Shown here in pieces: positions 1 to 64,000 of a DNA stretch of 64,000 bases. The notes below the pieces were generated by a model. The model saw only the letters and a program-made list of their open reading frames with translations. It made no database searches and was not told the DNA's origin. The translations under genes were made by a program, and so were the position numbers. Every line of letters begins with the position of its first letter. Position 1 is the first letter of the stretch. The stretch comes from an uncultured bacterium (GTDB taxonomy: Bacteria > Patescibacteriota > JACMRA01): assembly GCA_963704645.1 (NCBI GenBank), contig OY969926.1, positions 736,001-800,000 of the forward strand, written 5' to 3'.

Positions 1-1
1 T

Positions 2-916
2 AATGCGGAAGAATATTGGAATGCAAAAGATCAAATTTTCCTGTATAACAATTCTTTTTTGGTGGCTAACCAGCAAATTCAGGAAGTTAGTAAAAGTAGT
101 TTGCCAAACTCCAAAATTTTAATTTCTTCCTTAGAAGCAACTGAATCTGTTCAAAAACTTCAGTTTAAGCTTCCTGGAGAGCACAATAAAATTAATTTAG
201 CTTTAGCTTTGGCAATTGTTTCTAATGCTGTTAATTCCAATAATAAAAATTTGGATGACGTAAAAAGATGGGTGAGCCAGAACATAGATTTGCTAAATTC
301 AATTTTGCCTAATTTCCAAGGATTGCCTCATAGATATGAAAAAGTAAGAGAGGTAAACCTAAAAATAGATATTTTAGAAAAACCAAAAAATTTAAATATT
401 ATTTTTGTTGATGATGGCTACGCAACAGAACCAGACGCTGTGGCTGCTGCTATAAAATCTGTTCCTTCAACTTTTGGTAACTTTCTATGGCTATGGCTGG
501 CTGGGGTAGATAAAGGCTCAGGTTTAAAATCTATTGTAGACGCTATTTTTGAAAAACAATTGCACTCTGAATTATATAGTGTAGAATATTGTGGAGCTGT
601 AGGAAAAAGAGTTTTAACAGAACTGTATCACTCCGTGGGTTCACATCAGGAAATAGATGCTATAAAGTTTAGAGATAGTGTGGCACAGTTAACTGGGAAT
701 TTAGATGAAATAGAAAATAACTTTAAAAATTGGTTGAACGATTTAATTGAAGAGCTAAAACAAACAGAACAAGATGAAGTATTAACCGAGCTAGAAAACT
801 TGGAAGAAATTAATTTACATATAGTATTTTCACCAGGCGGCTCCTCTTTTGATGAATTTAAAAATGTAGGCCAGAGGGCAGAATGGTGGGTACAGTGGGT
901 TAGGGGGTTGAAGTAG
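2..916 (+). CDS. murD: UDP-N-acetylmuramoyl-L-alanine--D-glutamate ligase, C-terminal part (truncated by window start)
   Basis: Frame is open from position 2 (NAEEYWNAKDQIF). MurD motifs: PGEHNKIN, FQGLPHRYE, DDGYAT, LAGVDKG, FSPGGSSFDEFKN..QR. Confidence 0.85.
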   Translation, partial: NAEEYWNAKDQIFLYNNSFLVANQQIQEVSKSSLPNSKILISSLEATESVQKLQFKLPGEHNKINLALALAIVSNAVNSNNKNLDDVKRWVSQNIDLLNSILPNFQGLPHRYEKVREVNLKIDILEKPKNLNIIFVDDGYATEPDAVAAAIKSVPSTFGNFLWLWLAGVDKGSGLKSIVDAIFEKQLHSELYSVEYCGAVGKRVLTELYHSVGSHQEIDAIKFRDSVAQLTGNLDEIENNFKNWLNDLIEELKQTEQDEVLTELENLEEINLHIVFSPGGSSFDEFKNVGQRAEWWVQWVRGLK

Positions 917-1060
917 GAAGTTTTAGCAACCTTTATATCTAAGCCCAGGAAGCTGACCTTTTGAGGTTGGCTGCTTTTAAATTTCAGACAATTAAGTTTT
1001 CAACAGCAAAATCTTGGAAGAAAAAAAGCCTCAAGGATTACTTGAAGGCTCTTTTGAATA

Positions 1061-1523
1061 TTAATTTAAAGTATATTCAATATTAATGTGTTCAGGTGAA
1101 AAAGTTTTAACAAAACCGAATTGTACTTCAATTAAAGTGTTTGCAACCTCCATATCTTTTTCAAGGTCAAAAGTGTAATCATTATTAATTTCTTTAAAGA
1201 GATCTGCAATAGTAATTTTAACTGCTGAAGCATATCGGCTAATAACTACAATTTTCATCGTAAAGCCTGCCTCATATTCACCGCTAAAGATAATTTTTAC
1301 ACAGCCTTGTTCAATATTTTCCAAACTCCAAATGCTAAATTGCCAAACCATTTCGGTAAATCTTCTAATAATCACTACAACGTTCTAAATAGATATCTTC
1401 ATATGGAAATGAATCTTGAAGGTAAAAATTTTTCTCATCTCTCGACAAGTAGGGAATCACTACAACTGTATTTTTGTTAAAAATTGGATTGCCTTGTTCA
1501 AAAATTTTTTGTAAGGTTTGCAT
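1061..1523 (-). pseudogene. Frameshifted paralog of the orphan gene at 4258-4734
   Basis: ATG at 1523 gives MQTLQKIFEQG...YLQDSFPYEDIYLERC, matching MTTLQKIFNEG...YLKDTFPFQNIYLEKC. The frame shifts near 1376 (about 11 bp missing) and similarity resumes as IIRRFTEMVWQFSIWSL vs MIRNFTETFWLFTIWSL. Confidence 0.8.
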
Positions 1524-1619
1524 CTATTTCTCCATCAAATAAATTTTCAACATTTCTGTCTTTTTTAATGAAAGCACAAAGTTTAAGAAAGGTCAATCTT
1601 TCACACAAAATTATAATTA

Positions 1620-1715
1620 GACTAAAAAATTTTTTAAAAACAAAACTCACCCCGTTAAGGGTGATTAATGATGGCTCCGAACAGCGGACTTACTTCGAAC
1701 TTTTGACTGGAGTGA
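1620..1715 (-). repeat. Decayed duplicate of the tRNA-Asn 3' half plus its terminator
   Basis: aaaacaaaactcaccccgttaagggtgattaatgatggctccgaa is near-identical to 2450-2495. It is followed by degenerate T-arm sequence (ggact..tcgaac..gactgg). Confidence 0.8.
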
Positions 1716-1802
1716 ATTTGAGTTTTCTGGGAAGTTAAGTTTTGTTTAGGGGAAAATTTGGCAAGAAAAAAAGCCCCAAGAGTAGTAGGGGGCTTCTTTG
1801 GA

Positions 1803-2339
1803 TTAGTATTCTACATTGGCGAAGACTCTTTCTACAAAATCAGGTAGTGTATCTGCACTACTAATTGTTGAATAATTATGGACAACAGTCTGTCTAACCC
1901 TAGTCTGCAAATGGTGAAACTCAAAATTAAATTTAGCTTCATCTATAAAAGTTACATGAATGCTTACTTTTGCAATATAGTTTGTTGACAGGATGTGACA
2001 AAACAAAGTGCCATCAGTTTCGACTCCGACAAAGAAAGCAAATAGAACGCCTTCATAATTTTGTGAAAAAAACTGGCCTATAAGCATCTTGTCCAAAGAA
2101 GTACAGGCTTTATGACAATACAAACGACCTCCACAGAATGTTTCTATTACGTACTTACCATTTTTGTAAGTACCATCATAAAAACTGATTTCGCCTGAAT
2201 TAGCTTTAGCATGAAAATTTTGATTAATTATATATTCCCATCGTCCATTAACTAATTCATGCCAACTATCGTTGCTGTAAGCAACAAGATGACTAGCCAA
2301 ATGGGTCTCATAAAGCAACCAAGAGTAAAGCCTGCTCAT
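1803..2339 (-). CDS. Hypothetical protein (orphan cassette gene B; probable start ATG 2339)
   Basis: ORF 1803..2426. A GGAGG RBS precedes ATG 2339, which lies 75 nt from the shared TTGACC leader. Confidence 0.65.
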   Translation of the reverse strand: MSRLYSWLLYETHLASHLVAYSNDSWHELVNGRWEYIINQNFHAKANSGEISFYDGTYKNGKYVIETFCGGRLYCHKACTSLDKMLIGQFFSQNYEGVLFAFFVGVETDGTLFCHILSTNYIAKVSIHVTFIDEAKFNFEFHHLQTRVRQTVVHNYSTISSADTLPDFVERVFANVEY

Positions 2340-2485
2340 TAAAATCTTCCTCCAAAATAAATTTTCAGCATTACTTTCCTCTTTCATAAACGCATAAAAA
2401 TTTGTTAAGGTCAAACTCCAATTCAAATTTCATTGAACTAAAAAATTTTAAAACAAAACTCACCCCGTTAAAGGGTGATTAATGA

Positions 2486-2561
2486 TGGCTCCGAAGACAG
2501 GACTCGAACCTGTGACCTGGTGATTAACAGTCACTCGCTCTACCAACTGAGCTACTTCGGA
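2486..2561 (-). tRNA. tRNA-Asn (GTT)
   Basis: TCCGAAG...GTGAC-T-GTT-AA-TCAC...GGTTCGAGTCC...CTTCGGA-G-CCA cloverleaf, 76 nt. Confidence 0.97.
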
Positions 2562-2571
2562 ATGCCTTTAA

Positions 2572-2600
2572 TTTATAAAAATTTCTAGGGTTTTAGTCAA
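2572..2600 (-). promoter_or_regulatory. Sigma70-type promoter of tRNA-Asn
   Basis: TTGACT-17-TATAAA immediately upstream of the tRNA. Confidence 0.7.
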
Positions 2601-2664
2601 GTTAAAGGGTTTTTCTGCAGCTCTGAATCTAATTTATTTTGGAATAAGCTATTCAGAAACTAGC

Positions 2665-3414
2665 TTAATTTAAATACAAATAGTCTAAAATACCGTCTGA
2701 AAACCTGCTAATTTCCGCTAAATCTGGGTATCTTACGGTTTGATTGTAGACTTTAATTAAATAGTAATTATCTGCAGTTAAAGCCGTATAAATTTCATCA
2801 GACTGAACGTTGGGATTGGAATATTTAGTTAGCTTAATATCTTTAGGAAGAGTAATGCTGGTTTCTTGCTGCACCCAACCAGAGCCTAGTTTTTGAATAA
2901 CAGTTTTGTTATAATCTTCCGAAGTTAATTTATTGTCGTACTCGCTAACCACAATTTCTAAACCAGAAATTAATTCCCTGTTGTCTCGGTTTATTCTTGC
3001 CACATACCTTGTTGCGGAAGCAATTTTATTTGGAATGAACTCGAAAGGAACACTGCGTCTGTCTAATTTAAAAGCGTCTGGGGCAGGAGTTTTTAAAACC
3101 AAACTAAAACCGTCTGCACCTATAATTACTTTGTCATCACTTTCTTTTACGCCGGCAACCTGTTGATTTTTAAGAGCAGCAATTTGTTTTTCGGTGTTTT
3201 GTTTTTGGTATAAAGTAAATACACCAAGACCAATAACGCTAAGCATTAATACAGAAACTAAAAGCCACAGCTGGTTAGAAGCAGGGTTAGGTTTACTTTC
3301 TAGTTTATATTTTAAAGCCTCTTCTTGGTTATTTAAAAAACTATCAAAGTTGGAATTTTGAGCTTCCACGGCTTGTTTAAAATCAATATCAGGATTAGCT
3401 GAAGTGTTGGTCAT
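2665..3414 (-). CDS. Single-pass membrane protein with extracellular domain
   Basis: 249-aa ORF with one TM helix (LWLLVSVLMLSVIGLGVFTLY) and a QVAGV motif after the TM. Confidence 0.75.
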   Translation of the reverse strand: MTNTSANPDIDFKQAVEAQNSNFDSFLNNQEEALKYKLESKPNPASNQLWLLVSVLMLSVIGLGVFTLYQKQNTEKQIAALKNQQVAGVKESDDKVIIGADGFSLVLKTPAPDAFKLDRRSVPFEFIPNKIASATRYVARINRDNRELISGLEIVVSEYDNKLTSEDYNKTVIQKLGSGWVQQETSITLPKDIKLTKYSNPNVQSDEIYTALTADNYYLIKVYNQTVRYPDLAEISRFSDGILDYLYLN

Positions 3415-3613
3415 AATACTTATAAATTAGCTTTCAGGGTAGTTTTGTCAATTGCTTTAAGTCTTTTACGCTTTTTCTATAAAATTAGTAATATAGATAG
3501 GTTTGAATTTGTATATTTCTTAATAGAAAATAAATTATTGACCTAAGCAAAAATATATTCACCAATAAAAACAGTTGGAAATGTTGGAATTATATTAAAG
3601 GAAATCTTGAAAA

Positions 3614-4090
3614 ATGACTGATTTAGAAGATATTTTTAATGCAGGAAGCGAAGTATATGTACCTGGAAAAAAATTAGATAATGTAAAAATTGTTAGCTTA
3701 GTTCAATTTGATAATTTTCAGAATATCCAACCAATAGCTAACTCTGAGTTTGTTTACTTAATAAAACAAAGCAATTGTTGGGTTCTGGCTAATAAGTTTC
3801 AGTATAAAGATTGGAGTTTTCAATTTCTAGACAATGATAATTTACTTATAGGAAGAATTAGGGTTGCATTTAATGGCAGCCAAATGACTGTTTCTAAATT
3901 CTCATGTCTTCAAGATTACCCTATTATGTTAAATCTTATAATAAAAAAGGGTATGCCACATAGTTATAGAAATTTTGTTTTGCCTGTTTATCAAGATAGT
4001 ATAGTGCAAGAAATAGCTGATAGCGATAATCTAAAAAACACTTTAGGTATTCAACATTTTGAATTGTCACTTTCAGTTGGCGATAATTAG
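3614..4090 (+). CDS. Hypothetical protein (orphan cassette gene C), distant paralog of 4258-4734
   Basis: 158-aa ORF. MTDLEDIFNAG vs MTTLQKIFNEG, and a shared W.F.....G.I.I.F.G pattern. Shares the leader and terminator. Confidence 0.7.
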   Translation: MTDLEDIFNAGSEVYVPGKKLDNVKIVSLVQFDNFQNIQPIANSEFVYLIKQSNCWVLANKFQYKDWSFQFLDNDNLLIGRIRVAFNGSQMTVSKFSCLQDYPIMLNLIIKKGMPHSYRNFVLPVYQDSIVQEIADSDNLKNTLGIQHFELSLSVGDN

Positions 4091-4257
4091 TTAAATTGTA
4101 AGATCAAGCTCTAGTAATTCTAAGAGCTTTTTTTCTTGCCAAATTTTCTCTGTATAAAGCAAATTTATAACTAAATCCAACATTGACTTTAACTAAATTT
4201 TATGTTTTTATAAAAGAAGACGGAAACATTGAAATTATACCTAGGATAAATAGAGAA

Positions 4258-4734
4258 ATGACAACTCTACAAAAAATTTTTAACGAAGGTCTATCGACTG
4301 AATTAAAAAATGACTGTGTGGTGATTCCTAAACTGTCCGCAGAGGAGAAAATTATCTACCTTAAAGATACATTTCCTTTTCAAAACATATATTTAGAGAA
4401 GTGCGAAACTTCTTTCTTAATGATCAGAAATTTCACTGAAACTTTTTGGTTGTTTACAATTTGGAGCCTAGATAGTGTTCATCTGGGGTCAGTTCAGATT
4501 AGTTTTCAGGGTGATTATGAAAGTGGTCTAAAAATGAAAATTATTTCTAAGAGTGAAAACGATTCCACAATTAGAATTTCTATAACTGATACACTAAATA
4601 ATAACTCAAACATTGATTTCATTGTTGATCTTGAAAAAGATGTTGAATCTATTGAACCTTTGCTTGAATTAACCTGGGCTTTTCATACTCTTTTCTCTCC
4701 TGCAAACGTTGACATTGCTTTGACCTTAAAATAA
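4258..4734 (+). CDS. Hypothetical protein (orphan cassette gene D; probable start ATG 4258)
   Basis: In ORF 4183..4734 the TTG at 4183 is the -35 box of the shared leader. ATG 4258 aligns with the paralog starts. Confidence 0.75.
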   Translation: MTTLQKIFNEGLSTELKNDCVVIPKLSAEEKIIYLKDTFPFQNIYLEKCETSFLMIRNFTETFWLFTIWSLDSVHLGSVQISFQGDYESGLKMKIISKSENDSTIRISITDTLNNNSNIDFIVDLEKDVESIEPLLELTWAFHTLFSPANVDIALTLK

Positions 4735-4811
4735 TTCTCCAAAAAAGTCCCATGTTTATGCTTGGGGCTTTTTTTCTTGCCAAATTTTGGTGTAGCACCT
4801 AGCTTTTAAAC

Positions 4812-6077
4812 ATGTCTTTCCAATATGATTTTGAAACTTTAAAACAGGCTATTTTGTTTAATACAGTGGAAGTTTTGCCAACTGAAGAAGCTCAGCTAGA
4901 TAGTGAAATTAAGGTTCTTGTTGAAGAAGCTAATAAATCTGGGCAGGTTATTAAGCATTATATTGGTTACGAAATTTCAGGAATTTTGCATTTTGGAAAT
5001 AATACTTATCAAATGTTGAAAGTGGCTAAGTTGCAGCAGGCAGGTGTACAATGCATGGTTTGGCTGGCAGATTATCATACTAAAATTAACAAAAAATTAG
5101 ATGGAAAAATGAGTACAATTAACAAAGTTGCTCATGAATATTTTGAACCAGTTATAAGAAAAGCTGTAGATATTTGTGGCGGAGATGGCTCCAAATTAGT
5201 AGTTTTGTATGCTAAAGACGAATATTTTAGAAAAAATGAAAACGATTTAAGCTTTTGGGATTTTGAATTTGAAGCTGAAGAGCATTTGTCGGTTAACCGT
5301 GTTCTGCGCTCCCTTTCTATTGCTGGTAAAGAGGCTGGTAGCGAAAGTGATTACAAATTAACCCGTTACCCTGGTATGCAAGCTGCGGATGTTTTTTGGC
5401 ATCAAACCCACTTGGTCCAATCGGGCTTAGATCAGCGTAAAATTTACGTTTCTTGTAGAGACATGGCTGAAAAGCTTGGTCCTGAGTTCCAGTTAAAAAT
5501 TGGTGAAAAAAGTGTGAAGCCAATTACAATGTTCACTAAACTTTTGCTAGGAATGTTGCCTCCGCAAGTTGCCACAACAGGAAGTACTCAGGAAGCTGTT
5601 TCTAAAATGTCTAAGTCAAGACCAGATTCAGCAATTTTTGAACACGATTCAGCAGAAGAAATTTCTAGGAAATTAAAGAAAGCTTATTGCCCAATGCCTA
5701 CTTATTATTTCCCAGGAAGCAGTGAAAGTATATCATTTGAATTTAATGGGGCAAACATCGATACAACTAAGGGCGAGACTTCTGCCAAGCTGAAAGAGCA
5801 AATGGTACAAGCTACTAATCCACTTCTTAACTGGTGTGAAAACTTAATTTTCCCTGCTGGCAAAACCGTTCAAATTAACCGTCCAGAAAAGTTCGGTGGT
5901 AACAAAACTTATACTCAATTCAACGAAATTTACACAGATTATTTAGAAGGAAATTTACATCCCTTAGATTTAAAAAACGGTGTAGCAATAACTTTGGCCG
6001 AATGGTTTGCTCCAATAAGAACTTGGGTAGAACAAAACCCTGAAGGGCTGGAGATTATTAAGAAGGTTAGGGGGTAG
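4812..6077 (+). CDS. tyrS: Tyrosine--tRNA ligase, archaeal/eukaryotic type
   Basis: GYEISGILHFG (HIGH-like), LADYH, YPGMQAAD, GLDQRK, KMSKS.PDSAIF, KKAYCP, LHPLDLKN. No bacterial C-terminal S4 domain. Confidence 0.92.
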   Translation: MSFQYDFETLKQAILFNTVEVLPTEEAQLDSEIKVLVEEANKSGQVIKHYIGYEISGILHFGNNTYQMLKVAKLQQAGVQCMVWLADYHTKINKKLDGKMSTINKVAHEYFEPVIRKAVDICGGDGSKLVVLYAKDEYFRKNENDLSFWDFEFEAEEHLSVNRVLRSLSIAGKEAGSESDYKLTRYPGMQAADVFWHQTHLVQSGLDQRKIYVSCRDMAEKLGPEFQLKIGEKSVKPITMFTKLLLGMLPPQVATTGSTQEAVSKMSKSRPDSAIFEHDSAEEISRKLKKAYCPMPTYYFPGSSESISFEFNGANIDTTKGETSAKLKEQMVQATNPLLNWCENLIFPAGKTVQINRPEKFGGNKTYTQFNEIYTDYLEGNLHPLDLKNGVAITLAEWFAPIRTWVEQNPEGLEIIKKVRG

Positions 6078-6092
6078 TAAAATTATTTACTT

Positions 6093-7058
6093 ATGACCTA
6101 TCCATTACAAAATATACATGAATTTATTGAAAGCAGAATAGATAACCCTATAAAAGTTAGTTTCGGAGAACTCTATAAGTTAAATATAGAAATTGCTAAT
6201 ATTATTAATATAATTAGAGATAATTTTGATTATTATAACGGCTATACATCGCAGATAGAAATGAAAGGTAATGTGTTTAAAGTTGCTCAAGAGTTAAGTA
6301 GTGAGTACAATCAACTAATTGAAGATTTCACAAAAGAAGAACCATGGTTTGATATAAATACATATGGTAGAGGCTATAATAGCGTTAATCCTAAAATTTC
6401 GTCATTTATCGAAAAATTTATTGTGTTTAGAGACAAGTTAATTCTTAGTCCAGTATATCCTCATGTAATAGGCATAGTACTAGCTAATAACCATTCTAAT
6501 TTAGAAACCAAAATAGAGACAACGCTAAGAGAAGTTGAAAAAAAACTAGAAAGTGCTAACAAAATTCTTAATCAGTCAATAAACAAGGAATATTCTACCT
6601 ATTTTGAGAAATATAGTAATCTTCAAAGAAACTGGTCTTTTGGATGGCTACTATTTATACTTATCTTGATAGTCTTGGTTATACTTGCTTTGTTTTCCTT
6701 CCTTCCTTTAAACCATTATCCACAAAATATTACAGAAAACAATGCTTTGATTGCGTATCTGTTACCTAGAATATCCATTGGTTTTACTTTGTTTTATATT
6801 TTATTTTTTGCAGTAAAAAACTATCGATCATTAAAACATATGCAATCAATCTATGCTCAAAAATCTAAATCAATTAGCACATACAAAGATTATATCTCCA
6901 CAATTGAAGATAAAGAAATAAGAGACACAGTTAGAAAAGAAGTTGCTAAAACTATTTTTGAAATTCATGAGACTGGTTATATAAAAGAAAACAAAGATAA
7001 AGACAATTTGGAAAATTTGAACATTGCTGATATTATTAGGGCGGCAAAGTCATCCTAA
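6093..7058 (+). CDS. Hypothetical membrane protein (coiled coil plus 2 TM helices)
   Basis: 321-aa ORF with a heptad-rich segment followed by two hydrophobic helices. Confidence 0.75.
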   Translation: MTYPLQNIHEFIESRIDNPIKVSFGELYKLNIEIANIINIIRDNFDYYNGYTSQIEMKGNVFKVAQELSSEYNQLIEDFTKEEPWFDINTYGRGYNSVNPKISSFIEKFIVFRDKLILSPVYPHVIGIVLANNHSNLETKIETTLREVEKKLESANKILNQSINKEYSTYFEKYSNLQRNWSFGWLLFILILIVLVILALFSFLPLNHYPQNITENNALIAYLLPRISIGFTLFYILFFAVKNYRSLKHMQSIYAQKSKSISTYKDYISTIEDKEIRDTVRKEVAKTIFEIHETGYIKENKDKDNLENLNIADIIRAAKSS

Positions 7059-7076
7059 TTACTAAACCTTTTTCTT

Positions 7077-7367
7077 TTAATTAACGTTTCTTAACACTGT
7101 AATTACGGTGAACCCTAAAATACATAAAACAAACACTAACACTGAAACAGCTGTGGAAATCCAAGCGTACTTAGCAGCCTTACTTTTGTTGGCGGAAAAT
7201 ATTATTCCAATTATTAAACTGATAAATGTGGCTACTATGCTTATTGCGGCAACTATAAAAATTAAGAAGCTTATCACGTTTCCGGTTAAGCCTGCAATAT
7301 CATTTTTTGGTTGAATTGTTTCCAGTTGAATTGATGGTGCTAAACTTGGGTTATTGTTTTGGTTCAT
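7077..7367 (-). CDS. Small 2-TM membrane protein
   Basis: 96-aa ORF with two hydrophobic helices separated by a basic loop (resembles VirB2/TrbC-like pilin topology; inference). Confidence 0.65.
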   Translation of the reverse strand: MNQNNNPSLAPSIQLETIQPKNDIAGLTGNVISFLIFIVAAISIVATFISLIIGIIFSANKSKAAKYAWISTAVSVLVFVLCILGFTVITVLRNVN

Positions 7368-7513
7368 ATTTTTAAGTATAAAGAATTTGTAGACTTTGTA
7401 CAGTTTATTTTTAACTAAAATGATAGGTTATACTTAATAGATTAATATTTTTAATTACTTTACAACTCAAAAAATATTGCTTCTGTTTATAAAGTACTTT
7501 TTGAGTTACATTT

Positions 7514-8038
7514 ATGACTTTGGATCGGTGCTATGTTTTATCTGCTGGAAGACAGGTTGAGTTGGAGCCTTTTTTTCAACAAATTGCTGGTGTTTGGGAT
7601 TGTGTTTCTACCCAGTATTTAAAAAGACCAAATTCCAACTTAGAAATTCAACTAGACTTCTGTAAAATCTTGCTCCATCAAGAAAATTATTACGGTATTC
7701 AGGTGTTTTTGTACTATGCCGATGGTAGAATTGATCGATCTAGTATTGATTTGCTTAATGGCAAATTTTACGATGATTGCTCTTTACCTGACAGATATGA
7801 TGACAATGGTTATAGGCACTTTGATTGTAGGATTGGTGATATTGATTGGTTTGAGTATTTTGGTAATATATTTCGCTTTTCAGTAACGCAGTCAGACTTG
7901 TCACAAAACACCAAAAGGACATGTGAGTTTTGTATTCAGCTGATGAATAATCAGTTAACTATAAGTTGCAATTACATTGTTGAATGTACTGAAACAAAAT
8001 TATTCACTTTTTTCTTAAAACCAAAAGAAAATTTTTAA
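7514..8038 (+). CDS. Hypothetical protein
   Basis: 174-aa ORF, Cys/aromatic-rich, followed by a terminator. Confidence 0.65.
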   Translation: MTLDRCYVLSAGRQVELEPFFQQIAGVWDCVSTQYLKRPNSNLEIQLDFCKILLHQENYYGIQVFLYYADGRIDRSSIDLLNGKFYDDCSLPDRYDDNGYRHFDCRIGDIDWFEYFGNIFRFSVTQSDLSQNTKRTCEFCIQLMNNQLTISCNYIVECTETKLFTFFLKPKENF

Positions 8039-8043
8039 ACATA

Positions 8044-8070
8044 TTCCCCGCCTTCGGGGATTTATTTTTT
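8044..8070 (+). terminator. Rho-independent terminator
   Basis: TCCCCG-ccTT-CGGGGA hairpin plus T tract between convergent genes. Confidence 0.7.
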
Positions 8071-8080
8071 AGTAAAATTC

Positions 8081-8416
8081 CTACATCCAGCTACCAATTC
8101 CACCTTGTAAGTTATAAATATTTTTAAAGCCCAACTGGTCTAAAATTTGGCAAGCTGCGCTGCTTCTCCCTCCAGATCTACAATATACTAAGATTGTTTT
8201 ATCTAAGTTTAATTCTTTAATTCTAGCTTCAAAATATTGGTCTTGAACATTAATATTAATAGCATTTTGGTCTATTTTGCTATCTGCAAATTCTGCTGGA
8301 GTGCGTACATCTAAAATTACCAATTGGCTATCATTTTTATGTTTTAAAATAAGATCTTTAGCTTCTTTTGAAGTTATAGTTTTATAGTTTTTTTGTTGGT
8401 TTAGAAAGTTTAACAT
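8081..8416 (-). CDS. Rhodanese-like domain protein
   Basis: ILDVRTPAEF, LVYCRSGGRS and NLQGGI motifs. Confidence 0.92.
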   Translation of the reverse strand: MLNFLNQQKNYKTITSKEAKDLILKHKNDSQLVILDVRTPAEFADSKIDQNAININVQDQYFEARIKELNLDKTILVYCRSGGRSSAACQILDQLGFKNIYNLQGGIGSWM

Positions 8417-8453
8417 ATAGTTTATTTTATTTATTGAAATTGATGAATGACTT

Positions 8454-9068
8454 TTATTTGTTAAATTGTAGCTTAGAAAGACCTAAAACCTCGCCTGCTT
8501 TATCTGGACATTCGTTTTGAATACAATAATTTACTCTTTCTTTAATTTTGCCACCAGTGCTTTCTTCATCGTCAAAACCTTCTATAACCTCATCGCCAAT
8601 TACAATGTAAGGAACACCTTTGGCCTCTACGCCTAAAGCATCGGCAACCTTTTTTTGCTTGGCCTGGTTTTGGGTATCGTACCAAACTTCATAGTCGTAA
8701 ACCTCTAATTCTTTAAGTTCCCTGTCTAAATTTTTTAAGAATGGTGCAGCCTTTGCACAGTGAGGACAGCCATTTCCCCAAAATTCGTACAACCTAACTT
8801 TGGCTGCTGGGTCTACTACTCGATCTTCAATTTTAACTTTAGGTTTTAAAGAATTATAAACAAAGAAGCTGGCAAAAACTACTACAACTAGAATGATTAT
8901 CCATTCAAACAGACGTAGACTTTTCACAAATTTTACTAGTCCGTTTTCTTCCTTTTTACTATCTTTATAAATTAAGTTTTCATCGGCAGTTGTGTTTGTT
9001 TCTTCAGAAGAATCTAGCTGTTTTTTTTCTTTACTATCTTCTTGAATAATTTTATTATTTTTGGTCAT
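8454..9068 (-). CDS. Membrane-anchored thioredoxin/glutaredoxin-like protein
   Basis: TM helix, then FWGNGCPHC and the cis-Pro motif GVPYIVIGD. Confidence 0.88.
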   Translation of the reverse strand: MTKNNKIIQEDSKEKKQLDSSEETNTTADENLIYKDSKKEENGLVKFVKSLRLFEWIIILVVVVFASFFVYNSLKPKVKIEDRVVDPAAKVRLYEFWGNGCPHCAKAAPFLKNLDRELKELEVYDYEVWYDTQNQAKQKKVADALGVEAKGVPYIVIGDEVIEGFDDEESTGGKIKERVNYCIQNECPDKAGEVLGLSKLQFNK

Positions 9069-9112
9069 ATTAATGTGATATTGGGTTGATATGTTGTTGA
9101 ATTTGTTGGGTT

Positions 9113-9490
9113 TTATTTCTTAAATATACTTGCTAAATTAGAAATAAAATTCTGTTTGGGTTGGTTAAATTTAAAGCTTGGGCTAGACCTATTATTTACT
9201 TCTAAATGTTTATCAATAATTTCAATTAACTCAGCTCTATTTTTTTCACCTTTAATTCTATTATATTCTTGCCCAGATTCATCTAAAAATATCATTATAG
9301 GTAGCACTGTTTGATTGTTTACTTTGTATTTCTCCATAAAGTTTATATTGTCCTTCCCTTGGCTATCTACGTCAATTTCCATAAAACTAATTTCAGTATC
9401 AAAATTTTTGTAATCTTTTACCAAAGAGTAAAAAGCTTTGTTGGTTAGCAAGCAACTGCTGCACCACCTTGCTGTAAATTTTATAATCAT
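9113..9490 (-). CDS. Thioredoxin family protein
   Basis: KFTARWCSSC active site and LPIMIFLD..G.E. Confidence 0.88.
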   Translation of the reverse strand: MIIKFTARWCSSCLLTNKAFYSLVKDYKNFDTEISFMEIDVDSQGKDNINFMEKYKVNNQTVLPIMIFLDESGQEYNRIKGEKNRAELIEIIDKHLEVNNRSSPSFKFNQPKQNFISNLASIFKK

Positions 9491-9515
9491 ATGTTTTTAA
9501 ATTGTTTTTAATATT

Positions 9516-10385
9516 TTATTCGCAACAACAGTCTACATTTTCTTTAAAAGTTTCGCCTAATTCACCAAATTTATAATCTGAATTGAATTTTGTAGCATTT
9601 TTAGAATTTGTTGTGGTTTTGGAATTTATAATGTTCATATTTAAACCCCAAAAGAGTAGGTACATTTTGTAAGCGTCTTCAAATAAATCAAAGGCTTTCT
9701 CATTTTTCCCTTGGCCAAGTTGTTTAGTTCCAACTTCCATTAGCCTCATTGAACTTGCTAATAAATGCTTGGAAATACACCAAACTTCACCCTCATATTC
9801 TGTAATAATCATTTTTAAAGCCCTTTTTCTTACCTCTCTTACTTCCTTCATTATTTCATAGTAACTATTGTTTTGGGTTTTATTGGCAGTGAAAAAAAGA
9901 TGTTCTTCAATACTAATTAAATTCATTATAGCAATGCTTAAGTCTTCGTCTGAAGATAAATCCAGGGGGTTGTCTTTTTTAATCTGGTTTGCCTTTTCTA
10001 CAAAATCAGCAATATCTTGTCTTTCATTAAGTTTTAATTTCTTTTCCAAATCAGGTAAATTAAAATTAATACTTGGGCTGTTAACTCCACTTGCTAGTAA
10101 CATTTTATCAATATTTTGAATTAATTCTTGCAAAGCTATTTTTCCTAAAAGTCTAGATATTTCGTTACCCTGAGAATCTAGAAAAATTAAACAAGGTAAT
10201 AAAGTTTGTTTTTGTATAATGCCAAATTTGGCCAATAGATTGGTATTTTTCTCCTCCGAAGTATTTATACTTTCAATTTTAATAGTAGTTTGATTCTGAA
10301 GATAAAGGTTTTCAACTGCGTCTACCAATGGCAGCATTTTTAAACATGAATCACAGTTGGTGGAGTAGAATTTAAGAATAGACAT
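9516..10385 (-). CDS. Thioredoxin domain fused to an uncharacterised helical domain with C-terminal CCCE
   Basis: N-terminal KFYSTNCDSC / LPCLIFLD. C-terminal domain contains NLISIEEH and WCISKHLL and ends VDCCCE. Confidence 0.8.
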   Translation of the reverse strand: MSILKFYSTNCDSCLKMLPLVDAVENLYLQNQTTIKIESINTSEEKNTNLLAKFGIIQKQTLLPCLIFLDSQGNEISRLLGKIALQELIQNIDKMLLASGVNSPSINFNLPDLEKKLKLNERQDIADFVEKANQIKKDNPLDLSSDEDLSIAIMNLISIEEHLFFTANKTQNNSYYEIMKEVREVRKRALKMIITEYEGEVWCISKHLLASSMRLMEVGTKQLGQGKNEKAFDLFEDAYKMYLLFWGLNMNIINSKTTTNSKNATKFNSDYKFGELGETFKENVDCCCE

Positions 10386-10448
10386 AGGTTATTTTAATTT
10401 AAGTTGTTTGATCATGTATGTTGATTTTTGGTTTTGGAATATATGCAG

Positions 10449-11318
10449 TTATAAAATATTGAAACCCTGCAAAACTTCTAGTCCAATCCAAAATGACAAT
10501 ACCAGCATAATTATACCGCTAATAAGTTTCACCCAGCTATTATATTTGTTTGTAATTCCAGTGGATTGCAGGGTTAGCATGGTAATTGCAAATATTGCTA
10601 AATCATCCAACATAAAAATTGTTACATAAAATATAAGATACCCAATTTTGGAAATCTCATTTAGGTTGCTGCCTGCCAAAATATTAGTGTAAGTTGCAGG
10701 CAAGGCGGCCGAACATAGCAGCTCGAATAAGTTTACCGAGAAGGCCAGTGCCGCAATACCAATTGTTGCAAAAAATAAGCTTTTTTGACCTAAAGCCTGC
10801 TTTACTTTGCTAAACATTTTTTTACTTTGCTCTTGCTCACTTACCTTGCAACCAGCATCTTGTTTTCTTTCCTCCCACCATTTGTTTAAAGTCCATGCCC
10901 CAACTATGAAAGCAGCTATAGCAATTAAAGCCCTTGTAGCTGGAATTAAACCTACAAATTCGTTAATTTTTAGCCAAGAAGTTAGGAATAAAAAATAGCT
11001 TAATGCAGAAGTAAATAAAAAAACTGATCCTAAATACCATTTTTTCCAGCTATCTTTAACATCAAGCAAAATTGAAATCAGAAAAAGTAGAATTGACATT
11101 GCGCATGGGTTAAAACCGTCTACTAAAGCTATTATTAAAGTAATTAAGGGTAGGGAGGCGCCCTGCATGTCAAAATTAGCTATATGTAAATTATATACAT
11201 CAATAGAGACTTTTTCAGCTGCAAAGATGTTAATAGGTGTTAAAAATAATACTGTTAACAATAAATAAGCCAAAGGAAGAATTATATTTAAATTGGTGTA
11301 AGGAAATAGTTTGGTCAT
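10449..11318 (-). CDS. CcdA/DsbD-like transmembrane electron-transfer protein
   Basis: Multi-TM protein with LVDGFNPCAM and FELLCSAALP Cys-Pro motifs. Confidence 0.8.
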   Translation of the reverse strand: MTKLFPYTNLNIILPLAYLLLTVLFLTPINIFAAEKVSIDVYNLHIANFDMQGASLPLITLIIALVDGFNPCAMSILLFLISILLDVKDSWKKWYLGSVFLFTSALSYFLFLTSWLKINEFVGLIPATRALIAIAAFIVGAWTLNKWWEERKQDAGCKVSEQEQSKKMFSKVKQALGQKSLFFATIGIAALAFSVNLFELLCSAALPATYTNILAGSNLNEISKIGYLIFYVTIFMLDDLAIFAITMLTLQSTGITNKYNSWVKLISGIIMLVLSFWIGLEVLQGFNIL

Positions 11319-11384
11319 ATCTTGTTAATAATGATTGAGATTAAATTTGAAAAAAGTGGGTGAGGGTTTGATTCTTAATTAATT

Positions 11385-11750
11385 TTAGCAACCATCTAAA
11401 CCTTCTAATGCACATTTTTCGCATAAAAATAGATTTAAAATATGCCTGTAATCACAAATTTTTGATTCATTTAAACTATAAAAAATACTTAAGCCCTGTT
11501 TTCTAGATTGTAATAATCTAAAATTCTTTAAGGGTCTTAAATGAAAAGAAACTAGATTTAATGGTAAATTTAATTTCTCTTGAAGCTGGCCAACACTTAA
11601 TTCTCCTTTTTGTAATTCCGATAGAATCATGAGACGGTTTGGCTCGGCTATAATTTTTAAAAATTTGGTAAGATCGTTTAAAGTATCAAGATTTTTAATA
11701 TCTATGGCTGTTGGCTGCGTTTTCGGTAAAGTTTTAGTTTTTAAGTTCAT
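11385..11750 (-). CDS. ArsR/SmtB family transcriptional regulator
   Basis: LKIIAEPNRLMIL, ELSVGQL, VSFHL..L, SRKQG..IFYSL. C-terminal cysteines. Confidence 0.9.
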   Translation of the reverse strand: MNLKTKTLPKTQPTAIDIKNLDTLNDLTKFLKIIAEPNRLMILSELQKGELSVGQLQEKLNLPLNLVSFHLRPLKNFRLLQSRKQGLSIFYSLNESKICDYRHILNLFLCEKCALEGLDGC

Positions 11751-11802
11751 ATTTAAGAAGGGTTAATAGCTTATTAAAATAGTATAAACTATTATAGCCT
11801 GC

Positions 11803-11831
11803 ATTATAATAGTCTTAATTGAATATGTCAA
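11803..11831 (-). promoter_or_regulatory. Consensus sigma70 promoter of the ArsR operon
   Basis: Exact TTGACA-17-TATAAT on the minus strand. Confidence 0.85.
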
Positions 11832-12093
11832 AAATAATTATGAAAACAACTTAAAATAGATGAAAATATAAATAACTAATGTTAAACAAGCTCAACATTG
11901 AGAGGCTTACAAGCTTAATCTGGTTGAGCATAGTTCGCAATAGCATAACTCAGAATTTAAAGATACCCATATTTTTAAACCAATGTGAGCATTCTCAAAT
12001 GGAGCAATTATAATTTTCACACGTTGAATTTACCACTTTAGCTTGACATAAAATAGCTAAAATTGGCATATTTAATTTACCTGAGATCATACT

Positions 12094-12270
12094 ATGCCTG
12101 CATCATGTGCCATTACTGGAGTTACCTATAAAAAAGTTCATAAAAGAAGTAAATCAATGCAATCTACAATTACTAGAGTGCGTGCTAATTTACAAAGAAT
12201 TAAAATTGGAAACAAGAGAATTAAAATTTCCACCAGAGCTTTAAGAACCCTGAAAAAGAAAGTTGGGTAG
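12094..12270 (+). CDS. rpmB: 50S ribosomal protein bL28
   Basis: 58 aa, below the ORF-track cutoff: MPASCAITG...RSKSMQSTITRVRANLQ...IKISTRALRTLKK. Confidence 0.9.
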   Translation: MPASCAITGVTYKKVHKRSKSMQSTITRVRANLQRIKIGNKRIKISTRALRTLKKKVG

Positions 12271-12281
12271 TAATACCAACA

Positions 12282-12680
12282 ATGAATTCTAAAATTTTAG
12301 AAAGAGCCGGCCTTACATTTTTGGCCGTTGTTCTTTTTTGCTTCGGTTTTTACCTTGGCATTAAATACGAACCCGTAGATTCAAATTCTACAAAAAATCA
12401 AGGCAAATCCATTTCGTCCAACTTAGATAATCAACCTAGTTCTTCAGCGCCTTCCGCAAATAATAAAATTGTTGGAAAAGAAGTATCTGAGGTTAGTTGG
12501 GTTAAAACAGGGGCTGAACCAGTTTGCCCAGAAAGCCACCCAATTAAAGGGCGTTTAACCGACGGCCAAAAATTATACTATCTTCCCGAAAACAAAACAG
12601 CCAGCAGAGTAAAGCCAGACATTTGTTTTTTAAATGAAGAATATGCTAAAAATACTGCAGGATTTATTAGAAAGTATTAA
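12282..12680 (+). CDS. Membrane-anchored protein with sunset-like domain
   Basis: N-terminal TM and the motif CPESHPIKG...YYLP...KPDICF.NEEYA...GF. Confidence 0.7.
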   Translation: MNSKILERAGLTFLAVVLFCFGFYLGIKYEPVDSNSTKNQGKSISSNLDNQPSSSAPSANNKIVGKEVSEVSWVKTGAEPVCPESHPIKGRLTDGQKLYYLPENKTASRVKPDICFLNEEYAKNTAGFIRKY

Positions 12681-12681
12681 A

Positions 12682-13329
12682 TTACTTCTTTTCAGGAATT
12701 TTGTCCTTTAAACCGTTTAAACCTTCCCCATATGTTGAAAGCATTTCTTTAAAGAAGTTTGCATCTAAATCGTTGTTTAGACTGGTGTAATATTGAATTT
12801 TATTATTATATTCAGCCCAAAATTCTGTTTTGCTAATAGTTGGCCAGAAAAAAAATATTTTTAGCCAGAATGTTTCACGGTTTAGTTTCTTTTCTAAGTC
12901 TCTAATTTCTTGCTTAACTGAGGCTTGCAGATTATCTTTTTCCAAATTGAAACTTTGAACTAAACTTTGCACTCTGTCTTTTAAATTTGATAATACAATT
13001 TGTTGATCAACTGCAGATTTCTGGTATAGTTCAAGTTGATTATTAAGTTTCTCGGTGTCTTTGTAATACTTCGCAATTAACTCATCTTTTTCCAACTCGG
13101 CTAGTTCCTGGTTTACTACAGTAATTTTGTCATTTTTCGGAACAGCTTTTTCCAACTCATTCTTCAACAATACAAAGGCTTTCCTTAGGTTTACAAATTC
13201 AGTGTTGCTTCCACCCTGATCTGGGTGTTTCTCTTTGGCTAGACGTCTATAAATAGTTTTAAGCTCAGCCATTGTAACTTCGGTTGTGGTTGATAAACCA
13301 AAATAGTTTAAGGCGTCCTGAAGATCCAT
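12682..13329 (-). CDS. J-domain (DnaJ-like) protein with coiled coil
   Basis: YRRLAKEKHPDQGG (HPD motif). Confidence 0.85.
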   Translation of the reverse strand: MDLQDALNYFGLSTTTEVTMAELKTIYRRLAKEKHPDQGGSNTEFVNLRKAFVLLKNELEKAVPKNDKITVVNQELAELEKDELIAKYYKDTEKLNNQLELYQKSAVDQQIVLSNLKDRVQSLVQSFNLEKDNLQASVKQEIRDLEKKLNRETFWLKIFFFWPTISKTEFWAEYNNKIQYYTSLNNDLDANFFKEMLSTYGEGLNGLKDKIPEKK

Positions 13330-13573
13330 ATTTGCAGTTTAGGTTAGCTGGTTGTTTTGTCAAGCTTAGAGTTGGGTCAATAACCATTTTTAATTGTTTG
13401 CTATACTAAGATAAATTCCATATTAACTAAAGATTAAGTACAGATCTATTTTTAGCACTCTCAAATTAAGTCCATCAGTTAATTCTAAGTATGAACTATT
13501 AGAGTTTGGAATTAAATCTATGATGTGTTGACAAAAAGAGGGCTCTGTAACTTTATGGGTTTACCTTAATTAT

Positions 13574-14140
13574 ATGTCTGAAGAAATCAAAAAAACTACT
13601 ATAGAAGCAGAAATTGTAGAAAAACCGAAAAGTGAACACTCAAAAAAACATCATGAAAATCACTCTGAAAGCGAAAAACATTCTGAAGAAGCTTCTAAAA
13701 CAGAAGAATCTAAAAAAAGTGAAGATTTTAGTTTTTCAAAATTTACAGCTATCTTAGATAAGTTCTTTAATAAAGATGTACCTTCTTTGCCTTCTGATGT
13801 AAAAGAAATTCTAGTTAAAATTCTTCCATATCTTTCTATTGCTGGTTTAGTATTTTACGCTATTGGTATACTATTTATTTTAATTTCTTTACCAATTTTG
13901 TTGATAACATTGCAATATGGGGTAATTCTTGGCTCAATTATAAGCATTGGAACTTGCGTTCTTTCTGCTATGGCAATTCCTTACTTGTTAAAAAGAGAAA
14001 AGAAAGGCTGGACTTACACTTATTACGGTTTTCTAATTGGCTTGGTAGGTAACTTATTTTCAGCTGGTATTATTGGTTTCGCAATTGGGGGTTTTATTGG
14101 TGGATACTTTTTGTTCCAGCTAAAATCTTATTACAAATAA
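13574..14140 (+). CDS. Membrane protein with charged N-terminus
   Basis: 188 aa, 3-4 TM helices; PSLP..VKE.LVK.LPY and YFLFQLKSYY pattern. Confidence 0.8.
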   Translation: MSEEIKKTTIEAEIVEKPKSEHSKKHHENHSESEKHSEEASKTEESKKSEDFSFSKFTAILDKFFNKDVPSLPSDVKEILVKILPYLSIAGLVFYAIGILFILISLPILLITLQYGVILGSIISIGTCVLSAMAIPYLLKREKKGWTYTYYGFLIGLVGNLFSAGIIGFAIGGFIGGYFLFQLKSYYK

Positions 14141-14572
14141 ATGCTTGAGCAACAACTGTACGCCGTTAGTTATGTGCTGTTAGATACTTTTCATTCGCTA
14201 ATCTTTATACTATTCGGAATTTGTGCGGCTAGATTTTTTCTAGTAAAAGATGCTCCATATAGTTCAATGTATGTTGGAATTGTTGCCTTTATACAAGCAG
14301 TTTACAACGGCTGTCCGCTTACAGATGTAGTAAATTTATTTGCTGTAAAATCTGGCAATACAGCAATTGGTAACGAATTTTTGTTTGTATTTTTTGATTG
14401 GTATTGGTTTTCACGAATTTTAATTTTGTGTGTTTCTTTGCTTTTACTATATCATAGTTATGTAACTTGGAATAACCCTAGAACTATTGTTGATTTTAGT
14501 AGAGTGCTTAGGTTTTCAAACTTGACATCTTTCCTTACAAGAATGAAGACTTTACATATGTGGCGGGTATAG
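14141..14572 (+). CDS. Membrane protein
   Basis: 143 aa with TM helices and a GCPLT motif. Its stop codon lies inside tRNA-Gly. Confidence 0.7.
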   Translation: MLEQQLYAVSYVLLDTFHSLIFILFGICAARFFLVKDAPYSSMYVGIVAFIQAVYNGCPLTDVVNLFAVKSGNTAIGNEFLFVFFDWYWFSRILILCVSLLLLYHSYVTWNNPRTIVDFSRVLRFSNLTSFLTRMKTLHMWRV

Positions 14573-14636
14573 TTTAGTGGTAGAACTTAACCTTCCCAAG
14601 GTTGTGGTGTGGGTTCAATTCCCGCTACCCGCTCCA
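14563..14636 (+). tRNA. tRNA-Gly (CCC)
   Basis: GCGGGTA...AACC-TT-CCC-AA-GGTT...GGTTCAATTCC...TACCCGC-T-CCA. Confidence 0.95.
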
Positions 14637-14650
14637 GTATTTAAATGCAG

Positions 14651-14734
14651 GCGGTCGTGGTGGAACGGTATACACGCTACCTTGAGGTGGTAGTGCTGAA
14701 AAGCTTGGAGGTTCAAATCCTCTCGACCGCACCA
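14651..14734 (+). tRNA. tRNA-Leu (GAG)
   Basis: GCGGTCG...CTACC-TT-GAG-GT-GGTAG, long variable arm, CGACCGC-A-CCA. Confidence 0.95.
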
Positions 14735-14788
14735 TACAAAACACATTACAATTTGCTTATTTATAAATTCAAGAATTGTTAAACACAA

Positions 14789-14875
14789 GCCATTGTGGCG
14801 GAATTGGTAGACGCACTGGACTCAAAATCCAGCGAGAGCAATCTCATGAGGGTTCGATTCCCTCCGATGGCACCA
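14789..14875 (+). tRNA. tRNA-Leu (CAA)
   Basis: GCCATTG...CTGGA-CT-CAA-AA-TCCAG, long variable arm, CGATGGC-A-CCA. Confidence 0.95.
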
Positions 14876-14923
14876 TAAACAAAAATAAAATAACCTAAAA
14901 TTATAAACGTCTAATTTTAAAAT

Positions 14924-15541
14924 ATGTTCACACTTCCTACATTAAAATTCAATCCAGAAAACTTATTACCAGCTATTTCTGCTGAAACTATTGGTTTTCA
15001 TCACGGGAAACACCATTTAACTTACGTTAACAATTTAAATAAATTGGTTGATGAAAATTCAGAACTGCAAAATTTATCTCTTGAACAATTAATTACAAAC
15101 TATAAAACATTTTCTTCTACAATTCAAACTGCAGTGTTAAATAATGCTGGGCAGGTTTTTAACCACAATTTATATTGGGAAAGTATTACAGATAAAGAAG
15201 AAGACAGACTAATCTCCACTAACTTTTTAGAAGTGATTAATAGCACTTTCGGCTCTATAGAAGAATTTAAAAAGCAGTTTGAACAACTAGGTTTAACTCA
15301 ATTTGGTAGTGGTTGGGCTTGGCTTTCTGTAGATAATCAAAGTAAGAAACTTGTTTTATCCAAAACTCCTAACGCCGAAAGTTCTTTGTTATTAGATCAA
15401 ACTCCTATTTTGACAATTGACGTTTGGGAACATGCCTACTATTTAGGTTATCAAAACCGCCGTGCTGATTATCTAAAAGATATGTGGAATATTGTTAATT
15501 GGTCTGAAGTTGAAAGAAAGTATCTAGCTGCATTAAGTTAG
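14924..15541 (+). CDS. sodB: Superoxide dismutase, Fe/Mn family (Fe-type NNAGQ signature)
   Basis: HHGKHH, NNAGQVFNH, FGSGWAWL, DVWEHAYY. Confidence 0.93.
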   Translation: MFTLPTLKFNPENLLPAISAETIGFHHGKHHLTYVNNLNKLVDENSELQNLSLEQLITNYKTFSSTIQTAVLNNAGQVFNHNLYWESITDKEEDRLISTNFLEVINSTFGSIEEFKKQFEQLGLTQFGSGWAWLSVDNQSKKLVLSKTPNAESSLLLDQTPILTIDVWEHAYYLGYQNRRADYLKDMWNIVNWSEVERKYLAALS

Positions 15542-15606
15542 TTTTGGTACTTACGCTGAGAGTTGCTTCTAAACATAACAAGTAGTGAGTAGTATCTCCA
15601 CACTTA

Positions 15607-15631
15607 GACCCTGAAACAAGTTTAGGGTGAC
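15607..15631 (-). repeat. Short palindromic intergenic repeat (gtcaccctgaacttgtttcagggtc type); second copy at 43584-43608
   Basis: Reverse complement gtcaccctaaacttgtttcagggtc vs gtcaccttgaactcgtttcagggcc. Confidence 0.65.
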
Positions 15632-15747
15632 AGCTACACAATGGCTCAGACTTTTAACGGACGATAGCTCCAAGGTACTCAACAAATTCTTGTTCAATGT
15701 AAAACCCCCTTTCGGGGGAATGTTGTTTTCTAATTAAATGCTATAAA

Positions 15748-17004
15748 CTATTTCTTTTTTTCTTTCTTATCGTCTGCAACTGTTTCAGATTTCCTCATTT
15801 CCTTGGCTGTTTTTTGCTGTTTCCAAACTAAGTATCCAACAGCACCTAGTAAACCTAGAATAATTACACCTCCTCCAATTCCAAGACCAATGAACAAAGC
15901 GTTGTTGTTATCTTTTGATTCTTCTTTCTTTGGCTCTACAATGGCTTCCTTAATAGTGTTTTCTTGGCCACTATTTGTTGGAGTGTTAGTATTTTGTACT
16001 GGGGTTGTAGATTTAGGACGATTAGCTTTTGTGGTTTCAAAATCACTCTTAATTTTGGCTAAATCAGCTTCTGTTAAGTTAAATTCTGTTGTATATGTTT
16101 TTGTTGAAGATACATCTTTCACATTTTCCTTGTTAAAGGTAATTATTGGGGGGTTAGTAAAATTAAATGTAGCCTTGTATTTTCCAACTGTCCACTTAGC
16201 TTTAGTTGCAAAAGCTGGAATAGAAATTGGATTATCTTGAGATGCGAAATCTCTGTCAAAATCTGATGTAACTTTACCTGATGGTGTTTCAATTTCAATG
16301 GTCCCTTTAATTTTTTGGAATACATTACCTGTGTTTTTAATTGTCATTCCTAAAAATACATTGTCATAAGGTTGCATAAAGTTAGACTTTACAAAGTCTT
16401 GATATCCAGATGAATTTGGTTGATTAAATTCAAATTTAGGTAGTTCAGCGCCTGTTTTTAAGTCTCCTGGTACGGAAATATATATTCTAGCTCCAACTCT
16501 GTTAATAACATTGAAACCTGAAGTTCCTGTAGTTGGTTTAATTTCTTGCACTGCTAATACACCAGCATATTCGCCTGAAGAAGTATTTTCTGGAACTTTA
16601 ATTGTAAACTTAACTTCAATAGCTTTCTGAGCAGGAATTACTACTTTATCTGTGCTAAGGCTAATCCAGGTTCCAACGTCTTTTAATTCTTCCTTATCGC
16701 TGAAAGTAAATTGATCGGTGTTCTTAATTCTGTCTTCTGGAGAAAGCATGATGGTTTTTTCCTTATCACTTAAATTTGAAACAAGGGCAATTCTTTCTAC
16801 AGATTCACCAGCTTTTAAACTTTGAATAAACCATGCTCTAGTTAAAGATTGGGCTGGGTCGCTTTGGGCAGGTTGAATTGCAATTCCGTCAATTGCTCTA
16901 ACACCAGCTGGTGTTTCTTGAGCTAAAACTGAAAAAAAGTTGATGGGGGAGGGAGTTAATAAAACTAATAAAAATAGTAAGGATGTGATTTTTTTGAGGG
17001 ACAT
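15748..17004 (-). CDS. DUF916-like WxL-interacting membrane-anchored protein
   Basis: Signal peptide, then LKAGESV..IALVSN, WISL, FTIKVPENTSSGEYAG and RVGARIYISVPG. C-terminal TM plus basic tail. Adjacent to the WxL-like gene. Confidence 0.8.
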   Translation of the reverse strand: MSLKKITSLLFLLVLLTPSPINFFSVLAQETPAGVRAIDGIAIQPAQSDPAQSLTRAWFIQSLKAGESVERIALVSNLSDKEKTIMLSPEDRIKNTDQFTFSDKEELKDVGTWISLSTDKVVIPAQKAIEVKFTIKVPENTSSGEYAGVLAVQEIKPTTGTSGFNVINRVGARIYISVPGDLKTGAELPKFEFNQPNSSGYQDFVKSNFMQPYDNVFLGMTIKNTGNVFQKIKGTIEIETPSGKVTSDFDRDFASQDNPISIPAFATKAKWTVGKYKATFNFTNPPIITFNKENVKDVSSTKTYTTEFNLTEADLAKIKSDFETTKANRPKSTTPVQNTNTPTNSGQENTIKEAIVEPKKEESKDNNNALFIGLGIGGGVIILGLLGAVGYLVWKQQKTAKEMRKSETVADDKKEKKK

Positions 17005-17063
17005 AATTGTACGAATCTGAGTTAAGGCAGTTTATAAACTTTGTAAAGGTAAAAGTCTATAAG

Positions 17064-17100
17064 CTACCGGCAGCCTCTGCAGAACTGCCAGTAATTTTGT
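17064..17100 (-). terminator. Hairpin between the WxL-like gene and the DUF916-like gene
   Basis: tactggcag...ctgccggta inverted repeat directly after the stop at 17106. Confidence 0.6.
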
Positions 17101-17105
17101 GGAAA

Positions 17106-17750
17106 TTAACTTACTGAGTAAGTTGCAGTTCCTTGGTATTGTTGTGCTTTCAAACTGATACTGGTAGGCGCTGGGTATAAACCGTAAGCTGGGATATCAA
17201 TTTCAGCGTTAACATCAACAGTGTATGTACCATTTCCATTTCCTGAGGAAGCGGAGATAATACCGAAAGTATTACTTTCACCTGCTGCTGCAACAGTTGA
17301 TAATGCAGTGATTTCAACTTGAGAAGTAGGAGTTGTTAAACCTGCTGTGTTTCCAGAAACAGTTGTTTGACCGCTTGGAGTTACACGTAAGTATTTAGCA
17401 GCTGTACCGAAGTTGGCTGTAACGTCTGAAGCTAAAAGAATAATTTTAGTAGCATCAGTTTGACCAGTTAAGTTAGTAAACTTAACATCAGCAGACCATC
17501 CAGATAGAGAACCAGTGGTGTCAATAATAGTTGTGTCTAAAATGTCTCCAGTGGAGGTTTGTAATGTGTTTGCAATTGTGATTGCGCTTAAAGTAGCGGA
17601 AGCAGCAGCTGTGATAGTTCTTGTTCCACCATTAACAGTTAAGTTAAGAGTAGTGTTAGAGTTTCCTTGTGCGGAAGCAGGAACTACACCAGCAACAGCT
17701 AAAAGGCTACCTAAAAGAATAGCGGATTGAACTTTTTGAGACAATGTCAT
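17106..17750 (-). CDS. Small secreted WxL-like domain protein
   Basis: Signal peptide (ASA|Q), D.TGS..GWS motif, G.GTY and C-terminal AQQYQGTATYSVS. Confidence 0.75.
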   Translation of the reverse strand: MTLSQKVQSAILLGSLLAVAGVVPASAQGNSNTTLNLTVNGGTRTITAAASATLSAITIANTLQTSTGDILDTTIIDTTGSLSGWSADVKFTNLTGQTDATKIILLASDVTANFGTAAKYLRVTPSGQTTVSGNTAGLTTPTSQVEITALSTVAAAGESNTFGIISASSGNGNGTYTVDVNAEIDIPAYGLYPAPTSISLKAQQYQGTATYSVS

Positions 17751-17840
17751 ATAAATTTGTTTGTTTTTGTTGTTGTTAGTTTGGTTTGTTTAAAAAGTAC
17801 CGTCCTTAAAAGCTGCAGCTTTTTTTAGGTACTGCTATGC

Positions 17841-17869
17841 ATTATAGTGTAGAGTTTAGTTATGGTCAA
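17841..17869 (-). promoter_or_regulatory. Strong sigma70 promoter of the WxL-like operon
   Basis: TTGACC-17-TATAAT. The transcript begins with a hairpin containing the palindrome AAAAGCTGCAGCTTTT. Confidence 0.8.
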
Positions 17870-18168
17870 AAAATTTAGAATTGAACCTGTCTCCACACTC
17901 GTCACATATAAAATCTTACCTCCCAAAACATGTACTTGGATTGACTAAAGTCTCATACTTTACGCTTCAATCTCTATAGCCTAGCCAGTATACAAGCTTT
18001 CAGGGGTGGTGAATAAGGTTTTTGTCTAGAGTTAAATTTCGCTTGATTACTGTCAGCAACATGGTCACAGGCTTAATTTCAAATTTGCCAAAAAACTAAC
18101 AAAAGCCTACTCTTATAATAAATTTGAAATCTTCTTATAGATTTTAGAATATAAACAAAAACAAAATT

Positions 18169-21100
18169 ATGTTGCAGAAACAAAGCCAGTACTTTAAGCT
18201 TTTACACAAAAATAGAATATACTTATTCTTGTTTCTTATTTTTCTAACTATTGGTGCAACAGTTTCTTTAATTTATAATAATAATTTCAGAACAGCTTTT
18301 GCAGCTAATGAACCAATAATTAGTTTAGCTTTATCTCAAAAGTCTGGTACTGCTCCATTTACTGGGACTTGCACACCAGGAGGGAATACATATACACCAG
18401 GAGAAGATGCTTGTGATACTGATAATGTAGTTAGAACTTTAGATAATGTAGAGTTTAATTGGACTGTATCTGTAACTAGCGATCCTGCTAATAATGTTAC
18501 AATTACTCAAGTTTTGCCTAATGGTTTGACTTTTAATGGCGTAGTTTATAATCAGGGTGGTGGAACATCTGCAACTTTAAACTTACCTGTATTTTGTAAA
18601 ACTGGGGCAGGTTTTAATCCTCAATCTAGTATTACAGATAGTACTTTAGTTTGTAACCTTGGTTCATTCACAGCTGGTACTTCTACTACTACTAATTATA
18701 CTCAGATATTTGCTAAAGTTAAAGGAGATAATCCTAATGCAGCAAATATTTCTATTCCTTCTATTTCAGCGAATGCAGATTCAAACATTACAGCTGGAAC
18801 TAAGATTAGTAGTGTTAGCTCTAATGTTACCCCTAGTTTGATTGTTAGCGCCAGTCCTAAGTATGACGTGTTTTTAGCAAACAACATAGATACTTCAGTT
18901 CTTGAAAGTGTACTTAGTCCCACTGGCGAAGAAGGTGTATTAACAAGTGGGGTTGCAGTTAGTGCCAAATATGTTGGAATAAAAGGTGTGGAAATGATAC
19001 AGCAGCCGTTTAGTATTGATGTAACTTTGGAATATGTAAGCACTCCGGCCAGCGGTCAAACTTTTGAGGGAGCTAGATTTTACGATTGGGGTGATGTTTC
19101 AAAACTTGGGTGTACAGGTGCTGTAAGTATTGGAGGGTTTTTAAATAGCCCAAATGTAAATTGCAATCAGATATCCGGCCCTGGGAGTGCAGTAAGAGTA
19201 AATTTTAATAGTTTAGATTTATCTGGTACGCTTACAACAAATAAAATGTTTGCCAATACTCTCAACTCACCTGATCTTACTGTAGTTTCGCAGAAAGTAC
19301 GCTTTTGGATACCTAAAGCCGACTTTGATAAAATCTCAGGAACGTCTTTTCAATGGAGAGCTAGAGCTTCTAATTTTAATCTGGTAAGTATATCAGGAAC
19401 ACAAAATAATGGCACAGGCATTGAAACTAATACTGCAAACAATCTTGGAGCTACGAGTTCACTATTATATAATCCAGCCAATCCAGTTGGGGCAAGTATT
19501 CAATCTGGTTCTGGTGCTAACTTTGGATTGATTCAAAACTTGGTGATTGGAGGTGGATATGCCGCTGTGGGTGAAGCTACAGGTATTTCAGTTACAATTG
19601 GACAGCCTATAAATAGCTATTTTACAACTATCAATAATTTTTCAGTCTGTGCAGTGTTAGACACTAGTATTGCAAACCTACGGGGGCCTGCAGCTGGTTC
19701 AGCTGGATTTATTCCAGTTGCTGATCAGATAGACTTTTCAAGCGCAATATACGAATACGCAGCAATTCCAAACTTTGCTACAGCTAATTCTTGCGAGGAT
19801 ACCGATGGAACTTGGGTTACCTATGCAGATATTGGTAGTATTGGAGGCCTAGATGCAGTTACTAGAATTAGAGCAAGGAATGTTAACAATTTAAAACCAT
19901 TTTTGCCCTCTTCTTCAAATGCTCGTTTTGCGGTTCCTGTAAAAGTTAAAGACTTTCTCCCTACTTTAAATATAGCTTATTCACTACAAAAAGCATTCAC
20001 AAAATTTGGATCTGGATCTTGGGTAGGCGGGGGTGGGGGTGCCAACACATATGTTAATTTACTACCTAGAACATCTAAGGTTATTTTGGCAGACGGAACA
20101 AACAATAATACAAACACTGTTCTTTTAAACAATCCTGCAGGTAGTAGTAATACTATAAAATATGCTCTTCAATTTGGCTCATCCTCTGCTCTTACTGATC
20201 CTAGTAAACTTCATACCCTTAGTGTTAGAGAAAGGTTGCCAGTAGGCCAAAGATATTTAGTGGGTTCAGCACTCTTGGGTACTAGTGCAATTGAGCCCAC
20301 AAGCACTATTCTAAATGCCGATAATACTCAGGATTTGACTTGGGTATTTTCAGATATTCCATTTAATAGCCCCTTACGAACCATAACCTATAAAACAAAC
20401 GTTTCTGCCTTTACGCCAACAGGCACACCAATTTTAAATCAAACGGTAGCCACAAGTCCAGAATTTTTTAATGGAGATATACGGCCATTTTATACCAGTT
20501 ATACAGACTTTAATACTTTTAATACTGCGTTTAATTCTTCAACTAGTTGTAATAATACTACTATGTGTACCTCCTCCACAATAACCGTCCAAAACCTATC
20601 CTCCTTCGCGGTAGAACAAGTTCCAAATAATCCACTGATTGAAAAGAATAAAGATCTTGGTTTCACACTTCGTTATGGTAATTTGGATACACTTAACCCT
20701 GTAGCTTCCTCAACGCATATTAATGTATTTCCTTTTAGCGCTCAAACACCACCACGCTCTCCTGCCACCTCCTTTACAGGTAATCTTGTTTTCAAAGGTT
20801 TAGTTGTAGCTCCAAATAGTGCTAGTTCAGACCCTGCTGTGGTTAATACTAATGACAACATAACAGGTGGTGCTGGTACTGTTCAATATACTAAAGCAGT
20901 AAGTAGTAGTATAGCTTCTGATCCATGTGATGTTAGTAACAATCCTGCTGGCTCGCCCGTAAACACTAATCCAAGATGTGCTGGTGTAGATGGTTCTGTA
21001 ATTGGCACAGGAAGCACTATCTGGTGTGATGCTTCTCTAGATCCTGCTACTCCTAGTATTAAAAACTACTCAATCTTAAACAATGCTGGAGTTTATTCTG

Positions 21101-24012
21101 GAACCAATGGAGCAAACTCTTCAACTTGTCCTACTACTCTTTCTGAAGTAACGGCTTTTAGATTAGTTACAGGCTCTCTTCCTATTGCTTCTGGTTCTGG
21201 TGGAACTATCTATGAAGTTAAAGCTAACTTTGGTACTAATGGAAATACCAATAGTAATATCTACACTAACTTATCTCAAGCCAGAGCTGAAGGTATTGCT
21301 ACAGTTGCTACATCTAATAGTGCAGTAACCAGAGTAAGTAGTGGAAGTGTAAGTGGAAATATATTTAATGATAAAGACAGCAATGGAATAAAAGATATTC
21401 TAGCTACTATTCCTAATCCAAACTTTGATCCAGGCCTACCAACTGATCCTATCTCCAACCCTGAAACTATCACCAACCCAGAAAGTGACTTTGATCTTAG
21501 TGGGGTAAGCGTAGAACTAAGATACGGTACTGGTAATTTAGATGAAAACAACCTTCCAATTGCTGAGGGAAGTTTAATTACAACTGTAACTACTGATTCA
21601 ACTGGAAACTACACTTTCCCTAATATCTCAAGCGGTAACTACACCGTAGTTGTACTTCAAAACGGTATTCCTCTTTCTATTCAAACTACAGACAAAGACT
21701 TTGCATTAGACTTAGCTGCTAATCCAGGCTCTCCAAACAATACTCTTTTAGATAACTCAACGCCAATTACTTTAACATATACCAACGGAGTGGGTGTAAA
21801 CAATATTTCTAATGCAAACTTTGGATACAACCAATACAGCAGACTTACTGGTAAACTTTATGCTGATACAAATAACAATGGAATTCAAGATGATGGAAGT
21901 GTAAATGGTAACCCAGCTGAACCAGACTTTAACTCTACCACTAATCTAATTCCAACTGGTACCAGTGTAGTTATTACTTCTACAACAACACCAAGTATTA
22001 CTTACACTTTAACTACAGCAACATCTTCTACAGTTGTAAGTGGCTTTACTACAGGCAGCATTAACAACAGCGGTGTTGGTTCAAGTTTTGGATCCTTTTC
22101 TCAAGACTTACCTGTAGGAGAATATACCGTAACTGTTCTTACCGCCAATCCTAAATACATTGTTTCAGTTTCAACTCAGCTTGGTGATGCTGTTGGAGCT
22201 AACCCAAGTACACTAACTGTTAGCTTTGGTCAAACAAGAAGTTCTGGAAATGATGGATTACACCTTGTTCAAATTCAAAATACAGATATTGACTCTATTG
22301 CTTGTAACCCAACTACAACAAATGTTGATACAACCACAGATTGTACTGTTACTTTAGTAGCCGGTAGAAACTTTAATGCTTTAAGTGGAAGTATAGACTT
22401 TAGAATAGGCGATGGAATTGCAGGACAAGGTGGAACTGTTAAAACCTGCTCTATTCCTGTTACTGGTAATGGAGGAACTGGCAGTGATGGAACTATTACA
22501 GTTACAACTTTAACTTGTACGGGTATAACTGTAGGAAGTAATATTGGTATTTTCCCAGCAAGTTTTAAAACAAGCAACGATACAACTTTCATTACAGGAT
22601 CAAGCCCAACTAATATTACAGTAATTAATACAATTCAACCTAGTGATATTGACAGCATAGTTTGCCAAAGTCCTAAAGTAGTTAATGCAACTACAGACTG
22701 TGTTGTTACTCTAACTGCCAATGCCGTAAGTAGTAACAGAGCCTTTAACAATTTAACTGGTAGTATTGCTCTTAAAATATCTGATGGTATACTTTTAACT
22801 TGTCCTAACTTTGCATCGTCTACTTCACCTTTTAACACTCTAAATTGTAATGCAGTTTCTGTAGGAAGCTTAATAAGTTCTGGAAATGGATATACTGTGA
22901 ACTATGCTCTTAATGCTAGCACAACTACAACTGACGCACCTAATACTCCAAGTAAAAGCAATTATGTAGTGGTTAACAATACAATTCAACCTTCTAACCT
23001 ATCTAGTGTGGTTTGTGATAGTCCTAAACTAATTAACCAAACAACAGACTGTGTAGTTACTTTGGTAAGTGGAAATAGTTTTGCTAACTTATCTGGTGAC
23101 ATTAAAATTAAGATTAATGATGGACTTGAAACCTCATGCCCTGCCTTCTCTTCCTCAATTACTCCGTTTAACACCTTAACATGTACAGTAATTCCAGTAG
23201 GAACTTTAATTGGAACTTTCAAACCGGCCTATAGTTTAAGTAGTTCAGCAGCAATAGACACATTAAGTACTGATGTGGTTGTTTCTAATCCAGTTGATGA
23301 AACTATCTTGTCTAATCCATCAACTACAATTAATTGCCAAACAAATCAAATAAACTCTATTACAACTTGCACTTTCACTCTTCCTACAAATACTACTTTA
23401 GCCTCAGGATTAAAACTAGGTATTGGAGATTCTACACCAGCAGGAACTTGTATAGTAACTAATGCAACTACAGAAGAAGTAACTTGTACAGGTGTACCAA
23501 CAGGATCTTTAATAGGGCAACAAATTATTAAAGTGCAGATAGCCTCTGCAGCTGTGGTAGATACAACTAGTACTGCACTAGTAACAGACACTCCTTGTTC
23601 AACAACCAATCCTTGTGCTATTCTAGATTCTAGTCTAACCTACAACCCAACCCAAGCCCTAGCCAAAAGATATGGAGCTTCTGGTTCTACAAACTCAGAT
23701 AACCTAATACTAACTCTAAAAGATACAAGATTAGAACAATCTGGATTTACTACAACATGTTCCATAAAATATAAATTCAGAACAGATACAAGCTACAGAA
23801 TATTAACAACAAACTCTACCTACAATAATACTACAGGATGTACAGGAAACCTTCTTAAAGCAAATCAACTATTATTCAATGTAGACTTTGAAATAACTGC
23901 AATAACTACAAATACAACTACAAACACTACAAAGAACTATCTAATCTATTCCAACTACGATTTCAAAGCTGGTTCTATTGGAGTTACTTCTATTGGAGGA
24001 AGTGGGTTGTAG
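18169..24012 (+). CDS. Giant surface protein (1947 aa): DUF11-like and SdrD-B-like Ig domains, 4-Cys repeats, conserved C-terminal domain
   Basis: N-terminal TM/signal (AFA|A); GSVSGNIFNDKDSNG and TTDSTGNYTF (SdrD-B-like); repeated IQ.SDI.SI.C.P...T.DC modules; Thr/Ser/Asn-rich. Confidence 0.88.
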   Translation: MLQKQSQYFKLLHKNRIYLFLFLIFLTIGATVSLIYNNNFRTAFAANEPIISLALSQKSGTAPFTGTCTPGGNTYTPGEDACDTDNVVRTLDNVEFNWTVSVTSDPANNVTITQVLPNGLTFNGVVYNQGGGTSATLNLPVFCKTGAGFNPQSSITDSTLVCNLGSFTAGTSTTTNYTQIFAKVKGDNPNAANISIPSISANADSNITAGTKISSVSSNVTPSLIVSASPKYDVFLANNIDTSVLESVLSPTGEEGVLTSGVAVSAKYVGIKGVEMIQQPFSIDVTLEYVSTPASGQTFEGARFYDWGDVSKLGCTGAVSIGGFLNSPNVNCNQISGPGSAVRVNFNSLDLSGTLTTNKMFANTLNSPDLTVVSQKVRFWIPKADFDKISGTSFQWRARASNFNLVSISGTQNNGTGIETNTANNLGATSSLLYNPANPVGASIQSGSGANFGLIQNLVIGGGYAAVGEATGISVTIGQPINSYFTTINNFSVCAVLDTSIANLRGPAAGSAGFIPVADQIDFSSAIYEYAAIPNFATANSCEDTDGTWVTYADIGSIGGLDAVTRIRARNVNNLKPFLPSSSNARFAVPVKVKDFLPTLNIAYSLQKAFTKFGSGSWVGGGGGANTYVNLLPRTSKVILADGTNNNTNTVLLNNPAGSSNTIKYALQFGSSSALTDPSKLHTLSVRERLPVGQRYLVGSALLGTSAIEPTSTILNADNTQDLTWVFSDIPFNSPLRTITYKTNVSAFTPTGTPILNQTVATSPEFFNGDIRPFYTSYTDFNTFNTAFNSSTSCNNTTMCTSSTITVQNLSSFAVEQVPNNPLIEKNKDLGFTLRYGNLDTLNPVASSTHINVFPFSAQTPPRSPATSFTGNLVFKGLVVAPNSASSDPAVVNTNDNITGGAGTVQYTKAVSSSIASDPCDVSNNPAGSPVNTNPRCAGVDGSVIGTGSTIWCDASLDPATPSIKNYSILNNAGVYSGTNGANSSTCPTTLSEVTAFRLVTGSLPIASGSGGTIYEVKANFGTNGNTNSNIYTNLSQARAEGIATVATSNSAVTRVSSGSVSGNIFNDKDSNGIKDILATIPNPNFDPGLPTDPISNPETITNPESDFDLSGVSVELRYGTGNLDENNLPIAEGSLITTVTTDSTGNYTFPNISSGNYTVVVLQNGIPLSIQTTDKDFALDLAANPGSPNNTLLDNSTPITLTYTNGVGVNNISNANFGYNQYSRLTGKLYADTNNNGIQDDGSVNGNPAEPDFNSTTNLIPTGTSVVITSTTTPSITYTLTTATSSTVVSGFTTGSINNSGVGSSFGSFSQDLPVGEYTVTVLTANPKYIVSVSTQLGDAVGANPSTLTVSFGQTRSSGNDGLHLVQIQNTDIDSIACNPTTTNVDTTTDCTVTLVAGRNFNALSGSIDFRIGDGIAGQGGTVKTCSIPVTGNGGTGSDGTITVTTLTCTGITVGSNIGIFPASFKTSNDTTFITGSSPTNITVINTIQPSDIDSIVCQSPKVVNATTDCVVTLTANAVSSNRAFNNLTGSIALKISDGILLTCPNFASSTSPFNTLNCNAVSVGSLISSGNGYTVNYALNASTTTTDAPNTPSKSNYVVVNNTIQPSNLSSVVCDSPKLINQTTDCVVTLVSGNSFANLSGDIKIKINDGLETSCPAFSSSITPFNTLTCTVIPVGTLIGTFKPAYSLSSSAAIDTLSTDVVVSNPVDETILSNPSTTINCQTNQINSITTCTFTLPTNTTLASGLKLGIGDSTPAGTCIVTNATTEEVTCTGVPTGSLIGQQIIKVQIASAAVVDTTSTALVTDTPCSTTNPCAILDSSLTYNPTQALAKRYGASGSTNSDNLILTLKDTRLEQSGFTTTCSIKYKFRTDTSYRILTTNSTYNNTTGCTGNLLKANQLLFNVDFEITAITTNTTTNTTKNYLIYSNYDFKAGSIGVTSIGGSGL

Positions 24013-24175
24013 GGGGTAATCATTGAAATTCACAACACTATGTAGGGGAGATGCTTGTCATCTCCCAGGGGTAAGGGGATGGGGAGTGGACTTTAGTATG
24101 GGAATACTTTAACTCAACAACACCAAGTAGGGGAGATACCCTATCTCCCTGGGTAAACGAAGGGAAAGGAGGGAA
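23635..24175 (+). repeat. 541-bp direct repeat, copy 1 (C-terminal domain plus 3' hairpins); copy 2 at 26051-26591
   Basis: Identical by eye at constant offset 2416, from ctaacctacaacccaacc to ggagggaa. Confidence 0.95.
24042..24149 (+). repeat. Doublet of GTAG-headed palindromes (REP-like)
   Basis: GTAG-GGGAGATG-cttgt-CATCTCCC and GTAG-GGGAGATA-ccc-TATCTCCC. Confidence 0.8.
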
Positions 24176-24247
24176 GGAAATCATCTCCAATCCCCTTTGC
24201 CCAAACCCAAAAAACAAAATACAATAAAACAAAACCAAAACAAAAAT

Positions 24248-26428
24248 ATGAATCAAAAATCATTTCCTAAAAAAGGTAATATTCTAAAATCATTCCTTCA
24301 ATCTAAAAAAGGACAATATTCTTTATTCTCTTTATTAACACTTTCTGTATTATTAATATCTGGATTATTTACTTTCTCTTTATTACAAAATACTGACACA
24401 GCATTAGCTGCTTTAAATTGTCCTGCTGGTTCTACTGTAAGTGGAAATACTTGTATATCTAATACTCCTTCTTCTTATACTTGTCCTGCTGGTCAGACTG
24501 TTAGTGGAACTAGTTGCATTACTACAAGTTGTCCTCAAGGTGGGGATTTAAGTGGTGGAAGTTGTGTAGCCAGTAATGCAAGTCCAGTGCAGACTAATGA
24601 TGCATGCCCAGTTTACACTTTTGGAGGAGCAACTCTTCAATCAGAAGCATTGGTTAGTGGTATTTCATTTTGTTTTACTGAGGGCGCAGAAGGTTCTAAT
24701 GCCAGTGTTACATATAATATAAATAATTGTAATTTAGGCTATGACTCTAATATTATACAGAATTACAATCAACCGACTTATGGAATTCCAGTAAATTATT
24801 TTGGAAGTACTGGGTCTTTTGTCTCCAGCTTTGGGGGGGCTGGTTCTACTTACCAATCTCCAAATGGTATTTGTGCTGGTGTAGTTCAATACGCACTAGG
24901 AGCAAATAATGAACCAGATATACAAAGAGTTTACGCTTACTGGAAAAAAGGACTATACACTTCTGTATATTCCTACACCGCCACAACCACCACCACAGGC
25001 TCAGCCACACCAGTCTACGGAACAGCAGTAACCCCAACTTCCTACACCCCAGAACCAGGCCAAATCACAGGTCTAACCTGTACACCTTCTAGCGTTGTAG
25101 CCTCAGGAACAGTAAACTGTAGCGGACAAGCCACAGGAGCACCAAGTGGAGTACCTTATGCAGGAAACATTACAGTAACAATAGACAACGGAGGAGGAAG
25201 TATAACAACTACAATAAACCCAGACGGAACTTTCACAGCTTCTTCAGTACCAGTAGGAACAACCACAGGAACTAAAGCAGCTACAACTAACTTAGGAGGA
25301 ACAACTTCTATTACAGTTACAGCAGCTTCTATCACAGTAGACCCAGACCTAGCTTCAGGCCCAGGAAGTTTATCTAACTCTACAGATTGTACAAGTGCAA
25401 AGAACGTAACTATTGGAACTGTCTACACTTGTTCTTTCCCAATCAACGGAACAGGCCCATTTGTATTACCAGCAGGAGGAATACAAGCTAGAACCAATCA
25501 AAGTGCAAACAACTCTACCCCAGTAAACACATGTACCATTGCAGCTTCAGTATTAACCTGTACAGGAATAACAACAGTAGGAACACCAAGTACATTAATA
25601 GCAGGAACTGGTAATGTACAATTAGGTAAGGGAACAACTCCAGCTACTTGGAACACTAAGGGAGTAGTTACCTTGGTAGCTGCCACCTCCCCCCTAACCA
25701 CAACCGACATCCCTTCCCTTACAGTAACATGTGGAGTAGGAGGAACTCCTGGAACAGTAAGAGTAAACACTACAACAACTTGTACCTTCACTCTTCCTAC
25801 AAACAAAACATTACCAAATAACTTCAAACTAGGAATAGGTAATGCAACCCCTGCAGGAACTTGTACTGTAGGAACAGGAATAAACTCTAGTCTAGTAACT
25901 TGTATTAACGTACCAACAGGAACACTTCTTGGAACACAACCTATTAACGGACAAATAGGAACTGAAACAATAACACCTACAGGAGAAACAGTAAATGTAA
26001 TAGATTCACTATGTTCCACAACTAACCCATGTGCCCTATTCGAAACAGCACTAACCTACAACCCAACCCAAGCCCTAGCCAAAAGATATGGAGCTTCTGG
26101 TTCTACAAACTCAGATAACCTAATACTAACTCTAAAAGATACAAGATTAGAACAATCTGGATTTACTACAACATGTTCCATAAAATATAAATTCAGAACA
26201 GATACAAGCTACAGAATATTAACAACAAACTCTACCTACAATAATACTACAGGATGTACAGGAAACCTTCTTAAAGCAAATCAACTATTATTCAATGTAG
26301 ACTTTGAAATAACTGCAATAACTACAAATACAACTACAAACACTACAAAGAACTATCTAATCTATTCCAACTACGATTTCAAAGCTGGTTCTATTGGAGT
26401 TACTTCTATTGGAGGAAGTGGGTTGTAG
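24248..26428 (+). CDS. Secreted Cys-rich surface protein with the shared C-terminal domain (probable start ATG 24248)
   Basis: Basic N-terminus, TM and ALA|A; CPAG..VSG..C repeats; last ~125 aa identical to those of 18169..24012. Confidence 0.88.
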   Translation: MNQKSFPKKGNILKSFLQSKKGQYSLFSLLTLSVLLISGLFTFSLLQNTDTALAALNCPAGSTVSGNTCISNTPSSYTCPAGQTVSGTSCITTSCPQGGDLSGGSCVASNASPVQTNDACPVYTFGGATLQSEALVSGISFCFTEGAEGSNASVTYNINNCNLGYDSNIIQNYNQPTYGIPVNYFGSTGSFVSSFGGAGSTYQSPNGICAGVVQYALGANNEPDIQRVYAYWKKGLYTSVYSYTATTTTTGSATPVYGTAVTPTSYTPEPGQITGLTCTPSSVVASGTVNCSGQATGAPSGVPYAGNITVTIDNGGGSITTTINPDGTFTASSVPVGTTTGTKAATTNLGGTTSITVTAASITVDPDLASGPGSLSNSTDCTSAKNVTIGTVYTCSFPINGTGPFVLPAGGIQARTNQSANNSTPVNTCTIAASVLTCTGITTVGTPSTLIAGTGNVQLGKGTTPATWNTKGVVTLVAATSPLTTTDIPSLTVTCGVGGTPGTVRVNTTTTCTFTLPTNKTLPNNFKLGIGNATPAGTCTVGTGINSSLVTCINVPTGTLLGTQPINGQIGTETITPTGETVNVIDSLCSTTNPCALFETALTYNPTQALAKRYGASGSTNSDNLILTLKDTRLEQSGFTTTCSIKYKFRTDTSYRILTTNSTYNNTTGCTGNLLKANQLLFNVDFEITAITTNTTTNTTKNYLIYSNYDFKAGSIGVTSIGGSGL

Positions 26429-26591
26429 GGGGTAATCATTGAAATTCACAACACTATGTAGGGGAGATGCTTGTCATCTCCCAGGGGTAAGGGGATGGGG
26501 AGTGGACTTTAGTATGGGAATACTTTAACTCAACAACACCAAGTAGGGGAGATACCCTATCTCCCTGGGTAAACGAAGGGAAAGGAGGGAA
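25686..26591 (+). repeat. Repeat copy 2: direct repeat with 23635-24175; 25686-26539 is also an inverted repeat with 62672-63525
   Basis: Coordinate sum 89211 is constant from cctcccccctaacc to caacaacac, with only a few mismatches. Confidence 0.95.
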
Positions 26592-26658
26592 TGGGTGTAT
26601 TTTGACGAAAAATTTATCTACAATAATTATTGTTTTAGAAACACATTTTATTATTTAT

Positions 26659-27660
26659 ATGTCCAAACCTACAATGTTAACAGGAGATAGGCCAACGGGG
26701 CCGCTACATATTGGCCACTATTTTGGCTCTTTGGTTAATAGGAAAAAATACCAGAATGAATATAAAACTTTCATAATGGTGGCTGATGTACAGGCTTTAA
26801 CTGATAATTGGGATAATCCTGAAAAAGTTAGGCAAAATGTTTTTGAAGTGGCTGTAGATAACATGGCTTTAGGCTTAGAAGCAGAAACTAAGTTGTTCAT
26901 TCAAAGCCAAATTCCCCAAATAGCCGAATTAACAGTATATTTTTCTAACCTTGTCACTATTAACCGTTTAAAAAGAAATCCAACGGTTAAAACTGAAATT
27001 GAACAAAAGAAAGATAAGTTTGGAAGCGAAGGTGAGAGTTTGACTTTTGGGTTTTTAGGTTACCCAATTTCACAAGCCGGAGATATTACTTTGGTTAGAG
27101 CTAATATTGTTCCAGTTGGTGAAGATCAGTTGCCAGTAGTAGAACAGACCCAAGAAATTGTGGAAAAATTTAACAGAATTTATAAGCAAAATGTTTTTCC
27201 TTACCCTAAAGCACTTTTGTCTGAATCGCCTAGAATTTTGGGTTTAGATGGAAATGCTAAAATGAGTAAAAGCTTAAACAACTGTATATATTTAAAGGAT
27301 GACGAAGACACTACAATTGCTAAAATTAAAGTAGCTAAAACAGATTCCATTTCCGAAATTTATTTTGACGAAGAAAACAGACCAGAAATTTCCAACTTAA
27401 TTAGAATGTATGGTCTAGTAAATAATATTTCAATAGAAAAGGCTGCAGAAGATTTGAAAGGGTTAAATAATTCAGCTTTTAAACAAAAGTTGGCCACAGA
27501 TATGAACCTATATTTTGCAGAATTTAGAGCCAGAAGACTTCAAATTGCTAACAATCCAAAGCTTGTATGGGAAAAGCTTGAAGAGGGCAGGCAGGCAGTG
27601 TTAAAAGAGGCTGAGCTAACCATGGCAGAGTTAAGGAAAGCTATGAGAGTGGATTATTAA
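26659..27660 (+). CDS. trpS: Tryptophan--tRNA ligase (probable start ATG 26659)
   Basis: TGDRPTGPLHIGH, GFLGYPISQAGDI, VPVGEDQ, KMSKS. Confidence 0.96.
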   Translation: MSKPTMLTGDRPTGPLHIGHYFGSLVNRKKYQNEYKTFIMVADVQALTDNWDNPEKVRQNVFEVAVDNMALGLEAETKLFIQSQIPQIAELTVYFSNLVTINRLKRNPTVKTEIEQKKDKFGSEGESLTFGFLGYPISQAGDITLVRANIVPVGEDQLPVVEQTQEIVEKFNRIYKQNVFPYPKALLSESPRILGLDGNAKMSKSLNNCIYLKDDEDTTIAKIKVAKTDSISEIYFDEENRPEISNLIRMYGLVNNISIEKAAEDLKGLNNSAFKQKLATDMNLYFAEFRARRLQIANNPKLVWEKLEEGRQAVLKEAELTMAELRKAMRVDY

Positions 27661-27708
27661 GGCCCAATCAAATAATCTATAGAGATCAAGCTAATAAACA
27701 ATTGCAAG

Positions 27709-28203
27709 TTAACCAATTACTGGTGTTCCCACTATATATGGTGATAAACCCTCAGGATATCTTCTTAAAAGATTAGATAAGTTAGTTTTTACTGTGTCTG
27801 TATTCTTTTTTGCATCGTACCACTTTCTTACTGCACTTAAAATATCACTTACAAATATTTTGACATCTATGTTATACGCATCACCCATAATATTGTTATG
27901 AAATACATTCGATGTTACACCTGGTTCTAAAAAAATTATTCTTGAGTACCCGGATTCTCTGTGTATTGAAGTACCTTGATGAAGAAGTGAGCATCGAAAC
28001 CTATAAAAGTCAGCTGGATCTAACATTGGGTACTTTTGGCTAAGATTCTCAGTAATCCAGTTTATATATTTTGTTTTTGTTGTTTCTCCATTTTCTGACT
28101 CTGAAGCAGCGCATATGTCTGGCAAAGCCAAAGAGCAATAAAGTGCTAAATAGTACAAATTATTGTTTATTGCAATTTCTATTTGGTTTAATAAATCATC
28201 CAT
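27709..28203 (-). CDS. Hypothetical protein with HEPN-like RxxxxH motif
   Basis: ALPDICA...Y..W...YRFRCSLLHQG. Confidence 0.7.
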   Translation of the reverse strand: MDDLLNQIEIAINNNLYYLALYCSLALPDICAASESENGETTKTKYINWITENLSQKYPMLDPADFYRFRCSLLHQGTSIHRESGYSRIIFLEPGVTSNVFHNNIMGDAYNIDVKIFVSDILSAVRKWYDAKKNTDTVKTNLSNLLRRYPEGLSPYIVGTPVIG

Positions 28204-28244
28204 AAGCCAGAAATTGAAAATATTATGGAGATTGTCAATAAACC

Positions 28245-29519
28245 TTAACTAAACGGCCAAAGTTTTTTTAGCATGTTTCCCATTGAATTTCCTGAGTCGT
28301 TGCTAGATGAACGTGTAGGGGAACTTCCTTTGTTTACTTTATAGCTGGCCATATCTTCTGAGTGATATAAAGAATAAGCTGCTAAAGCTATTACATTAAT
28401 AAAAGCCGGGTCGCCGTTGTAATCTGGTACAAATTCTACAACATTTCTATCGAAGGCATATTTAAAAATAGGAAGTTTTAATATATCTTTAGCTATTTCT
28501 TCAATGCCTTTTAAAGCAGAACCTCCTCCAACCAAAACTGCGCCTCCAGGTAGCTGAGAGTTCTTACCAATCTTTCTAAGCTCGCGGTTAATGAACATGA
28601 AAATTTCCTCTACACGGGCTTTGGCTACAGAATTTACTTCACTTATTTTAAAAGTTTCGTTAATTTGTAAGTCTGGGTTATACATTTCAATTTCATCAGC
28701 CTCTAAATTATTTTCTAAGTGAAAATTTACGTACTGCTTCTTAATTTCCTCAGACATTTCCATTGTAGTTTGAAGGCCAACGGCTAAATCTGCAGTAATG
28801 TGATCACTTCCAACTGGAATAACACCACTAGTAAAAATCTCTTCGTTTTCCCAAACTATGTAAGATGTAGAGGTGTAACCAATGTCAATTAAAACAGTTC
28901 CAGCCTTTTTTTGCCTAAGAGAAAGTAAAAAATCTCCAGAGGCAAGTGGAGTAAATATTTGGTTGGAAATTTCTACACCGGCTTGCTGAATTACTTTAGA
29001 AAAATTTCTTAAATAGCTGGTTTCAACACTAACAATTAAAGTTTTTGCTTCAAGTTTAGAGCCAATCATTCCAACAGGATATCTAATTCCTCCTTGATTA
29101 TCTATACTAAAATTTCTGGGTATAACGTGAATAATTTCGCTGTTATTTATACCAAAAGCTTTAGTTAAACTATCTTGAATTACACGGTCAACATCGCTAT
29201 CTAAAATTTCATTATCACTTCGGGAAACAATTATTAGACCATCTGAATTGGTGAAAGAAACAGCCATTCCGTTAATTCCAAACACTGCACGCTTAATTGG
29301 TAGGCCAATAATGCTTTCGGCTTGGTTAACGGTTTCAATTAAAGCTTCTGTGGCTTCGCTCATGTTTGTAACTATACCCTTTCTTATACCATTGCTAGTA
29401 CGCTCTACAAGAGCAAGAATTTGAACTTTATCTTGCTCGTCTAAGGCGTCTTTAGCAATGGCTAATTTAATTGAGTTAGACCCAATATCAATTGCAACTA
29501 AGTAAGGATCTCTAGCCAC
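28245..29519 (-). CDS. ftsA: Cell division protein FtsA
   Basis: AIDIGSNSIK, GIRKG.V.N, P.GM.G..LEA, LIDIG, ITADLA.GL, ARVEEIF, VLVGGGS.L.GI. Confidence 0.95.
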   Translation of the reverse strand: MARDPYLVAIDIGSNSIKLAIAKDALDEQDKVQILALVERTSNGIRKGIVTNMSEATEALIETVNQAESIIGLPIKRAVFGINGMAVSFTNSDGLIIVSRSDNEILDSDVDRVIQDSLTKAFGINNSEIIHVIPRNFSIDNQGGIRYPVGMIGSKLEAKTLIVSVETSYLRNFSKVIQQAGVEISNQIFTPLASGDFLLSLRQKKAGTVLIDIGYTSTSYIVWENEEIFTSGVIPVGSDHITADLAVGLQTTMEMSEEIKKQYVNFHLENNLEADEIEMYNPDLQINETFKISEVNSVAKARVEEIFMFINRELRKIGKNSQLPGGAVLVGGGSALKGIEEIAKDILKLPIFKYAFDRNVVEFVPDYNGDPAFINVIALAAYSLYHSEDMASYKVNKGSSPTRSSSNDSGNSMGNMLKKLWPFS

Positions 29520-29530
29520 AGAACTAATAA

Positions 29531-29743
29531 TTATTTTTTACTAAGCCTATCTAGAACGGTTTGGTTTTCAAGGTAATTAGCTTGGCGCATTGCCTTTCTC
29601 TTTTTTTCTAAGTCAGAAAGGGGTTTTTCTGTATGCTTAGTTTTTCTTTTGCGAGCAATCAAGTTGCTTTTTTTAACTCTTTTAAGGAATAAACTAACAA
29701 CTTTTTGGTTAGAGTCTTCGCGGTTTTTTTTAACAAAAATCAT
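29531..29743 (-). CDS. rpsU: 30S ribosomal protein bS21-like
   Basis: 70 aa, highly basic; V.K...S......F.KRVKKS.L......H.EKP.S pattern. Confidence 0.7.
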   Translation of the reverse strand: MIFVKKNREDSNQKVVSLFLKRVKKSNLIARKRKTKHTEKPLSDLEKKRKAMRQANYLENQTVLDRLSKK

Positions 29744-29814
29744 AATATATGGTATGGGAATAAAATTTTAACCTGTCAACGATGGTAAATAATTTGGAAA
29801 TTTTTGGTACCCAA

Positions 29815-30177
29815 TTATTTATCTTTATCTTCAAATTTAGTAAAGAAGATACCAACTAAGGTAATTGCTGGAATTAATAATGCTGTCCAGACAAGGCCAG
29901 ACTTGCTTGTGAAAGATAGCAAATAAGGTGTGAATGTTTGAATTATTGCTAAAACGAACAAACCTAAAATTACTATTTTTGTATTAACAACTTCAAGTTT
30001 TGGATATTGTTTTTCTTTGGAAAGAAGACTTAAAATTAAAGTTACTATTCCTACAATAACAAAGCTTAATTTTGCTGAAATACTGCTATCTGTGTCTACA
30101 AGCCATGGTAAAACTAAATTCAATAAACCTAAAACGTAGCTTAAGTATATGAAATAAGGGTAGGGTATTAGATTCAT
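29815..30177 (-). CDS. 4-TM membrane protein (SPW-repeat-like)
   Basis: Two hydrophobic hairpins containing LPW and TPY. Confidence 0.7.
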   Translation of the reverse strand: MNLIPYPYFIYLSYVLGLLNLVLPWLVDTDSSISAKLSFVIVGIVTLILSLLSKEKQYPKLEVVNTKIVILGLFVLAIIQTFTPYLLSFTSKSGLVWTALLIPAITLVGIFFTKFEDKDK

Positions 30178-30190
30178 AAAAGGTAAAAAA

Positions 30191-30568
30191 TTATACTGCA
30201 GCTTTAACTGGTTTAGTTCTAACAGATTTAGCTGGATCTTTAATATCTCTTAGGTTGTAAAGTTTAGATCTTCTTCCTCTTTGTAAAGGTGTGGTTAATA
30301 CAACTTTTGAAATTAATGGAGAGTGTAATGGGAAAACCCTTTCAACTTTAATTCCTGCTGTGGCATTTTTTAGAACTGTGAAAGTTCCATCGGAACCCAT
30401 ACCATGCTTCATGCTGATTATAACTCCGCTGAAAACCTGGATTCTTTCTTTATCACCTTCAATAATTCTGTAGTGTACATCAACACTGCTTCCTGGCTTA
30501 AGTTGTGGTAGATCGTTTCTGAGTTGAGCCTTAACCACAGAACTATTCAAAATCTTTAAATTGGACAT
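30191..30568 (-). CDS. rplS: 50S ribosomal protein bL19
   Basis: IIEGDKERIQVFSGVII, VERVFPLHSP, RRSKLY.LR. Confidence 0.96.
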   Translation of the reverse strand: MSNLKILNSSVVKAQLRNDLPQLKPGSSVDVHYRIIEGDKERIQVFSGVIISMKHGMGSDGTFTVLKNATAGIKVERVFPLHSPLISKVVLTTPLQRGRRSKLYNLRDIKDPAKSVRTKPVKAAV

Positions 30569-30686
30569 AGACTATTCATTTAAAAGAAAGAAAAGTTATT
30601 GCTTTAGTCAAGCCTATACTTGACACAACTTACGAATCGGGGAAGTTTTAATAGTTTTTCCGTTAAAATCAAATTAATATAAATAT

Positions 30687-31268
30687 ATGTATGTAGACCC
30701 TAAACAAGCCGAGTTCGTTGAGGCGAATACCTTTGCTAAGCAATTTTCGTTGCGTCATGTTTTTCGTGCTGGAGCCATAATTTGGTGCAAATATAGAGGA
30801 AAAGATTACTATGTAGTTTTTAAATCTATTACCAGACCTAATCGTGGCACGCAATTACCTGGTGGTAGAATAGAACGTAGCGAAAACTTTGCTGAAACAA
30901 TATTAAGAGAAGTTCAAGAAGAGAGTGGAATTCAAACCAGAATTATCTGTCCTTTGGGCTTTTTGTATTACGAAAATGCAGCCGATAATTATTCTAATAT
31001 GCAACTTTATTATATTGTTCGCCCGTTATTTAAAGTTGATGTTTTTAAGAAGTGGAAGCATGTCGATAAAGATTTAACCAAGCAAGAACTAGAATGTTGG
31101 TGTGTAGATGTGGAAGAGCCTACCAATTTTTTGGCTGCCGGCCAAGCTCAAGTTGTAGAAATGTTCAAAGTTTGGCTAAAAGACCATAAAAAGAAGACTG
31201 ATGGGCATAAAAAAGATAAAGGAAATGATAAAGTAACTAATGAAGTTATTAGTAAGATAGAAGTTTAG
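30687..31268 (+). CDS. NUDIX hydrolase
   Basis: LPGGRIERSENFAETILREVQEESGI Nudix box. Confidence 0.9.
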   Translation: MYVDPKQAEFVEANTFAKQFSLRHVFRAGAIIWCKYRGKDYYVVFKSITRPNRGTQLPGGRIERSENFAETILREVQEESGIQTRIICPLGFLYYENAADNYSNMQLYYIVRPLFKVDVFKKWKHVDKDLTKQELECWCVDVEEPTNFLAAGQAQVVEMFKVWLKDHKKKTDGHKKDKGNDKVTNEVISKIEV

Positions 31269-31291
31269 TTTCTATAAAAATGTATATTTTA

Positions 31292-31314
31292 CCACCCGTA
31301 AGGGGTGGATTTTT
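31292..31314 (+). terminator. Rho-independent terminator
   Basis: CCACCC-gtaag-GGGTGG plus T tract. Confidence 0.7.
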
Positions 31315-31462
31315 AGTATTAGAATTTCTTTTTAAAAGGTTGCTGTAATTCCTATTAATCCCCACCACCACTAATCAGTCCAAAAATGAACACAAAATAT
31401 CTTGGACATATATAAGCTTTATCTGAAGAATTGATCATTCACAATTCAGATACAGACTATTT

Positions 31463-34400
31463 ATGAACAAAGATAAATTAAACTTTTTAAAACACAATTG
31501 GCAGAAAAGTCTCTCTCCATCAATTACTATCTTTCTAACAACATTAACCATCCTAACCCCAATACTCTCGCTAACAACAAGTGCTAAAACTACATTTAAT
31601 AACTATGATGAAAGTAAAATTAAATATGGAAGGGATAAAGCTAATTACAGTAATACAAAAACAGGAGAATCAACATCTTCCTCTACATCTAATGCCTCTG
31701 GAGACCAGGGTACACAGGAACCTATTGAGACTTCGCCGACTCTTCCGCCAAACAAACTAACCATCCAAAGCACAGGCTGTTATTACATTTCAAGAATAAG
31801 TAATGATGGAGCAGGAGGTAAACTTTACCTTGTAGGAAAAAACGATGATGGTTCAGATAAACTAATTTCAGATAATTACAATAACCTTACTACAAAATCA
31901 GATTCTATTCTTCTAGGAAACTTCCTTTCAGGCCAAGACCTAATTCTAAAAATAACTCCCTTCTACTCACAGTCTCCTAAAATAATTCTTTCTACAGATT
32001 CCAGCAGAGTAAAACAAGTAAACTTAGGAAACAATTCATTTTCTCTTTCGTTTGAAGATTGGCTAGACTATGACTTTAATGATATTGTGCTTAAAGTAGA
32101 GAAGGGTGTTTGTGAAGGCGAAGTTCTCGAAACACCCCAAAGTCCTGAGCCTCCAAGTAATCCAGAACCACTTGTCACACCAACTCCTCAGCCCACAGTT
32201 CCTCCAACTCAGCCAGAGACTCCAATAACAGAGCAAGAAAAACAGAAGAGGCTAGAAGAATGGAAAAGACCTGGGGCCCAAACTCCTACTAGGCCTACAA
32301 TACCTACACCTAAACCAACACTTCCGCAGGTTCCAAACGCCAGTCCAGTAATTCCAAGCGTGAATGAGGTTTCATCAATGCCGATTGCCTCTTCTTCACC
32401 TATCTCAAAACCTAGTGCCTCTGGAGACCAGGGGGTCTCCGCTACTTTGGCACCTACTACCTCCGCTGCACTTCCCACTCAAAAAACCACAGCTGCCTCG
32501 TCTCCAACAACTTCTCTTACAACTACTGCCACACCTCTCGGGCCGGAACTGACGCTGAGCCAAGCTCAGCTCGCACCAGCTACCATAACAGGAACTCCCT
32601 TATACAACGAATGTAACTACCCAGAACTTCCCTACGATAACTGGTGTGCTCAATATTACAACAACAATCCTTACACAGGAATAATGTCTTATTCTGAAAA
32701 CTATTATCCTGCTAGAGATTACTTAGGAAGAACAGATTACATTAATAAAAATTGGGGAACAGGAAATCCTGGAGGAGTAACACCTAATGATTACTTCTCT
32801 GCTAAATTTAGTAAAAAACAATGGTTTGAATCAGGTCATTACAAATTCTATACAGGTTACGACGATGGAATGAAATTAGTTATTAATGGAAATATTATTC
32901 TAGACAAATGGGAAAACCCAGCCGCAGATACAGACACCAGAATAGATCTACCAACAGGCTGGCACATAATGGAAGTATATTACCAAGAAAAAACTGGAGG
33001 AGCTAAACTAACCCTTTCTTGGGAACTAGCTTGTAAAACCAACAACAACTTCTCAGACTGGTGTGTAGAATTCTACCCTAATAAATACCAAACAGGAATA
33101 CCTGTAAAACCAGTAACCAGACTAGGGGACTTTTGGGATGATAACTGGGGGAATAATAATCCTACTGTAAACTTAACTAAGGGAGGAATAAATTCTTTTT
33201 CAGGAACTTACCTAAACTCACCTTCAGGAATAAGCTCCCTTCCAACAGATAACTTTTCTGGTTACTTTACCAAAATGCATTATTTCCCGGCCTCCACATT
33301 CACTTTCATTTCAAAGGCTGATGACGGAACTGAAATTATATTAGACGGAACTAGGATAATTAATCAACCAGGGTGTTGTTCTGAAACTCGAACAGACAGA
33401 TATCTTGCTGGAGGTTGGTATCTTCTTCAGGTTAAGTTTAGGGAAGATGCTGGACAGGCCGCTTTTGCTTTGAGGTGGGAGTATACGGATAAAACCCCTC
33501 CTGCAGGTTATATAACCAATCCTCCACCAGGAGTAAACTATATGGGTGTGGTGGGAAATAGTTTTACAGTAACAGCTAACCCATATGATCAAGGAGCAAT
33601 TCAATCTGGAATAGCCAGTGTAGACTTCTTTGCTTACTACGATAATTCCTTAAAGTATTTAGGAACATCATACAACACAGGTGGAATTCCATTGTATTCT
33701 GCCAACTTAGATTTAACCAAACTTTCTAAATACAATACAGGAAGCCAGGATATTGAACTTTCTATTACTGTAAAAGACAAAGCTGGTAACTTTACTACAG
33801 TAGCAGGGGGAAGTAGGTGGATAACATACAATTACTCCAATGTTATTGAACAAAGTTTTACAGTGAATGATGGGTACAATAATTATACCTCAGCCAATCT
33901 TCGAATAGAGAATCCTAATATTACAGGAAATGCTCCTTTATTAAAAGCTAGTTATGCTACTTCAGGTCAAAATAGAAATGTTTGGATTGTTAGTCATGGG
34001 ATGAATAATAGTAGGGATAATATGACTGATTTAGCCTCAGCCATAATTCAAAACACCAAAGAGGTTAATGGAACTGAAGATATCTTACTTACCTTAGATT
34101 GGAGACAAGGAGCTAATTCTGGTCTTGCAAACCCAACAGATACAGACAAATGGATTGAACCTACTGCTATTCAAATAAAAAAGAAACTTACAGATTGGGG
34201 ATTTACTAACAAAGATAAACTATTTTTAATGGGCCATTCTATGGGAACAATAATGTCTGCTGAAATTAGTTCACAATTTGGCAACCAAGCTAAACTGCTA
34301 ATTGCTCTAGACCCTCCAAGAAGCACAGCCCCAACAGGCCAATTTACCACTAACGATGTGACAGGTAGAACATTCAATTCATTTGCAGGTAGGGCTCAAA

Positions 34401-35080
34401 GAACAGTTGCCTACGTTGGAAGAGGCTATTTAAGTGGATCAATTTGTGGAAGCTATGCCTTTACAACCACAGCAAATGAAGCTTACCAAGTATACCTTCC
34501 AGAGCAAAATGATACAACTGCGGTTTGCCCTGCCCATGGAAGTGTAGTAAAAAGCATAGCCAGTATGTATAGAGATAGAAGAATACAAAACAACCTTCTA
34601 GGCATAAACAACACAACTGCAGGAACATACACAAGAACAAGGCTAATAGATGATGTTTACCCAATAGATGTAAATGGAATGATTTATGCTACCCAAGACA
34701 GTAACATTCAATACTTAGCCTATTTACAAAACAATAGAATAAACTTAGTTGGTAAAACACCTAGAGTTAGTGAACTTACAGAATATTGGTTAAAAGGTTT
34801 TCCTTATTATATAACCAATATTCCAAACTTCTCTGCAAACAGTGAAAGAATAGGCTTAATAACCACTGGCCCAAACAGCACTTACTACAAATACCAAATA
34901 TTAAATATCAATAACAAACCTATGATTCAAATTTCCACCAAATCTACATATGCAGATAACTATACTCCATTTACAGACTTTGCTGAGGTTGGTGGTGGTA
35001 GAGCTAATTATCTTGATATGACTGAAGAATTAAATAAACTAAACTCAACTGGAACAAGCTCAATGTTCATTAGAAAATAG
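31463..35080 (+). CDS. Secreted multidomain protein: Pro/Thr linker, two PA14 domains, Ig-like domain, C-terminal alpha/beta-hydrolase (lipase-like)
   Basis: FEDWLDYDFND; two D.FS..F....F..G.Y.F....DDG repeats (PA14); DKTPP...D.AGN; SHGM, LTLDW, GHSMG and ALDP. Confidence 0.85.
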   Translation: MNKDKLNFLKHNWQKSLSPSITIFLTTLTILTPILSLTTSAKTTFNNYDESKIKYGRDKANYSNTKTGESTSSSTSNASGDQGTQEPIETSPTLPPNKLTIQSTGCYYISRISNDGAGGKLYLVGKNDDGSDKLISDNYNNLTTKSDSILLGNFLSGQDLILKITPFYSQSPKIILSTDSSRVKQVNLGNNSFSLSFEDWLDYDFNDIVLKVEKGVCEGEVLETPQSPEPPSNPEPLVTPTPQPTVPPTQPETPITEQEKQKRLEEWKRPGAQTPTRPTIPTPKPTLPQVPNASPVIPSVNEVSSMPIASSSPISKPSASGDQGVSATLAPTTSAALPTQKTTAASSPTTSLTTTATPLGPELTLSQAQLAPATITGTPLYNECNYPELPYDNWCAQYYNNNPYTGIMSYSENYYPARDYLGRTDYINKNWGTGNPGGVTPNDYFSAKFSKKQWFESGHYKFYTGYDDGMKLVINGNIILDKWENPAADTDTRIDLPTGWHIMEVYYQEKTGGAKLTLSWELACKTNNNFSDWCVEFYPNKYQTGIPVKPVTRLGDFWDDNWGNNNPTVNLTKGGINSFSGTYLNSPSGISSLPTDNFSGYFTKMHYFPASTFTFISKADDGTEIILDGTRIINQPGCCSETRTDRYLAGGWYLLQVKFREDAGQAAFALRWEYTDKTPPAGYITNPPPGVNYMGVVGNSFTVTANPYDQGAIQSGIASVDFFAYYDNSLKYLGTSYNTGGIPLYSANLDLTKLSKYNTGSQDIELSITVKDKAGNFTTVAGGSRWITYNYSNVIEQSFTVNDGYNNYTSANLRIENPNITGNAPLLKASYATSGQNRNVWIVSHGMNNSRDNMTDLASAIIQNTKEVNGTEDILLTLDWRQGANSGLANPTDTDKWIEPTAIQIKKKLTDWGFTNKDKLFLMGHSMGTIMSAEISSQFGNQAKLLIALDPPRSTAPTGQFTTNDVTGRTFNSFAGRAQRTVAYVGRGYLSGSICGSYAFTTTANEAYQVYLPEQNDTTAVCPAHGSVVKSIASMYRDRRIQNNLLGINNTTAGTYTRTRLIDDVYPIDVNGMIYATQDSNIQYLAYLQNNRINLVGKTPRVSELTEYWLKGFPYYITNIPNFSANSERIGLITTGPNSTYYKYQILNINNKPMIQISTKSTYADNYTPFTDFAEVGGGRANYLDMTEELNKLNSTGTSSMFIRK

Positions 35081-35083
35081 CAT

Positions 35084-35632
35084 ATGAACAACTCTAAAAC
35101 AATTAAAATTGTGTTAATATCATTAGCACTACTGATTTCCTTAATTACTTTTTCAGTAATAATAATACCTTTTCAGCTTGGTATTCCTGAAAAAAGTTTA
35201 AAGAATGAATATGATAATGGTTTAGTATTTTCAGGATTCGGTAAACCAATACCTGATGGCTACAACTATATTTCAAGTAAAAAAAATCATAGACTAGTAT
35301 TAAGTAAAATTGATATACTTAAACCAATATATACACTTGTCTATTCTTATACTGATGAAAGTGTAAATGACAGGTTCAGCATTGAAATTATTCAATACGA
35401 ACGAGTAAGTTTAATAAATTGGAAAATAACAGGCAAACTTTCAGGCAATATTAAAAACAAACCCTTCTCCGAAGCAGTAGCCTTAGCGCAAAAATATGAC
35501 TTATCTAAAGAAAACCCAGACCCAGAAAATATTACTGTGTTTTCTCCACTGCAGCCTTCTTCAAGCTCAGAAACTGTGGTTTACCCACAAGGTGTAACTC
35601 TACCAAATCAGACTAGTTTAGAAAATAAATAG
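35084..35632 (+). CDS. Membrane-anchored hypothetical protein
   Basis: 182 aa with N-terminal TM; starts 3 nt after the hydrolase gene. Confidence 0.75.
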   Translation: MNNSKTIKIVLISLALLISLITFSVIIIPFQLGIPEKSLKNEYDNGLVFSGFGKPIPDGYNYISSKKNHRLVLSKIDILKPIYTLVYSYTDESVNDRFSIEIIQYERVSLINWKITGKLSGNIKNKPFSEAVALAQKYDLSKENPDPENITVFSPLQPSSSSETVVYPQGVTLPNQTSLENK

Positions 35633-35868
35633 CAAAATATAGTAAGAATAGGTCTGTTCATGAAAAATGCTAGTAGCTAATTCATTATGAGAGTATATAT
35701 TTTAATAGTTTGGATACACCTTTAGAAGTAGAAAAAAGAAGGTTAGACCTCTGAATAGTTTAAAAAGCAAAAGCAGAGATTCTGCAGCTTTATATTAAAT
35801 ACATCCTAAAAAAGTTCTAAGGTTAGTTAATTCTTCTGTGGTGTGGTTTTATGCAAGATGACTGGAAC

Positions 35869-37080
35869 TTAAATTGTTCCTTTTTCAGACATTATAATAG
35901 CTTCAGAATTGTCTGGATATGAAGCCTGGTTGATAATTCTAAAACCAACATTATTTAATTCGTCTACGAATTGCTCTAGCTTGTAGCTGTGGTAGTTCCA
36001 AACAATTATGTCATCTCCTTTGTTCAAAGAAATTCTTTTTTCTTTTGATTGAAGCTGAAAAACAATATCTAGATCTACAATTAATCTTAGACATAACACA
36101 TAACTTTGTATTACTTCGTTAAAGTTTACTTCAAGTGTGTAAAGTTCTTCTTCTATTCCCATTAATTCAGGAATCCAACTTGATTCTTCAACAATGGAAT
36201 GTTTTTTTGCATGCCTCTTAATTGCGTCAACTTCCCCTGGAGTTTCAATTCCGCTATTAATCCATAGGAAATCGTCTTGGCTCATACTATCATAAAAGTT
36301 TTTATAGACTCGGTGCCTATCATAGAAGTTTCCTATTGTTGATCCTAAAAACAGAACAATGTTGCAAGAAGACTTTTCTTCACGGTGCTTATTAAAAAAT
36401 AATTGATCTCTTATAATATCGTAATCTATATCCGTAAGTATATACTCAGCATCTAAGTTTGGGTACCATTGTTCTATATTTTTTTGTAAAATCTGCAGCA
36501 TCGATGAACTAATGTCCATTCCAGTATATTTAATATCTTTCTTTAACTCTATAAGCTTGTTTAAAATTGGTTTAGCAATATAGCCATTACCTGGGCCGAT
36601 ATCAATAATGTTTACTTTGTCATATTTTTTAATTTTTAAGTCTAAATAACTTAATGTAGAGTTTATCAAAATTTCCTCCTTTTTGTTGTAAGAATATTCT
36701 TCATTATTCAAATCAGCAATTATATAATTGTCCCACATTTTTGCACCTTTATCAAAATATGTATACTTTAACGGAATTAATTTATCATTTTCTAGATTTG
36801 TAATAATTTCAATAGTTTCGGACTGGTTAAAAATTTTGTAAAACTTGCTACTAACTTCCACTTCTACCCTACCTCCTTTGCCTATATGCTTTTTCCCTTT
36901 TTCTATAAGCTGTTTTATAATTTTTCGGTTATGCTCAGAGTCTACTAAAACGGTTTTAGTTCCAACAGTTGCTAGGTTTAAATTCACCTTGTTTTTTTCG
37001 GTTGCAATTATCCAGTTGTGAATTGTGGTAGGTGAAACATGAAATTCTTTTGCTGCTTCAGATTTTGTCCAGAATGACAT
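35869..37080 (-). CDS. N-terminal HTH fused to an EgtD-like (Methyltransf_33) SAM-dependent methyltransferase
   Basis: WTKSEAAKEFHVSPTTIHNWI; IPLKYTYFDKGA..W; IIDIGPGNG; MDIS..ML; FLGSTIGN; SYK. Confidence 0.85.
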   Translation of the reverse strand: MSFWTKSEAAKEFHVSPTTIHNWIIATEKNKVNLNLATVGTKTVLVDSEHNRKIIKQLIEKGKKHIGKGGRVEVEVSSKFYKIFNQSETIEIITNLENDKLIPLKYTYFDKGAKMWDNYIIADLNNEEYSYNKKEEILINSTLSYLDLKIKKYDKVNIIDIGPGNGYIAKPILNKLIELKKDIKYTGMDISSSMLQILQKNIEQWYPNLDAEYILTDIDYDIIRDQLFFNKHREEKSSCNIVLFLGSTIGNFYDRHRVYKNFYDSMSQDDFLWINSGIETPGEVDAIKRHAKKHSIVEESSWIPELMGIEEELYTLEVNFNEVIQSYVLCLRLIVDLDIVFQLQSKEKRISLNKGDDIIVWNYHSYKLEQFVDELNNVGFRIINQASYPDNSEAIIMSEKGTI

Positions 37081-37232
37081 AAAGTGGTGATTTGTAAGGT
37101 GTTATTGTGTTAAAAATTTAACGATTAAAAATGATGCTGTTTGACAACATTGGATTTATTATTAAATGTTCATTCGCCAAAGAAATTACAACAATTTTTT
37201 ATGTTTGATTTTTAAAAGTCTTTTGTGAATTT

Positions 37233-37412
37233 ATGATGAAAAATAATAAACCCGTTAGTTTAAGTATAAAAAAGAATGATGACAGAGTTGTAACTAATCT
37301 CTTAGTTCTTATTCAAGAATTAGAGCTTGCTATTGCTTTGTCTCCAGTGCTTTCTTCAAGTCAAGCTAGACAATTGGAAGCAGCCATTATTAAACTTGTC
37401 AAACAAATTTAA
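37233..37412 (+). CDS. Putative small protein (59 aa), TAATG-coupled to a 25-aa ORF (37412-37489)
   Basis: MMKNNKPV...LVLIQELELAIALSP...LEAAIIKLVKQI, amphipathic helices; TTGACA upstream at 37141. Confidence 0.45.
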   Translation: MMKNNKPVSLSIKKNDDRVVTNLLVLIQELELAIALSPVLSSSQARQLEAAIIKLVKQI

Positions 37413-37930
37413 TGGAAACACTTAACAAGTTAACTTCAACAACAATTTTGAATATAAAATATTTAACAAACAACACTGGAGAAATTTAAATTATTATAAA
37501 ACCTTTATAATCCTTAGCTTTCTCAAAAAAAACCTTTCAACTTCAACAAAATATTCTACCCTACAAGTGTTTAAGGAAAAAGTAGTGCAATATTTACCAA
37601 CATGGAATTAATAAGCTTTAGAATAGTAATATTCATAAAAAGTAAAAGAACTATTTCCAAGTACAATTATAAAAAAGAATAAAACAATTACGTGATACTC
37701 TAAATGGTAGTAGCAGAGGCTTCACACACTTTATTTGATTAAAAGTTATAATGCGTTTCGTGTTAATTTTAAAAAACCAGTAGTAGCAAAGTCTCTGAGT
37801 TATAAAGCTATAATTGTCATAAGTACAAATTCATTTTGTTTCTTCCATCGGTTTGGTACAATGAATTGTGAGTTTTGACATATCAATTTTTCTAAATAAT
37901 TGTAAGGCATAATCTTAATTCAACTTAAAC

Positions 37931-39637
37931 ATGCCAGATCTTTTTCAAACTACTTTGTTGCCGCAAATTTTGGTTGATGTTTCGTCTGGCGAAAATGTAA
38001 ATAAAGATAGTTTTTTAGGGTTAAGTTTGAAAGCCAAGGAACTTCTTCCACAAATAAATTGGGTTATTACACAGCGTAAATTTGAATATTTCAGCGAAAT
38101 GTTGAACCTGCAAAACCATTCTAGCGTAGCAGTAAAGCGTAAAGTTGCAGCCGGCTTGGGTATTATTGGCAGAGCCGAGGACGCAGACTTAATTAAACCT
38201 TGGCTAGAAACAGAATCTGATAGGGAAACTTGGTTAATTTTGCAAGCTAGCATTGATAACCTTTCAAGAAAAAATAGTAATTCATCGTCTGAAGTTGAAA
38301 AGCTTACCGTTTCTGAAGCGATAACTTTAGTAAAAAAAATTTTAGGGGATAAAACTTATATTATTGAAGGCGAACTAACCGAGATTAAGCCTATAAATAA
38401 TATGTTTGCTTTTGGAGTGAAAGACAAAGAGGCAAGACTGAACTGTTGGATGTTGGCTTCTGTTTCAGAGAGAAAAAATATTCCCATGAATGATGGTTTA
38501 ACAGTAAAATTGAAGGGAAAATTTAAACTATCTAAAGATTCCAGGTTGTATTTTAATGTAGAAAGCTTAGATTTAACTGGGGAAGGTGAGTTACTTAGAA
38601 ATTTGAAAATGCTGGAAAGTAAGTTGAAAGAGGAAGGTTTATTTGATGAAACAAGAAAGCGAAAAATTCCTATCCTCCCAGAAAAGATATTGCTTTTAGC
38701 TAGCAGTAATGGTGCTGCTATTCACGATTTTGTAAAAGTGTTAGGTCAAAGGCGTGGAGGAATAGAAATTTACCATTTACCAATTAAAACTCAGGGAGTT
38801 GGGGCAGAATTGAACTTGTTAAACGCTTTGAATTTAGCTAATAATTTAACAGAAAGCTTGAAAATTGACTCGATTGTAATTACCAGAGGTGGTGGTTCTA
38901 ATGATGACTTGGCTGTTTTTAATTCTGAACGTGTAGTTAGGGCGATTTATTCTTTAAATAAACCTTCAATTGTTGCAATTGGACACGAAAAAGACTTTAC
39001 TTTGTCTGAATTTGTTGCAGATTTAAGGGCTAGTACACCAAGTAATGCGGCCGAGTTAATTTCGCTAACAAGAAATGAAGTTGTTAGTAAGGCAAATTTC
39101 GTTTTGCAAGAAACTGTTAGCTTAATCCAAGCTAAAATTATAAATTATTCTGAAGTAAAAACTAGGTTATCAACCAGTATTATAAATATTATACGAAGTA
39201 ATATTAATCAATTTCAACTTGAACTTAAAAACTTTGACACTACAATTCAAACCTTGGTTAATGATGTAAAGTCTTTAAATAGTCAGCTTTATGGTTCAAT
39301 TTATGGCTTAGTACAATTGCAATTTAATTTGGCTAAAATTCAATCTGTAAATTCAGAGGAGTTTTTTGGTGTCATAAGTTTCCACATACAAAACTACAAA
39401 CAGGAAACTAAGTTTTATTTTGAGAATATTAAAAACCTGCTAACTTCAGAGATTAAAAATTCTAGATACCAAGTTAATTTATTGTTTTCTGATATTCAGC
39501 AATTTGATATAAATTTGGTTTTGGAAAAAGGGTTTGCTTTAATTAGCCAAAATGGGAATGTTATTGAAACAAAAAATGCCCTGAAAAATGGATCTGTTAC
39601 AATTCAATTTCAGGACGGTGTGGTGGAAGTGGGGTAG
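37931..39637 (+). CDS. xseA: Exodeoxyribonuclease VII large subunit with N-terminal HEAT-like extension
   Basis: LTVSE, IEGEL, GEGEL, EGLFD..RKR.IP, GAAIHD, ITRGGGS.DDL..FNSE, AIGHE.D, ADLRASTPS.AAE, LEKGFA. Confidence 0.93.
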   Translation: MPDLFQTTLLPQILVDVSSGENVNKDSFLGLSLKAKELLPQINWVITQRKFEYFSEMLNLQNHSSVAVKRKVAAGLGIIGRAEDADLIKPWLETESDRETWLILQASIDNLSRKNSNSSSEVEKLTVSEAITLVKKILGDKTYIIEGELTEIKPINNMFAFGVKDKEARLNCWMLASVSERKNIPMNDGLTVKLKGKFKLSKDSRLYFNVESLDLTGEGELLRNLKMLESKLKEEGLFDETRKRKIPILPEKILLLASSNGAAIHDFVKVLGQRRGGIEIYHLPIKTQGVGAELNLLNALNLANNLTESLKIDSIVITRGGGSNDDLAVFNSERVVRAIYSLNKPSIVAIGHEKDFTLSEFVADLRASTPSNAAELISLTRNEVVSKANFVLQETVSLIQAKIINYSEVKTRLSTSIINIIRSNINQFQLELKNFDTTIQTLVNDVKSLNSQLYGSIYGLVQLQFNLAKIQSVNSEEFFGVISFHIQNYKQETKFYFENIKNLLTSEIKNSRYQVNLLFSDIQQFDINLVLEKGFALISQNGNVIETKNALKNGSVTIQFQDGVVEVG

Positions 39638-39752
39638 TTCAGATTTTATAACTTAAAGTTAGTAACAGTAATAAACTGAAACACAATTAGACAATCACTT
39701 CAGGAAGGGCTATATACCAATATAAGGTAATAATCTCCATTCCTTAACCTTA

Positions 39753-39893
39753 CTAATCTAAATTGGCAGAATTAAATAAAGCCCAAACAATTACAGTTGA
39801 AAGCACTATCAACAAAATTGCAAGTGGCCAATATGAAGCCAAAGTCTGAACATAAAAATTCAATACTTGTGTTACGCTAAAAATTCCTTTCAT
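39753..39893 (-). CDS. Small single-TM peptide (46 aa)
   Basis: AAGGAGG RBS then MKGIFSVTQVLNFYVQTLASYWPLAILLIVLSTVIVWALFNSANLD. Confidence 0.5.
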   Translation of the reverse strand: MKGIFSVTQVLNFYVQTLASYWPLAILLIVLSTVIVWALFNSANLD

Positions 39894-39976
39894 CTTTTCC
39901 TCCTTGGTTTGAAATCAATCACTCCTAGCATTACTAGAAATAACCAACCAAAAAAGCAGCCTAATATTATTTCCAT
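39890..39976 (-). CDS. Small single-TM peptide (28 aa; could extend to ATG 40057)
   Basis: AGGAGG upstream; MEIILGCFFGWLFLVMLGVIDFKPRRKR; ATGA overlap with the next ORF. Confidence 0.4.
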   Translation of the reverse strand: MEIILGCFFGWLFLVMLGVIDFKPRRKR

Positions 39977-40257
39977 TAGCGCATTTAACCTCCTACAAAA
40001 ATTAAGGTACTCAGTACTAACATTAACACCGAGCTTATAATTATAGAGTTTGTTCATTCATTTATTTTCACCTCCTTTTAAATACAGTACAGTTTATCAA
40101 GGTTTGTCTAGGATGGGAGTACTATTTTAGATTTTCGAAATGGGGTAGTTTAGGCTTGAGTTACTATTCTAGTATGGTGTCCAATTATAGTTTACAACGA
40201 AATGCTGATAAAGGCTTGACAAACTAAATGAAATACTATTCTTTTAGAATATTGCAC

Positions 40258-40331
40258 CGCGGGATGGAGTAATGGCAGCTCGTCTGGCTCATAACCAGAT
40301 AGTCTAGGTTCGAATCCTGGTCCCGCCACCA
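40258..40331 (+). tRNA. tRNA-Met (CAT), initiator-type
   Basis: C1:C72 mismatch, A11:U24, TCTGG-CT-CAT-AA-CCAGA, GGTTCGAATCC, CCA end. Confidence 0.92.
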
Positions 40332-40379
40332 AAAAAAGCTTTTAGCCTCAAACAAAAATAACATTAAAATTTTACATTT

Positions 40380-40456
40380 GGGATTGTAGCTCAGCTGGTT
40401 AGAGCGCCGCCCTGTCACGGCGGAGGTCACGGGTTCGAGTCCCGCCAGTCCCGCCA
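40380..40456 (+). tRNA. tRNA-Asp (GTC)
   Basis: GGGATTG...CCGCC-CT-GTC-AC-GGCGG...GGTTCGAGTCC...CAGTCCC-G-CCA. Confidence 0.97.
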
Positions 40457-40523
40457 TTTTGGCTTTTAAACAAAAATTCAATAAATATAACTTTAACTAC
40501 AAAAACTTTTTTGTTAAAATTTA

Positions 40524-40546
40524 ATCCCCGCAAGGGGTTGTTTTTA
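40524..40546 (+). terminator. Terminator after the tRNA pair
   Basis: ATCCCC-gcaa-GGGGTT plus T tract. Confidence 0.7.
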
Positions 40547-40600
40547 TATCAAGGTCTAAAAAATGGCTTATTTTAACAAGGATTGCTAGATTAATAATTT

Positions 40601-41251
40601 ATGACTGAAAAACTTTTTCAAAACAACAGGGTGGAAGATAATATTATTGCTCCGATTGTTGTTGCTTTTATTACTACGTTTATTTTAAATTTAGTATATG
40701 AGTGGTTTATTAAAAAGTATATCGAAGTTGACCGAGAATTGTTACTTATAAAAAAGAGAGAACAAGCTAATTTTATTGCCAAATGTCAAAATATAGGACT
40801 ATTTTTTGGCCAGGTTAATTTAAAAAAATCAAAATTATGGTCGGAGAACGATTATAATCATTTTATTTTTTTAGTAAACCAAGAGTATGAAGACCTAAAG
40901 TTATTAAAACAGGATGTGGTTAAAGTTTTTAATTTTAGAGATCAAGAAAATGGTGATAATCTATTTTTTCAAAAATATTTCTCTTACTATATTGGATATT
41001 TAATTGGTAGAATGGGTGGTTTTAAAAAATACATCGAATTAAAAAATGAAATTGGTATAAATTTAATGCTAACAGAATTTGATGAAAAAAAATATTCAGA
41101 AAATTTCCAACTTTTTGATACATATTTTGCTTTCAGATTTAGTTATAATGGAATATTTTTAGATAATTTAAGGAAGATTTTCTACAAAACATTTCTTTTA
41201 AAGAAAGTAAAAATAGATGTTGAAAATTTAATAAAGGATATAAGTAGATAA
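40601..41251 (+). CDS. Hypothetical membrane-anchored protein
   Basis: 216 aa, N-terminal TM, very AT-rich. Confidence 0.7.
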   Translation: MTEKLFQNNRVEDNIIAPIVVAFITTFILNLVYEWFIKKYIEVDRELLLIKKREQANFIAKCQNIGLFFGQVNLKKSKLWSENDYNHFIFLVNQEYEDLKLLKQDVVKVFNFRDQENGDNLFFQKYFSYYIGYLIGRMGGFKKYIELKNEIGINLMLTEFDEKKYSENFQLFDTYFAFRFSYNGIFLDNLRKIFYKTFLLKKVKIDVENLIKDISR

Positions 41252-41460
41252 TCAAATTAAAATACTACTATTACAAAATTTATTTGAAGTTACTTTGTAA
41301 GATTTTATTGTATACAGCTTGGCTTAATTTCGATAAGAGGCTAGCGAAAGCCTAATTATTAGGACAATATATCTGTTCAAATATGTGATTTTTCGCTAAA
41401 TTTATTTTGTTTATATTCAACACAACTTTTAAGTATTAATAAATTATAATCTTTTAAACA

Positions 41461-41497
41461 TTGACACATTATGTAAACTATGTTACATTTTATGTAA
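41461..41497 (+). promoter_or_regulatory. parDE promoter with overlapping palindromic operator
   Basis: TTGACA-17-TACATT overlapped by the palindromes ACATTATGT and TTACAT-ttt-ATGTAA. Confidence 0.75.
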
Positions 41498-41512
41498 TTA
41501 AACAATCATTCT

Positions 41513-41770
41513 ATGTCTAATATTCATGTAAGCTTAACACCTAAATTAAATGACTATGTTCAATCTTTATTAGAATCTGGTTTGTATGGAAATGTTAGTG
41601 AAATTATTCGGGAAGCTCTTCGTAAACAATATCAATCTGATGTGTTGCAAAACAACCAAAAACTTGTTCAATTACAACAAGCAGTTCAGGTTGGTTTAGA
41701 TCAAGCCAAGAATAAACAATTTAGCGATGTAAATTTGGAAACTTTGCTTGGTAAAATTCAGGCTAAATAA
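41513..41770 (+). CDS. parD: Type II antitoxin, ParD (RHH) family
   Basis: HVSLTPKL..YV..L.ESGLY.NVSEIIREALR; L.QAV..GL.Q. Confidence 0.9.
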   Translation: MSNIHVSLTPKLNDYVQSLLESGLYGNVSEIIREALRKQYQSDVLQNNQKLVQLQQAVQVGLDQAKNKQFSDVNLETLLGKIQAK

Positions 41771-41773
41771 ATT

Positions 41774-42067
41774 ATGAACTTGAAAATAACAATTCAAGCC
41801 AGTTTAGATCTGGAAGATATTTTGGTATATACAAATGAAACTTGGGGCTTAGATAAAGCTTCGGAATATGGAACTAAACTTTTTCAATGTTTTAATAAAT
41901 TGCTTGAAAATAATTATTTAGGAATTGCCGCTGAATATATAAATGTAAATGTTAGAAAATTCGTTGTAGAAAAACATGTTATCTTCTATTCAATTGAATC
42001 AGACTATATTGTAATTCTCAGAGTTTTGCATACTAATATGGATGTACACCAGGCTGGACTATTTTAG
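41774..42067 (+). CDS. parE: Type II toxin, RelE/ParE family
   Basis: A..DLEDI..YT...WG..KA..Y; R.F....HVIFY; ILRVLH..MD. Confidence 0.92.
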   Translation: MNLKITIQASLDLEDILVYTNETWGLDKASEYGTKLFQCFNKLLENNYLGIAAEYINVNVRKFVVEKHVIFYSIESDYIVILRVLHTNMDVHQAGLF

Positions 42068-42093
42068 TTAGATGGAAATGCTTTCTACTCAAA

Positions 42094-43509
42094 CTATTCA
42101 CTAACAACCACACTCTTAACATTCACAAACTCCTTAATGCCGTGGCTGCCAAGTTCTCGTCCGAAACCGGAGTTTTTTACTCCTCCAAAGGGCATTTTAA
42201 TATTGCTTCTAACCATAGAATTTATACAAACCATGCCGCATTCTAAAAGTGGAGTTAGTTTTTTTGCTTTGTTCAAATCTTTCGTCCACAAACTTGCACC
42301 CAAACCTAATTTGGAATCGTTGGCAATTTTTATTGCTTCCATTTCGTCTTCAACAATAATTATTGGAACAACAGGGCCAAAAACTTCTTCACTATAAACA
42401 GCCATTTTATGGGAAATGTTAGTTAAAATTGTAGGTGGATAAAAACAGCTTGTAGAATTTTGTGTATCTTGCTTGGCAAACTCCATCCAGCTTTTTGTTA
42501 GAATTGCATTCTCACTATGGCCACCAGTTATAATTTTAGCTCCTAAACTTAAACTTTGTTCAACTTGTTTTTTAATATCTTCCAAGCTTTCCTGGCTAGC
42601 AAGTGGGCCAAAAGTGGTTTCTTTTTTGGTAGGGTCTCCTACAGCTTGATTTTCAAAATGAACTAAAACTTCTTTCACAAATTCTTCTGCAATATCTTTG
42701 TGTAAAATAAATCTTTTGGCTGCGTTACAGCTTTGCCCCTGATTCCTTAGTCTGGCTAAACTGGCTTGTTTTGCTGCTTCTTTAATATTGGCATCTTCTA
42801 AAACAATAAATGGATCGTTTCCACCAAGTTCCATAATGGTTTTCTTAATGGCATTTCCTGCCACAGCTCCAACTTTTCTACCTGCATTTTCACTGCCAAT
42901 TAGGGTAACTATGTTAATTCTGTCATCTTCAATTATTGGCTGAATTTGTCTTGAAGAAACAAGTAAGCTTGTCATCACTCCGCTTGGAAAGCCGGCCATG
43001 TTAAAAATTTGCTGAATAGCCATAGAAACCTGAGGCATATTGGAAGCGTGCTTCAAAAGTACTGTATTGCCAGCCATAATAGCAGGAATAATAGGGCGAA
43101 GGGCAAGGTAAAACGGGTAATTCCAAGGGGCAATGTGCAACAAAATTCCCATTGGTTCATATTTGATGTATTGATTATCATCACCATCAATTATTTCGTC
43201 AGTTAAAAAGTTTTCAGCATTGTCTGCGTAATATTCAGCAATTTGGGCAGTTTTTTCAATATCTCCAAGGGCTTGTGTAATTGGCATGCCCATTTCTAAA
43301 GAAATTAGTTCAGCAAAGTTTTGACGCTTTTCCCTTAAAATTAAAGAAAGTTTGTACATTAATTTAGCCCGGTGATCAAAACTGGTTTTGCTCCAAACCT
43401 TAAATTGACTAAAAGCTTGGTCCATTGAATGTTCCACTTTTTCGGCAGACCATTCTGGAACTTCTAGCATTACTTTTTGGGTAAAAGGGTTTTTGGAAAT
43501 TAAGGGCAT
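42094..43509 (-). CDS. NAD(P)-dependent aldehyde dehydrogenase (succinate-semialdehyde dehydrogenase-like)
   Basis: [47 protein letters not shown]. Confidence 0.92.
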
Positions 43510-43635
43510 AGGTGAAATGTTTTAAATTGAAAATAAACTGTTATTATAAGCTTGTAGAATTATCAGTGTTAAGTTGTCGTGGAGTCACCTTGAACTCGTT
43601 TCAGGGCCTAAACGTAAACTTGTCTCATATGTGAA

Positions 43636-43658
43636 TGGCTCGCAAGCTTCGCCGCTAC
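43636..43658 (-). repeat. GTAG-headed palindrome (REP-like)
   Basis: Reverse complement GTAGCGGCGAAGCTTGCGAGCCA; same family as 45889, 52897 and 52955. Confidence 0.6.
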
Positions 43659-43723
43659 TTGTCCACCCTGAATTGATGAGATAATTAAATCTTGGCTAGG
43701 GAAATATGTAATCAGAGTGTGAA

Positions 43724-44008
43724 CTACCTTCTGTTACCAGAATACTGTCCTCTGGCTAATTCGTTAACAAAATAAGAAAATATAGAGAAGACAATTACAG
43801 CTAGTAAAGTTGGAGTTTCAAAATAAAAACCGAAAAAGTTGAAACTAGGTAAAAAGCCAAAAGCATTAATTATTGGACCTGTAAAACCATATAACCAATC
43901 TGTAATTGGAACTATGGTAATGCGGAAAAATATTAAAATAAATCTAATAGCTAAAAGTGAGCTTAGAATTCCGAAAAAGAATGTGAAAAATTGAGTTATT
44001 AAAGTCAT
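43724..44008 (-). CDS. YggT family membrane protein
   Basis: LLAIRFIL..F; WLY.FT.P....F; FE..TLLA. Confidence 0.8.
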   Translation of the reverse strand: MTLITQFFTFFFGILSSLLAIRFILIFFRITIVPITDWLYGFTGPIINAFGFLPSFNFFGFYFETPTLLAVIVFSIFSYFVNELARGQYSGNRR

Positions 44009-44152
44009 AGGCTATGGGTTTAAGTTAATTAATTAAATGTTTTGAAAAGAGGCAAGGGGAGGTGGTGGAATTTTACTTGCGCAATTTTTAAATTTGTGTT
44101 GATATTAGGGGGCAAATGTAATTTCTGCAAAAAAGCAGCAAAAGGATTGTAG

Positions 44153-44497
44153 ATGAATATATCAGTAGCAAGAACCACAGCACAAAATGAGAATGTACCT
44201 GACGATCTTTCAAGTCATCAAGTCATCGCCAATTTGATTACAGTAAGGGAGTGCGATCCCAATGTTGTAGCGCACATTGTTGGCTCTTTTGATGAATTGG
44301 AAGCATTTGTAGATATTATTAAAAAGAACGAGGAAAGCGACGACCCCGAAGAGAGAGATCCAAATGTGGTTAAGATAGAAGTTTCTCATCTGTCTGACAA
44401 CAGCAAAGCAGCAGATGCTGCTAAACGCTTAGTTGATTGGCTGGAAAACCAATATGACATTGTGGAGCAGAAGCTGCTGGAGGGAGAAGAAGAATAG
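44153..44497 (+). CDS. Acidic hypothetical protein
   Basis: 114-aa ORF followed by terminator gactcacc...ggtgagtc. Confidence 0.7.
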   Translation: MNISVARTTAQNENVPDDLSSHQVIANLITVRECDPNVVAHIVGSFDELEAFVDIIKKNEESDDPEERDPNVVKIEVSHLSDNSKAADAAKRLVDWLENQYDIVEQKLLEGEEE

Positions 44498-44676
44498 CTT
44501 TCAAATCATAGACTCACCATTATTCGGGTGAGTCTTAATTTTTGGCAGGTTTGGAAGATGAATCTTATTTATTTTGACGAAAGTTACCTAGTATGCATAA
44601 ATAATAACAGACTTTGCAGGGCTCAAAATCTATTTCAAAAATTTTTATAAACTTCAAGCCCATACATTTAAAAACT

Positions 44677-45804
44677 ATGTTCAAACTTAGCTCTGAATTT
44701 AAAGAGCGCTATTATAACTTTATCTATAAATATTTTAATTTGGAAAAAGACATCAAGCTTTTTCCTGTAGATTTTAATAAAGAGTGGTATCAAATTGTAT
44801 TAGATCAAAAGTGGAACTTATCTTTACAGATTGTTGTCGAGTTTGTATCATCAATTTTCAGTTCTTTAACACCTTTGATTTTGGGAACTGCCTTTTTCAG
44901 TAATAAAATAGAGTATTTATATTATTTTGCATTTGGGTATATTGCTATAGAATTATTGAATAGATTTGTAATTCGCTACTTTTCCATTTTAATTTTGCAG
45001 TCCAAGAATAGCGTGGCATTTTCGGCCTACCAGTATTTTTTATCTGTAGACCCTATTTACCACACCACAAAATCTAGCGGGCAAATTATTAGTAAAATTC
45101 AAAAAACCACTTCTGATTTGGAAATGTTTATTTCTGGAGCTGCTGAAGTCTTTTTACCTACAATAGTTGGTTTTGCCACTGTGGTTATAACAATAGCAAC
45201 ATTTGATTATAGACTAGGTATTGTAGGAACAATATCTTTTATTTTAATAGCACTTGTGAACGGAGGCTTAAACTATTTAAATGCCGAAATTTTTAAGAAA
45301 AAAACTATTGCCGCTGAAGACAAAGCTAAAGCAGATTCTGTGGAAACCTTACAACAAAATGCTTTAATTAGAGCTTCTTTTGCAGCCAATGAGCAATTAG
45401 GAAAAGTTAAAAAAAGTACTACCAAGTATATGGTTTTGGAATCTGTAAGCAGGCAAACATTTGGAGTTACTAGAACTTTAACAAGAATCGTATATGTCAC
45501 TTCAACTTTGCTAATTGGACTAATTATTTATGATTTGACCAGCACTAACCAGATGAATGCGGGAATAGGTATTTCTTTGTTACTTGCCTATTTTAATGGT
45601 TCAGGACAAATTTTACGAATTGGAGATTTAATAAGAAATTTAATACAGATTGTTTCAAGGCAAGAAGATTTGTTTGATTTTATTAGGCAGTTTGGGGTGC
45701 AAAGCTATCCTGTTTTAGAAGGAGATAAAATTAATGAGAATGTTGCCTTGCAAATTCAACAGCTGCAAGATAAACAAAAAGAATATGAGGGGGATAGGAG
45801 GTAA
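44677..45804 (+). CDS. ABC exporter transmembrane domain protein (probable start ATG 44677)
   Basis: About 6 TM helices; YHTTKSSGQIISKIQ coupling region. Confidence 0.8.
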   Translation: MFKLSSEFKERYYNFIYKYFNLEKDIKLFPVDFNKEWYQIVLDQKWNLSLQIVVEFVSSIFSSLTPLILGTAFFSNKIEYLYYFAFGYIAIELLNRFVIRYFSILILQSKNSVAFSAYQYFLSVDPIYHTTKSSGQIISKIQKTTSDLEMFISGAAEVFLPTIVGFATVVITIATFDYRLGIVGTISFILIALVNGGLNYLNAEIFKKKTIAAEDKAKADSVETLQQNALIRASFAANEQLGKVKKSTTKYMVLESVSRQTFGVTRTLTRIVYVTSTLLIGLIIYDLTSTNQMNAGIGISLLLAYFNGSGQILRIGDLIRNLIQIVSRQEDLFDFIRQFGVQSYPVLEGDKINENVALQIQQLQDKQKEYEGDRR

Positions 45805-45827
45805 AAGTCACGGGCACTTAAAGAAAA

Positions 45828-45912
45828 ACACCTTCCGTCCTTCGGACACCTTCCTCAAGGAAGGACATCCCAACAACACAATTATTCATGGCGACACGAT
45901 GGTCACCGCTAC
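45828..45912. repeat. Two palindromic intergenic elements between the ABC genes
   Basis: ccttccgtccttcggacaccttcctcaaggaagg, and reverse-strand GTAGCGGTGACCATCGTGTCGCCA. Confidence 0.6.
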
Positions 45913-45927
45913 ACAAAATAATATTTT

Positions 45928-46710
45928 ATGAAATCAATTCACTTACAACTTAAAAATTTAAATTTTAAATATAATTCTACTACAACACTTTTTGAAAATC
46001 ACAATTTGGAGCTTCAAACAGGTTCACAAGAATCTCATCTATATGGAATTATTGGCCCTTCTGGGGTTGGTAAAACTACACTTATTAGCATTCTTGGTGG
46101 TCAGCTAAACCCAGATTCTGGGGAAATTTTAATAGATAAAGAAGATGTTTATAAATTGGATGATTTTGGTAGGAGACAATTATTGGCATTTCAGGCTCAA
46201 ATCTCAAGTAATCTAAGAGGAAAGCTAGACTATAACCTGCTTTTTGGTCTTCCTGCTAATGAAAAAATATATTCAGATGAAGATTTAATTTCTGTTTTAA
46301 AATCGGTTGGTCTTTGGAAATTATTTGAAGAAAAAGATGGTCTAAAAACTTTGATTGGGGAAGGTGGACTTAATTTGTCTGGCGGACAAAGACAACGTTT
46401 GAATTTTGCTGGGTTGTTTTTACGGGCAAAATATTTTCAACCTAAATTAATTATTATAGATGAACCAACCAGCTCTTTAGATGAAATTTCGGAAAAAGCT
46501 ATAACTAACATGATTGATGAATTAGCTAAAAATTCGCTAACCTTAGTTGTAGCCCATCGTTTAAAAACACTAGACAAAGCTATTGGAATTTTAGATATGT
46601 CTAGGGCCAAACTAGATAAAAACCTTGTTTTTTACAATAAAGATGACTTAATGAAAGTTTCACCATACTTTAAAAACTTGCTTGATGGTAATTTGGAATT
46701 AGATGAGTAG
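45928..46710 (+). CDS. ABC transporter ATP-binding protein
   Basis: GPSGVGKTT, LSGGQRQR, IIIDEPTSSLD, VAHRL. Confidence 0.93.
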   Translation: MKSIHLQLKNLNFKYNSTTTLFENHNLELQTGSQESHLYGIIGPSGVGKTTLISILGGQLNPDSGEILIDKEDVYKLDDFGRRQLLAFQAQISSNLRGKLDYNLLFGLPANEKIYSDEDLISVLKSVGLWKLFEEKDGLKTLIGEGGLNLSGGQRQRLNFAGLFLRAKYFQPKLIIIDEPTSSLDEISEKAITNMIDELAKNSLTLVVAHRLKTLDKAIGILDMSRAKLDKNLVFYNKDDLMKVSPYFKNLLDGNLELDE

Positions 46711-46759
46711 GGGGTTTTATTTTATTGACATTTAGCTTAGTTTCTCCAAATTTAGAAGC

Positions 46760-47080
46760 ATGACCATTAACCCTTACATTAGGTTAGTTTTGTTGCTTAG
46801 CTTGTTTTTTCTACTGTTTTTAAGCGCAGTAAGTTACACAACTTTGTTGGCTAGTAGTAATGTAGATTTGGAAGCAACTATTATTCAGGTTAACAAAACT
46901 GCTTCGGAAAGGAATACTTATTATAACGAAGCTAGGAATTCTTTGAACGGAGAAATTCAAGTTAGTAAGAATAATGATTCCCTGCAAAGCGTGAACAATG
47001 ACTCTTTAATTAAAATTAGAGATATTGCAATTACATCTAACAGTCCACAAAGTACAGGTGGGGCAATTACCGTAAGATAG
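46760..47080 (+). CDS. Secreted/membrane hypothetical protein
   Basis: 106 aa with an N-terminal hydrophobic helix. Confidence 0.65.
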   Translation: MTINPYIRLVLLLSLFFLLFLSAVSYTTLLASSNVDLEATIIQVNKTASERNTYYNEARNSLNGEIQVSKNNDSLQSVNNDSLIKIRDIAITSNSPQSTGGAITVR

Positions 47081-47116
47081 CTTGACATCACCGCCTCAAT
47101 AGCCAAATAAACATAC

Positions 47117-47593
47117 ATGGCCTTAGATTTATCAAACTTACCAGATTTAAAAGTAGGTGATGTTGCTCCTATTTTTTCACTTAAAAATCAGAAAGATGAA
47201 ACAATTTCTTTGCAAGAAGTTTTATCTAGCGGCAAAATGGTTTTGTTAGTATTTTATCCAGGTGACTTAACACCAGGCTGCACTGTTCAGCTTTGTGGAA
47301 TTAGAGATATTTACTCTGAGTACGAGGCAGCCAATGTAAAAGTGCTAGGTGTAAACCATTCTAACGCAAAGTCTCATCAAAAATTCATAGATACTTACAA
47401 TTACCAGTTTGATATTTTGGTAGACGAAGACAGGCAGCTACAATATGCGTATGGTGCTGTAAAAAACTTTATTGGCAAGGCAAGTACAAAGCGTGGAGTT
47501 TTCTTAATTGACACCGATGGTAAAATTATTTATCAGGTTTGGGGACAACAAGACAACCACAAAATTTTAGAATTCATTGGCTCTATTAAATAA
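47117..47593 (+). CDS. bcp: Peroxiredoxin (BCP/PrxQ)
   Basis: VGDVAP.FSL, FYPGDLTPGCTVQLC, R.VFLID. Confidence 0.9.
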   Translation: MALDLSNLPDLKVGDVAPIFSLKNQKDETISLQEVLSSGKMVLLVFYPGDLTPGCTVQLCGIRDIYSEYEAANVKVLGVNHSNAKSHQKFIDTYNYQFDILVDEDRQLQYAYGAVKNFIGKASTKRGVFLIDTDGKIIYQVWGQQDNHKILEFIGSIK

Positions 47594-47652
47594 TTTAGCT
47601 AAATTAAATCTAATTTAAATCAATCACAAATCTTATCAAATTATAATCAAAT

Positions 47653-48042
47653 ATGGCCCAAATAAACGTAAACGATTCCACCGCAAAATCTGGCAACTGG
47701 AAACCAGAAGAAGTTCCACAACTAACTGTAGATGTATACCGCACAGGAGATAGCATCTTTGTTGTTTCAACTGTAGCTGGGGTTAACCCAAAAGACTTAG
47801 ACATTTCTGTAGAGGGCAATACTTTGTCTATTAAGGGAATTAGAAGAAAGCCATACAGCGATAATGATAATGTAGTTTTACTAGAAGAGTGTTTCTGGGG
47901 TGAATTTTACAGGGAATTAACCATTAATGAAAATTTGGACGTAGATAAAATTAAAGCAACTCTAAATCAAGGTGTTTTAATGGTTGAAGTGCCTATCTTA
48001 AAATTGTCTTCCCATAGACGAATTCAAGTAGATATGCAATAG
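47653..48042 (+). CDS. Hsp20/alpha-crystallin family protein
   Basis: LTVDVY, VAGV...DLDIS, L.IKG.R, EECFWG.F.R, A....GVL.V..P. Confidence 0.92.
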   Translation: MAQINVNDSTAKSGNWKPEEVPQLTVDVYRTGDSIFVVSTVAGVNPKDLDISVEGNTLSIKGIRRKPYSDNDNVVLLEECFWGEFYRELTINENLDVDKIKATLNQGVLMVEVPILKLSSHRRIQVDMQ

Positions 48043-48050
48043 TTTATTTC

Positions 48051-48791
48051 ATGCGCATTAATCAGTATTTAGCCCATCAACTTGGCATTTCTAGAAGGCA
48101 AGGTGATGAAATTATAAAAAAAGGAGAAGTAAAAATAGGAGGAAATTTGTGTAATTTGTTCGATCAAGTTAGTGCTGGATCTGTTGTAGAATATTACAAT
48201 CATCAAAAAGGATGGACAAAAATTAGCGAGGAAACAGAATTCAAAACTATCTTATTCTATAAACCAATTTTTACGGTAACAACTAGGTCAGATGAGTTTA
48301 AAAGAAAAACTATTTATTCTTTCTTAAAATCTAGTTATTTCAGCTTTAAACCCGCTGGACGTTTAGATTATTTAAGCGAAGGCTTGTTGGTATTAAGCCA
48401 AGATGGAGAATTAATTAATAAGTTAACCCATCCTTCTTTCGGTACTAAAAAAAGGTATTTAGTTGCTTTAAAACAAGCTTTAGAACCAAACCAAATTAAA
48501 GAAATGCAGAAAGGTCTAACCATTTTAGAAACCAAGCTAAACCCAGTTTCTGTAAAACAATTAGATCCATCTAAAGAATGGGCTTTCATGAAACCAGAGC
48601 CGAAACACGTTTGGTACGAATTTACTTTAACCGAAGGTAAAAACAATCAAATCAGGCAAATGTGCGAATATTTTGGTCAAAAAGTTTTACGTTTAATTCG
48701 TATTCAGCACGGCCCGTATTTGCTTACAGAAGAATTGCTTGAGAAGAAAATTTTGAAGGTTGAAGATATAGAAGCAGAGGAAATAAAATAA
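48051..48791 (+). CDS. rRNA pseudouridine synthase (RsuA/RluB family)
   Basis: N-terminal S4 (MRINQYLA...SRR), GRLDYLSEGLL, KRYLV, EGKNNQIRQM, LRLIR. Confidence 0.92.
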   Translation: MRINQYLAHQLGISRRQGDEIIKKGEVKIGGNLCNLFDQVSAGSVVEYYNHQKGWTKISEETEFKTILFYKPIFTVTTRSDEFKRKTIYSFLKSSYFSFKPAGRLDYLSEGLLVLSQDGELINKLTHPSFGTKKRYLVALKQALEPNQIKEMQKGLTILETKLNPVSVKQLDPSKEWAFMKPEPKHVWYEFTLTEGKNNQIRQMCEYFGQKVLRLIRIQHGPYLLTEELLEKKILKVEDIEAEEIK

Positions 48792-48825
48792 AGCCCCACA
48801 GGTGTGAGGCAGGTTTTATTGTTAG

Positions 48826-49101
48826 TTAAAACTTTGAGACTCTTTTAAAGCCAGTGCTATAAGCTATATAATTCTCAGTTTTATCAATTTCTTCAGGGCT
48901 GCATGTCCATGTATATCTGGCATCACACTGAAGTACATAAAAGATAGACTTGGTTGTTGTACTTTCAATTCTCGTGGAAAGCATTTCTCCGTCTATAGTC
49001 AGCCAGACTTCCCATTCTCCATACGATGCTATATGGGTGTAATCTTCTGGCTCTAATTCTAAAGTTTTTAATATTGCCTGATGTGACTTTCTATCTAACA
49101 T
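48826..49101 (-). CDS. Hypothetical protein (probable start ATG 49101)
   Basis: The upstream extension of ORF 48826..49296 is low-complexity AT sequence; MLDRKSHQ... is the plausible start. Confidence 0.55.
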   Translation of the reverse strand: MLDRKSHQAILKTLELEPEDYTHIASYGEWEVWLTIDGEMLSTRIESTTTKSIFYVLQCDARYTWTCSPEEIDKTENYIAYSTGFKRVSKF

Positions 49102-49381
49102 GGTTTTTTGGTTTCCAAAAAATACTTTTATATAAAGTCTACAATCTAAATATTTGTCGTATGTTTGCGTGTAAATAATATACAGTAGAATAATTCTTAT
49201 AATAATAAAATGAATGAATAAAATATAAGCGTATAATAAAATATACAAATATTTAAATTTAACCATAAAAAAGCCCTGCAAAGGCAAGGTGTACAATATT
49301 TAACATTTTGTTTTAGTTATTTCATTTAAAATTAAAAGCCCCACAGTTGTGAGACTTGTTATTCTTATATGTGTAGCTTAT

Positions 49382-49999
49382 TTACACAGGACGTGTATCA
49401 TATATTGACCAATACTGTTCCATCACTTCATTCCAAGTTGATTGGAAAAGTTCTCCATCAATTAAAGTTGTGTATTCTGCAATTGAAAAATGCCTCCACC
49501 TTTGTAGTGCCTCCAACTTTTTGCGAAACAAATACTTTTCATTTCCCCTAAAAACCAATTTACTGTTTTTGAAAGAAATTGGCTCTGTTCCAGGATATAT
49601 AGCATCTGGCCCGCTGGAAGGGTATGAATTAGTAATTGTCCACATTCCATCAATTTGATTGAGATAAATAAACAAATATTTGGTTGGGTAGCCACCGCTT
49701 CCTGGAAGGATAGGTGTTGGGGCCAGTCTGTTCTCCCTTATGCCAAACCAGATTGTTTCATCTAGCTCAACAGCATTTGGACTATAAATTAGTCCTTGCA
49801 TACCAACACTTCTGTCAAACATTACATGCGTTGAAAATGAAAGTCTATAATTGTTCATTGAAACATCAATTACAATCTTTTGTATGGCCTCTTGTAACAA
49901 TTCGTAAGTTATTCCTGGATGCCTTTCAACATGTTTCCACAGTATATCATTTACGCAAACCGTTGTTCCACAAGCACTAGCCAAATATTCGTTATTCAT
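49382..49999 (-). CDS. Hypothetical protein, paralog of 51035-51624
   Basis: GAGG RBS. Shared motifs H..RHP.I...LL.EAI.K, FG.R..RL.PTPI, GP....PG.EPIS and L.RWR...IAEY.T..DG..F..TW. Confidence 0.8.
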   Translation of the reverse strand: MNNEYLASACGTTVCVNDILWKHVERHPGITYELLQEAIQKIVIDVSMNNYRLSFSTHVMFDRSVGMQGLIYSPNAVELDETIWFGIRENRLAPTPILPGSGGYPTKYLFIYLNQIDGMWTITNSYPSSGPDAIYPGTEPISFKNSKLVFRGNEKYLFRKKLEALQRWRHFSIAEYTTLIDGELFQSTWNEVMEQYWSIYDTRPV

Positions 50000-50180
50000 T
50001 TTAATTACCTCAGCTGCTATTTTGAGTAAATTTTGTTAAAAAAATTACTGTTTAACTTACGTTTAAATTAAATGGAATAGAAAATTATAACGTATAAAAA
50101 TCATACATATTATTTTAAAAGTATTTTCTTATTGTTTAAATGAATTTTCTTATGTATAATTATGTATACAAATTGGCAGA

Positions 50181-50945
50181 ATGACTTTATATCAACAAAT
50201 TTCTAAAATATTGGGGTTGAATGGTGAAGAAGCAAACTTATTTGAAATTTTAAACACCTCTAAGCAAAATTTAACCGTTACAATTCTTGCAAATAGGCTA
50301 GGGGTGCAAAGGTTAAAAGTTTATAATATACTAGATAAATTTAACCAAATGGGACTAATGGAAAGTATTGATTCTAAAAAGGGAATAAAGATGCAATCTC
50401 CTACTGTAATTTTAAGCTACTTAGAAGCTAAGAAAATAGAAAATGAACAGGTTTTAAATAGTTATTCTAATTTACTTCCAGAACTACTTTTTCAATATCA
50501 AAGCACAAGTAAAGCACCTTTCATAACCGTTGTAGAAAACAAAAATGATGTAATACGTTTATTTCTAGGTTTGTATCGTGAGGCAAACTCTAATATATAT
50601 TTTTTAGGAAATTCTGGTCAGTTTGAAGATTATGTTGGAACTATGGTAATTAATGAACTAATTAAAATGAGAATAGAGAAAAAGCTCGAATTAAAAATAC
50701 TGGCCTACGAGGAAGGAACAATACTGCACGAATACTCTAGTGTTAACTTGTCACAAAAAAGATTTGTTAAATGGTTGCCAGCAGATAATAAATCTCAGGG
50801 ATATATTCATTTTACAGAAAGAAAAGTAGTTTTGTGGAACCCAATTTTATCTAGAGCTGTTGTAATTTCAGATCAAACAATTGCTAGCTTGTATAAGTCA
50901 GTTTTTGAAACAATGTGGAATTTACTACCAGAAGTTAAAGCTTAA
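50181..50945 (+). CDS. TrmB-family transcriptional regulator
   Basis: N-terminal HTH (LTVTILANRLGVQRLKVYNILDKF..MGL); C-terminal effector-type domain (F..MW). Confidence 0.8.
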   Translation: MTLYQQISKILGLNGEEANLFEILNTSKQNLTVTILANRLGVQRLKVYNILDKFNQMGLMESIDSKKGIKMQSPTVILSYLEAKKIENEQVLNSYSNLLPELLFQYQSTSKAPFITVVENKNDVIRLFLGLYREANSNIYFLGNSGQFEDYVGTMVINELIKMRIEKKLELKILAYEEGTILHEYSSVNLSQKRFVKWLPADNKSQGYIHFTERKVVLWNPILSRAVVISDQTIASLYKSVFETMWNLLPEVKA

Positions 50946-51034
50946 ATTTATTACAAGAAAAAAAGCCTCACCTAGTGATGAAGCTTATTTGGTTATTACA
51001 GTCTGGATTATCCAAAAATTATTTGATCTAATTT

Positions 51035-51624
51035 TTAATCATAAACATTGTAGTAATTTGCAAGTATATAACGCCAGGTTGCAACGAATACTTTACCATC
51101 TAAAACGGTTGCATATTCAGCTATTTCACAATACCTCCATCTTGCTAATCGCTCATACATTGCTTGTTCCCGCGCTGTTTCATTTGGGTAATTGCAAAGT
51201 CTGTGGCTTTTGGAAATTGGTTCTGAACCTGGGTTAAAAGAACCCGGTCCATCACAACAATATGCATTCCACAAATACCATTTTGAATTAATTTTTTAAA
51301 GTATAGAAAAATTACTGTAGTTGGAGTGCCGTTATGTTCCACTGCTATAGGCGTTGGGCATAATCTACCCTTTCTTAAACCAAAATTAATTTCGGCAGAT
51401 TGTCTTGTTCTTTTTCCGTGGTAAACAAGTGCAAAGTTACCAATAACATACTCCATATCAACATATGCTCCATAGACATTGGCAGTTTCAGGAAGGCTAA
51501 CTTTATATATTGCTTCGGTAAGCAAATTAACGTTTATTTCTGGATGCCTTGCCGCGTGTAACCAAAAGTCTACAGTTGCCAAGACAAATTTTCCACATCC
51601 TGCTCTAAACATGTAAGCTGCCAC
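51035..51624 (-). pseudogene. Paralog of 49382-49999 split by a single-base frameshift in an A6 run
   Basis: Adding one A at 51292-51297 gives IFLYFKKINSKWYLWNAY, which aligns without gaps to LFIYLNQIDGMWTITNSY. Confidence 0.8.
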
Positions 51625-51732
51625 AGTAAAATGCCCTTTATTTAGTAATAAACCCTACAATTTATGGTAAAGCACAAATAATTCTATGTGTAAACTTAAA
51701 ACAATTTTAGCATTCAAACTGCTAAAAACTAA

Positions 51733-52587
51733 TTAGTAAATTCTAACCAAAAATCCGCTTGGTAGTGGTATTTTAGATTCGCAGATTTGTATAATCTCGC
51801 TGGTTTCTACAGTTTTGTTTGGGAATAGTTTTTGAATCATCACTTTCAAAATTGTTGGTGTAAACCTTGGAGAGTGTAGGGTAAGAATAATTTTGCCGTT
51901 TGGAGTAAGGATTTGTTTAGAAAGTTCTAGTAATTTAATTAAATTTTCTTCAATTTTGAAAACTTCACCCTTGGTTCCACGTCCGTAACTTGGGGCATCA
52001 ATTATAATTCCGCCATATTTTGCAGCTCTTTTTTCTTCTTTCTGCATAAATTTCTGTGCATCTTCTAAAATCAGTCTTTGTCCATTTCTACTTAAACTAT
52101 TTAAACCTAAATTCATTGTGTAGCTGTCCATGGCCGCACTAGAAGAATCTACAGCGGTAACCTCAAAACCTGCTTTAATTAATCCCATAGCGTTGGAACC
52201 AGTATAGGAAAACAAGTTTAAAATTTTATCTTTTTTGTTGAAGAAATCCACTAGACTTGGAGCGTAAATCCAGTGTTCGGTAAAAATTCCAATGTTACCA
52301 AATTGGTTTGGTTCAACCTGCCATTTTAGACCGTCAGGGCTTTCTACAGTCCAGTTTTCTGGAATGCCTGGTCCGGCCTGTTTTCTTTTTACTTCAGGGT
52401 TTGGGTTTAAGTTTTTCCATACTCCTTTTTCACCTTCACCGCGCATGAATTCGCTTTCAGCTTTGGCCCATTCGGCGTCTAAAGTTTTTGGCCACATAGC
52501 TTGAGGGCAAGGGCGAATAATTCTATACTCTCCAGCTTGCTCTAGTTTTTTTTGGTCTCCGCAATCAATTAACCTATATTCAGTCAT
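51733..52587 (-). CDS. Class I SAM-dependent methyltransferase (RlmI/K-like family)
   Basis: Y.LID.GD..KLE..G, GIF.EH, LNLFSYTG, VDSS, IIIDAPSYGRG. Confidence 0.88.
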   Translation of the reverse strand: MTEYRLIDCGDQKKLEQAGEYRIIRPCPQAMWPKTLDAEWAKAESEFMRGEGEKGVWKNLNPNPEVKRKQAGPGIPENWTVESPDGLKWQVEPNQFGNIGIFTEHWIYAPSLVDFFNKKDKILNLFSYTGSNAMGLIKAGFEVTAVDSSSAAMDSYTMNLGLNSLSRNGQRLILEDAQKFMQKEEKRAAKYGGIIIDAPSYGRGTKGEVFKIEENLIKLLELSKQILTPNGKIILTLHSPRFTPTILKVMIQKLFPNKTVETSEIIQICESKIPLPSGFLVRIY

Positions 52588-52896
52588 AGATTAACTTAAA
52601 TTAGGGAAATTATTTTTGGCAAGGAGGAGGGAGGTTTTCCCCCAATGTTTTTTTATTGCTCTAGATGATTAAATTCTAGACGATTTACTCTCTAAACTAT
52701 AAATTTTGTTTATGATTGTTGTATTTTGAGGCTTTTAACTATCATTTACTCAAAAATTGTTTGAAGTAAAATCAAATTGCACTTAAATTATGTATTTGGT
52801 TACTACAATGTTATCCTTTTTACACTGCTGGAATGACAAGCATTCCCCTACAAAACTATTTGTATTGCAATTTCACTTTGAAATAAAATTATTAAA

Positions 52897-52977
52897 GGGA
52901 GACCAGTAGGTCTCCGCTACATTTTTTGTTTATGATGCTGCGTTAAATTTTTGGTGGCGAGACGGGCTCGCCGCTAC
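52897..52977 (-). repeat. Doublet of GTAG-headed palindromes 3' of the giant WxL-like gene
   Basis: Reverse complement GTAGC-GGCGAG-cccgt-CTCGCC and GTAGC-GGAGACC-tact-GGTCTCC. Confidence 0.75.
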
Positions 52978-52986
52978 TTGCAATTT

Positions 52987-55900
52987 TTAACTTACGCTAC
53001 AGATTAATGTTCCTACGTAGGCCTGAGCTCTTATGTAGGCAGGGACTGTGAAATCTAAAGTGATATCTTTTTCAAATTTACCAACACCATAATTACTTGG
53101 GAACGAGGATAAGTTGAAGTTATTACTTTCTCCGTCGCTGCCCTCGCCAGTTAGCTGAGTAGTGCTTTGTCTTTCTGTGTAATCTGTTAAACCTTCCAAA
53201 GCTCCGAATCCAGTTACAACTTGTAATGTTGAGGGGGTGATTCCAAATTTAGAAGCAGAGTCTTTGTAAAGTGGAAGGACCCAAGAATTATCTAGAACTC
53301 CAGTTAAGTTACTAGATTTACAAACTAAACTCCAACCAGCTTGGCTTCCTCTTAAATCTTCCACGGTTATACCGTTTAGATTAGCAGAAGTGCTTTGTTC
53401 TGTTGTAGCTGCAGTAACAGAAGTAAAGTTTGCCACACTTGGACTGGTTAAGGTTAAATTACCACCATTTAAACATAGAAGTATATTAGTTATTGCTGTA
53501 TTTCCTTGTGAATTTGAACCACCTAATCCATTGCTACAATTAGCACCTCCTGAAGTGGTAGTTATGTTATTTGCATCTAAATATGTTGATCCACTTCCGC
53601 TAGCATTGTACTGACTTGTAAATGTTCCTTCTACACTTCCCACTGGTATGTTGTTACAAATTAAGGAAGTTCCTGAACCAACTACAGGACAATTTGTTAT
53701 AGTTCCGCCACTTCCAATTCTTAGATTCACACTTCCGTTTAAGGTGTTTAAGTTTACATTGGTTGTAATTGTGCAATTTACAGTGCTGTTTGTACCTACA
53801 GAAGTTGGTGAACAAAGCATGGATGTAATGTCTGAAGTTTGAATTGGATAAGTAACTGGGGCAGTAACTGTAATACTGTTACCATCGGCATACGCGCTGT
53901 TGCTTCCTGTTGCGTTATATTGACTAGCAAAAATTCCAGCAGCAGAACCTACATTTATGTTGTTACAAATTAAAGTTGTACCGCTAACTGCTAATGGGCA
54001 GTTTACAACACTTCCGTTAGTACCAACTCTAACATTCACACTTCCAGATAAAGTATTTTGATCTACATTTGTTGTAATTGTACAATCTACAGTTGTATCT
54101 ATAAGCGTAGATGAAGGTGAACATAGCATTGATGAGATATTGGAATTAAGAATAGCTGAAAGACTAGCACTTTGATAAGTAAAACCATTGCCTATTGCGT
54201 AAGAAGCATTTGAACCATCGGTAATTACTACATTAACTGGCCCAGCAGCATGAGCAGGTGTATATCCGGTCATGGTTGTAGAATTAACAAAAGTAACTGA
54301 AGTAGCTGGTAATCCATCAAAAGAAATAACTAATGTACCTACTTCCAAATTACTTAAAAGTTGTATTTCACCAAATGTGGAAGGTAGTTCATCATCACCA
54401 ATATTATTAGTATTAGGATAGCCAAGTTTACCACCATAACTATCTCCCCAACATTTCATGCCTCCTGTATTTAAAATTATACAGGTAGTTCCATAGCTTG
54501 TTGTGGTACTTAATTTAGCTACTATACCACCCACACTCACATCTCCAACTGTAAAAGGTAATTCGTCATCACCAATGTAATTTTCATTTCCATAACCTAA
54601 TTGTCCTGCCCAGTTTGCTCCCCAACACCTTAAGTTTCCAGCTGATAGTAATGCACAAACATGGTCTTCACCAACTGCTATTTCAGTTACGGTACCACCA
54701 ATATTAACATCACCGCCAGGACTGTTTCTGTCTGTTGTGTCTCCATAACCTAATTGTCCACTAGAAGCTTCACCCCAACATCTAACATTTCCTGCAGAAA
54801 GTACTGCACAGGTATGACGATAGCCACCACCAATTTGAATTACACTTCCTCCTACATTTATATCGCCAGCACTTGCTGGAGTTTCATTATCTCCTATGTT
54901 ATTATTATTTCCATAACCCAATTGACCTGCAAACCCATCACCCCAACATCTAACATTTCCTGCAGAAAGGATGGCGCAATTATGATAAGAGCCGGCGGAT
55001 AATTTGGTAACTGTTCCGCCTAAGTCAATATCTCCACCAGGACTGTTTCTTTGGGTTGTGTCTCCATAACCTAATTGTCCACTAGAAGCTTCACCCCAAC
55101 ATCTAACATTTCCTGCAGAAAGTAAAACACACACATGAGAATTGCCTGCAACAATATCAACTACAGTTCCGCCAACGTTAACATCACCGCCAGGACTGTT
55201 TCTTTGAGTTGTATCGCCATATCCAAGCTGACCGTCATAGTTGGCTCCCCAACATTTTACACTTCCAGAAGAAAGTAATGCGCAGGTGTAACCACCACTG
55301 GCAGTAATTTTACTTACAGGGCCTCCAAGATTTACAAATCCTACTGTACTAGGTAATTCATTGTCACCAATGTTAGTACTGTTACCATAGCCTAACTGGC
55401 CATAATAATTTGCACCCCAACACTTAACATTGTTATTGGAAAACAGGGCACAAGTATGATCCCAGCCTGATACTGTTTGAATAACCCCAATATTATTACT
55501 AAACTGGCCGTCAGCAATTGTAGCTGTAACAAAGGTGCCTCCAGCAGCAGGACCCACAATTGGGTCTAAAGTTATACTTGGTCCAGGAATAACGGTAATA
55601 TTGTTTCCATTTAAGTATGATGATCCGCTTCCGCTAGCGTTGTATTGACTTGTAAATGTTCCCGCTACACCACCCACTGCAACATTGTTACAAGTGATTG
55701 TGCTTCCTATACCAGTAACTAGACAATTTGTGACTGCGCCACTTGAACCAATTCTTACATTTACGCTCCCACTTAATGCATTGGTGTTTATATTTGTTGT
55801 AATGACACAATTTACTGTTGTATTTGTAGGTCTAGTTGAAGGTGAACATAGCATTGATGAAATATCAGAATTTAGTACAGGTCTAGGCGCTACATATGTG

Positions 55901-58900
55901 TAGGCATTTGTTAAATTAAAAGCAGTGTTTAAACCATCAGTAATTACTACGTTCACAGTTCCTACAGCATGAGCTGGAGTTATACCAGTAATAGTTGTAT
56001 TATTTACATAAGTAACAGAAGTGGCTTGTAAACCATCAAAAGTAATAGAAACAGGAGTAATTTCAGAAGGGTTAACAACTGAAATAGTTCCAATTGAGGC
56101 AGGAGTTTCATTATCACCAATTTGATTATAATTTGCATAACCTAATTGCCCATAGCTAGCATCACCCCAACATTTAACATTGCTGGTAGAAAGCAAAACA
56201 CAGGTATTATACGCTCCAGTAGAAATTTGTATTACTGTACCTCCTACATTTACATTGCTAATATTGGAAGGAATTTCATCATCGCCAATATAACTAGTAT
56301 TTGCATACCCAAGTCTGCCATAATCACTATTACCCCAACACTTTATATTGCCTGTGGAAAGCAGAGCACAGACGTGAGATTCTCCTGTAGAAATTTGCGT
56401 CACAGTTTCTCCAATACTTACATCCCCCGCCACAGACGGAATTTCATCATCTCCAATATTGTTAGTATTTCCATAACCTAATTGCCCTGCGTTATTAGCT
56501 CCCCAACATCTTACATTGCCAGTAGATAGCAAAGCACAGTTGTAGGATCCTCCAGCAGAAATTTGCGTCACAGTTCCTCCAACATTTACATCACCAGCAA
56601 CAGCAGGAGTTTCATCGTCTCCAATATAGTTGGTATTTCCATAACCTAATTGCCCACTATCAGCATAGCCCCAACATCTTACGTTTCCATTAGAAAGTAA
56701 GGCGCAGGTGTGTAATCCTCCAGCAGAAATTTGCGTCACAGTTCCTCCAACATTTACATCACCAGCAATAGCAGGAGTTTCATCATCTCCTATAATATCA
56801 CCATTTCCATATCCTAAGCTTCCGTAATTACCATATCCCCAACATCTTACATTTCCAGTATTAAGTAAGGCACAGGTATGATAAGCTCCAGTTGAAATTT
56901 GTGTAACAGTTCCTCCTACGTTTACGTCACCAGCGCTGGCAGGAGTTTCATCGTCTCCAATACTGTTGGTGTTTCCATAGCCTAATTGACCATAGCTACC
57001 CTCGCCCCAACATCTAACATTACCGTTAGAAAGTAACGCACAGGTATGATTTTGTCCTGTCGAAATTTGTGTCACGAAGCCTCCTACATCTACATTTCCA
57101 GCATTTGCAGGAGTTCCATTACCCCCAATACTGTTGGTATTTCCGTATCCTAAGCTTCCGTAATAGCCATATCCCCAACACTTTACATTGCCGGTATTAA
57201 GCAAAGCACATGTGTGAGCTTGCCCAACTGAAGTCTGAATTACATCTGGTCCGTCAGAAAAAGTTGCATTCGCTATACTTGCAGTAACTAAAGTTCCTCC
57301 TAAAGTTGACCCAGCAATTGGATTTATAGTTACAGTAGGAGCTGTTACTGTGATATTATTTCCATCTAAATATATTGATCCACTGCCACTCCCATTGTAT
57401 TGACTGGCATAAATTCCTGTAGTGCTTCCCACAGCAATATTATTACAAATGATTGTTGTTCCAGCTCCGCTAACTGGGCAACTTGTAATTGCACCGCCGG
57501 GGCCAATTCTTACATTCACATTTCCACCCAAAGTGTTGATATTTATATTTGTAGTAATAACACAATCTACAGTTGTGTCTATATTAGTTGATGAAGGTGA
57601 GCATACCATGGATGATATATTATCATTTGTAATTGGTTCTCCAATATATTCAAAACCATTTACAAGAGTATAAGATTGGCCATTGTAATTGGTGACAACA
57701 ATATCTTTAAACCCAGTTGTATTTGGAGGGGTGGTAAAATTGAGTTGTGTCGCAGAAACAAAATTTGCAATTACCTCTATACCATCAATTTTTATTGAAA
57801 TATCATCAGGACTATAATATGTATAAAATCCATCTTGGTTTCCTGCTGAAGTAATTGTCCTTCCTCCAATACCAATTGTGTCAAAATACTCGCCTGCAAT
57901 ATATAGTTTACCATCGTACTCGTATACAGCTCTAACCTGATTTCCACCCACACCTCCAACTGCAAGTTGTCCACCAGTACCACCGATACTGTTAAGTTGA
58001 ACTAAATTACCAGAAGTGTCGTATTGAGCAAAGAAAGCATTGGTACCATTACCACTGATTGTTTTATTGCCATCAGATAAAGCGTTTGTGTATCCACCTG
58101 CAATCCAAACTTTATTATTTGCATCCACATGTATATCTCTTGAAGTTGCAAAACCTGCACCTGGCAAAGCTCTTACCCATAAGTAATTTCCAGACGGATC
58201 TAATTTAGCTGTGAAAACCGTGGACCCTGTGGCCGAACCAGCAATATTAATGCCCCCAAAAGTTCCAAGAGCACCCCCAATGTATCCTGTTAAATATATA
58301 TTTTGACTAGAATCTATACCTATACCGTAAGGTAAGTCACTATTTTGGTTTACAGCTCCGTTTGTTCCACCATTTACTGCCCAAACTTCGTTTCCCGAGC
58401 TATCAAGTTTTACTACTGCAATGTTGGAAGTGGATAAAGAAGTTAAGGTTGTTGATCCTATAGTTATTGTTTCACGATAACCTAAAGCTACATAAATATT
58501 ATTACTTAAATCAACTGCCAAACCATGTGATTGACCATTGTTTCCACCAAGGTCGAGTGGGTCGGTTATTGTAGTATGGGAGTAATGCTTTACCCATTGA
58601 AAATCGCCGCTACTATTTAGTTTGGCAATATATAGCTCTCCAAAAGGTGAGGGAATGTTGAAGCTAATACCACCAAAAGTAGCTGTAGGTCCTTGCGTTT
58701 TTCCAGAAAAGTATATGTTTCCTGCGCTGTCCGTATCTACATTTGATCCAAATTGATATGGAAATTCTGTTCCTGTTTCAAATACAGTGTTTGAGCTACC
58801 ACCTCCAGTCTTAGCCCAGATAAAAGCACCTGTTGCTTTGTCAATTTTAGCAATAAATATATTTGAGCCTGTACTTCCCGATAATGTTGTTGAACCAAAA

Positions 58901-60762
58901 TTGGCTGTACCTGAATAATAACCGGAAATTACTATAGCTCCATTTGCTGAGTCATTTCCCATAGATTGTTTACGTGTGAAACCGTCTCTAGTGCTTCCAC
59001 CTGCCTTTGTAGCCCAGATATAATTTCCAGAGCTATCAAGTTTTGCAATATAAATATCTTGTTCACCGCTACTGGTAAGCGTTGTGGACCCCAGTGTAAT
59101 TGTTCCAGAAAATTCTCCAGATACATACTGTCCAGTACTATCTACTACCATACCACGAGCTCCGTCATAACCAACTGAACCTAAAGATCTAATGTTTTGA
59201 TATTGTCCAGAAATAAAATTTGAACCAGTTGCAGTAATATTTGTACCTCCAGCTACTGGGCCCGAGCTTACGTTTACACTTGAAATAGTGGGTGGAGGAG
59301 TGGGGTTAGTTGTCCAATTGGCACTAAATCCACTGGATTCAACTGTTCCATTAGAAGTAAATATAATAAGTAGTGTACCAGAAGTGGATGTGATAGTTCC
59401 TGGAAGGGTATTACCTGAAAAAGTTCCCAATAAAGGACTTGAGGTGGTTATCCCATCGTATATTTTAACCTCATCATTAACATTTTCAGTATTAAAAGAT
59501 GTGAAATTCAAAGCTATAGAATCTGCATTGCTTGGAGCAATAATAAATCTACAATTTGAATTTGCCAGATAATCAATTGGTCCTGAGCTTACTGTTCCAG
59601 AGTTTGTATTATATGTCTTATCGCCCTGACAAGCTTTGCTGGTTACACTAATAATTGTTGCAATTACACTGTTTGAAGTATAGTTTATTCTAACCCTAAC
59701 ATCATTTATTACAGAACTTGGCCCCCAGCCTTCTGCAAGAATTGAGTAACCTTCTGGTGCATTTGAAAATTCACCATATATACTAGCTCCTCCAGTTGTG
59801 CCCATAAGAGTGTAGGCCTCCCCAATATTATAAGATCCAAAGAATCTCATGCTTACAGTTCCATTGCTTAGATACATGTCGTTACTTATATATGCAACTC
59901 CATTATTGCCTACGCCTGAGGCATCAACCCCAAAATTTCCTGAATTTAAATTATAACTATTGAAATTTGTAACGTTGCCTGGATATAGATTTATACCATT
60001 ACCATTCTGTGTGAAGTTGTTGATTGTTGGTGTACCTGTTAGCAATACTCCTCCGGTACTGTACATTGGGCCGTCAATGATTGTATTTCCAGTTGGTTGT
60101 AGAAAAGACCCTTCATTATTTGTAGTTACTCCACTTTCGATGGTGGCATTTTCTAAGAGCTGAGTTCCATTGCCAACTTTTGTAAAAGTGCCAGTCCCTG
60201 TCATTGTACCAGAGAAATTATAAGTAGCATTGTTGTAGCACCCAGTAGTTAAAGTGTAACCACCTGCAATTTCTACTCTGCCACCACCATTTATTCCACA
60301 AAAAACTGCATCAACTTCAAAAATAAATCTACCCCCTCCGCCTGATTGAGTATCTAAACTTTGCCAGTTACTTATACTTCCACCAGTTAAAGTGTAATCA
60401 CTGTTATTTAGAGGTTCTACAATAAAAGCACCATATACACTTAGATATAAGTCATTATTTAGGTAATAATTATTTGCACTACTTGGGAAGTATAATGTGT
60501 CATAATCTTCTGGAACTCCAGAACCAGTTGGGCAGCTTGACCAGTTTGCTGGATCGCTGAAATTACCTCCGTTGTCACCAGACCATGTACAAGTTGCAGC
60601 AGAAGCGGTTGTTTTATTGGCATTTTGTATTGAAAAACTTATTCCAACTGCTACTAAAAGCAAGAATATTGCTAGGCCAATTAATATAAATTTGTTCTTA
60701 AAAAGTTTTTTTAGCCAATTAGAACGATATAAACCACTTATTTGGTTTTTCTGGGGTAGCAT
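52987..60762 (-). CDS. Giant surface protein (~2590 aa): beta-helix-like region, CUB domain, beta-propeller, IPT/TIG, two RCC1-repeat propellers, 4-Cys repeats, C-terminal WxL-like domain (probable start ATG 60762)
   Basis: Signal ASA|A; FTKVGNGT; Y.ANSNC.F.I...F..FNTE..D.V.IYDG...SG (CUB); GNYIWA repeats; many HTCALL..G.VRCWG....GQLGYG repeats; GGT...TPAH..G.V.V (IPT); EDLRGSQAGWSL...AQAYVGTLICSVS. Confidence 0.9.
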   Translation of the reverse strand: MLPQKNQISGLYRSNWLKKLFKNKFILIGLAIFLLLVAVGISFSIQNANKTTASAATCTWSGDNGGNFSDPANWSSCPTGSGVPEDYDTLYFPSSANNYYLNNDLYLSVYGAFIVEPLNNSDYTLTGGSISNWQSLDTQSGGGGRFIFEVDAVFCGINGGGRVEIAGGYTLTTGCYNNATYNFSGTMTGTGTFTKVGNGTQLLENATIESGVTTNNEGSFLQPTGNTIIDGPMYSTGGVLLTGTPTINNFTQNGNGINLYPGNVTNFNSYNLNSGNFGVDASGVGNNGVAYISNDMYLSNGTVSMRFFGSYNIGEAYTLMGTTGGASIYGEFSNAPEGYSILAEGWGPSSVINDVRVRINYTSNSVIATIISVTSKACQGDKTYNTNSGTVSSGPIDYLANSNCRFIIAPSNADSIALNFTSFNTENVNDEVKIYDGITTSSPLLGTFSGNTLPGTITSTSGTLLIIFTSNGTVESSGFSANWTTNPTPPPTISSVNVSSGPVAGGTNITATGSNFISGQYQNIRSLGSVGYDGARGMVVDSTGQYVSGEFSGTITLGSTTLTSSGEQDIYIAKLDSSGNYIWATKAGGSTRDGFTRKQSMGNDSANGAIVISGYYSGTANFGSTTLSGSTGSNIFIAKIDKATGAFIWAKTGGGSSNTVFETGTEFPYQFGSNVDTDSAGNIYFSGKTQGPTATFGGISFNIPSPFGELYIAKLNSSGDFQWVKHYSHTTITDPLDLGGNNGQSHGLAVDLSNNIYVALGYRETITIGSTTLTSLSTSNIAVVKLDSSGNEVWAVNGGTNGAVNQNSDLPYGIGIDSSQNIYLTGYIGGALGTFGGINIAGSATGSTVFTAKLDPSGNYLWVRALPGAGFATSRDIHVDANNKVWIAGGYTNALSDGNKTISGNGTNAFFAQYDTSGNLVQLNSIGGTGGQLAVGGVGGNQVRAVYEYDGKLYIAGEYFDTIGIGGRTITSAGNQDGFYTYYSPDDISIKIDGIEVIANFVSATQLNFTTPPNTTGFKDIVVTNYNGQSYTLVNGFEYIGEPITNDNISSMVCSPSSTNIDTTVDCVITTNININTLGGNVNVRIGPGGAITSCPVSGAGTTIICNNIAVGSTTGIYASQYNGSGSGSIYLDGNNITVTAPTVTINPIAGSTLGGTLVTASIANATFSDGPDVIQTSVGQAHTCALLNTGNVKCWGYGYYGSLGYGNTNSIGGNGTPANAGNVDVGGFVTQISTGQNHTCALLSNGNVRCWGEGSYGQLGYGNTNSIGDDETPASAGDVNVGGTVTQISTGAYHTCALLNTGNVRCWGYGNYGSLGYGNGDIIGDDETPAIAGDVNVGGTVTQISAGGLHTCALLSNGNVRCWGYADSGQLGYGNTNYIGDDETPAVAGDVNVGGTVTQISAGGSYNCALLSTGNVRCWGANNAGQLGYGNTNNIGDDEIPSVAGDVSIGETVTQISTGESHVCALLSTGNIKCWGNSDYGRLGYANTSYIGDDEIPSNISNVNVGGTVIQISTGAYNTCVLLSTSNVKCWGDASYGQLGYANYNQIGDNETPASIGTISVVNPSEITPVSITFDGLQATSVTYVNNTTITGITPAHAVGTVNVVITDGLNTAFNLTNAYTYVAPRPVLNSDISSMLCSPSTRPTNTTVNCVITTNINTNALSGSVNVRIGSSGAVTNCLVTGIGSTITCNNVAVGGVAGTFTSQYNASGSGSSYLNGNNITVIPGPSITLDPIVGPAAGGTFVTATIADGQFSNNIGVIQTVSGWDHTCALFSNNNVKCWGANYYGQLGYGNSTNIGDNELPSTVGFVNLGGPVSKITASGGYTCALLSSGSVKCWGANYDGQLGYGDTTQRNSPGGDVNVGGTVVDIVAGNSHVCVLLSAGNVRCWGEASSGQLGYGDTTQRNSPGGDIDLGGTVTKLSAGSYHNCAILSAGNVRCWGDGFAGQLGYGNNNNIGDNETPASAGDINVGGSVIQIGGGYRHTCAVLSAGNVRCWGEASSGQLGYGDTTDRNSPGGDVNIGGTVTEIAVGEDHVCALLSAGNLRCWGANWAGQLGYGNENYIGDDELPFTVGDVSVGGIVAKLSTTTSYGTTCIILNTGGMKCWGDSYGGKLGYPNTNNIGDDELPSTFGEIQLLSNLEVGTLVISFDGLPATSVTFVNSTTMTGYTPAHAAGPVNVVITDGSNASYAIGNGFTYQSASLSAILNSNISSMLCSPSSTLIDTTVDCTITTNVDQNTLSGSVNVRVGTNGSVVNCPLAVSGTTLICNNINVGSAAGIFASQYNATGSNSAYADGNSITVTAPVTYPIQTSDITSMLCSPTSVGTNSTVNCTITTNVNLNTLNGSVNLRIGSGGTITNCPVVGSGTSLICNNIPVGSVEGTFTSQYNASGSGSTYLDANNITTTSGGANCSNGLGGSNSQGNTAITNILLCLNGGNLTLTSPSVANFTSVTAATTEQSTSANLNGITVEDLRGSQAGWSLVCKSSNLTGVLDNSWVLPLYKDSASKFGITPSTLQVVTGFGALEGLTDYTERQSTTQLTGEGSDGESNNFNLSSFPSNYGVGKFEKDITLDFTVPAYIRAQAYVGTLICSVS

Positions 60763-60882
60763 ATATGTATTTTGTTTTTGTTTTTGTTTGGTAGTTTCAA
60801 CCAAGTTTCAGCAATTATACAGTAAAAAAAAGAATCTGTCTAAAATTTTTGTTGAAAGGCAAATTTTAAGGTTAGGGAATTC

Positions 60883-62280
60883 TTACCTGCCACTATTATT
60901 GTATTTTTGGTACAAACTATCTTTAATTTTTTTCAATTCTTCCCTGGGTAAAACTGATAAAATTTCCCAGGCAATGTTTAAAGTTTGATCAATGCTTCTA
61001 TTTTCTTTCCCTTGGTTTAAGAATTTTTGTTCGTACAGCTTTTTAAACTGCAAATACTTTTGACCAACTTCAGAAAGTGAGTCTATGCCTAGTACTAAAG
61101 CCAATTCTTCTTGCCGGTTTGCTTCAGCTAAAGTTGCAAAAATCTGGTCGGCTAGGGCAGAGTGATCTTCTCTGGTTTTACCTTCACCTTGCCCCTTATC
61201 TTTTAGCCTGGAAAGTGATTTTAAAATGTTTATTGGAGGAAAAACTCCCTTTTGAATTAAAGATCTGTCTAGCGTAATTTGTCCTTCAGTAATGTAACCT
61301 GTTAGGTCGGGGACTGGATGAGTTATGTCATCGTTAGGCATTGTTAAAATAGGAATTTGGGTGATATTACCTTCAAGGTTTTCTACCACGCCAGCACGTT
61401 CAAGCAAAGTAGCTAAATCTGTGTATAAGTAGCTAGGATAGCCAGCTCTTCCCGGTATCTCCTTTTTTGCGGCCGAAACTTCTCTTAAGGCGTTGGCGTA
61501 ATTGGTTAAATCGAAGGTTAATGTTAATACAGAATAGCCTAATTCGTAAGCTAAATATTCTGAAACAGTTAACGCCAGTCTTGGGGTTAAAATTCTTTCT
61601 ACAACAGGGTCGGAAGCTAGATTTGCGAAAATTACCGATCTGCTTATAGCTCCGGTTTCTTGAAGCGATTTAATTAAATAGGCGTACTGATCTTGGTTAA
61701 TGCCCATGGTTCCAACAACCACAGCAAAAGGTTTCTCATCATTGGTAGTAGCCTGAGAAGCAATTTGGGTAAGTAATTCTAAGTCGGGCATTCCGCTTCC
61801 AGAAAAAATTGGTATTTTCTGACCTTTTACAACAGTATTTGTTAAATCTATACTTGAAATTCCTGTTTGAATAAAACTGTCTGGCTCGGCTCTTCTGTAT
61901 GGGTTTATTGCTGAACCATAAATATCTTTGTTTTGAAGGGGAAGGGGAAGGTTGATGTCATATTTAATACCTTCCAATTCAAGTTTCCCATCTATTGGTT
62001 TGCCAAGTCCGTTAAAAATTCTACCTAAAATAGAAGGAGACAGACTAATTTTTTTGGTTTCCCCTGTGAAAACGGCAACGCTATTTTGCAAAGAAATACC
62101 TGCAGAAGACTGAAATAATTGAACTATGGCTACATCTTTTTCTAATGCAATTACCTGGCCGTCTAACTCTTTTCCGTCTGATGTTTTAATTTTTACTAGC
62201 TCTAAGTAAGAAACTTTGTCTGTTTTGTCTATAATTAATAAAGGCCCTTGTAAAGAATTTAAGGAAGTATAGCTGATCAT
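60883..62280 (-). CDS. atpB: V/A-type ATP synthase subunit B
   Basis: [77 protein letters not shown]. Confidence 0.96.
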
Positions 62281-62511
62281 GCTACTAGAACAGTTAGGCA
62301 GCTGTTTTTAGTCAAGGTGGCTTGGGCGAGGGGAGATAAGTGGTGAAGAAGATACTTTGTGATTCAAACTTAGAGATTTACACATAAGAATTGAACAAAA
62401 CTACCCTTCCAACCTAAGCAATGGTAAATGCTAAGTACACTATGAATATTCTAGAAATAAAAAATACCCCTGGTAAGTAAACTGGTGCAGGTTGAGCTTG
62501 TTTCAACCGAC

Positions 62512-62575
62512 ATGTTTGCCCGAAGGGGTCAAGCCGAAGGCTTGGGGGTAGCGCCGCAGGGTTTGAGGGTAGTTT
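62512..62575. repeat. GC-rich palindromic intergenic element
   Basis: gcccgaagggg / aagccgaaggctt hairpins in an AT-rich background. Confidence 0.45.
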
Positions 62576-62643
62576 TGGAATGCGGGATTAAGACTTTATG
62601 TATTTGATTTTGTTTTTCTCTATTTCCTTGTCACACCCCAAGT

Positions 62644-63525
62644 GGGAGGCGGCAAGCATCTCCCCTACAGAGTGTTGTTGAGTTAAAGTATTCCCATACT
62701 AAAGTCCACTCCCCATCCCCTTACCCCTGGGAGATGACAAGCATCTCCCCTACAGAGTGTTGTGAATTTCAATGATTACCCCCTACAACCCACTTCCTCC
62801 AATACTAGTAACTCCAATAGAACCAGCTTTGAAATCGTAGTTGGAATAGATTAGATAGTTCTTTGTAGTGTTTGTAGTTGTATTTGTAGTTATTGCAGTT
62901 ATTTCAAAGTCTACATTGAATAATAGTTGATTTGCTTTAAGAAGGTTTCCTGTACATCCTGTAGTATTATTGTATGTAGAGTTTGTTGTTAATATTCTGT
63001 AGCTTGTATCTGTTCTGAATTTATATTTTATGGAACATGTTGTAGTAAATCCAGATTGTTCTAATCTTGTATCTTTTAGAGTTAGTATTAGGTTATCTGA
63101 GTTTGTAGAACCAGAAGCTCCATATCTTTTGGCTAGGGCTTGGGTTGGGCTGTAGGTTAGTGCTGTTTCGAATAGGGCACATGGGTTAGTTGTGGAACAT
63201 AGTGAATCTATTACATTTACTGTTTCTCCTGTAGGTGTTATTGTTTCAGTTCCTATTTGTCCGTTAATAGGTTGTGTTCCAAGAAGTGTTCCTGTTGGTA
63301 CGTTAATACAAGTTACTAGACTAGAGTTTATTCCTGTTCCTACAGTACAAGTTCCTGCAGGGGTTGCATTACCTATTCCTAGTTTGAAGTTATTTGGTAA
63401 TGTTTTGTTTGTAGGAAGAGTGAAGGTACAAGTTGTTGTAGTGTTTACTCTTACTGTTCCAGGAGTTCCTCCTACTCCACATGTTACTGTAAGGGAAGGG
63501 ATGTCGGTTGTGGTTAGGGGGGAGG
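62644..63525 (-). repeat. Repeat copy 3 (inverted relative to 25686-26539) including a GTAG-hairpin doublet
   Basis: Near-identical to the 3' 743 bp of gene 24248-26428 plus ~110 bp downstream. Confidence 0.95.
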
Positions 63526-64000
63526 AAGAGAAGTTTATTGTAGCAGCTGAAGTTGATGTAGTTTGTCCATCTCCTGCCAGGGTTACGTTTGGTAGAGTTA
63601 TGCTAGAAGTTGTTGGATTGGTTGGGGTTAGCATTTTGTATTGGATGTAGCCTGTTCCGTTGTTTGGGTCTAGGGTGTCAATGTATGCCACAGGTGATTG
63701 GTTAAACAAACTGAAACCACTCAAGCCAGCAGGACAAGTATAGGTTATTGAGGTGTTGCTTGTAAATCCAGCGTTGTACTGTATAGTTACATAGTCATCA
63801 TTTGGTTGGTAGGCAGATCTAATATACTGACATTCTTTAACTGCTAAATATCTTCCTCCTAAACTATCTTGTGATTCGTTAGCAGGTTGGTTTGCAAGTG
63901 TTAGTCCATTTGTTCCAGCAGGACAAGCAAATGCGTTACCAGTTGCTGAATTGCTAAAGCCTAAGTCATACTGTACTGTAGAATAATCATCATTTGGTTG
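62783..64000 (-). CDS. Third surface protein with the shared C-terminal domain (5' end beyond the window)
   Basis: Frame is open to 64000 (QPNDDY...CPAG recurs at ~64-aa spacing). Last ~247 aa nearly identical to the 24248-26428 product. Confidence 0.9.
   Translation of the reverse strand, partial: QPNDDYSTVQYDLGFSNSATGNAFACPAGTNGLTLANQPANESQDSLGGRYLAVKECQYIRSAYQPNDDYVTIQYNAGFTSNTSITYTCPAGLSGFSLFNQSPVAYIDTLDPNNGTGYIQYKMLTPTNPTTSSITLPNVTLAGDGQTTSTSAATINFSSSPLTTTDIPSLTVTCGVGGTPGTVRVNTTTTCTFTLPTNKTLPNNFKLGIGNATPAGTCTVGTGINSSLVTCINVPTGTLLGTQPINGQIGTETITPTGETVNVIDSLCSTTNPCALFETALTYSPTQALAKRYGASGSTNSDNLILTLKDTRLEQSGFTTTCSIKYKFRTDTSYRILTTNSTYNNTTGCTGNLLKANQLLFNVDFEITAITTNTTTNTTKNYLIYSNYDFKAGSIGVTSIGGSGL

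Follow-up and report, generated by a model that had tools for sequence, protein, structure and literature searches.

Near-extinction of the UGA stop codon alongside a retained release factor 2 in a genus of Patescibacteria

In a closed genome of 1.27 Mb and 33.4% G+C belonging to the Patescibacteria group, UGA has almost vanished as a stop codon, and this near-extinction is a trait of the genus. An earlier first-pass annotation of one part of the genome had described TGA as absent from stop positions; near-absence holds genome-wide but absence does not, TGA being the stop of at most 35 of 1079 ORFs (3.2%). The best reading of the data, which we consider probable as a whole, is that the standard bacterial code (table 11) is kept, that UGA would still be a stop read by an intact RF2 but is strongly avoided, and that RF2 has come under relaxed, still purifying constraint in the genus. 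This combination likely represents a late state resembling codon capture, reached without reassignment. Several groups of bacteria, Patescibacteria among them, are known to have reassigned UGA from stop to Trp or Gly; the stage just before a stop-codon reassignment has, to our knowledge, rarely been seen.

The window is a stretch of 64,000 nucleotides of this genome (G000:C1:736001-800000). All gene calls were made with a simple home-made caller (longest start, at least 60 aa, codon-usage score, greedy non-overlap) and not with a standard annotation pipeline. The features of the window to which the text refers are the following, in window positions:

2 to 64000, no strand: sample of called ORFs, 53 in all, of which 34 end in TAA, 19 in TAG and 0 in TGA
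14563 to 14875, plus strand: cluster of tRNA-Gly(CCC), tRNA-Leu(GAG) and tRNA-Leu(CAA), among the 6 tRNAs of the window
18169 to 24012, plus strand: 1947-aa Gly/Thr-rich surface-protein ORF, open under table 11, with 0 in-frame TGA
39753 to 39893, minus strand: 46-aa hydrophobic micro-ORF, starting within an ATGA overlap and ending in TAG, then TAA
39890 to 40057, minus strand: candidate 55-aa hydrophobic micro-ORF, the sole TGA-ended candidate of the window, with AGGAGG upstream of its ATG
52987 to 60804, minus strand: 2605-aa ORF, open under table 11, with 0 in-frame TGA

The earlier count in the window (35 TAA, 22 TAG and 0 TGA among 57) was reproduced in substance by our caller (34, 19 and 0 among 53), as was the probability of finding 0 of 57 at a TGA share of 10% (0.9^57 = 0.0025). 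At the genome-wide share of 3.2%, 0 of 53 is expected with p of about 0.18, and the window is representative of the genome-wide near-absence of TGA stops. Both long ORFs proved free of internal TGA, as had been stated; the antisense frames of the 1947-aa ORF are a source of false in-frame-TGA candidates. The TGA of the 55-aa candidate overlaps the ATG of the 46-aa micro-ORF, and AGGAGG-type sites precede the two.

Across the genome, TGA ends 15 of 784 ORFs of at least 150 aa, 12 of 624 of at least 200 aa and 8 of 410 of at least 300 aa. The total of 35 is an upper bound, because the TGA-ended ORFs are short (median 131 aa vs 226-249 aa for the others, P=0.0008), one of them is an artefact of an rpoD frameshift unique to this assembly, and another is a Type ISP fragment that covers positions 1-101 of a 342-position model. 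Since the caller is home-made and at least one gene (rpoD) carries a frameshift found in this assembly alone, the lack of TGA might be ascribed to the ORF caller or to assembly or sequence errors. The probability of such an artefact is close to negligible: stop-to-stop frames of at least 300 codons, delimited without any model, already give 237 TAA, 174 TAG and 8 TGA, the same caller yields 11-32% TGA in other families, and frameshift errors, given how often TGA occurs out of frame, would add TGA ends instead of removing them.

Base composition does not produce the pattern either. Intergenic counts on both strands are 15390 TAA, 6099 TAG and 5465 TGA; TGA is thus about as frequent as TAG between genes, and its rarity at stops is therefore not mutational in origin. 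Out-of-frame TGA is also common within genes (3648 and 13200). The shares of TAA, TAG and TGA expected from intergenic composition are 57, 23 and 20%, and those observed are 60, 37 and 3%, so that it was TAG and not the AT-richer TAA that replaced TGA; REP heads (GTAGGGG) account for only 19 of the 398 TAG stops. The extinction route of classic codon capture, in which AT pressure converts TGA into TAA, was not found here. A neutral account, by which low G+C and genome reduction alone pushed TGA to TAA without selection on termination, could draw on the 33.4% G+C of the genome, on TAA being the commonest stop and on the generally lower use of TGA in low-GC genomes (mBio 2025, PMC12421855). It is nevertheless very unlikely, given the intergenic frequency of TGA, a TAA share that stays at the compositional expectation while TAG gains the missing TGA, and the far higher TGA use of relatives with similar G+C, namely 15 of 47 stops (32%) in G020 (34.3% G+C) and 4 of 35 in G024 (35.6% G+C); even G014, with a lower G+C (29.7%), has 5 of 72.

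The distribution among relatives, counted on ORFs of at least 150 aa in 20-210 kb sampled per genome, places the near-extinction of TGA at the level of the genus. The sister species (G001) has 1 TGA among 150 stops, other genera of the family 7/96, 2/49, 5/72, 2/37, 3/16, 3/25, 2/16 and 5/30 (4-19%), the order-mate G019 6/76, and the nearest sampled family (f16) 3/40, 7/44 and 5/41. Seven other families show 11-32% TGA, and the range for other families of the phylum taken together is 7-32%. Given the gradient of 1-19% across the family, the genus may simply mark one end of a continuous range.

Evidence of a changed code was sought at several levels. ARAGORN detected 41 tRNAs and a tmRNA in the genome. 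A tRNA with anticodon UCA was found neither with the default threshold nor when introns were permitted, and the 13 tca hits among the 741 obtained with a very low threshold correspond to the noise level (24 tta, 12 cta). Frames of at least 300 codons cover 60.2% with TGA as a stop and only 62.2% with TGA read as sense, a gain that does not speak for recoding. The screen for in-frame TGA started from 1118 frames that run between TAA or TAG stops and contain TGA. Of these, 20 passed the coding filter, and none of the 20 is a gene interrupted by TGA (19 are on the strand opposite to a called gene, and the remaining one consists of two separate genes); TGA is likewise absent from the 18 ribosomal-protein matches. 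The proposal that UGA is rarely reassigned thus finds no counterpart in the genes or tRNAs of this genome. The marks of table 25 (UGA=Gly) and table 4 (UGA=Trp) are missing, as prfB is present, tRNA(UCA) was not detected and conserved genes hold no in-frame UGA. At least 9 domain-complete genes end in TGA, including a TatD gene in which aa 13-306 of 307 match positions 2-253 of a 253-position Pfam model, and genes for PIN, aminotransferase, RNase H-like, GT2, DegT, DivIC, serine recombinase and HD_4 proteins; the two species of the genus share the position of the TGA stop in the HD_4 gene (RelA/SpoT-type, RSH). Conserved genes thus appear to end at UGA at the usual C-terminus of their families, as table 11 predicts. 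In the wider phylum, no in-frame TGA was found in the ribosomal-protein loci of the 56 genomes searched; an RF2 match at E<=1e-95 is missing in 16 of 301 genomes, and the ribosomal-protein loci of 8 of these 16 are without recoding.

The prfB gene (G000:C1:223682-224773, plus strand) is a single frame of 363 aa with the SPF and GGQ motifs and has no autoregulatory frameshift. Its product scores 361.9 bits against TIGR00020 (cut-off 370), and the 27 genomes of the class include 24 with RF2-level scores. Among the 79 columns conserved in at least 95% of 118 homologues, 78 are kept and 1 differs. The comparison with the sister species (pN 0.256, pS 0.734) indicates purifying selection on prfB. 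The recognition loop reads TRETSF, vs RRHTSF in solved RF2 structures; among the best 120 homologues, the loop motif could be located in 117, every one of which has TRETSF, and G022, where 27% of stops are TGA, has it too.

Between the two species of the genus, RF2 is 62% identical and RF1 85%, with a median of 70.9% for 172 orthologues. The RF2:RF1 divergence ratio is 2.45 for this one species pair, in which dS is saturated (pS about 0.7), vs 0.74-1.31 in 8 same-genus control pairs from four other families. Core dN amounts to 0.20 for RF2 and 0.061 for RF1, and much of the RF2 change sits in domain 1 (residues 1-110, dN 0.67). These rates are best read as relaxed, though still purifying, constraint. 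The RF2 of uncultured close relatives is 69-78% identical.

The first-pass annotation had proposed that RF2 is lost or crippled and that UGA is left unassigned or rarely used as sense, the lineage being already inside a code change. The near disappearance of TGA stops, the 2.45-fold faster divergence of RF2, the lack of an autoregulatory frameshift and the TRETSF loop would all agree with this view, to which we nonetheless give little probability: prfB is an intact open frame, its product has SPF and GGQ and keeps 78 of the 79 conserved columns, and pN is well below pS, all of which largely refutes the view and leaves UGA with a decoding factor. The loop is general among homologues, including a genome rich in TGA stops, TGA ends domain-complete genes and is kept at one stop across the genus, tRNA(UCA) is absent, and genes contain no in-frame TGA. 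An intact prfB was found, but a normal TGA share elsewhere in the genome was not (at most 3.2%). The idea of an intermediate state of code change survives in part, in that UGA is nearly purged and RF2 evolves faster than RF1, but no sign of reassignment accompanies them.

In our reading, selection has removed UGA from nearly all stops in the genus and put in its place mainly UAG, the RF1-specific stop. With regard to the cause of the avoidance, we infer that, most likely, termination at UGA would be slow or leaky owing to a low activity or amount of RF2 relative to RF1. Few UGA stops would lessen the need for RF2 and place it under relaxed constraint, and a feedback may follow in which fewer UGA stops reduce the need for RF2, a weaker RF2 results and UGA avoidance grows stronger. 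Such a state would correspond to a late stage of the codon-capture model (Osawa-Jukes) from which capture itself is absent: the codon is near extinction (at most 3.2% here, 1/150 in the sister species) and the old decoder, prfB, is kept. Two observations bear on a weak reading of UGA. A very leaky UGA should enrich backup stops, which are found within 4 codons after TGA in 34% of cases vs 22% (Fisher P=0.13 for any stop), and the lack of significant enrichment counts against this cause; moreover, as RF2 keeps nearly all conserved columns, its sequence gives no sign of weakness.

Alternatively, UGA could be leaky through near-cognate reading by tRNA-Trp(CCA) or another tRNA while RF2 is normal, the cause being a property of the tRNA or the ribosome. 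The avoidance pattern alone would look alike whether RF2 is weak or its competitor strong, backup TAA or TAG within 4 codons is nominally higher after TGA, and the D-stem of tRNA-Trp(CCA) carries a U11-A24 pair, which we take to be the state found in the E. coli Hirsh UGA suppressor. This explanation appears unlikely, although less so than the others weighed above, as the backup-stop enrichment is non-significant, the faster divergence of RF2 than of RF1 is left unexplained, and the anticodon stem of tRNA-Trp is of the normal 5-bp type and not of the 4-bp form that has been linked to UGA reading (PMC13092985). Returning to an avoided UGA with relaxed RF2, a further reading, possible but held only tentatively, is that the genus stands at the end-point of codon disappearance, where UGA ends about 1% of genes, mostly accessory ones, RF2 drifts 2-3 times as fast as RF1, and selection for RF1-read stops, not AT pressure, would be the driving force. 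If so, RF2 would be near dispensable in the genus, and the uncultured relatives noted above may include prfB-less or UGA-capturing lineages, which would provide a stepwise series of stop-codon reassignment inside Patescibacteria. The evidence here favours selection acting on stops over an effect of composition, and the genus offers a case for asking whether a weak RF2 comes before codon loss or after it. Such genomes could mislead tools that deduce the genetic code from stop usage or coding density.

Several known systems resemble this genus. Tapirivita (Eggerthellaceae) uses code 11, keeps prfB and has rare UGA stops, with a mean of 9.2%, and its authors discuss a state close to reassignment (Microb Genom 2026, PMC13462651). 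It shares with the genus the standard code, prfB, low G+C, a small genome and rare UGA stops, but its UGA share exceeds the at most 3.2% found here (0.7-1.9% for ORFs of at least 150 aa in the two species), and it lies between two UGA-to-Trp genera, whereas no recoded lineage was found near the present genus in the ribosomal-protein loci of 56 genomes; a comparison of RF2 rates was not found in the available text of that article. The prfB-retaining Mycoplasmatota (Acholeplasmataceae, including phytoplasmas), whose RF2, as the authors of that study suggest, 'may be actively decaying', are similar in low G+C, low TGA use and a prfB without programmed frameshift, but belong to a different phylum and have sister lineages with completed UGA-to-Trp reassignment (mBio 2025, PMC12421855). 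The leech symbionts Candidatus Providencia siddallii, whose stage has been called early or intermediate, likewise retain prfB and tRNA-Trp(CCA) and have a few genes that end in UGA; however, in-frame UGA occurs in 20% of genes in one strain, whose prfB itself contains UGA, and in 9 genes in the others, whereas here genes have none and prfB is clean (Genome Biol Evol 2023, PMC10540940).

Recoded members of the same phylum-level group comprise the class JAEDAM01, with UGA=Gly (table 25), and the Minisyncoccia family JAKLIH01 and genus GCA-2747955, with UGA=Trp (table 4) (PeerJ 2026, PMC13695967). Their genomes, too, are small and low in G+C, and UGA is no ordinary stop in them, but as described there these lineages lack prfB, mostly carry tRNA(UCA) and place UGA in columns where Gly or Trp is conserved, none of which applies here. 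Flavobacterium johnsoniae, with 7% RF2-specific stops, called 'unusually low', is comparable in its standard code, prfB and few TGA stops, but keeps the prfB frameshift motif and has a TGA share 2-7 times that of the present genus (PMC12421855). At no more than 3%, UGA stops here thus fall below the 7-9% that these papers term 'unusually low' or 'rarely' used (PMC12421855, PMC13462651).

The genome carrying the window (G000) is a single contig (C1) of 1,272,640 bp with 33.4% G+C, in which the window occupies C1:736001-800000. In the taxonomy used here, its class is represented by only 27 species genomes, which fall into two families of a single order; close homologues of its release factor 2 (RF2, the UGA reader encoded by prfB) carry the source name 'Patescibacteria group bacterium', and one RF2, 52% identical, is assigned to a 'Candidatus Gracilibacteria bacterium'. 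RF2 identity to the nearest uncultured relatives amounts to 69-78%. ORFs were called by a simple scheme of our own (earliest start codon following a stop, minimum length 60 aa, greedy non-overlap) and scored by codon-usage log-odds trained on ORFs of at least 300 aa. This procedure yielded 1079 ORFs, which occupy 85.5% of the genome and end in 646 TAA, 398 TAG and 35 TGA; 53 ORFs were called in the window, with 34 TAA, 19 TAG and 0 TGA, close to the 35, 22 and 0 (n = 57) counted in the first-pass annotation. Model-free stop-to-stop frames of at least 300 codons across the genome ended in 237 TAA, 174 TAG and 8 TGA. As the window, genome-wide and model-free counts agree, the scarcity of TGA stops is real. 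The window is typical of the genome: the proposed absence of TGA as a stop holds within it, but genome-wide the codon is rare rather than absent (35/1079). The sole TGA-ended candidate in the window is the following.

Window 39890-40057, minus strand: micro-ORF, 55 aa, hydrophobic

Its stop and the start codon of a second hydrophobic micro-ORF (46 aa) overlap as ATGA, and both form a putative two-gene micro-operon (window 39753-40057, minus strand) with an AGGAGG-type site before each ORF, which could be a small membrane-peptide pair.

Among the 35 TGA-ended ORFs, 20 (the best-scoring ones of at least 100 aa) were searched against Pfam; 14 matched and nine were found to be domain-complete.

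TatD, domain match reaching residue 306 of 307
PIN protein
Class I/II aminotransferase, TAA directly after the TGA
RNase H-like protein
GT2
DegT-type aminotransferase
DivIC
C1:73645-75231, plus strand: large serine recombinase, 528 aa
C1:1024590-1025456: HD_4 (RelA/SpoT-type) protein

One further TGA-ended ORF, a Type ISP fragment, spans positions 1-101 of 342, and another, the rpoD-type gene described below, has a false end. TGA-ended ORFs also have a smaller median length (131 aa) than the remaining ORFs (226-249 aa, P=0.0008) and a slightly lower coding score (P=0.015). For these reasons the 35 TGA stops are an upper bound, and a fair estimate is that credible ones occur in about 1% of genes. 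The TatD stop codon turns over among relatives, being TGA in G000 and G011, TAA in G001 (the second species of the same genus) and G002, and TAG in G019 and G014. In the HD_4 gene, G000 and G001 share the site of the TGA (orthologue comparison, L147-L151), three other relatives have 97 further codons in the aligned part, and two relatives were aligned to residue 207 only. The RelA/SpoT-type gene is shortened in this genus; the G000 protein is also devoid of ~133 residues found in G001 between query residues 208 and 222. The 3' end of the recombinase gene overlaps a tRNA-Ala(GGC) gene (C1:75167-75242, minus strand), an arrangement suggestive of element integration at this tRNA. The idea that the TGA-ended ORFs cluster in islands was considered and rejected (8 gaps of at most 5 genes vs 5.2 expected, P=0.11).

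In the G000 assembly alone, the rpoD-type gene (C1:1111590-1113760) is interrupted near C1:~1112700 by an apparent frameshift of one base (...GCA CTT A GCC...), which gives it a false TGA end while regions 3-4 go on in the +1 frame; in 5/5 relatives searched the gene is uninterrupted, with a length of 739-749 aa. Public sequencing runs contained only relatives, with shares of at most 0.19, and none of the contigs compared bridges the frameshift site (~490-506 of locus L192). The gene, which encodes the housekeeping sigma-70 factor, forms an in-frame fusion with a TsaE domain (P-loop protein of t6A synthesis), as observed in the 730-aa ORF of G001 (L193:1471-3663), which contains Sigma70 regions 1.2, 2, 3 and 4 and TsaE at residues 593-697.

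The first-pass annotation had also proposed that UGA is unassigned or rarely reassigned. No stop of the standard table 11 interrupts the two long ORFs of the window (1947 and 2605 aa), and reading TGA as sense raised the genome cover by frames of at least 300 codons from 60.2% to only 62.2%. In-frame TGA was screened in frames bounded by TAA or TAG and at least 100 codons long, the filter being two parts of at least 50 codons with good coding scores. Only 20 of the 1118 frames with an internal TGA passed, and none is a gene interrupted by TGA: 19 are antisense to a called gene and one consists of two genes plus a non-coding spacer, in agreement with the earlier observation that TGA does not occur inside genes. 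The 1947-aa surface-protein gene (window 18169-24012, plus strand) has a near-identical 1948-aa copy ~371 kb away (C1:1125298-1131144, plus strand), and the antisense frames of both copies have identical translations across 300 codons.

ARAGORN identified 41 tRNAs and a tmRNA in G000. The sole tRNA-Trp has anticodon CCA and the tRNA-Gly set reads GCC, UCC and CCC; no tRNA with anticodon UCA was found by ARAGORN with default settings or with introns allowed. At a very low threshold, 13 of 741 matches were 'tca', which is at noise level (24 'tta', 12 'cta'). The anticodon stem of tRNA-Trp is ordinary, and a 4-bp stem, considered as a candidate feature, was not seen. A tRNA-Ile with anticodon UAU was called at C1:1155868-1155945 (plus strand) beside tRNA-Ile(GAU), and no extra CAU tRNA stood out as a lysidine-type tRNA-Ile in the ARAGORN set. 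The lack of interrupted genes and of a tRNA(UCA), the nearly unchanged cover and an intact RF2 speak against UGA being either reassigned or unassigned.

The release factor genes of G000 are located as follows, RF1 being the prfA product, which reads UAA and UAG.

C1:223682-224773, plus strand: prfB-type gene, 363 aa, single frame, 361.9 bits against TIGR00020 (cut-off 370)
C1:617865-618938, minus strand: prfA

The prfB gene contains no internal stop and therefore no programmed frameshift. Aligned with solved RF2 chains, its product keeps the SPF tripeptide and GGQ; in a comparison with 118 homologues, it departs just once (V190A) at the 79 columns showing conservation of 95% or more. With one open frame, both motifs, 78/79 conserved columns and purifying selection, the suggestion that RF2 was lost or crippled is not sustained. 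RF2-level matches occur in 24/27 genomes of the class, the remaining three being 64-79% complete, and in 285/301 sampled genomes of the phylum. The loop after SPF was compared among the following RF2 genes.

L001:1480-2571 (G000)
L166 (G009)
L136-L140
L065

This loop reads TRETSF in G000 and RRHTSF in solved chains, with Glu for His; R-E-T-S-F is the form found throughout this class and in numerous relatives. The Glu was considered as the cause of TGA scarcity and discarded, since it is present in 117/117 homologues with an identified loop motif (among the best 120) and in G022, where the TGA share is 27%. It also occurs in G040; G021 and G025 have R-Q-T-S-F and G027 has R-H-T-S-F. The RF2 of G009 carries SPY in place of SPF.

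The divergence of RF2 was compared with that of RF1. Between G000 and G001 the median identity of 172 orthologues is 70.9%, with RF2 at 61.6% (29th percentile) and RF1 at 84.6% (87th percentile). The ratio (100-RF2)/(100-RF1) is 2.45 for this one species pair and 0.74-1.31 in eight pairs of congeneric species belonging to four other families, three of these pairs being from f16, the nearest sampled family outside the class. The RF2/RF1 identity ratio is 0.82-0.94 in cross-genus pairs of the class and 0.87-1.09 in six deep outgroup pairs. By the Nei-Gojobori method, G000 and G001 differ with pN 0.256 and pS 0.734 in RF2, and pN 0.108 and pS 0.661 in RF1; the core dN is 0.20 for RF2 (residues 111-363) and 0.061 for RF1 (residues 106-357). 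As synonymous sites are saturated (pS ~0.7), pN, pS and dN are given instead of dN/dS and the claim is limited accordingly: RF2 is under purifying selection, which is clearly weaker than that on RF1.

Stop usage in relatives was determined with the same caller for ORFs of at least 150 aa, sampling 20-210 kb per genome. TGA ends 15/784 such ORFs in G000, 1/150 (in 210 kb) in G001, 6/76 in the order-mate G019, 3/40, 7/44 and 5/41 in three f16 genomes and 11-32% in seven other families. Other genera of the family gave the following counts.

G002 7/96, G009 2/49, G014 5/72, G007 2/37
G006 3/16, G008 3/25, G011 2/16, G013 5/30

These counts indicate that low TGA use is a family-wide tendency and that its near-extinction is specific to the genus of G000 and G001. 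Trees were built from 18 ribosomal proteins (2478 columns) of 54 genomes with at least 10 markers, leaving out G007 and G210, and group the class with G040 of f16 (FastTree support 1.0, IQ-TREE SH-aLRT 99.9). No internal TGA was detected by tblastn in ribosomal-protein matches of 56 genomes (G000 and 55 others); translation with table 25 (UGA as Gly) gave a few TGA codons, which fall at the ends of matches. Phylum-wide rpoB and prfB searches and the ribosomal-protein loci of 55 genomes located no recoded relatives, and the relatives of G075, a genome without an RF2 match, added nothing when examined for recoding. The ribosomal-protein operon of G000 (C1:151479-162526, minus strand) appears rearranged. 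From N-termini and sizes, we take one ORF to be S19-like, placed before a presumed L2-like ORF, and a short ORF and its companion before L15 to be EF-Ts-like and L25-like, respectively.

Outside called ORFs, both strands of G000 contain 15390 TAA, 6099 TAG and 5465 TGA. Composition alone predicts stop shares of ~57/23/20% (TAA/TAG/TGA) vs the 60/37/3% observed; the lost TGA stops resurface as TAG, the RF1-specific stop, and not as TAA. Out-of-frame TGA is frequent in genes (3648 in frame 2, 13200 in frame 3). REP (GTAG) heads were tried as the origin of the TAG excess, and GTAGGGG accounts for just 19/398 TAG stops, a small part of it.

Taken together, these data demonstrate that UGA remains an RF2-read stop in this genus, that selection at stop positions nearly eliminated it in favor of RF1-read stops, and that the constraint on RF2 was relaxed. 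A low activity or amount of RF2 may render UGA termination slow or leaky, and would be accompanied by a self-reinforcing loop. A very leaky UGA is disfavored, because backup stops within 4 codons past TGA are not significantly enriched (14/35 vs 292/1044 for any stop, P=0.13); counting TAA and TAG alone, the shares of 34% vs 22% do not differ significantly either.

Rare UGA with retained prfB has been described elsewhere, and the statements that follow refer to the portions of these sources that were available. Tapirivita, flanked by two UGA-to-Trp genera, retains prfB and uses UGA 'rarely' (mean 9.2%) (PMC13462651). Where Mycoplasmatota retain prfB, the gene has no frameshift, TGA is little used and their RF2 'may be actively decaying'; in the same article the 7% of F. 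johnsoniae is described as unusually low (PMC12421855). In Providencia siddallii an early reassignment coexists with prfB (PMC10540940). Patescibacteriota include table-25 and table-4 (UGA as Trp) lineages, all without prfB (PMC13695967), and the codon-capture model is summarized in PMC8629427. Our literature search found no paper that describes, for Patescibacteria, a near-absence of UGA stops combined with retention of prfB, and the papers found on the candidate phyla radiation and stop codon usage deal, in the parts available, with phages. As far as these sources extend, G000 is a more extreme case of the 'rare UGA, prfB kept' kind, to which it adds that TAG and not TAA took the place of TGA and that RF2 is measurably accelerated.
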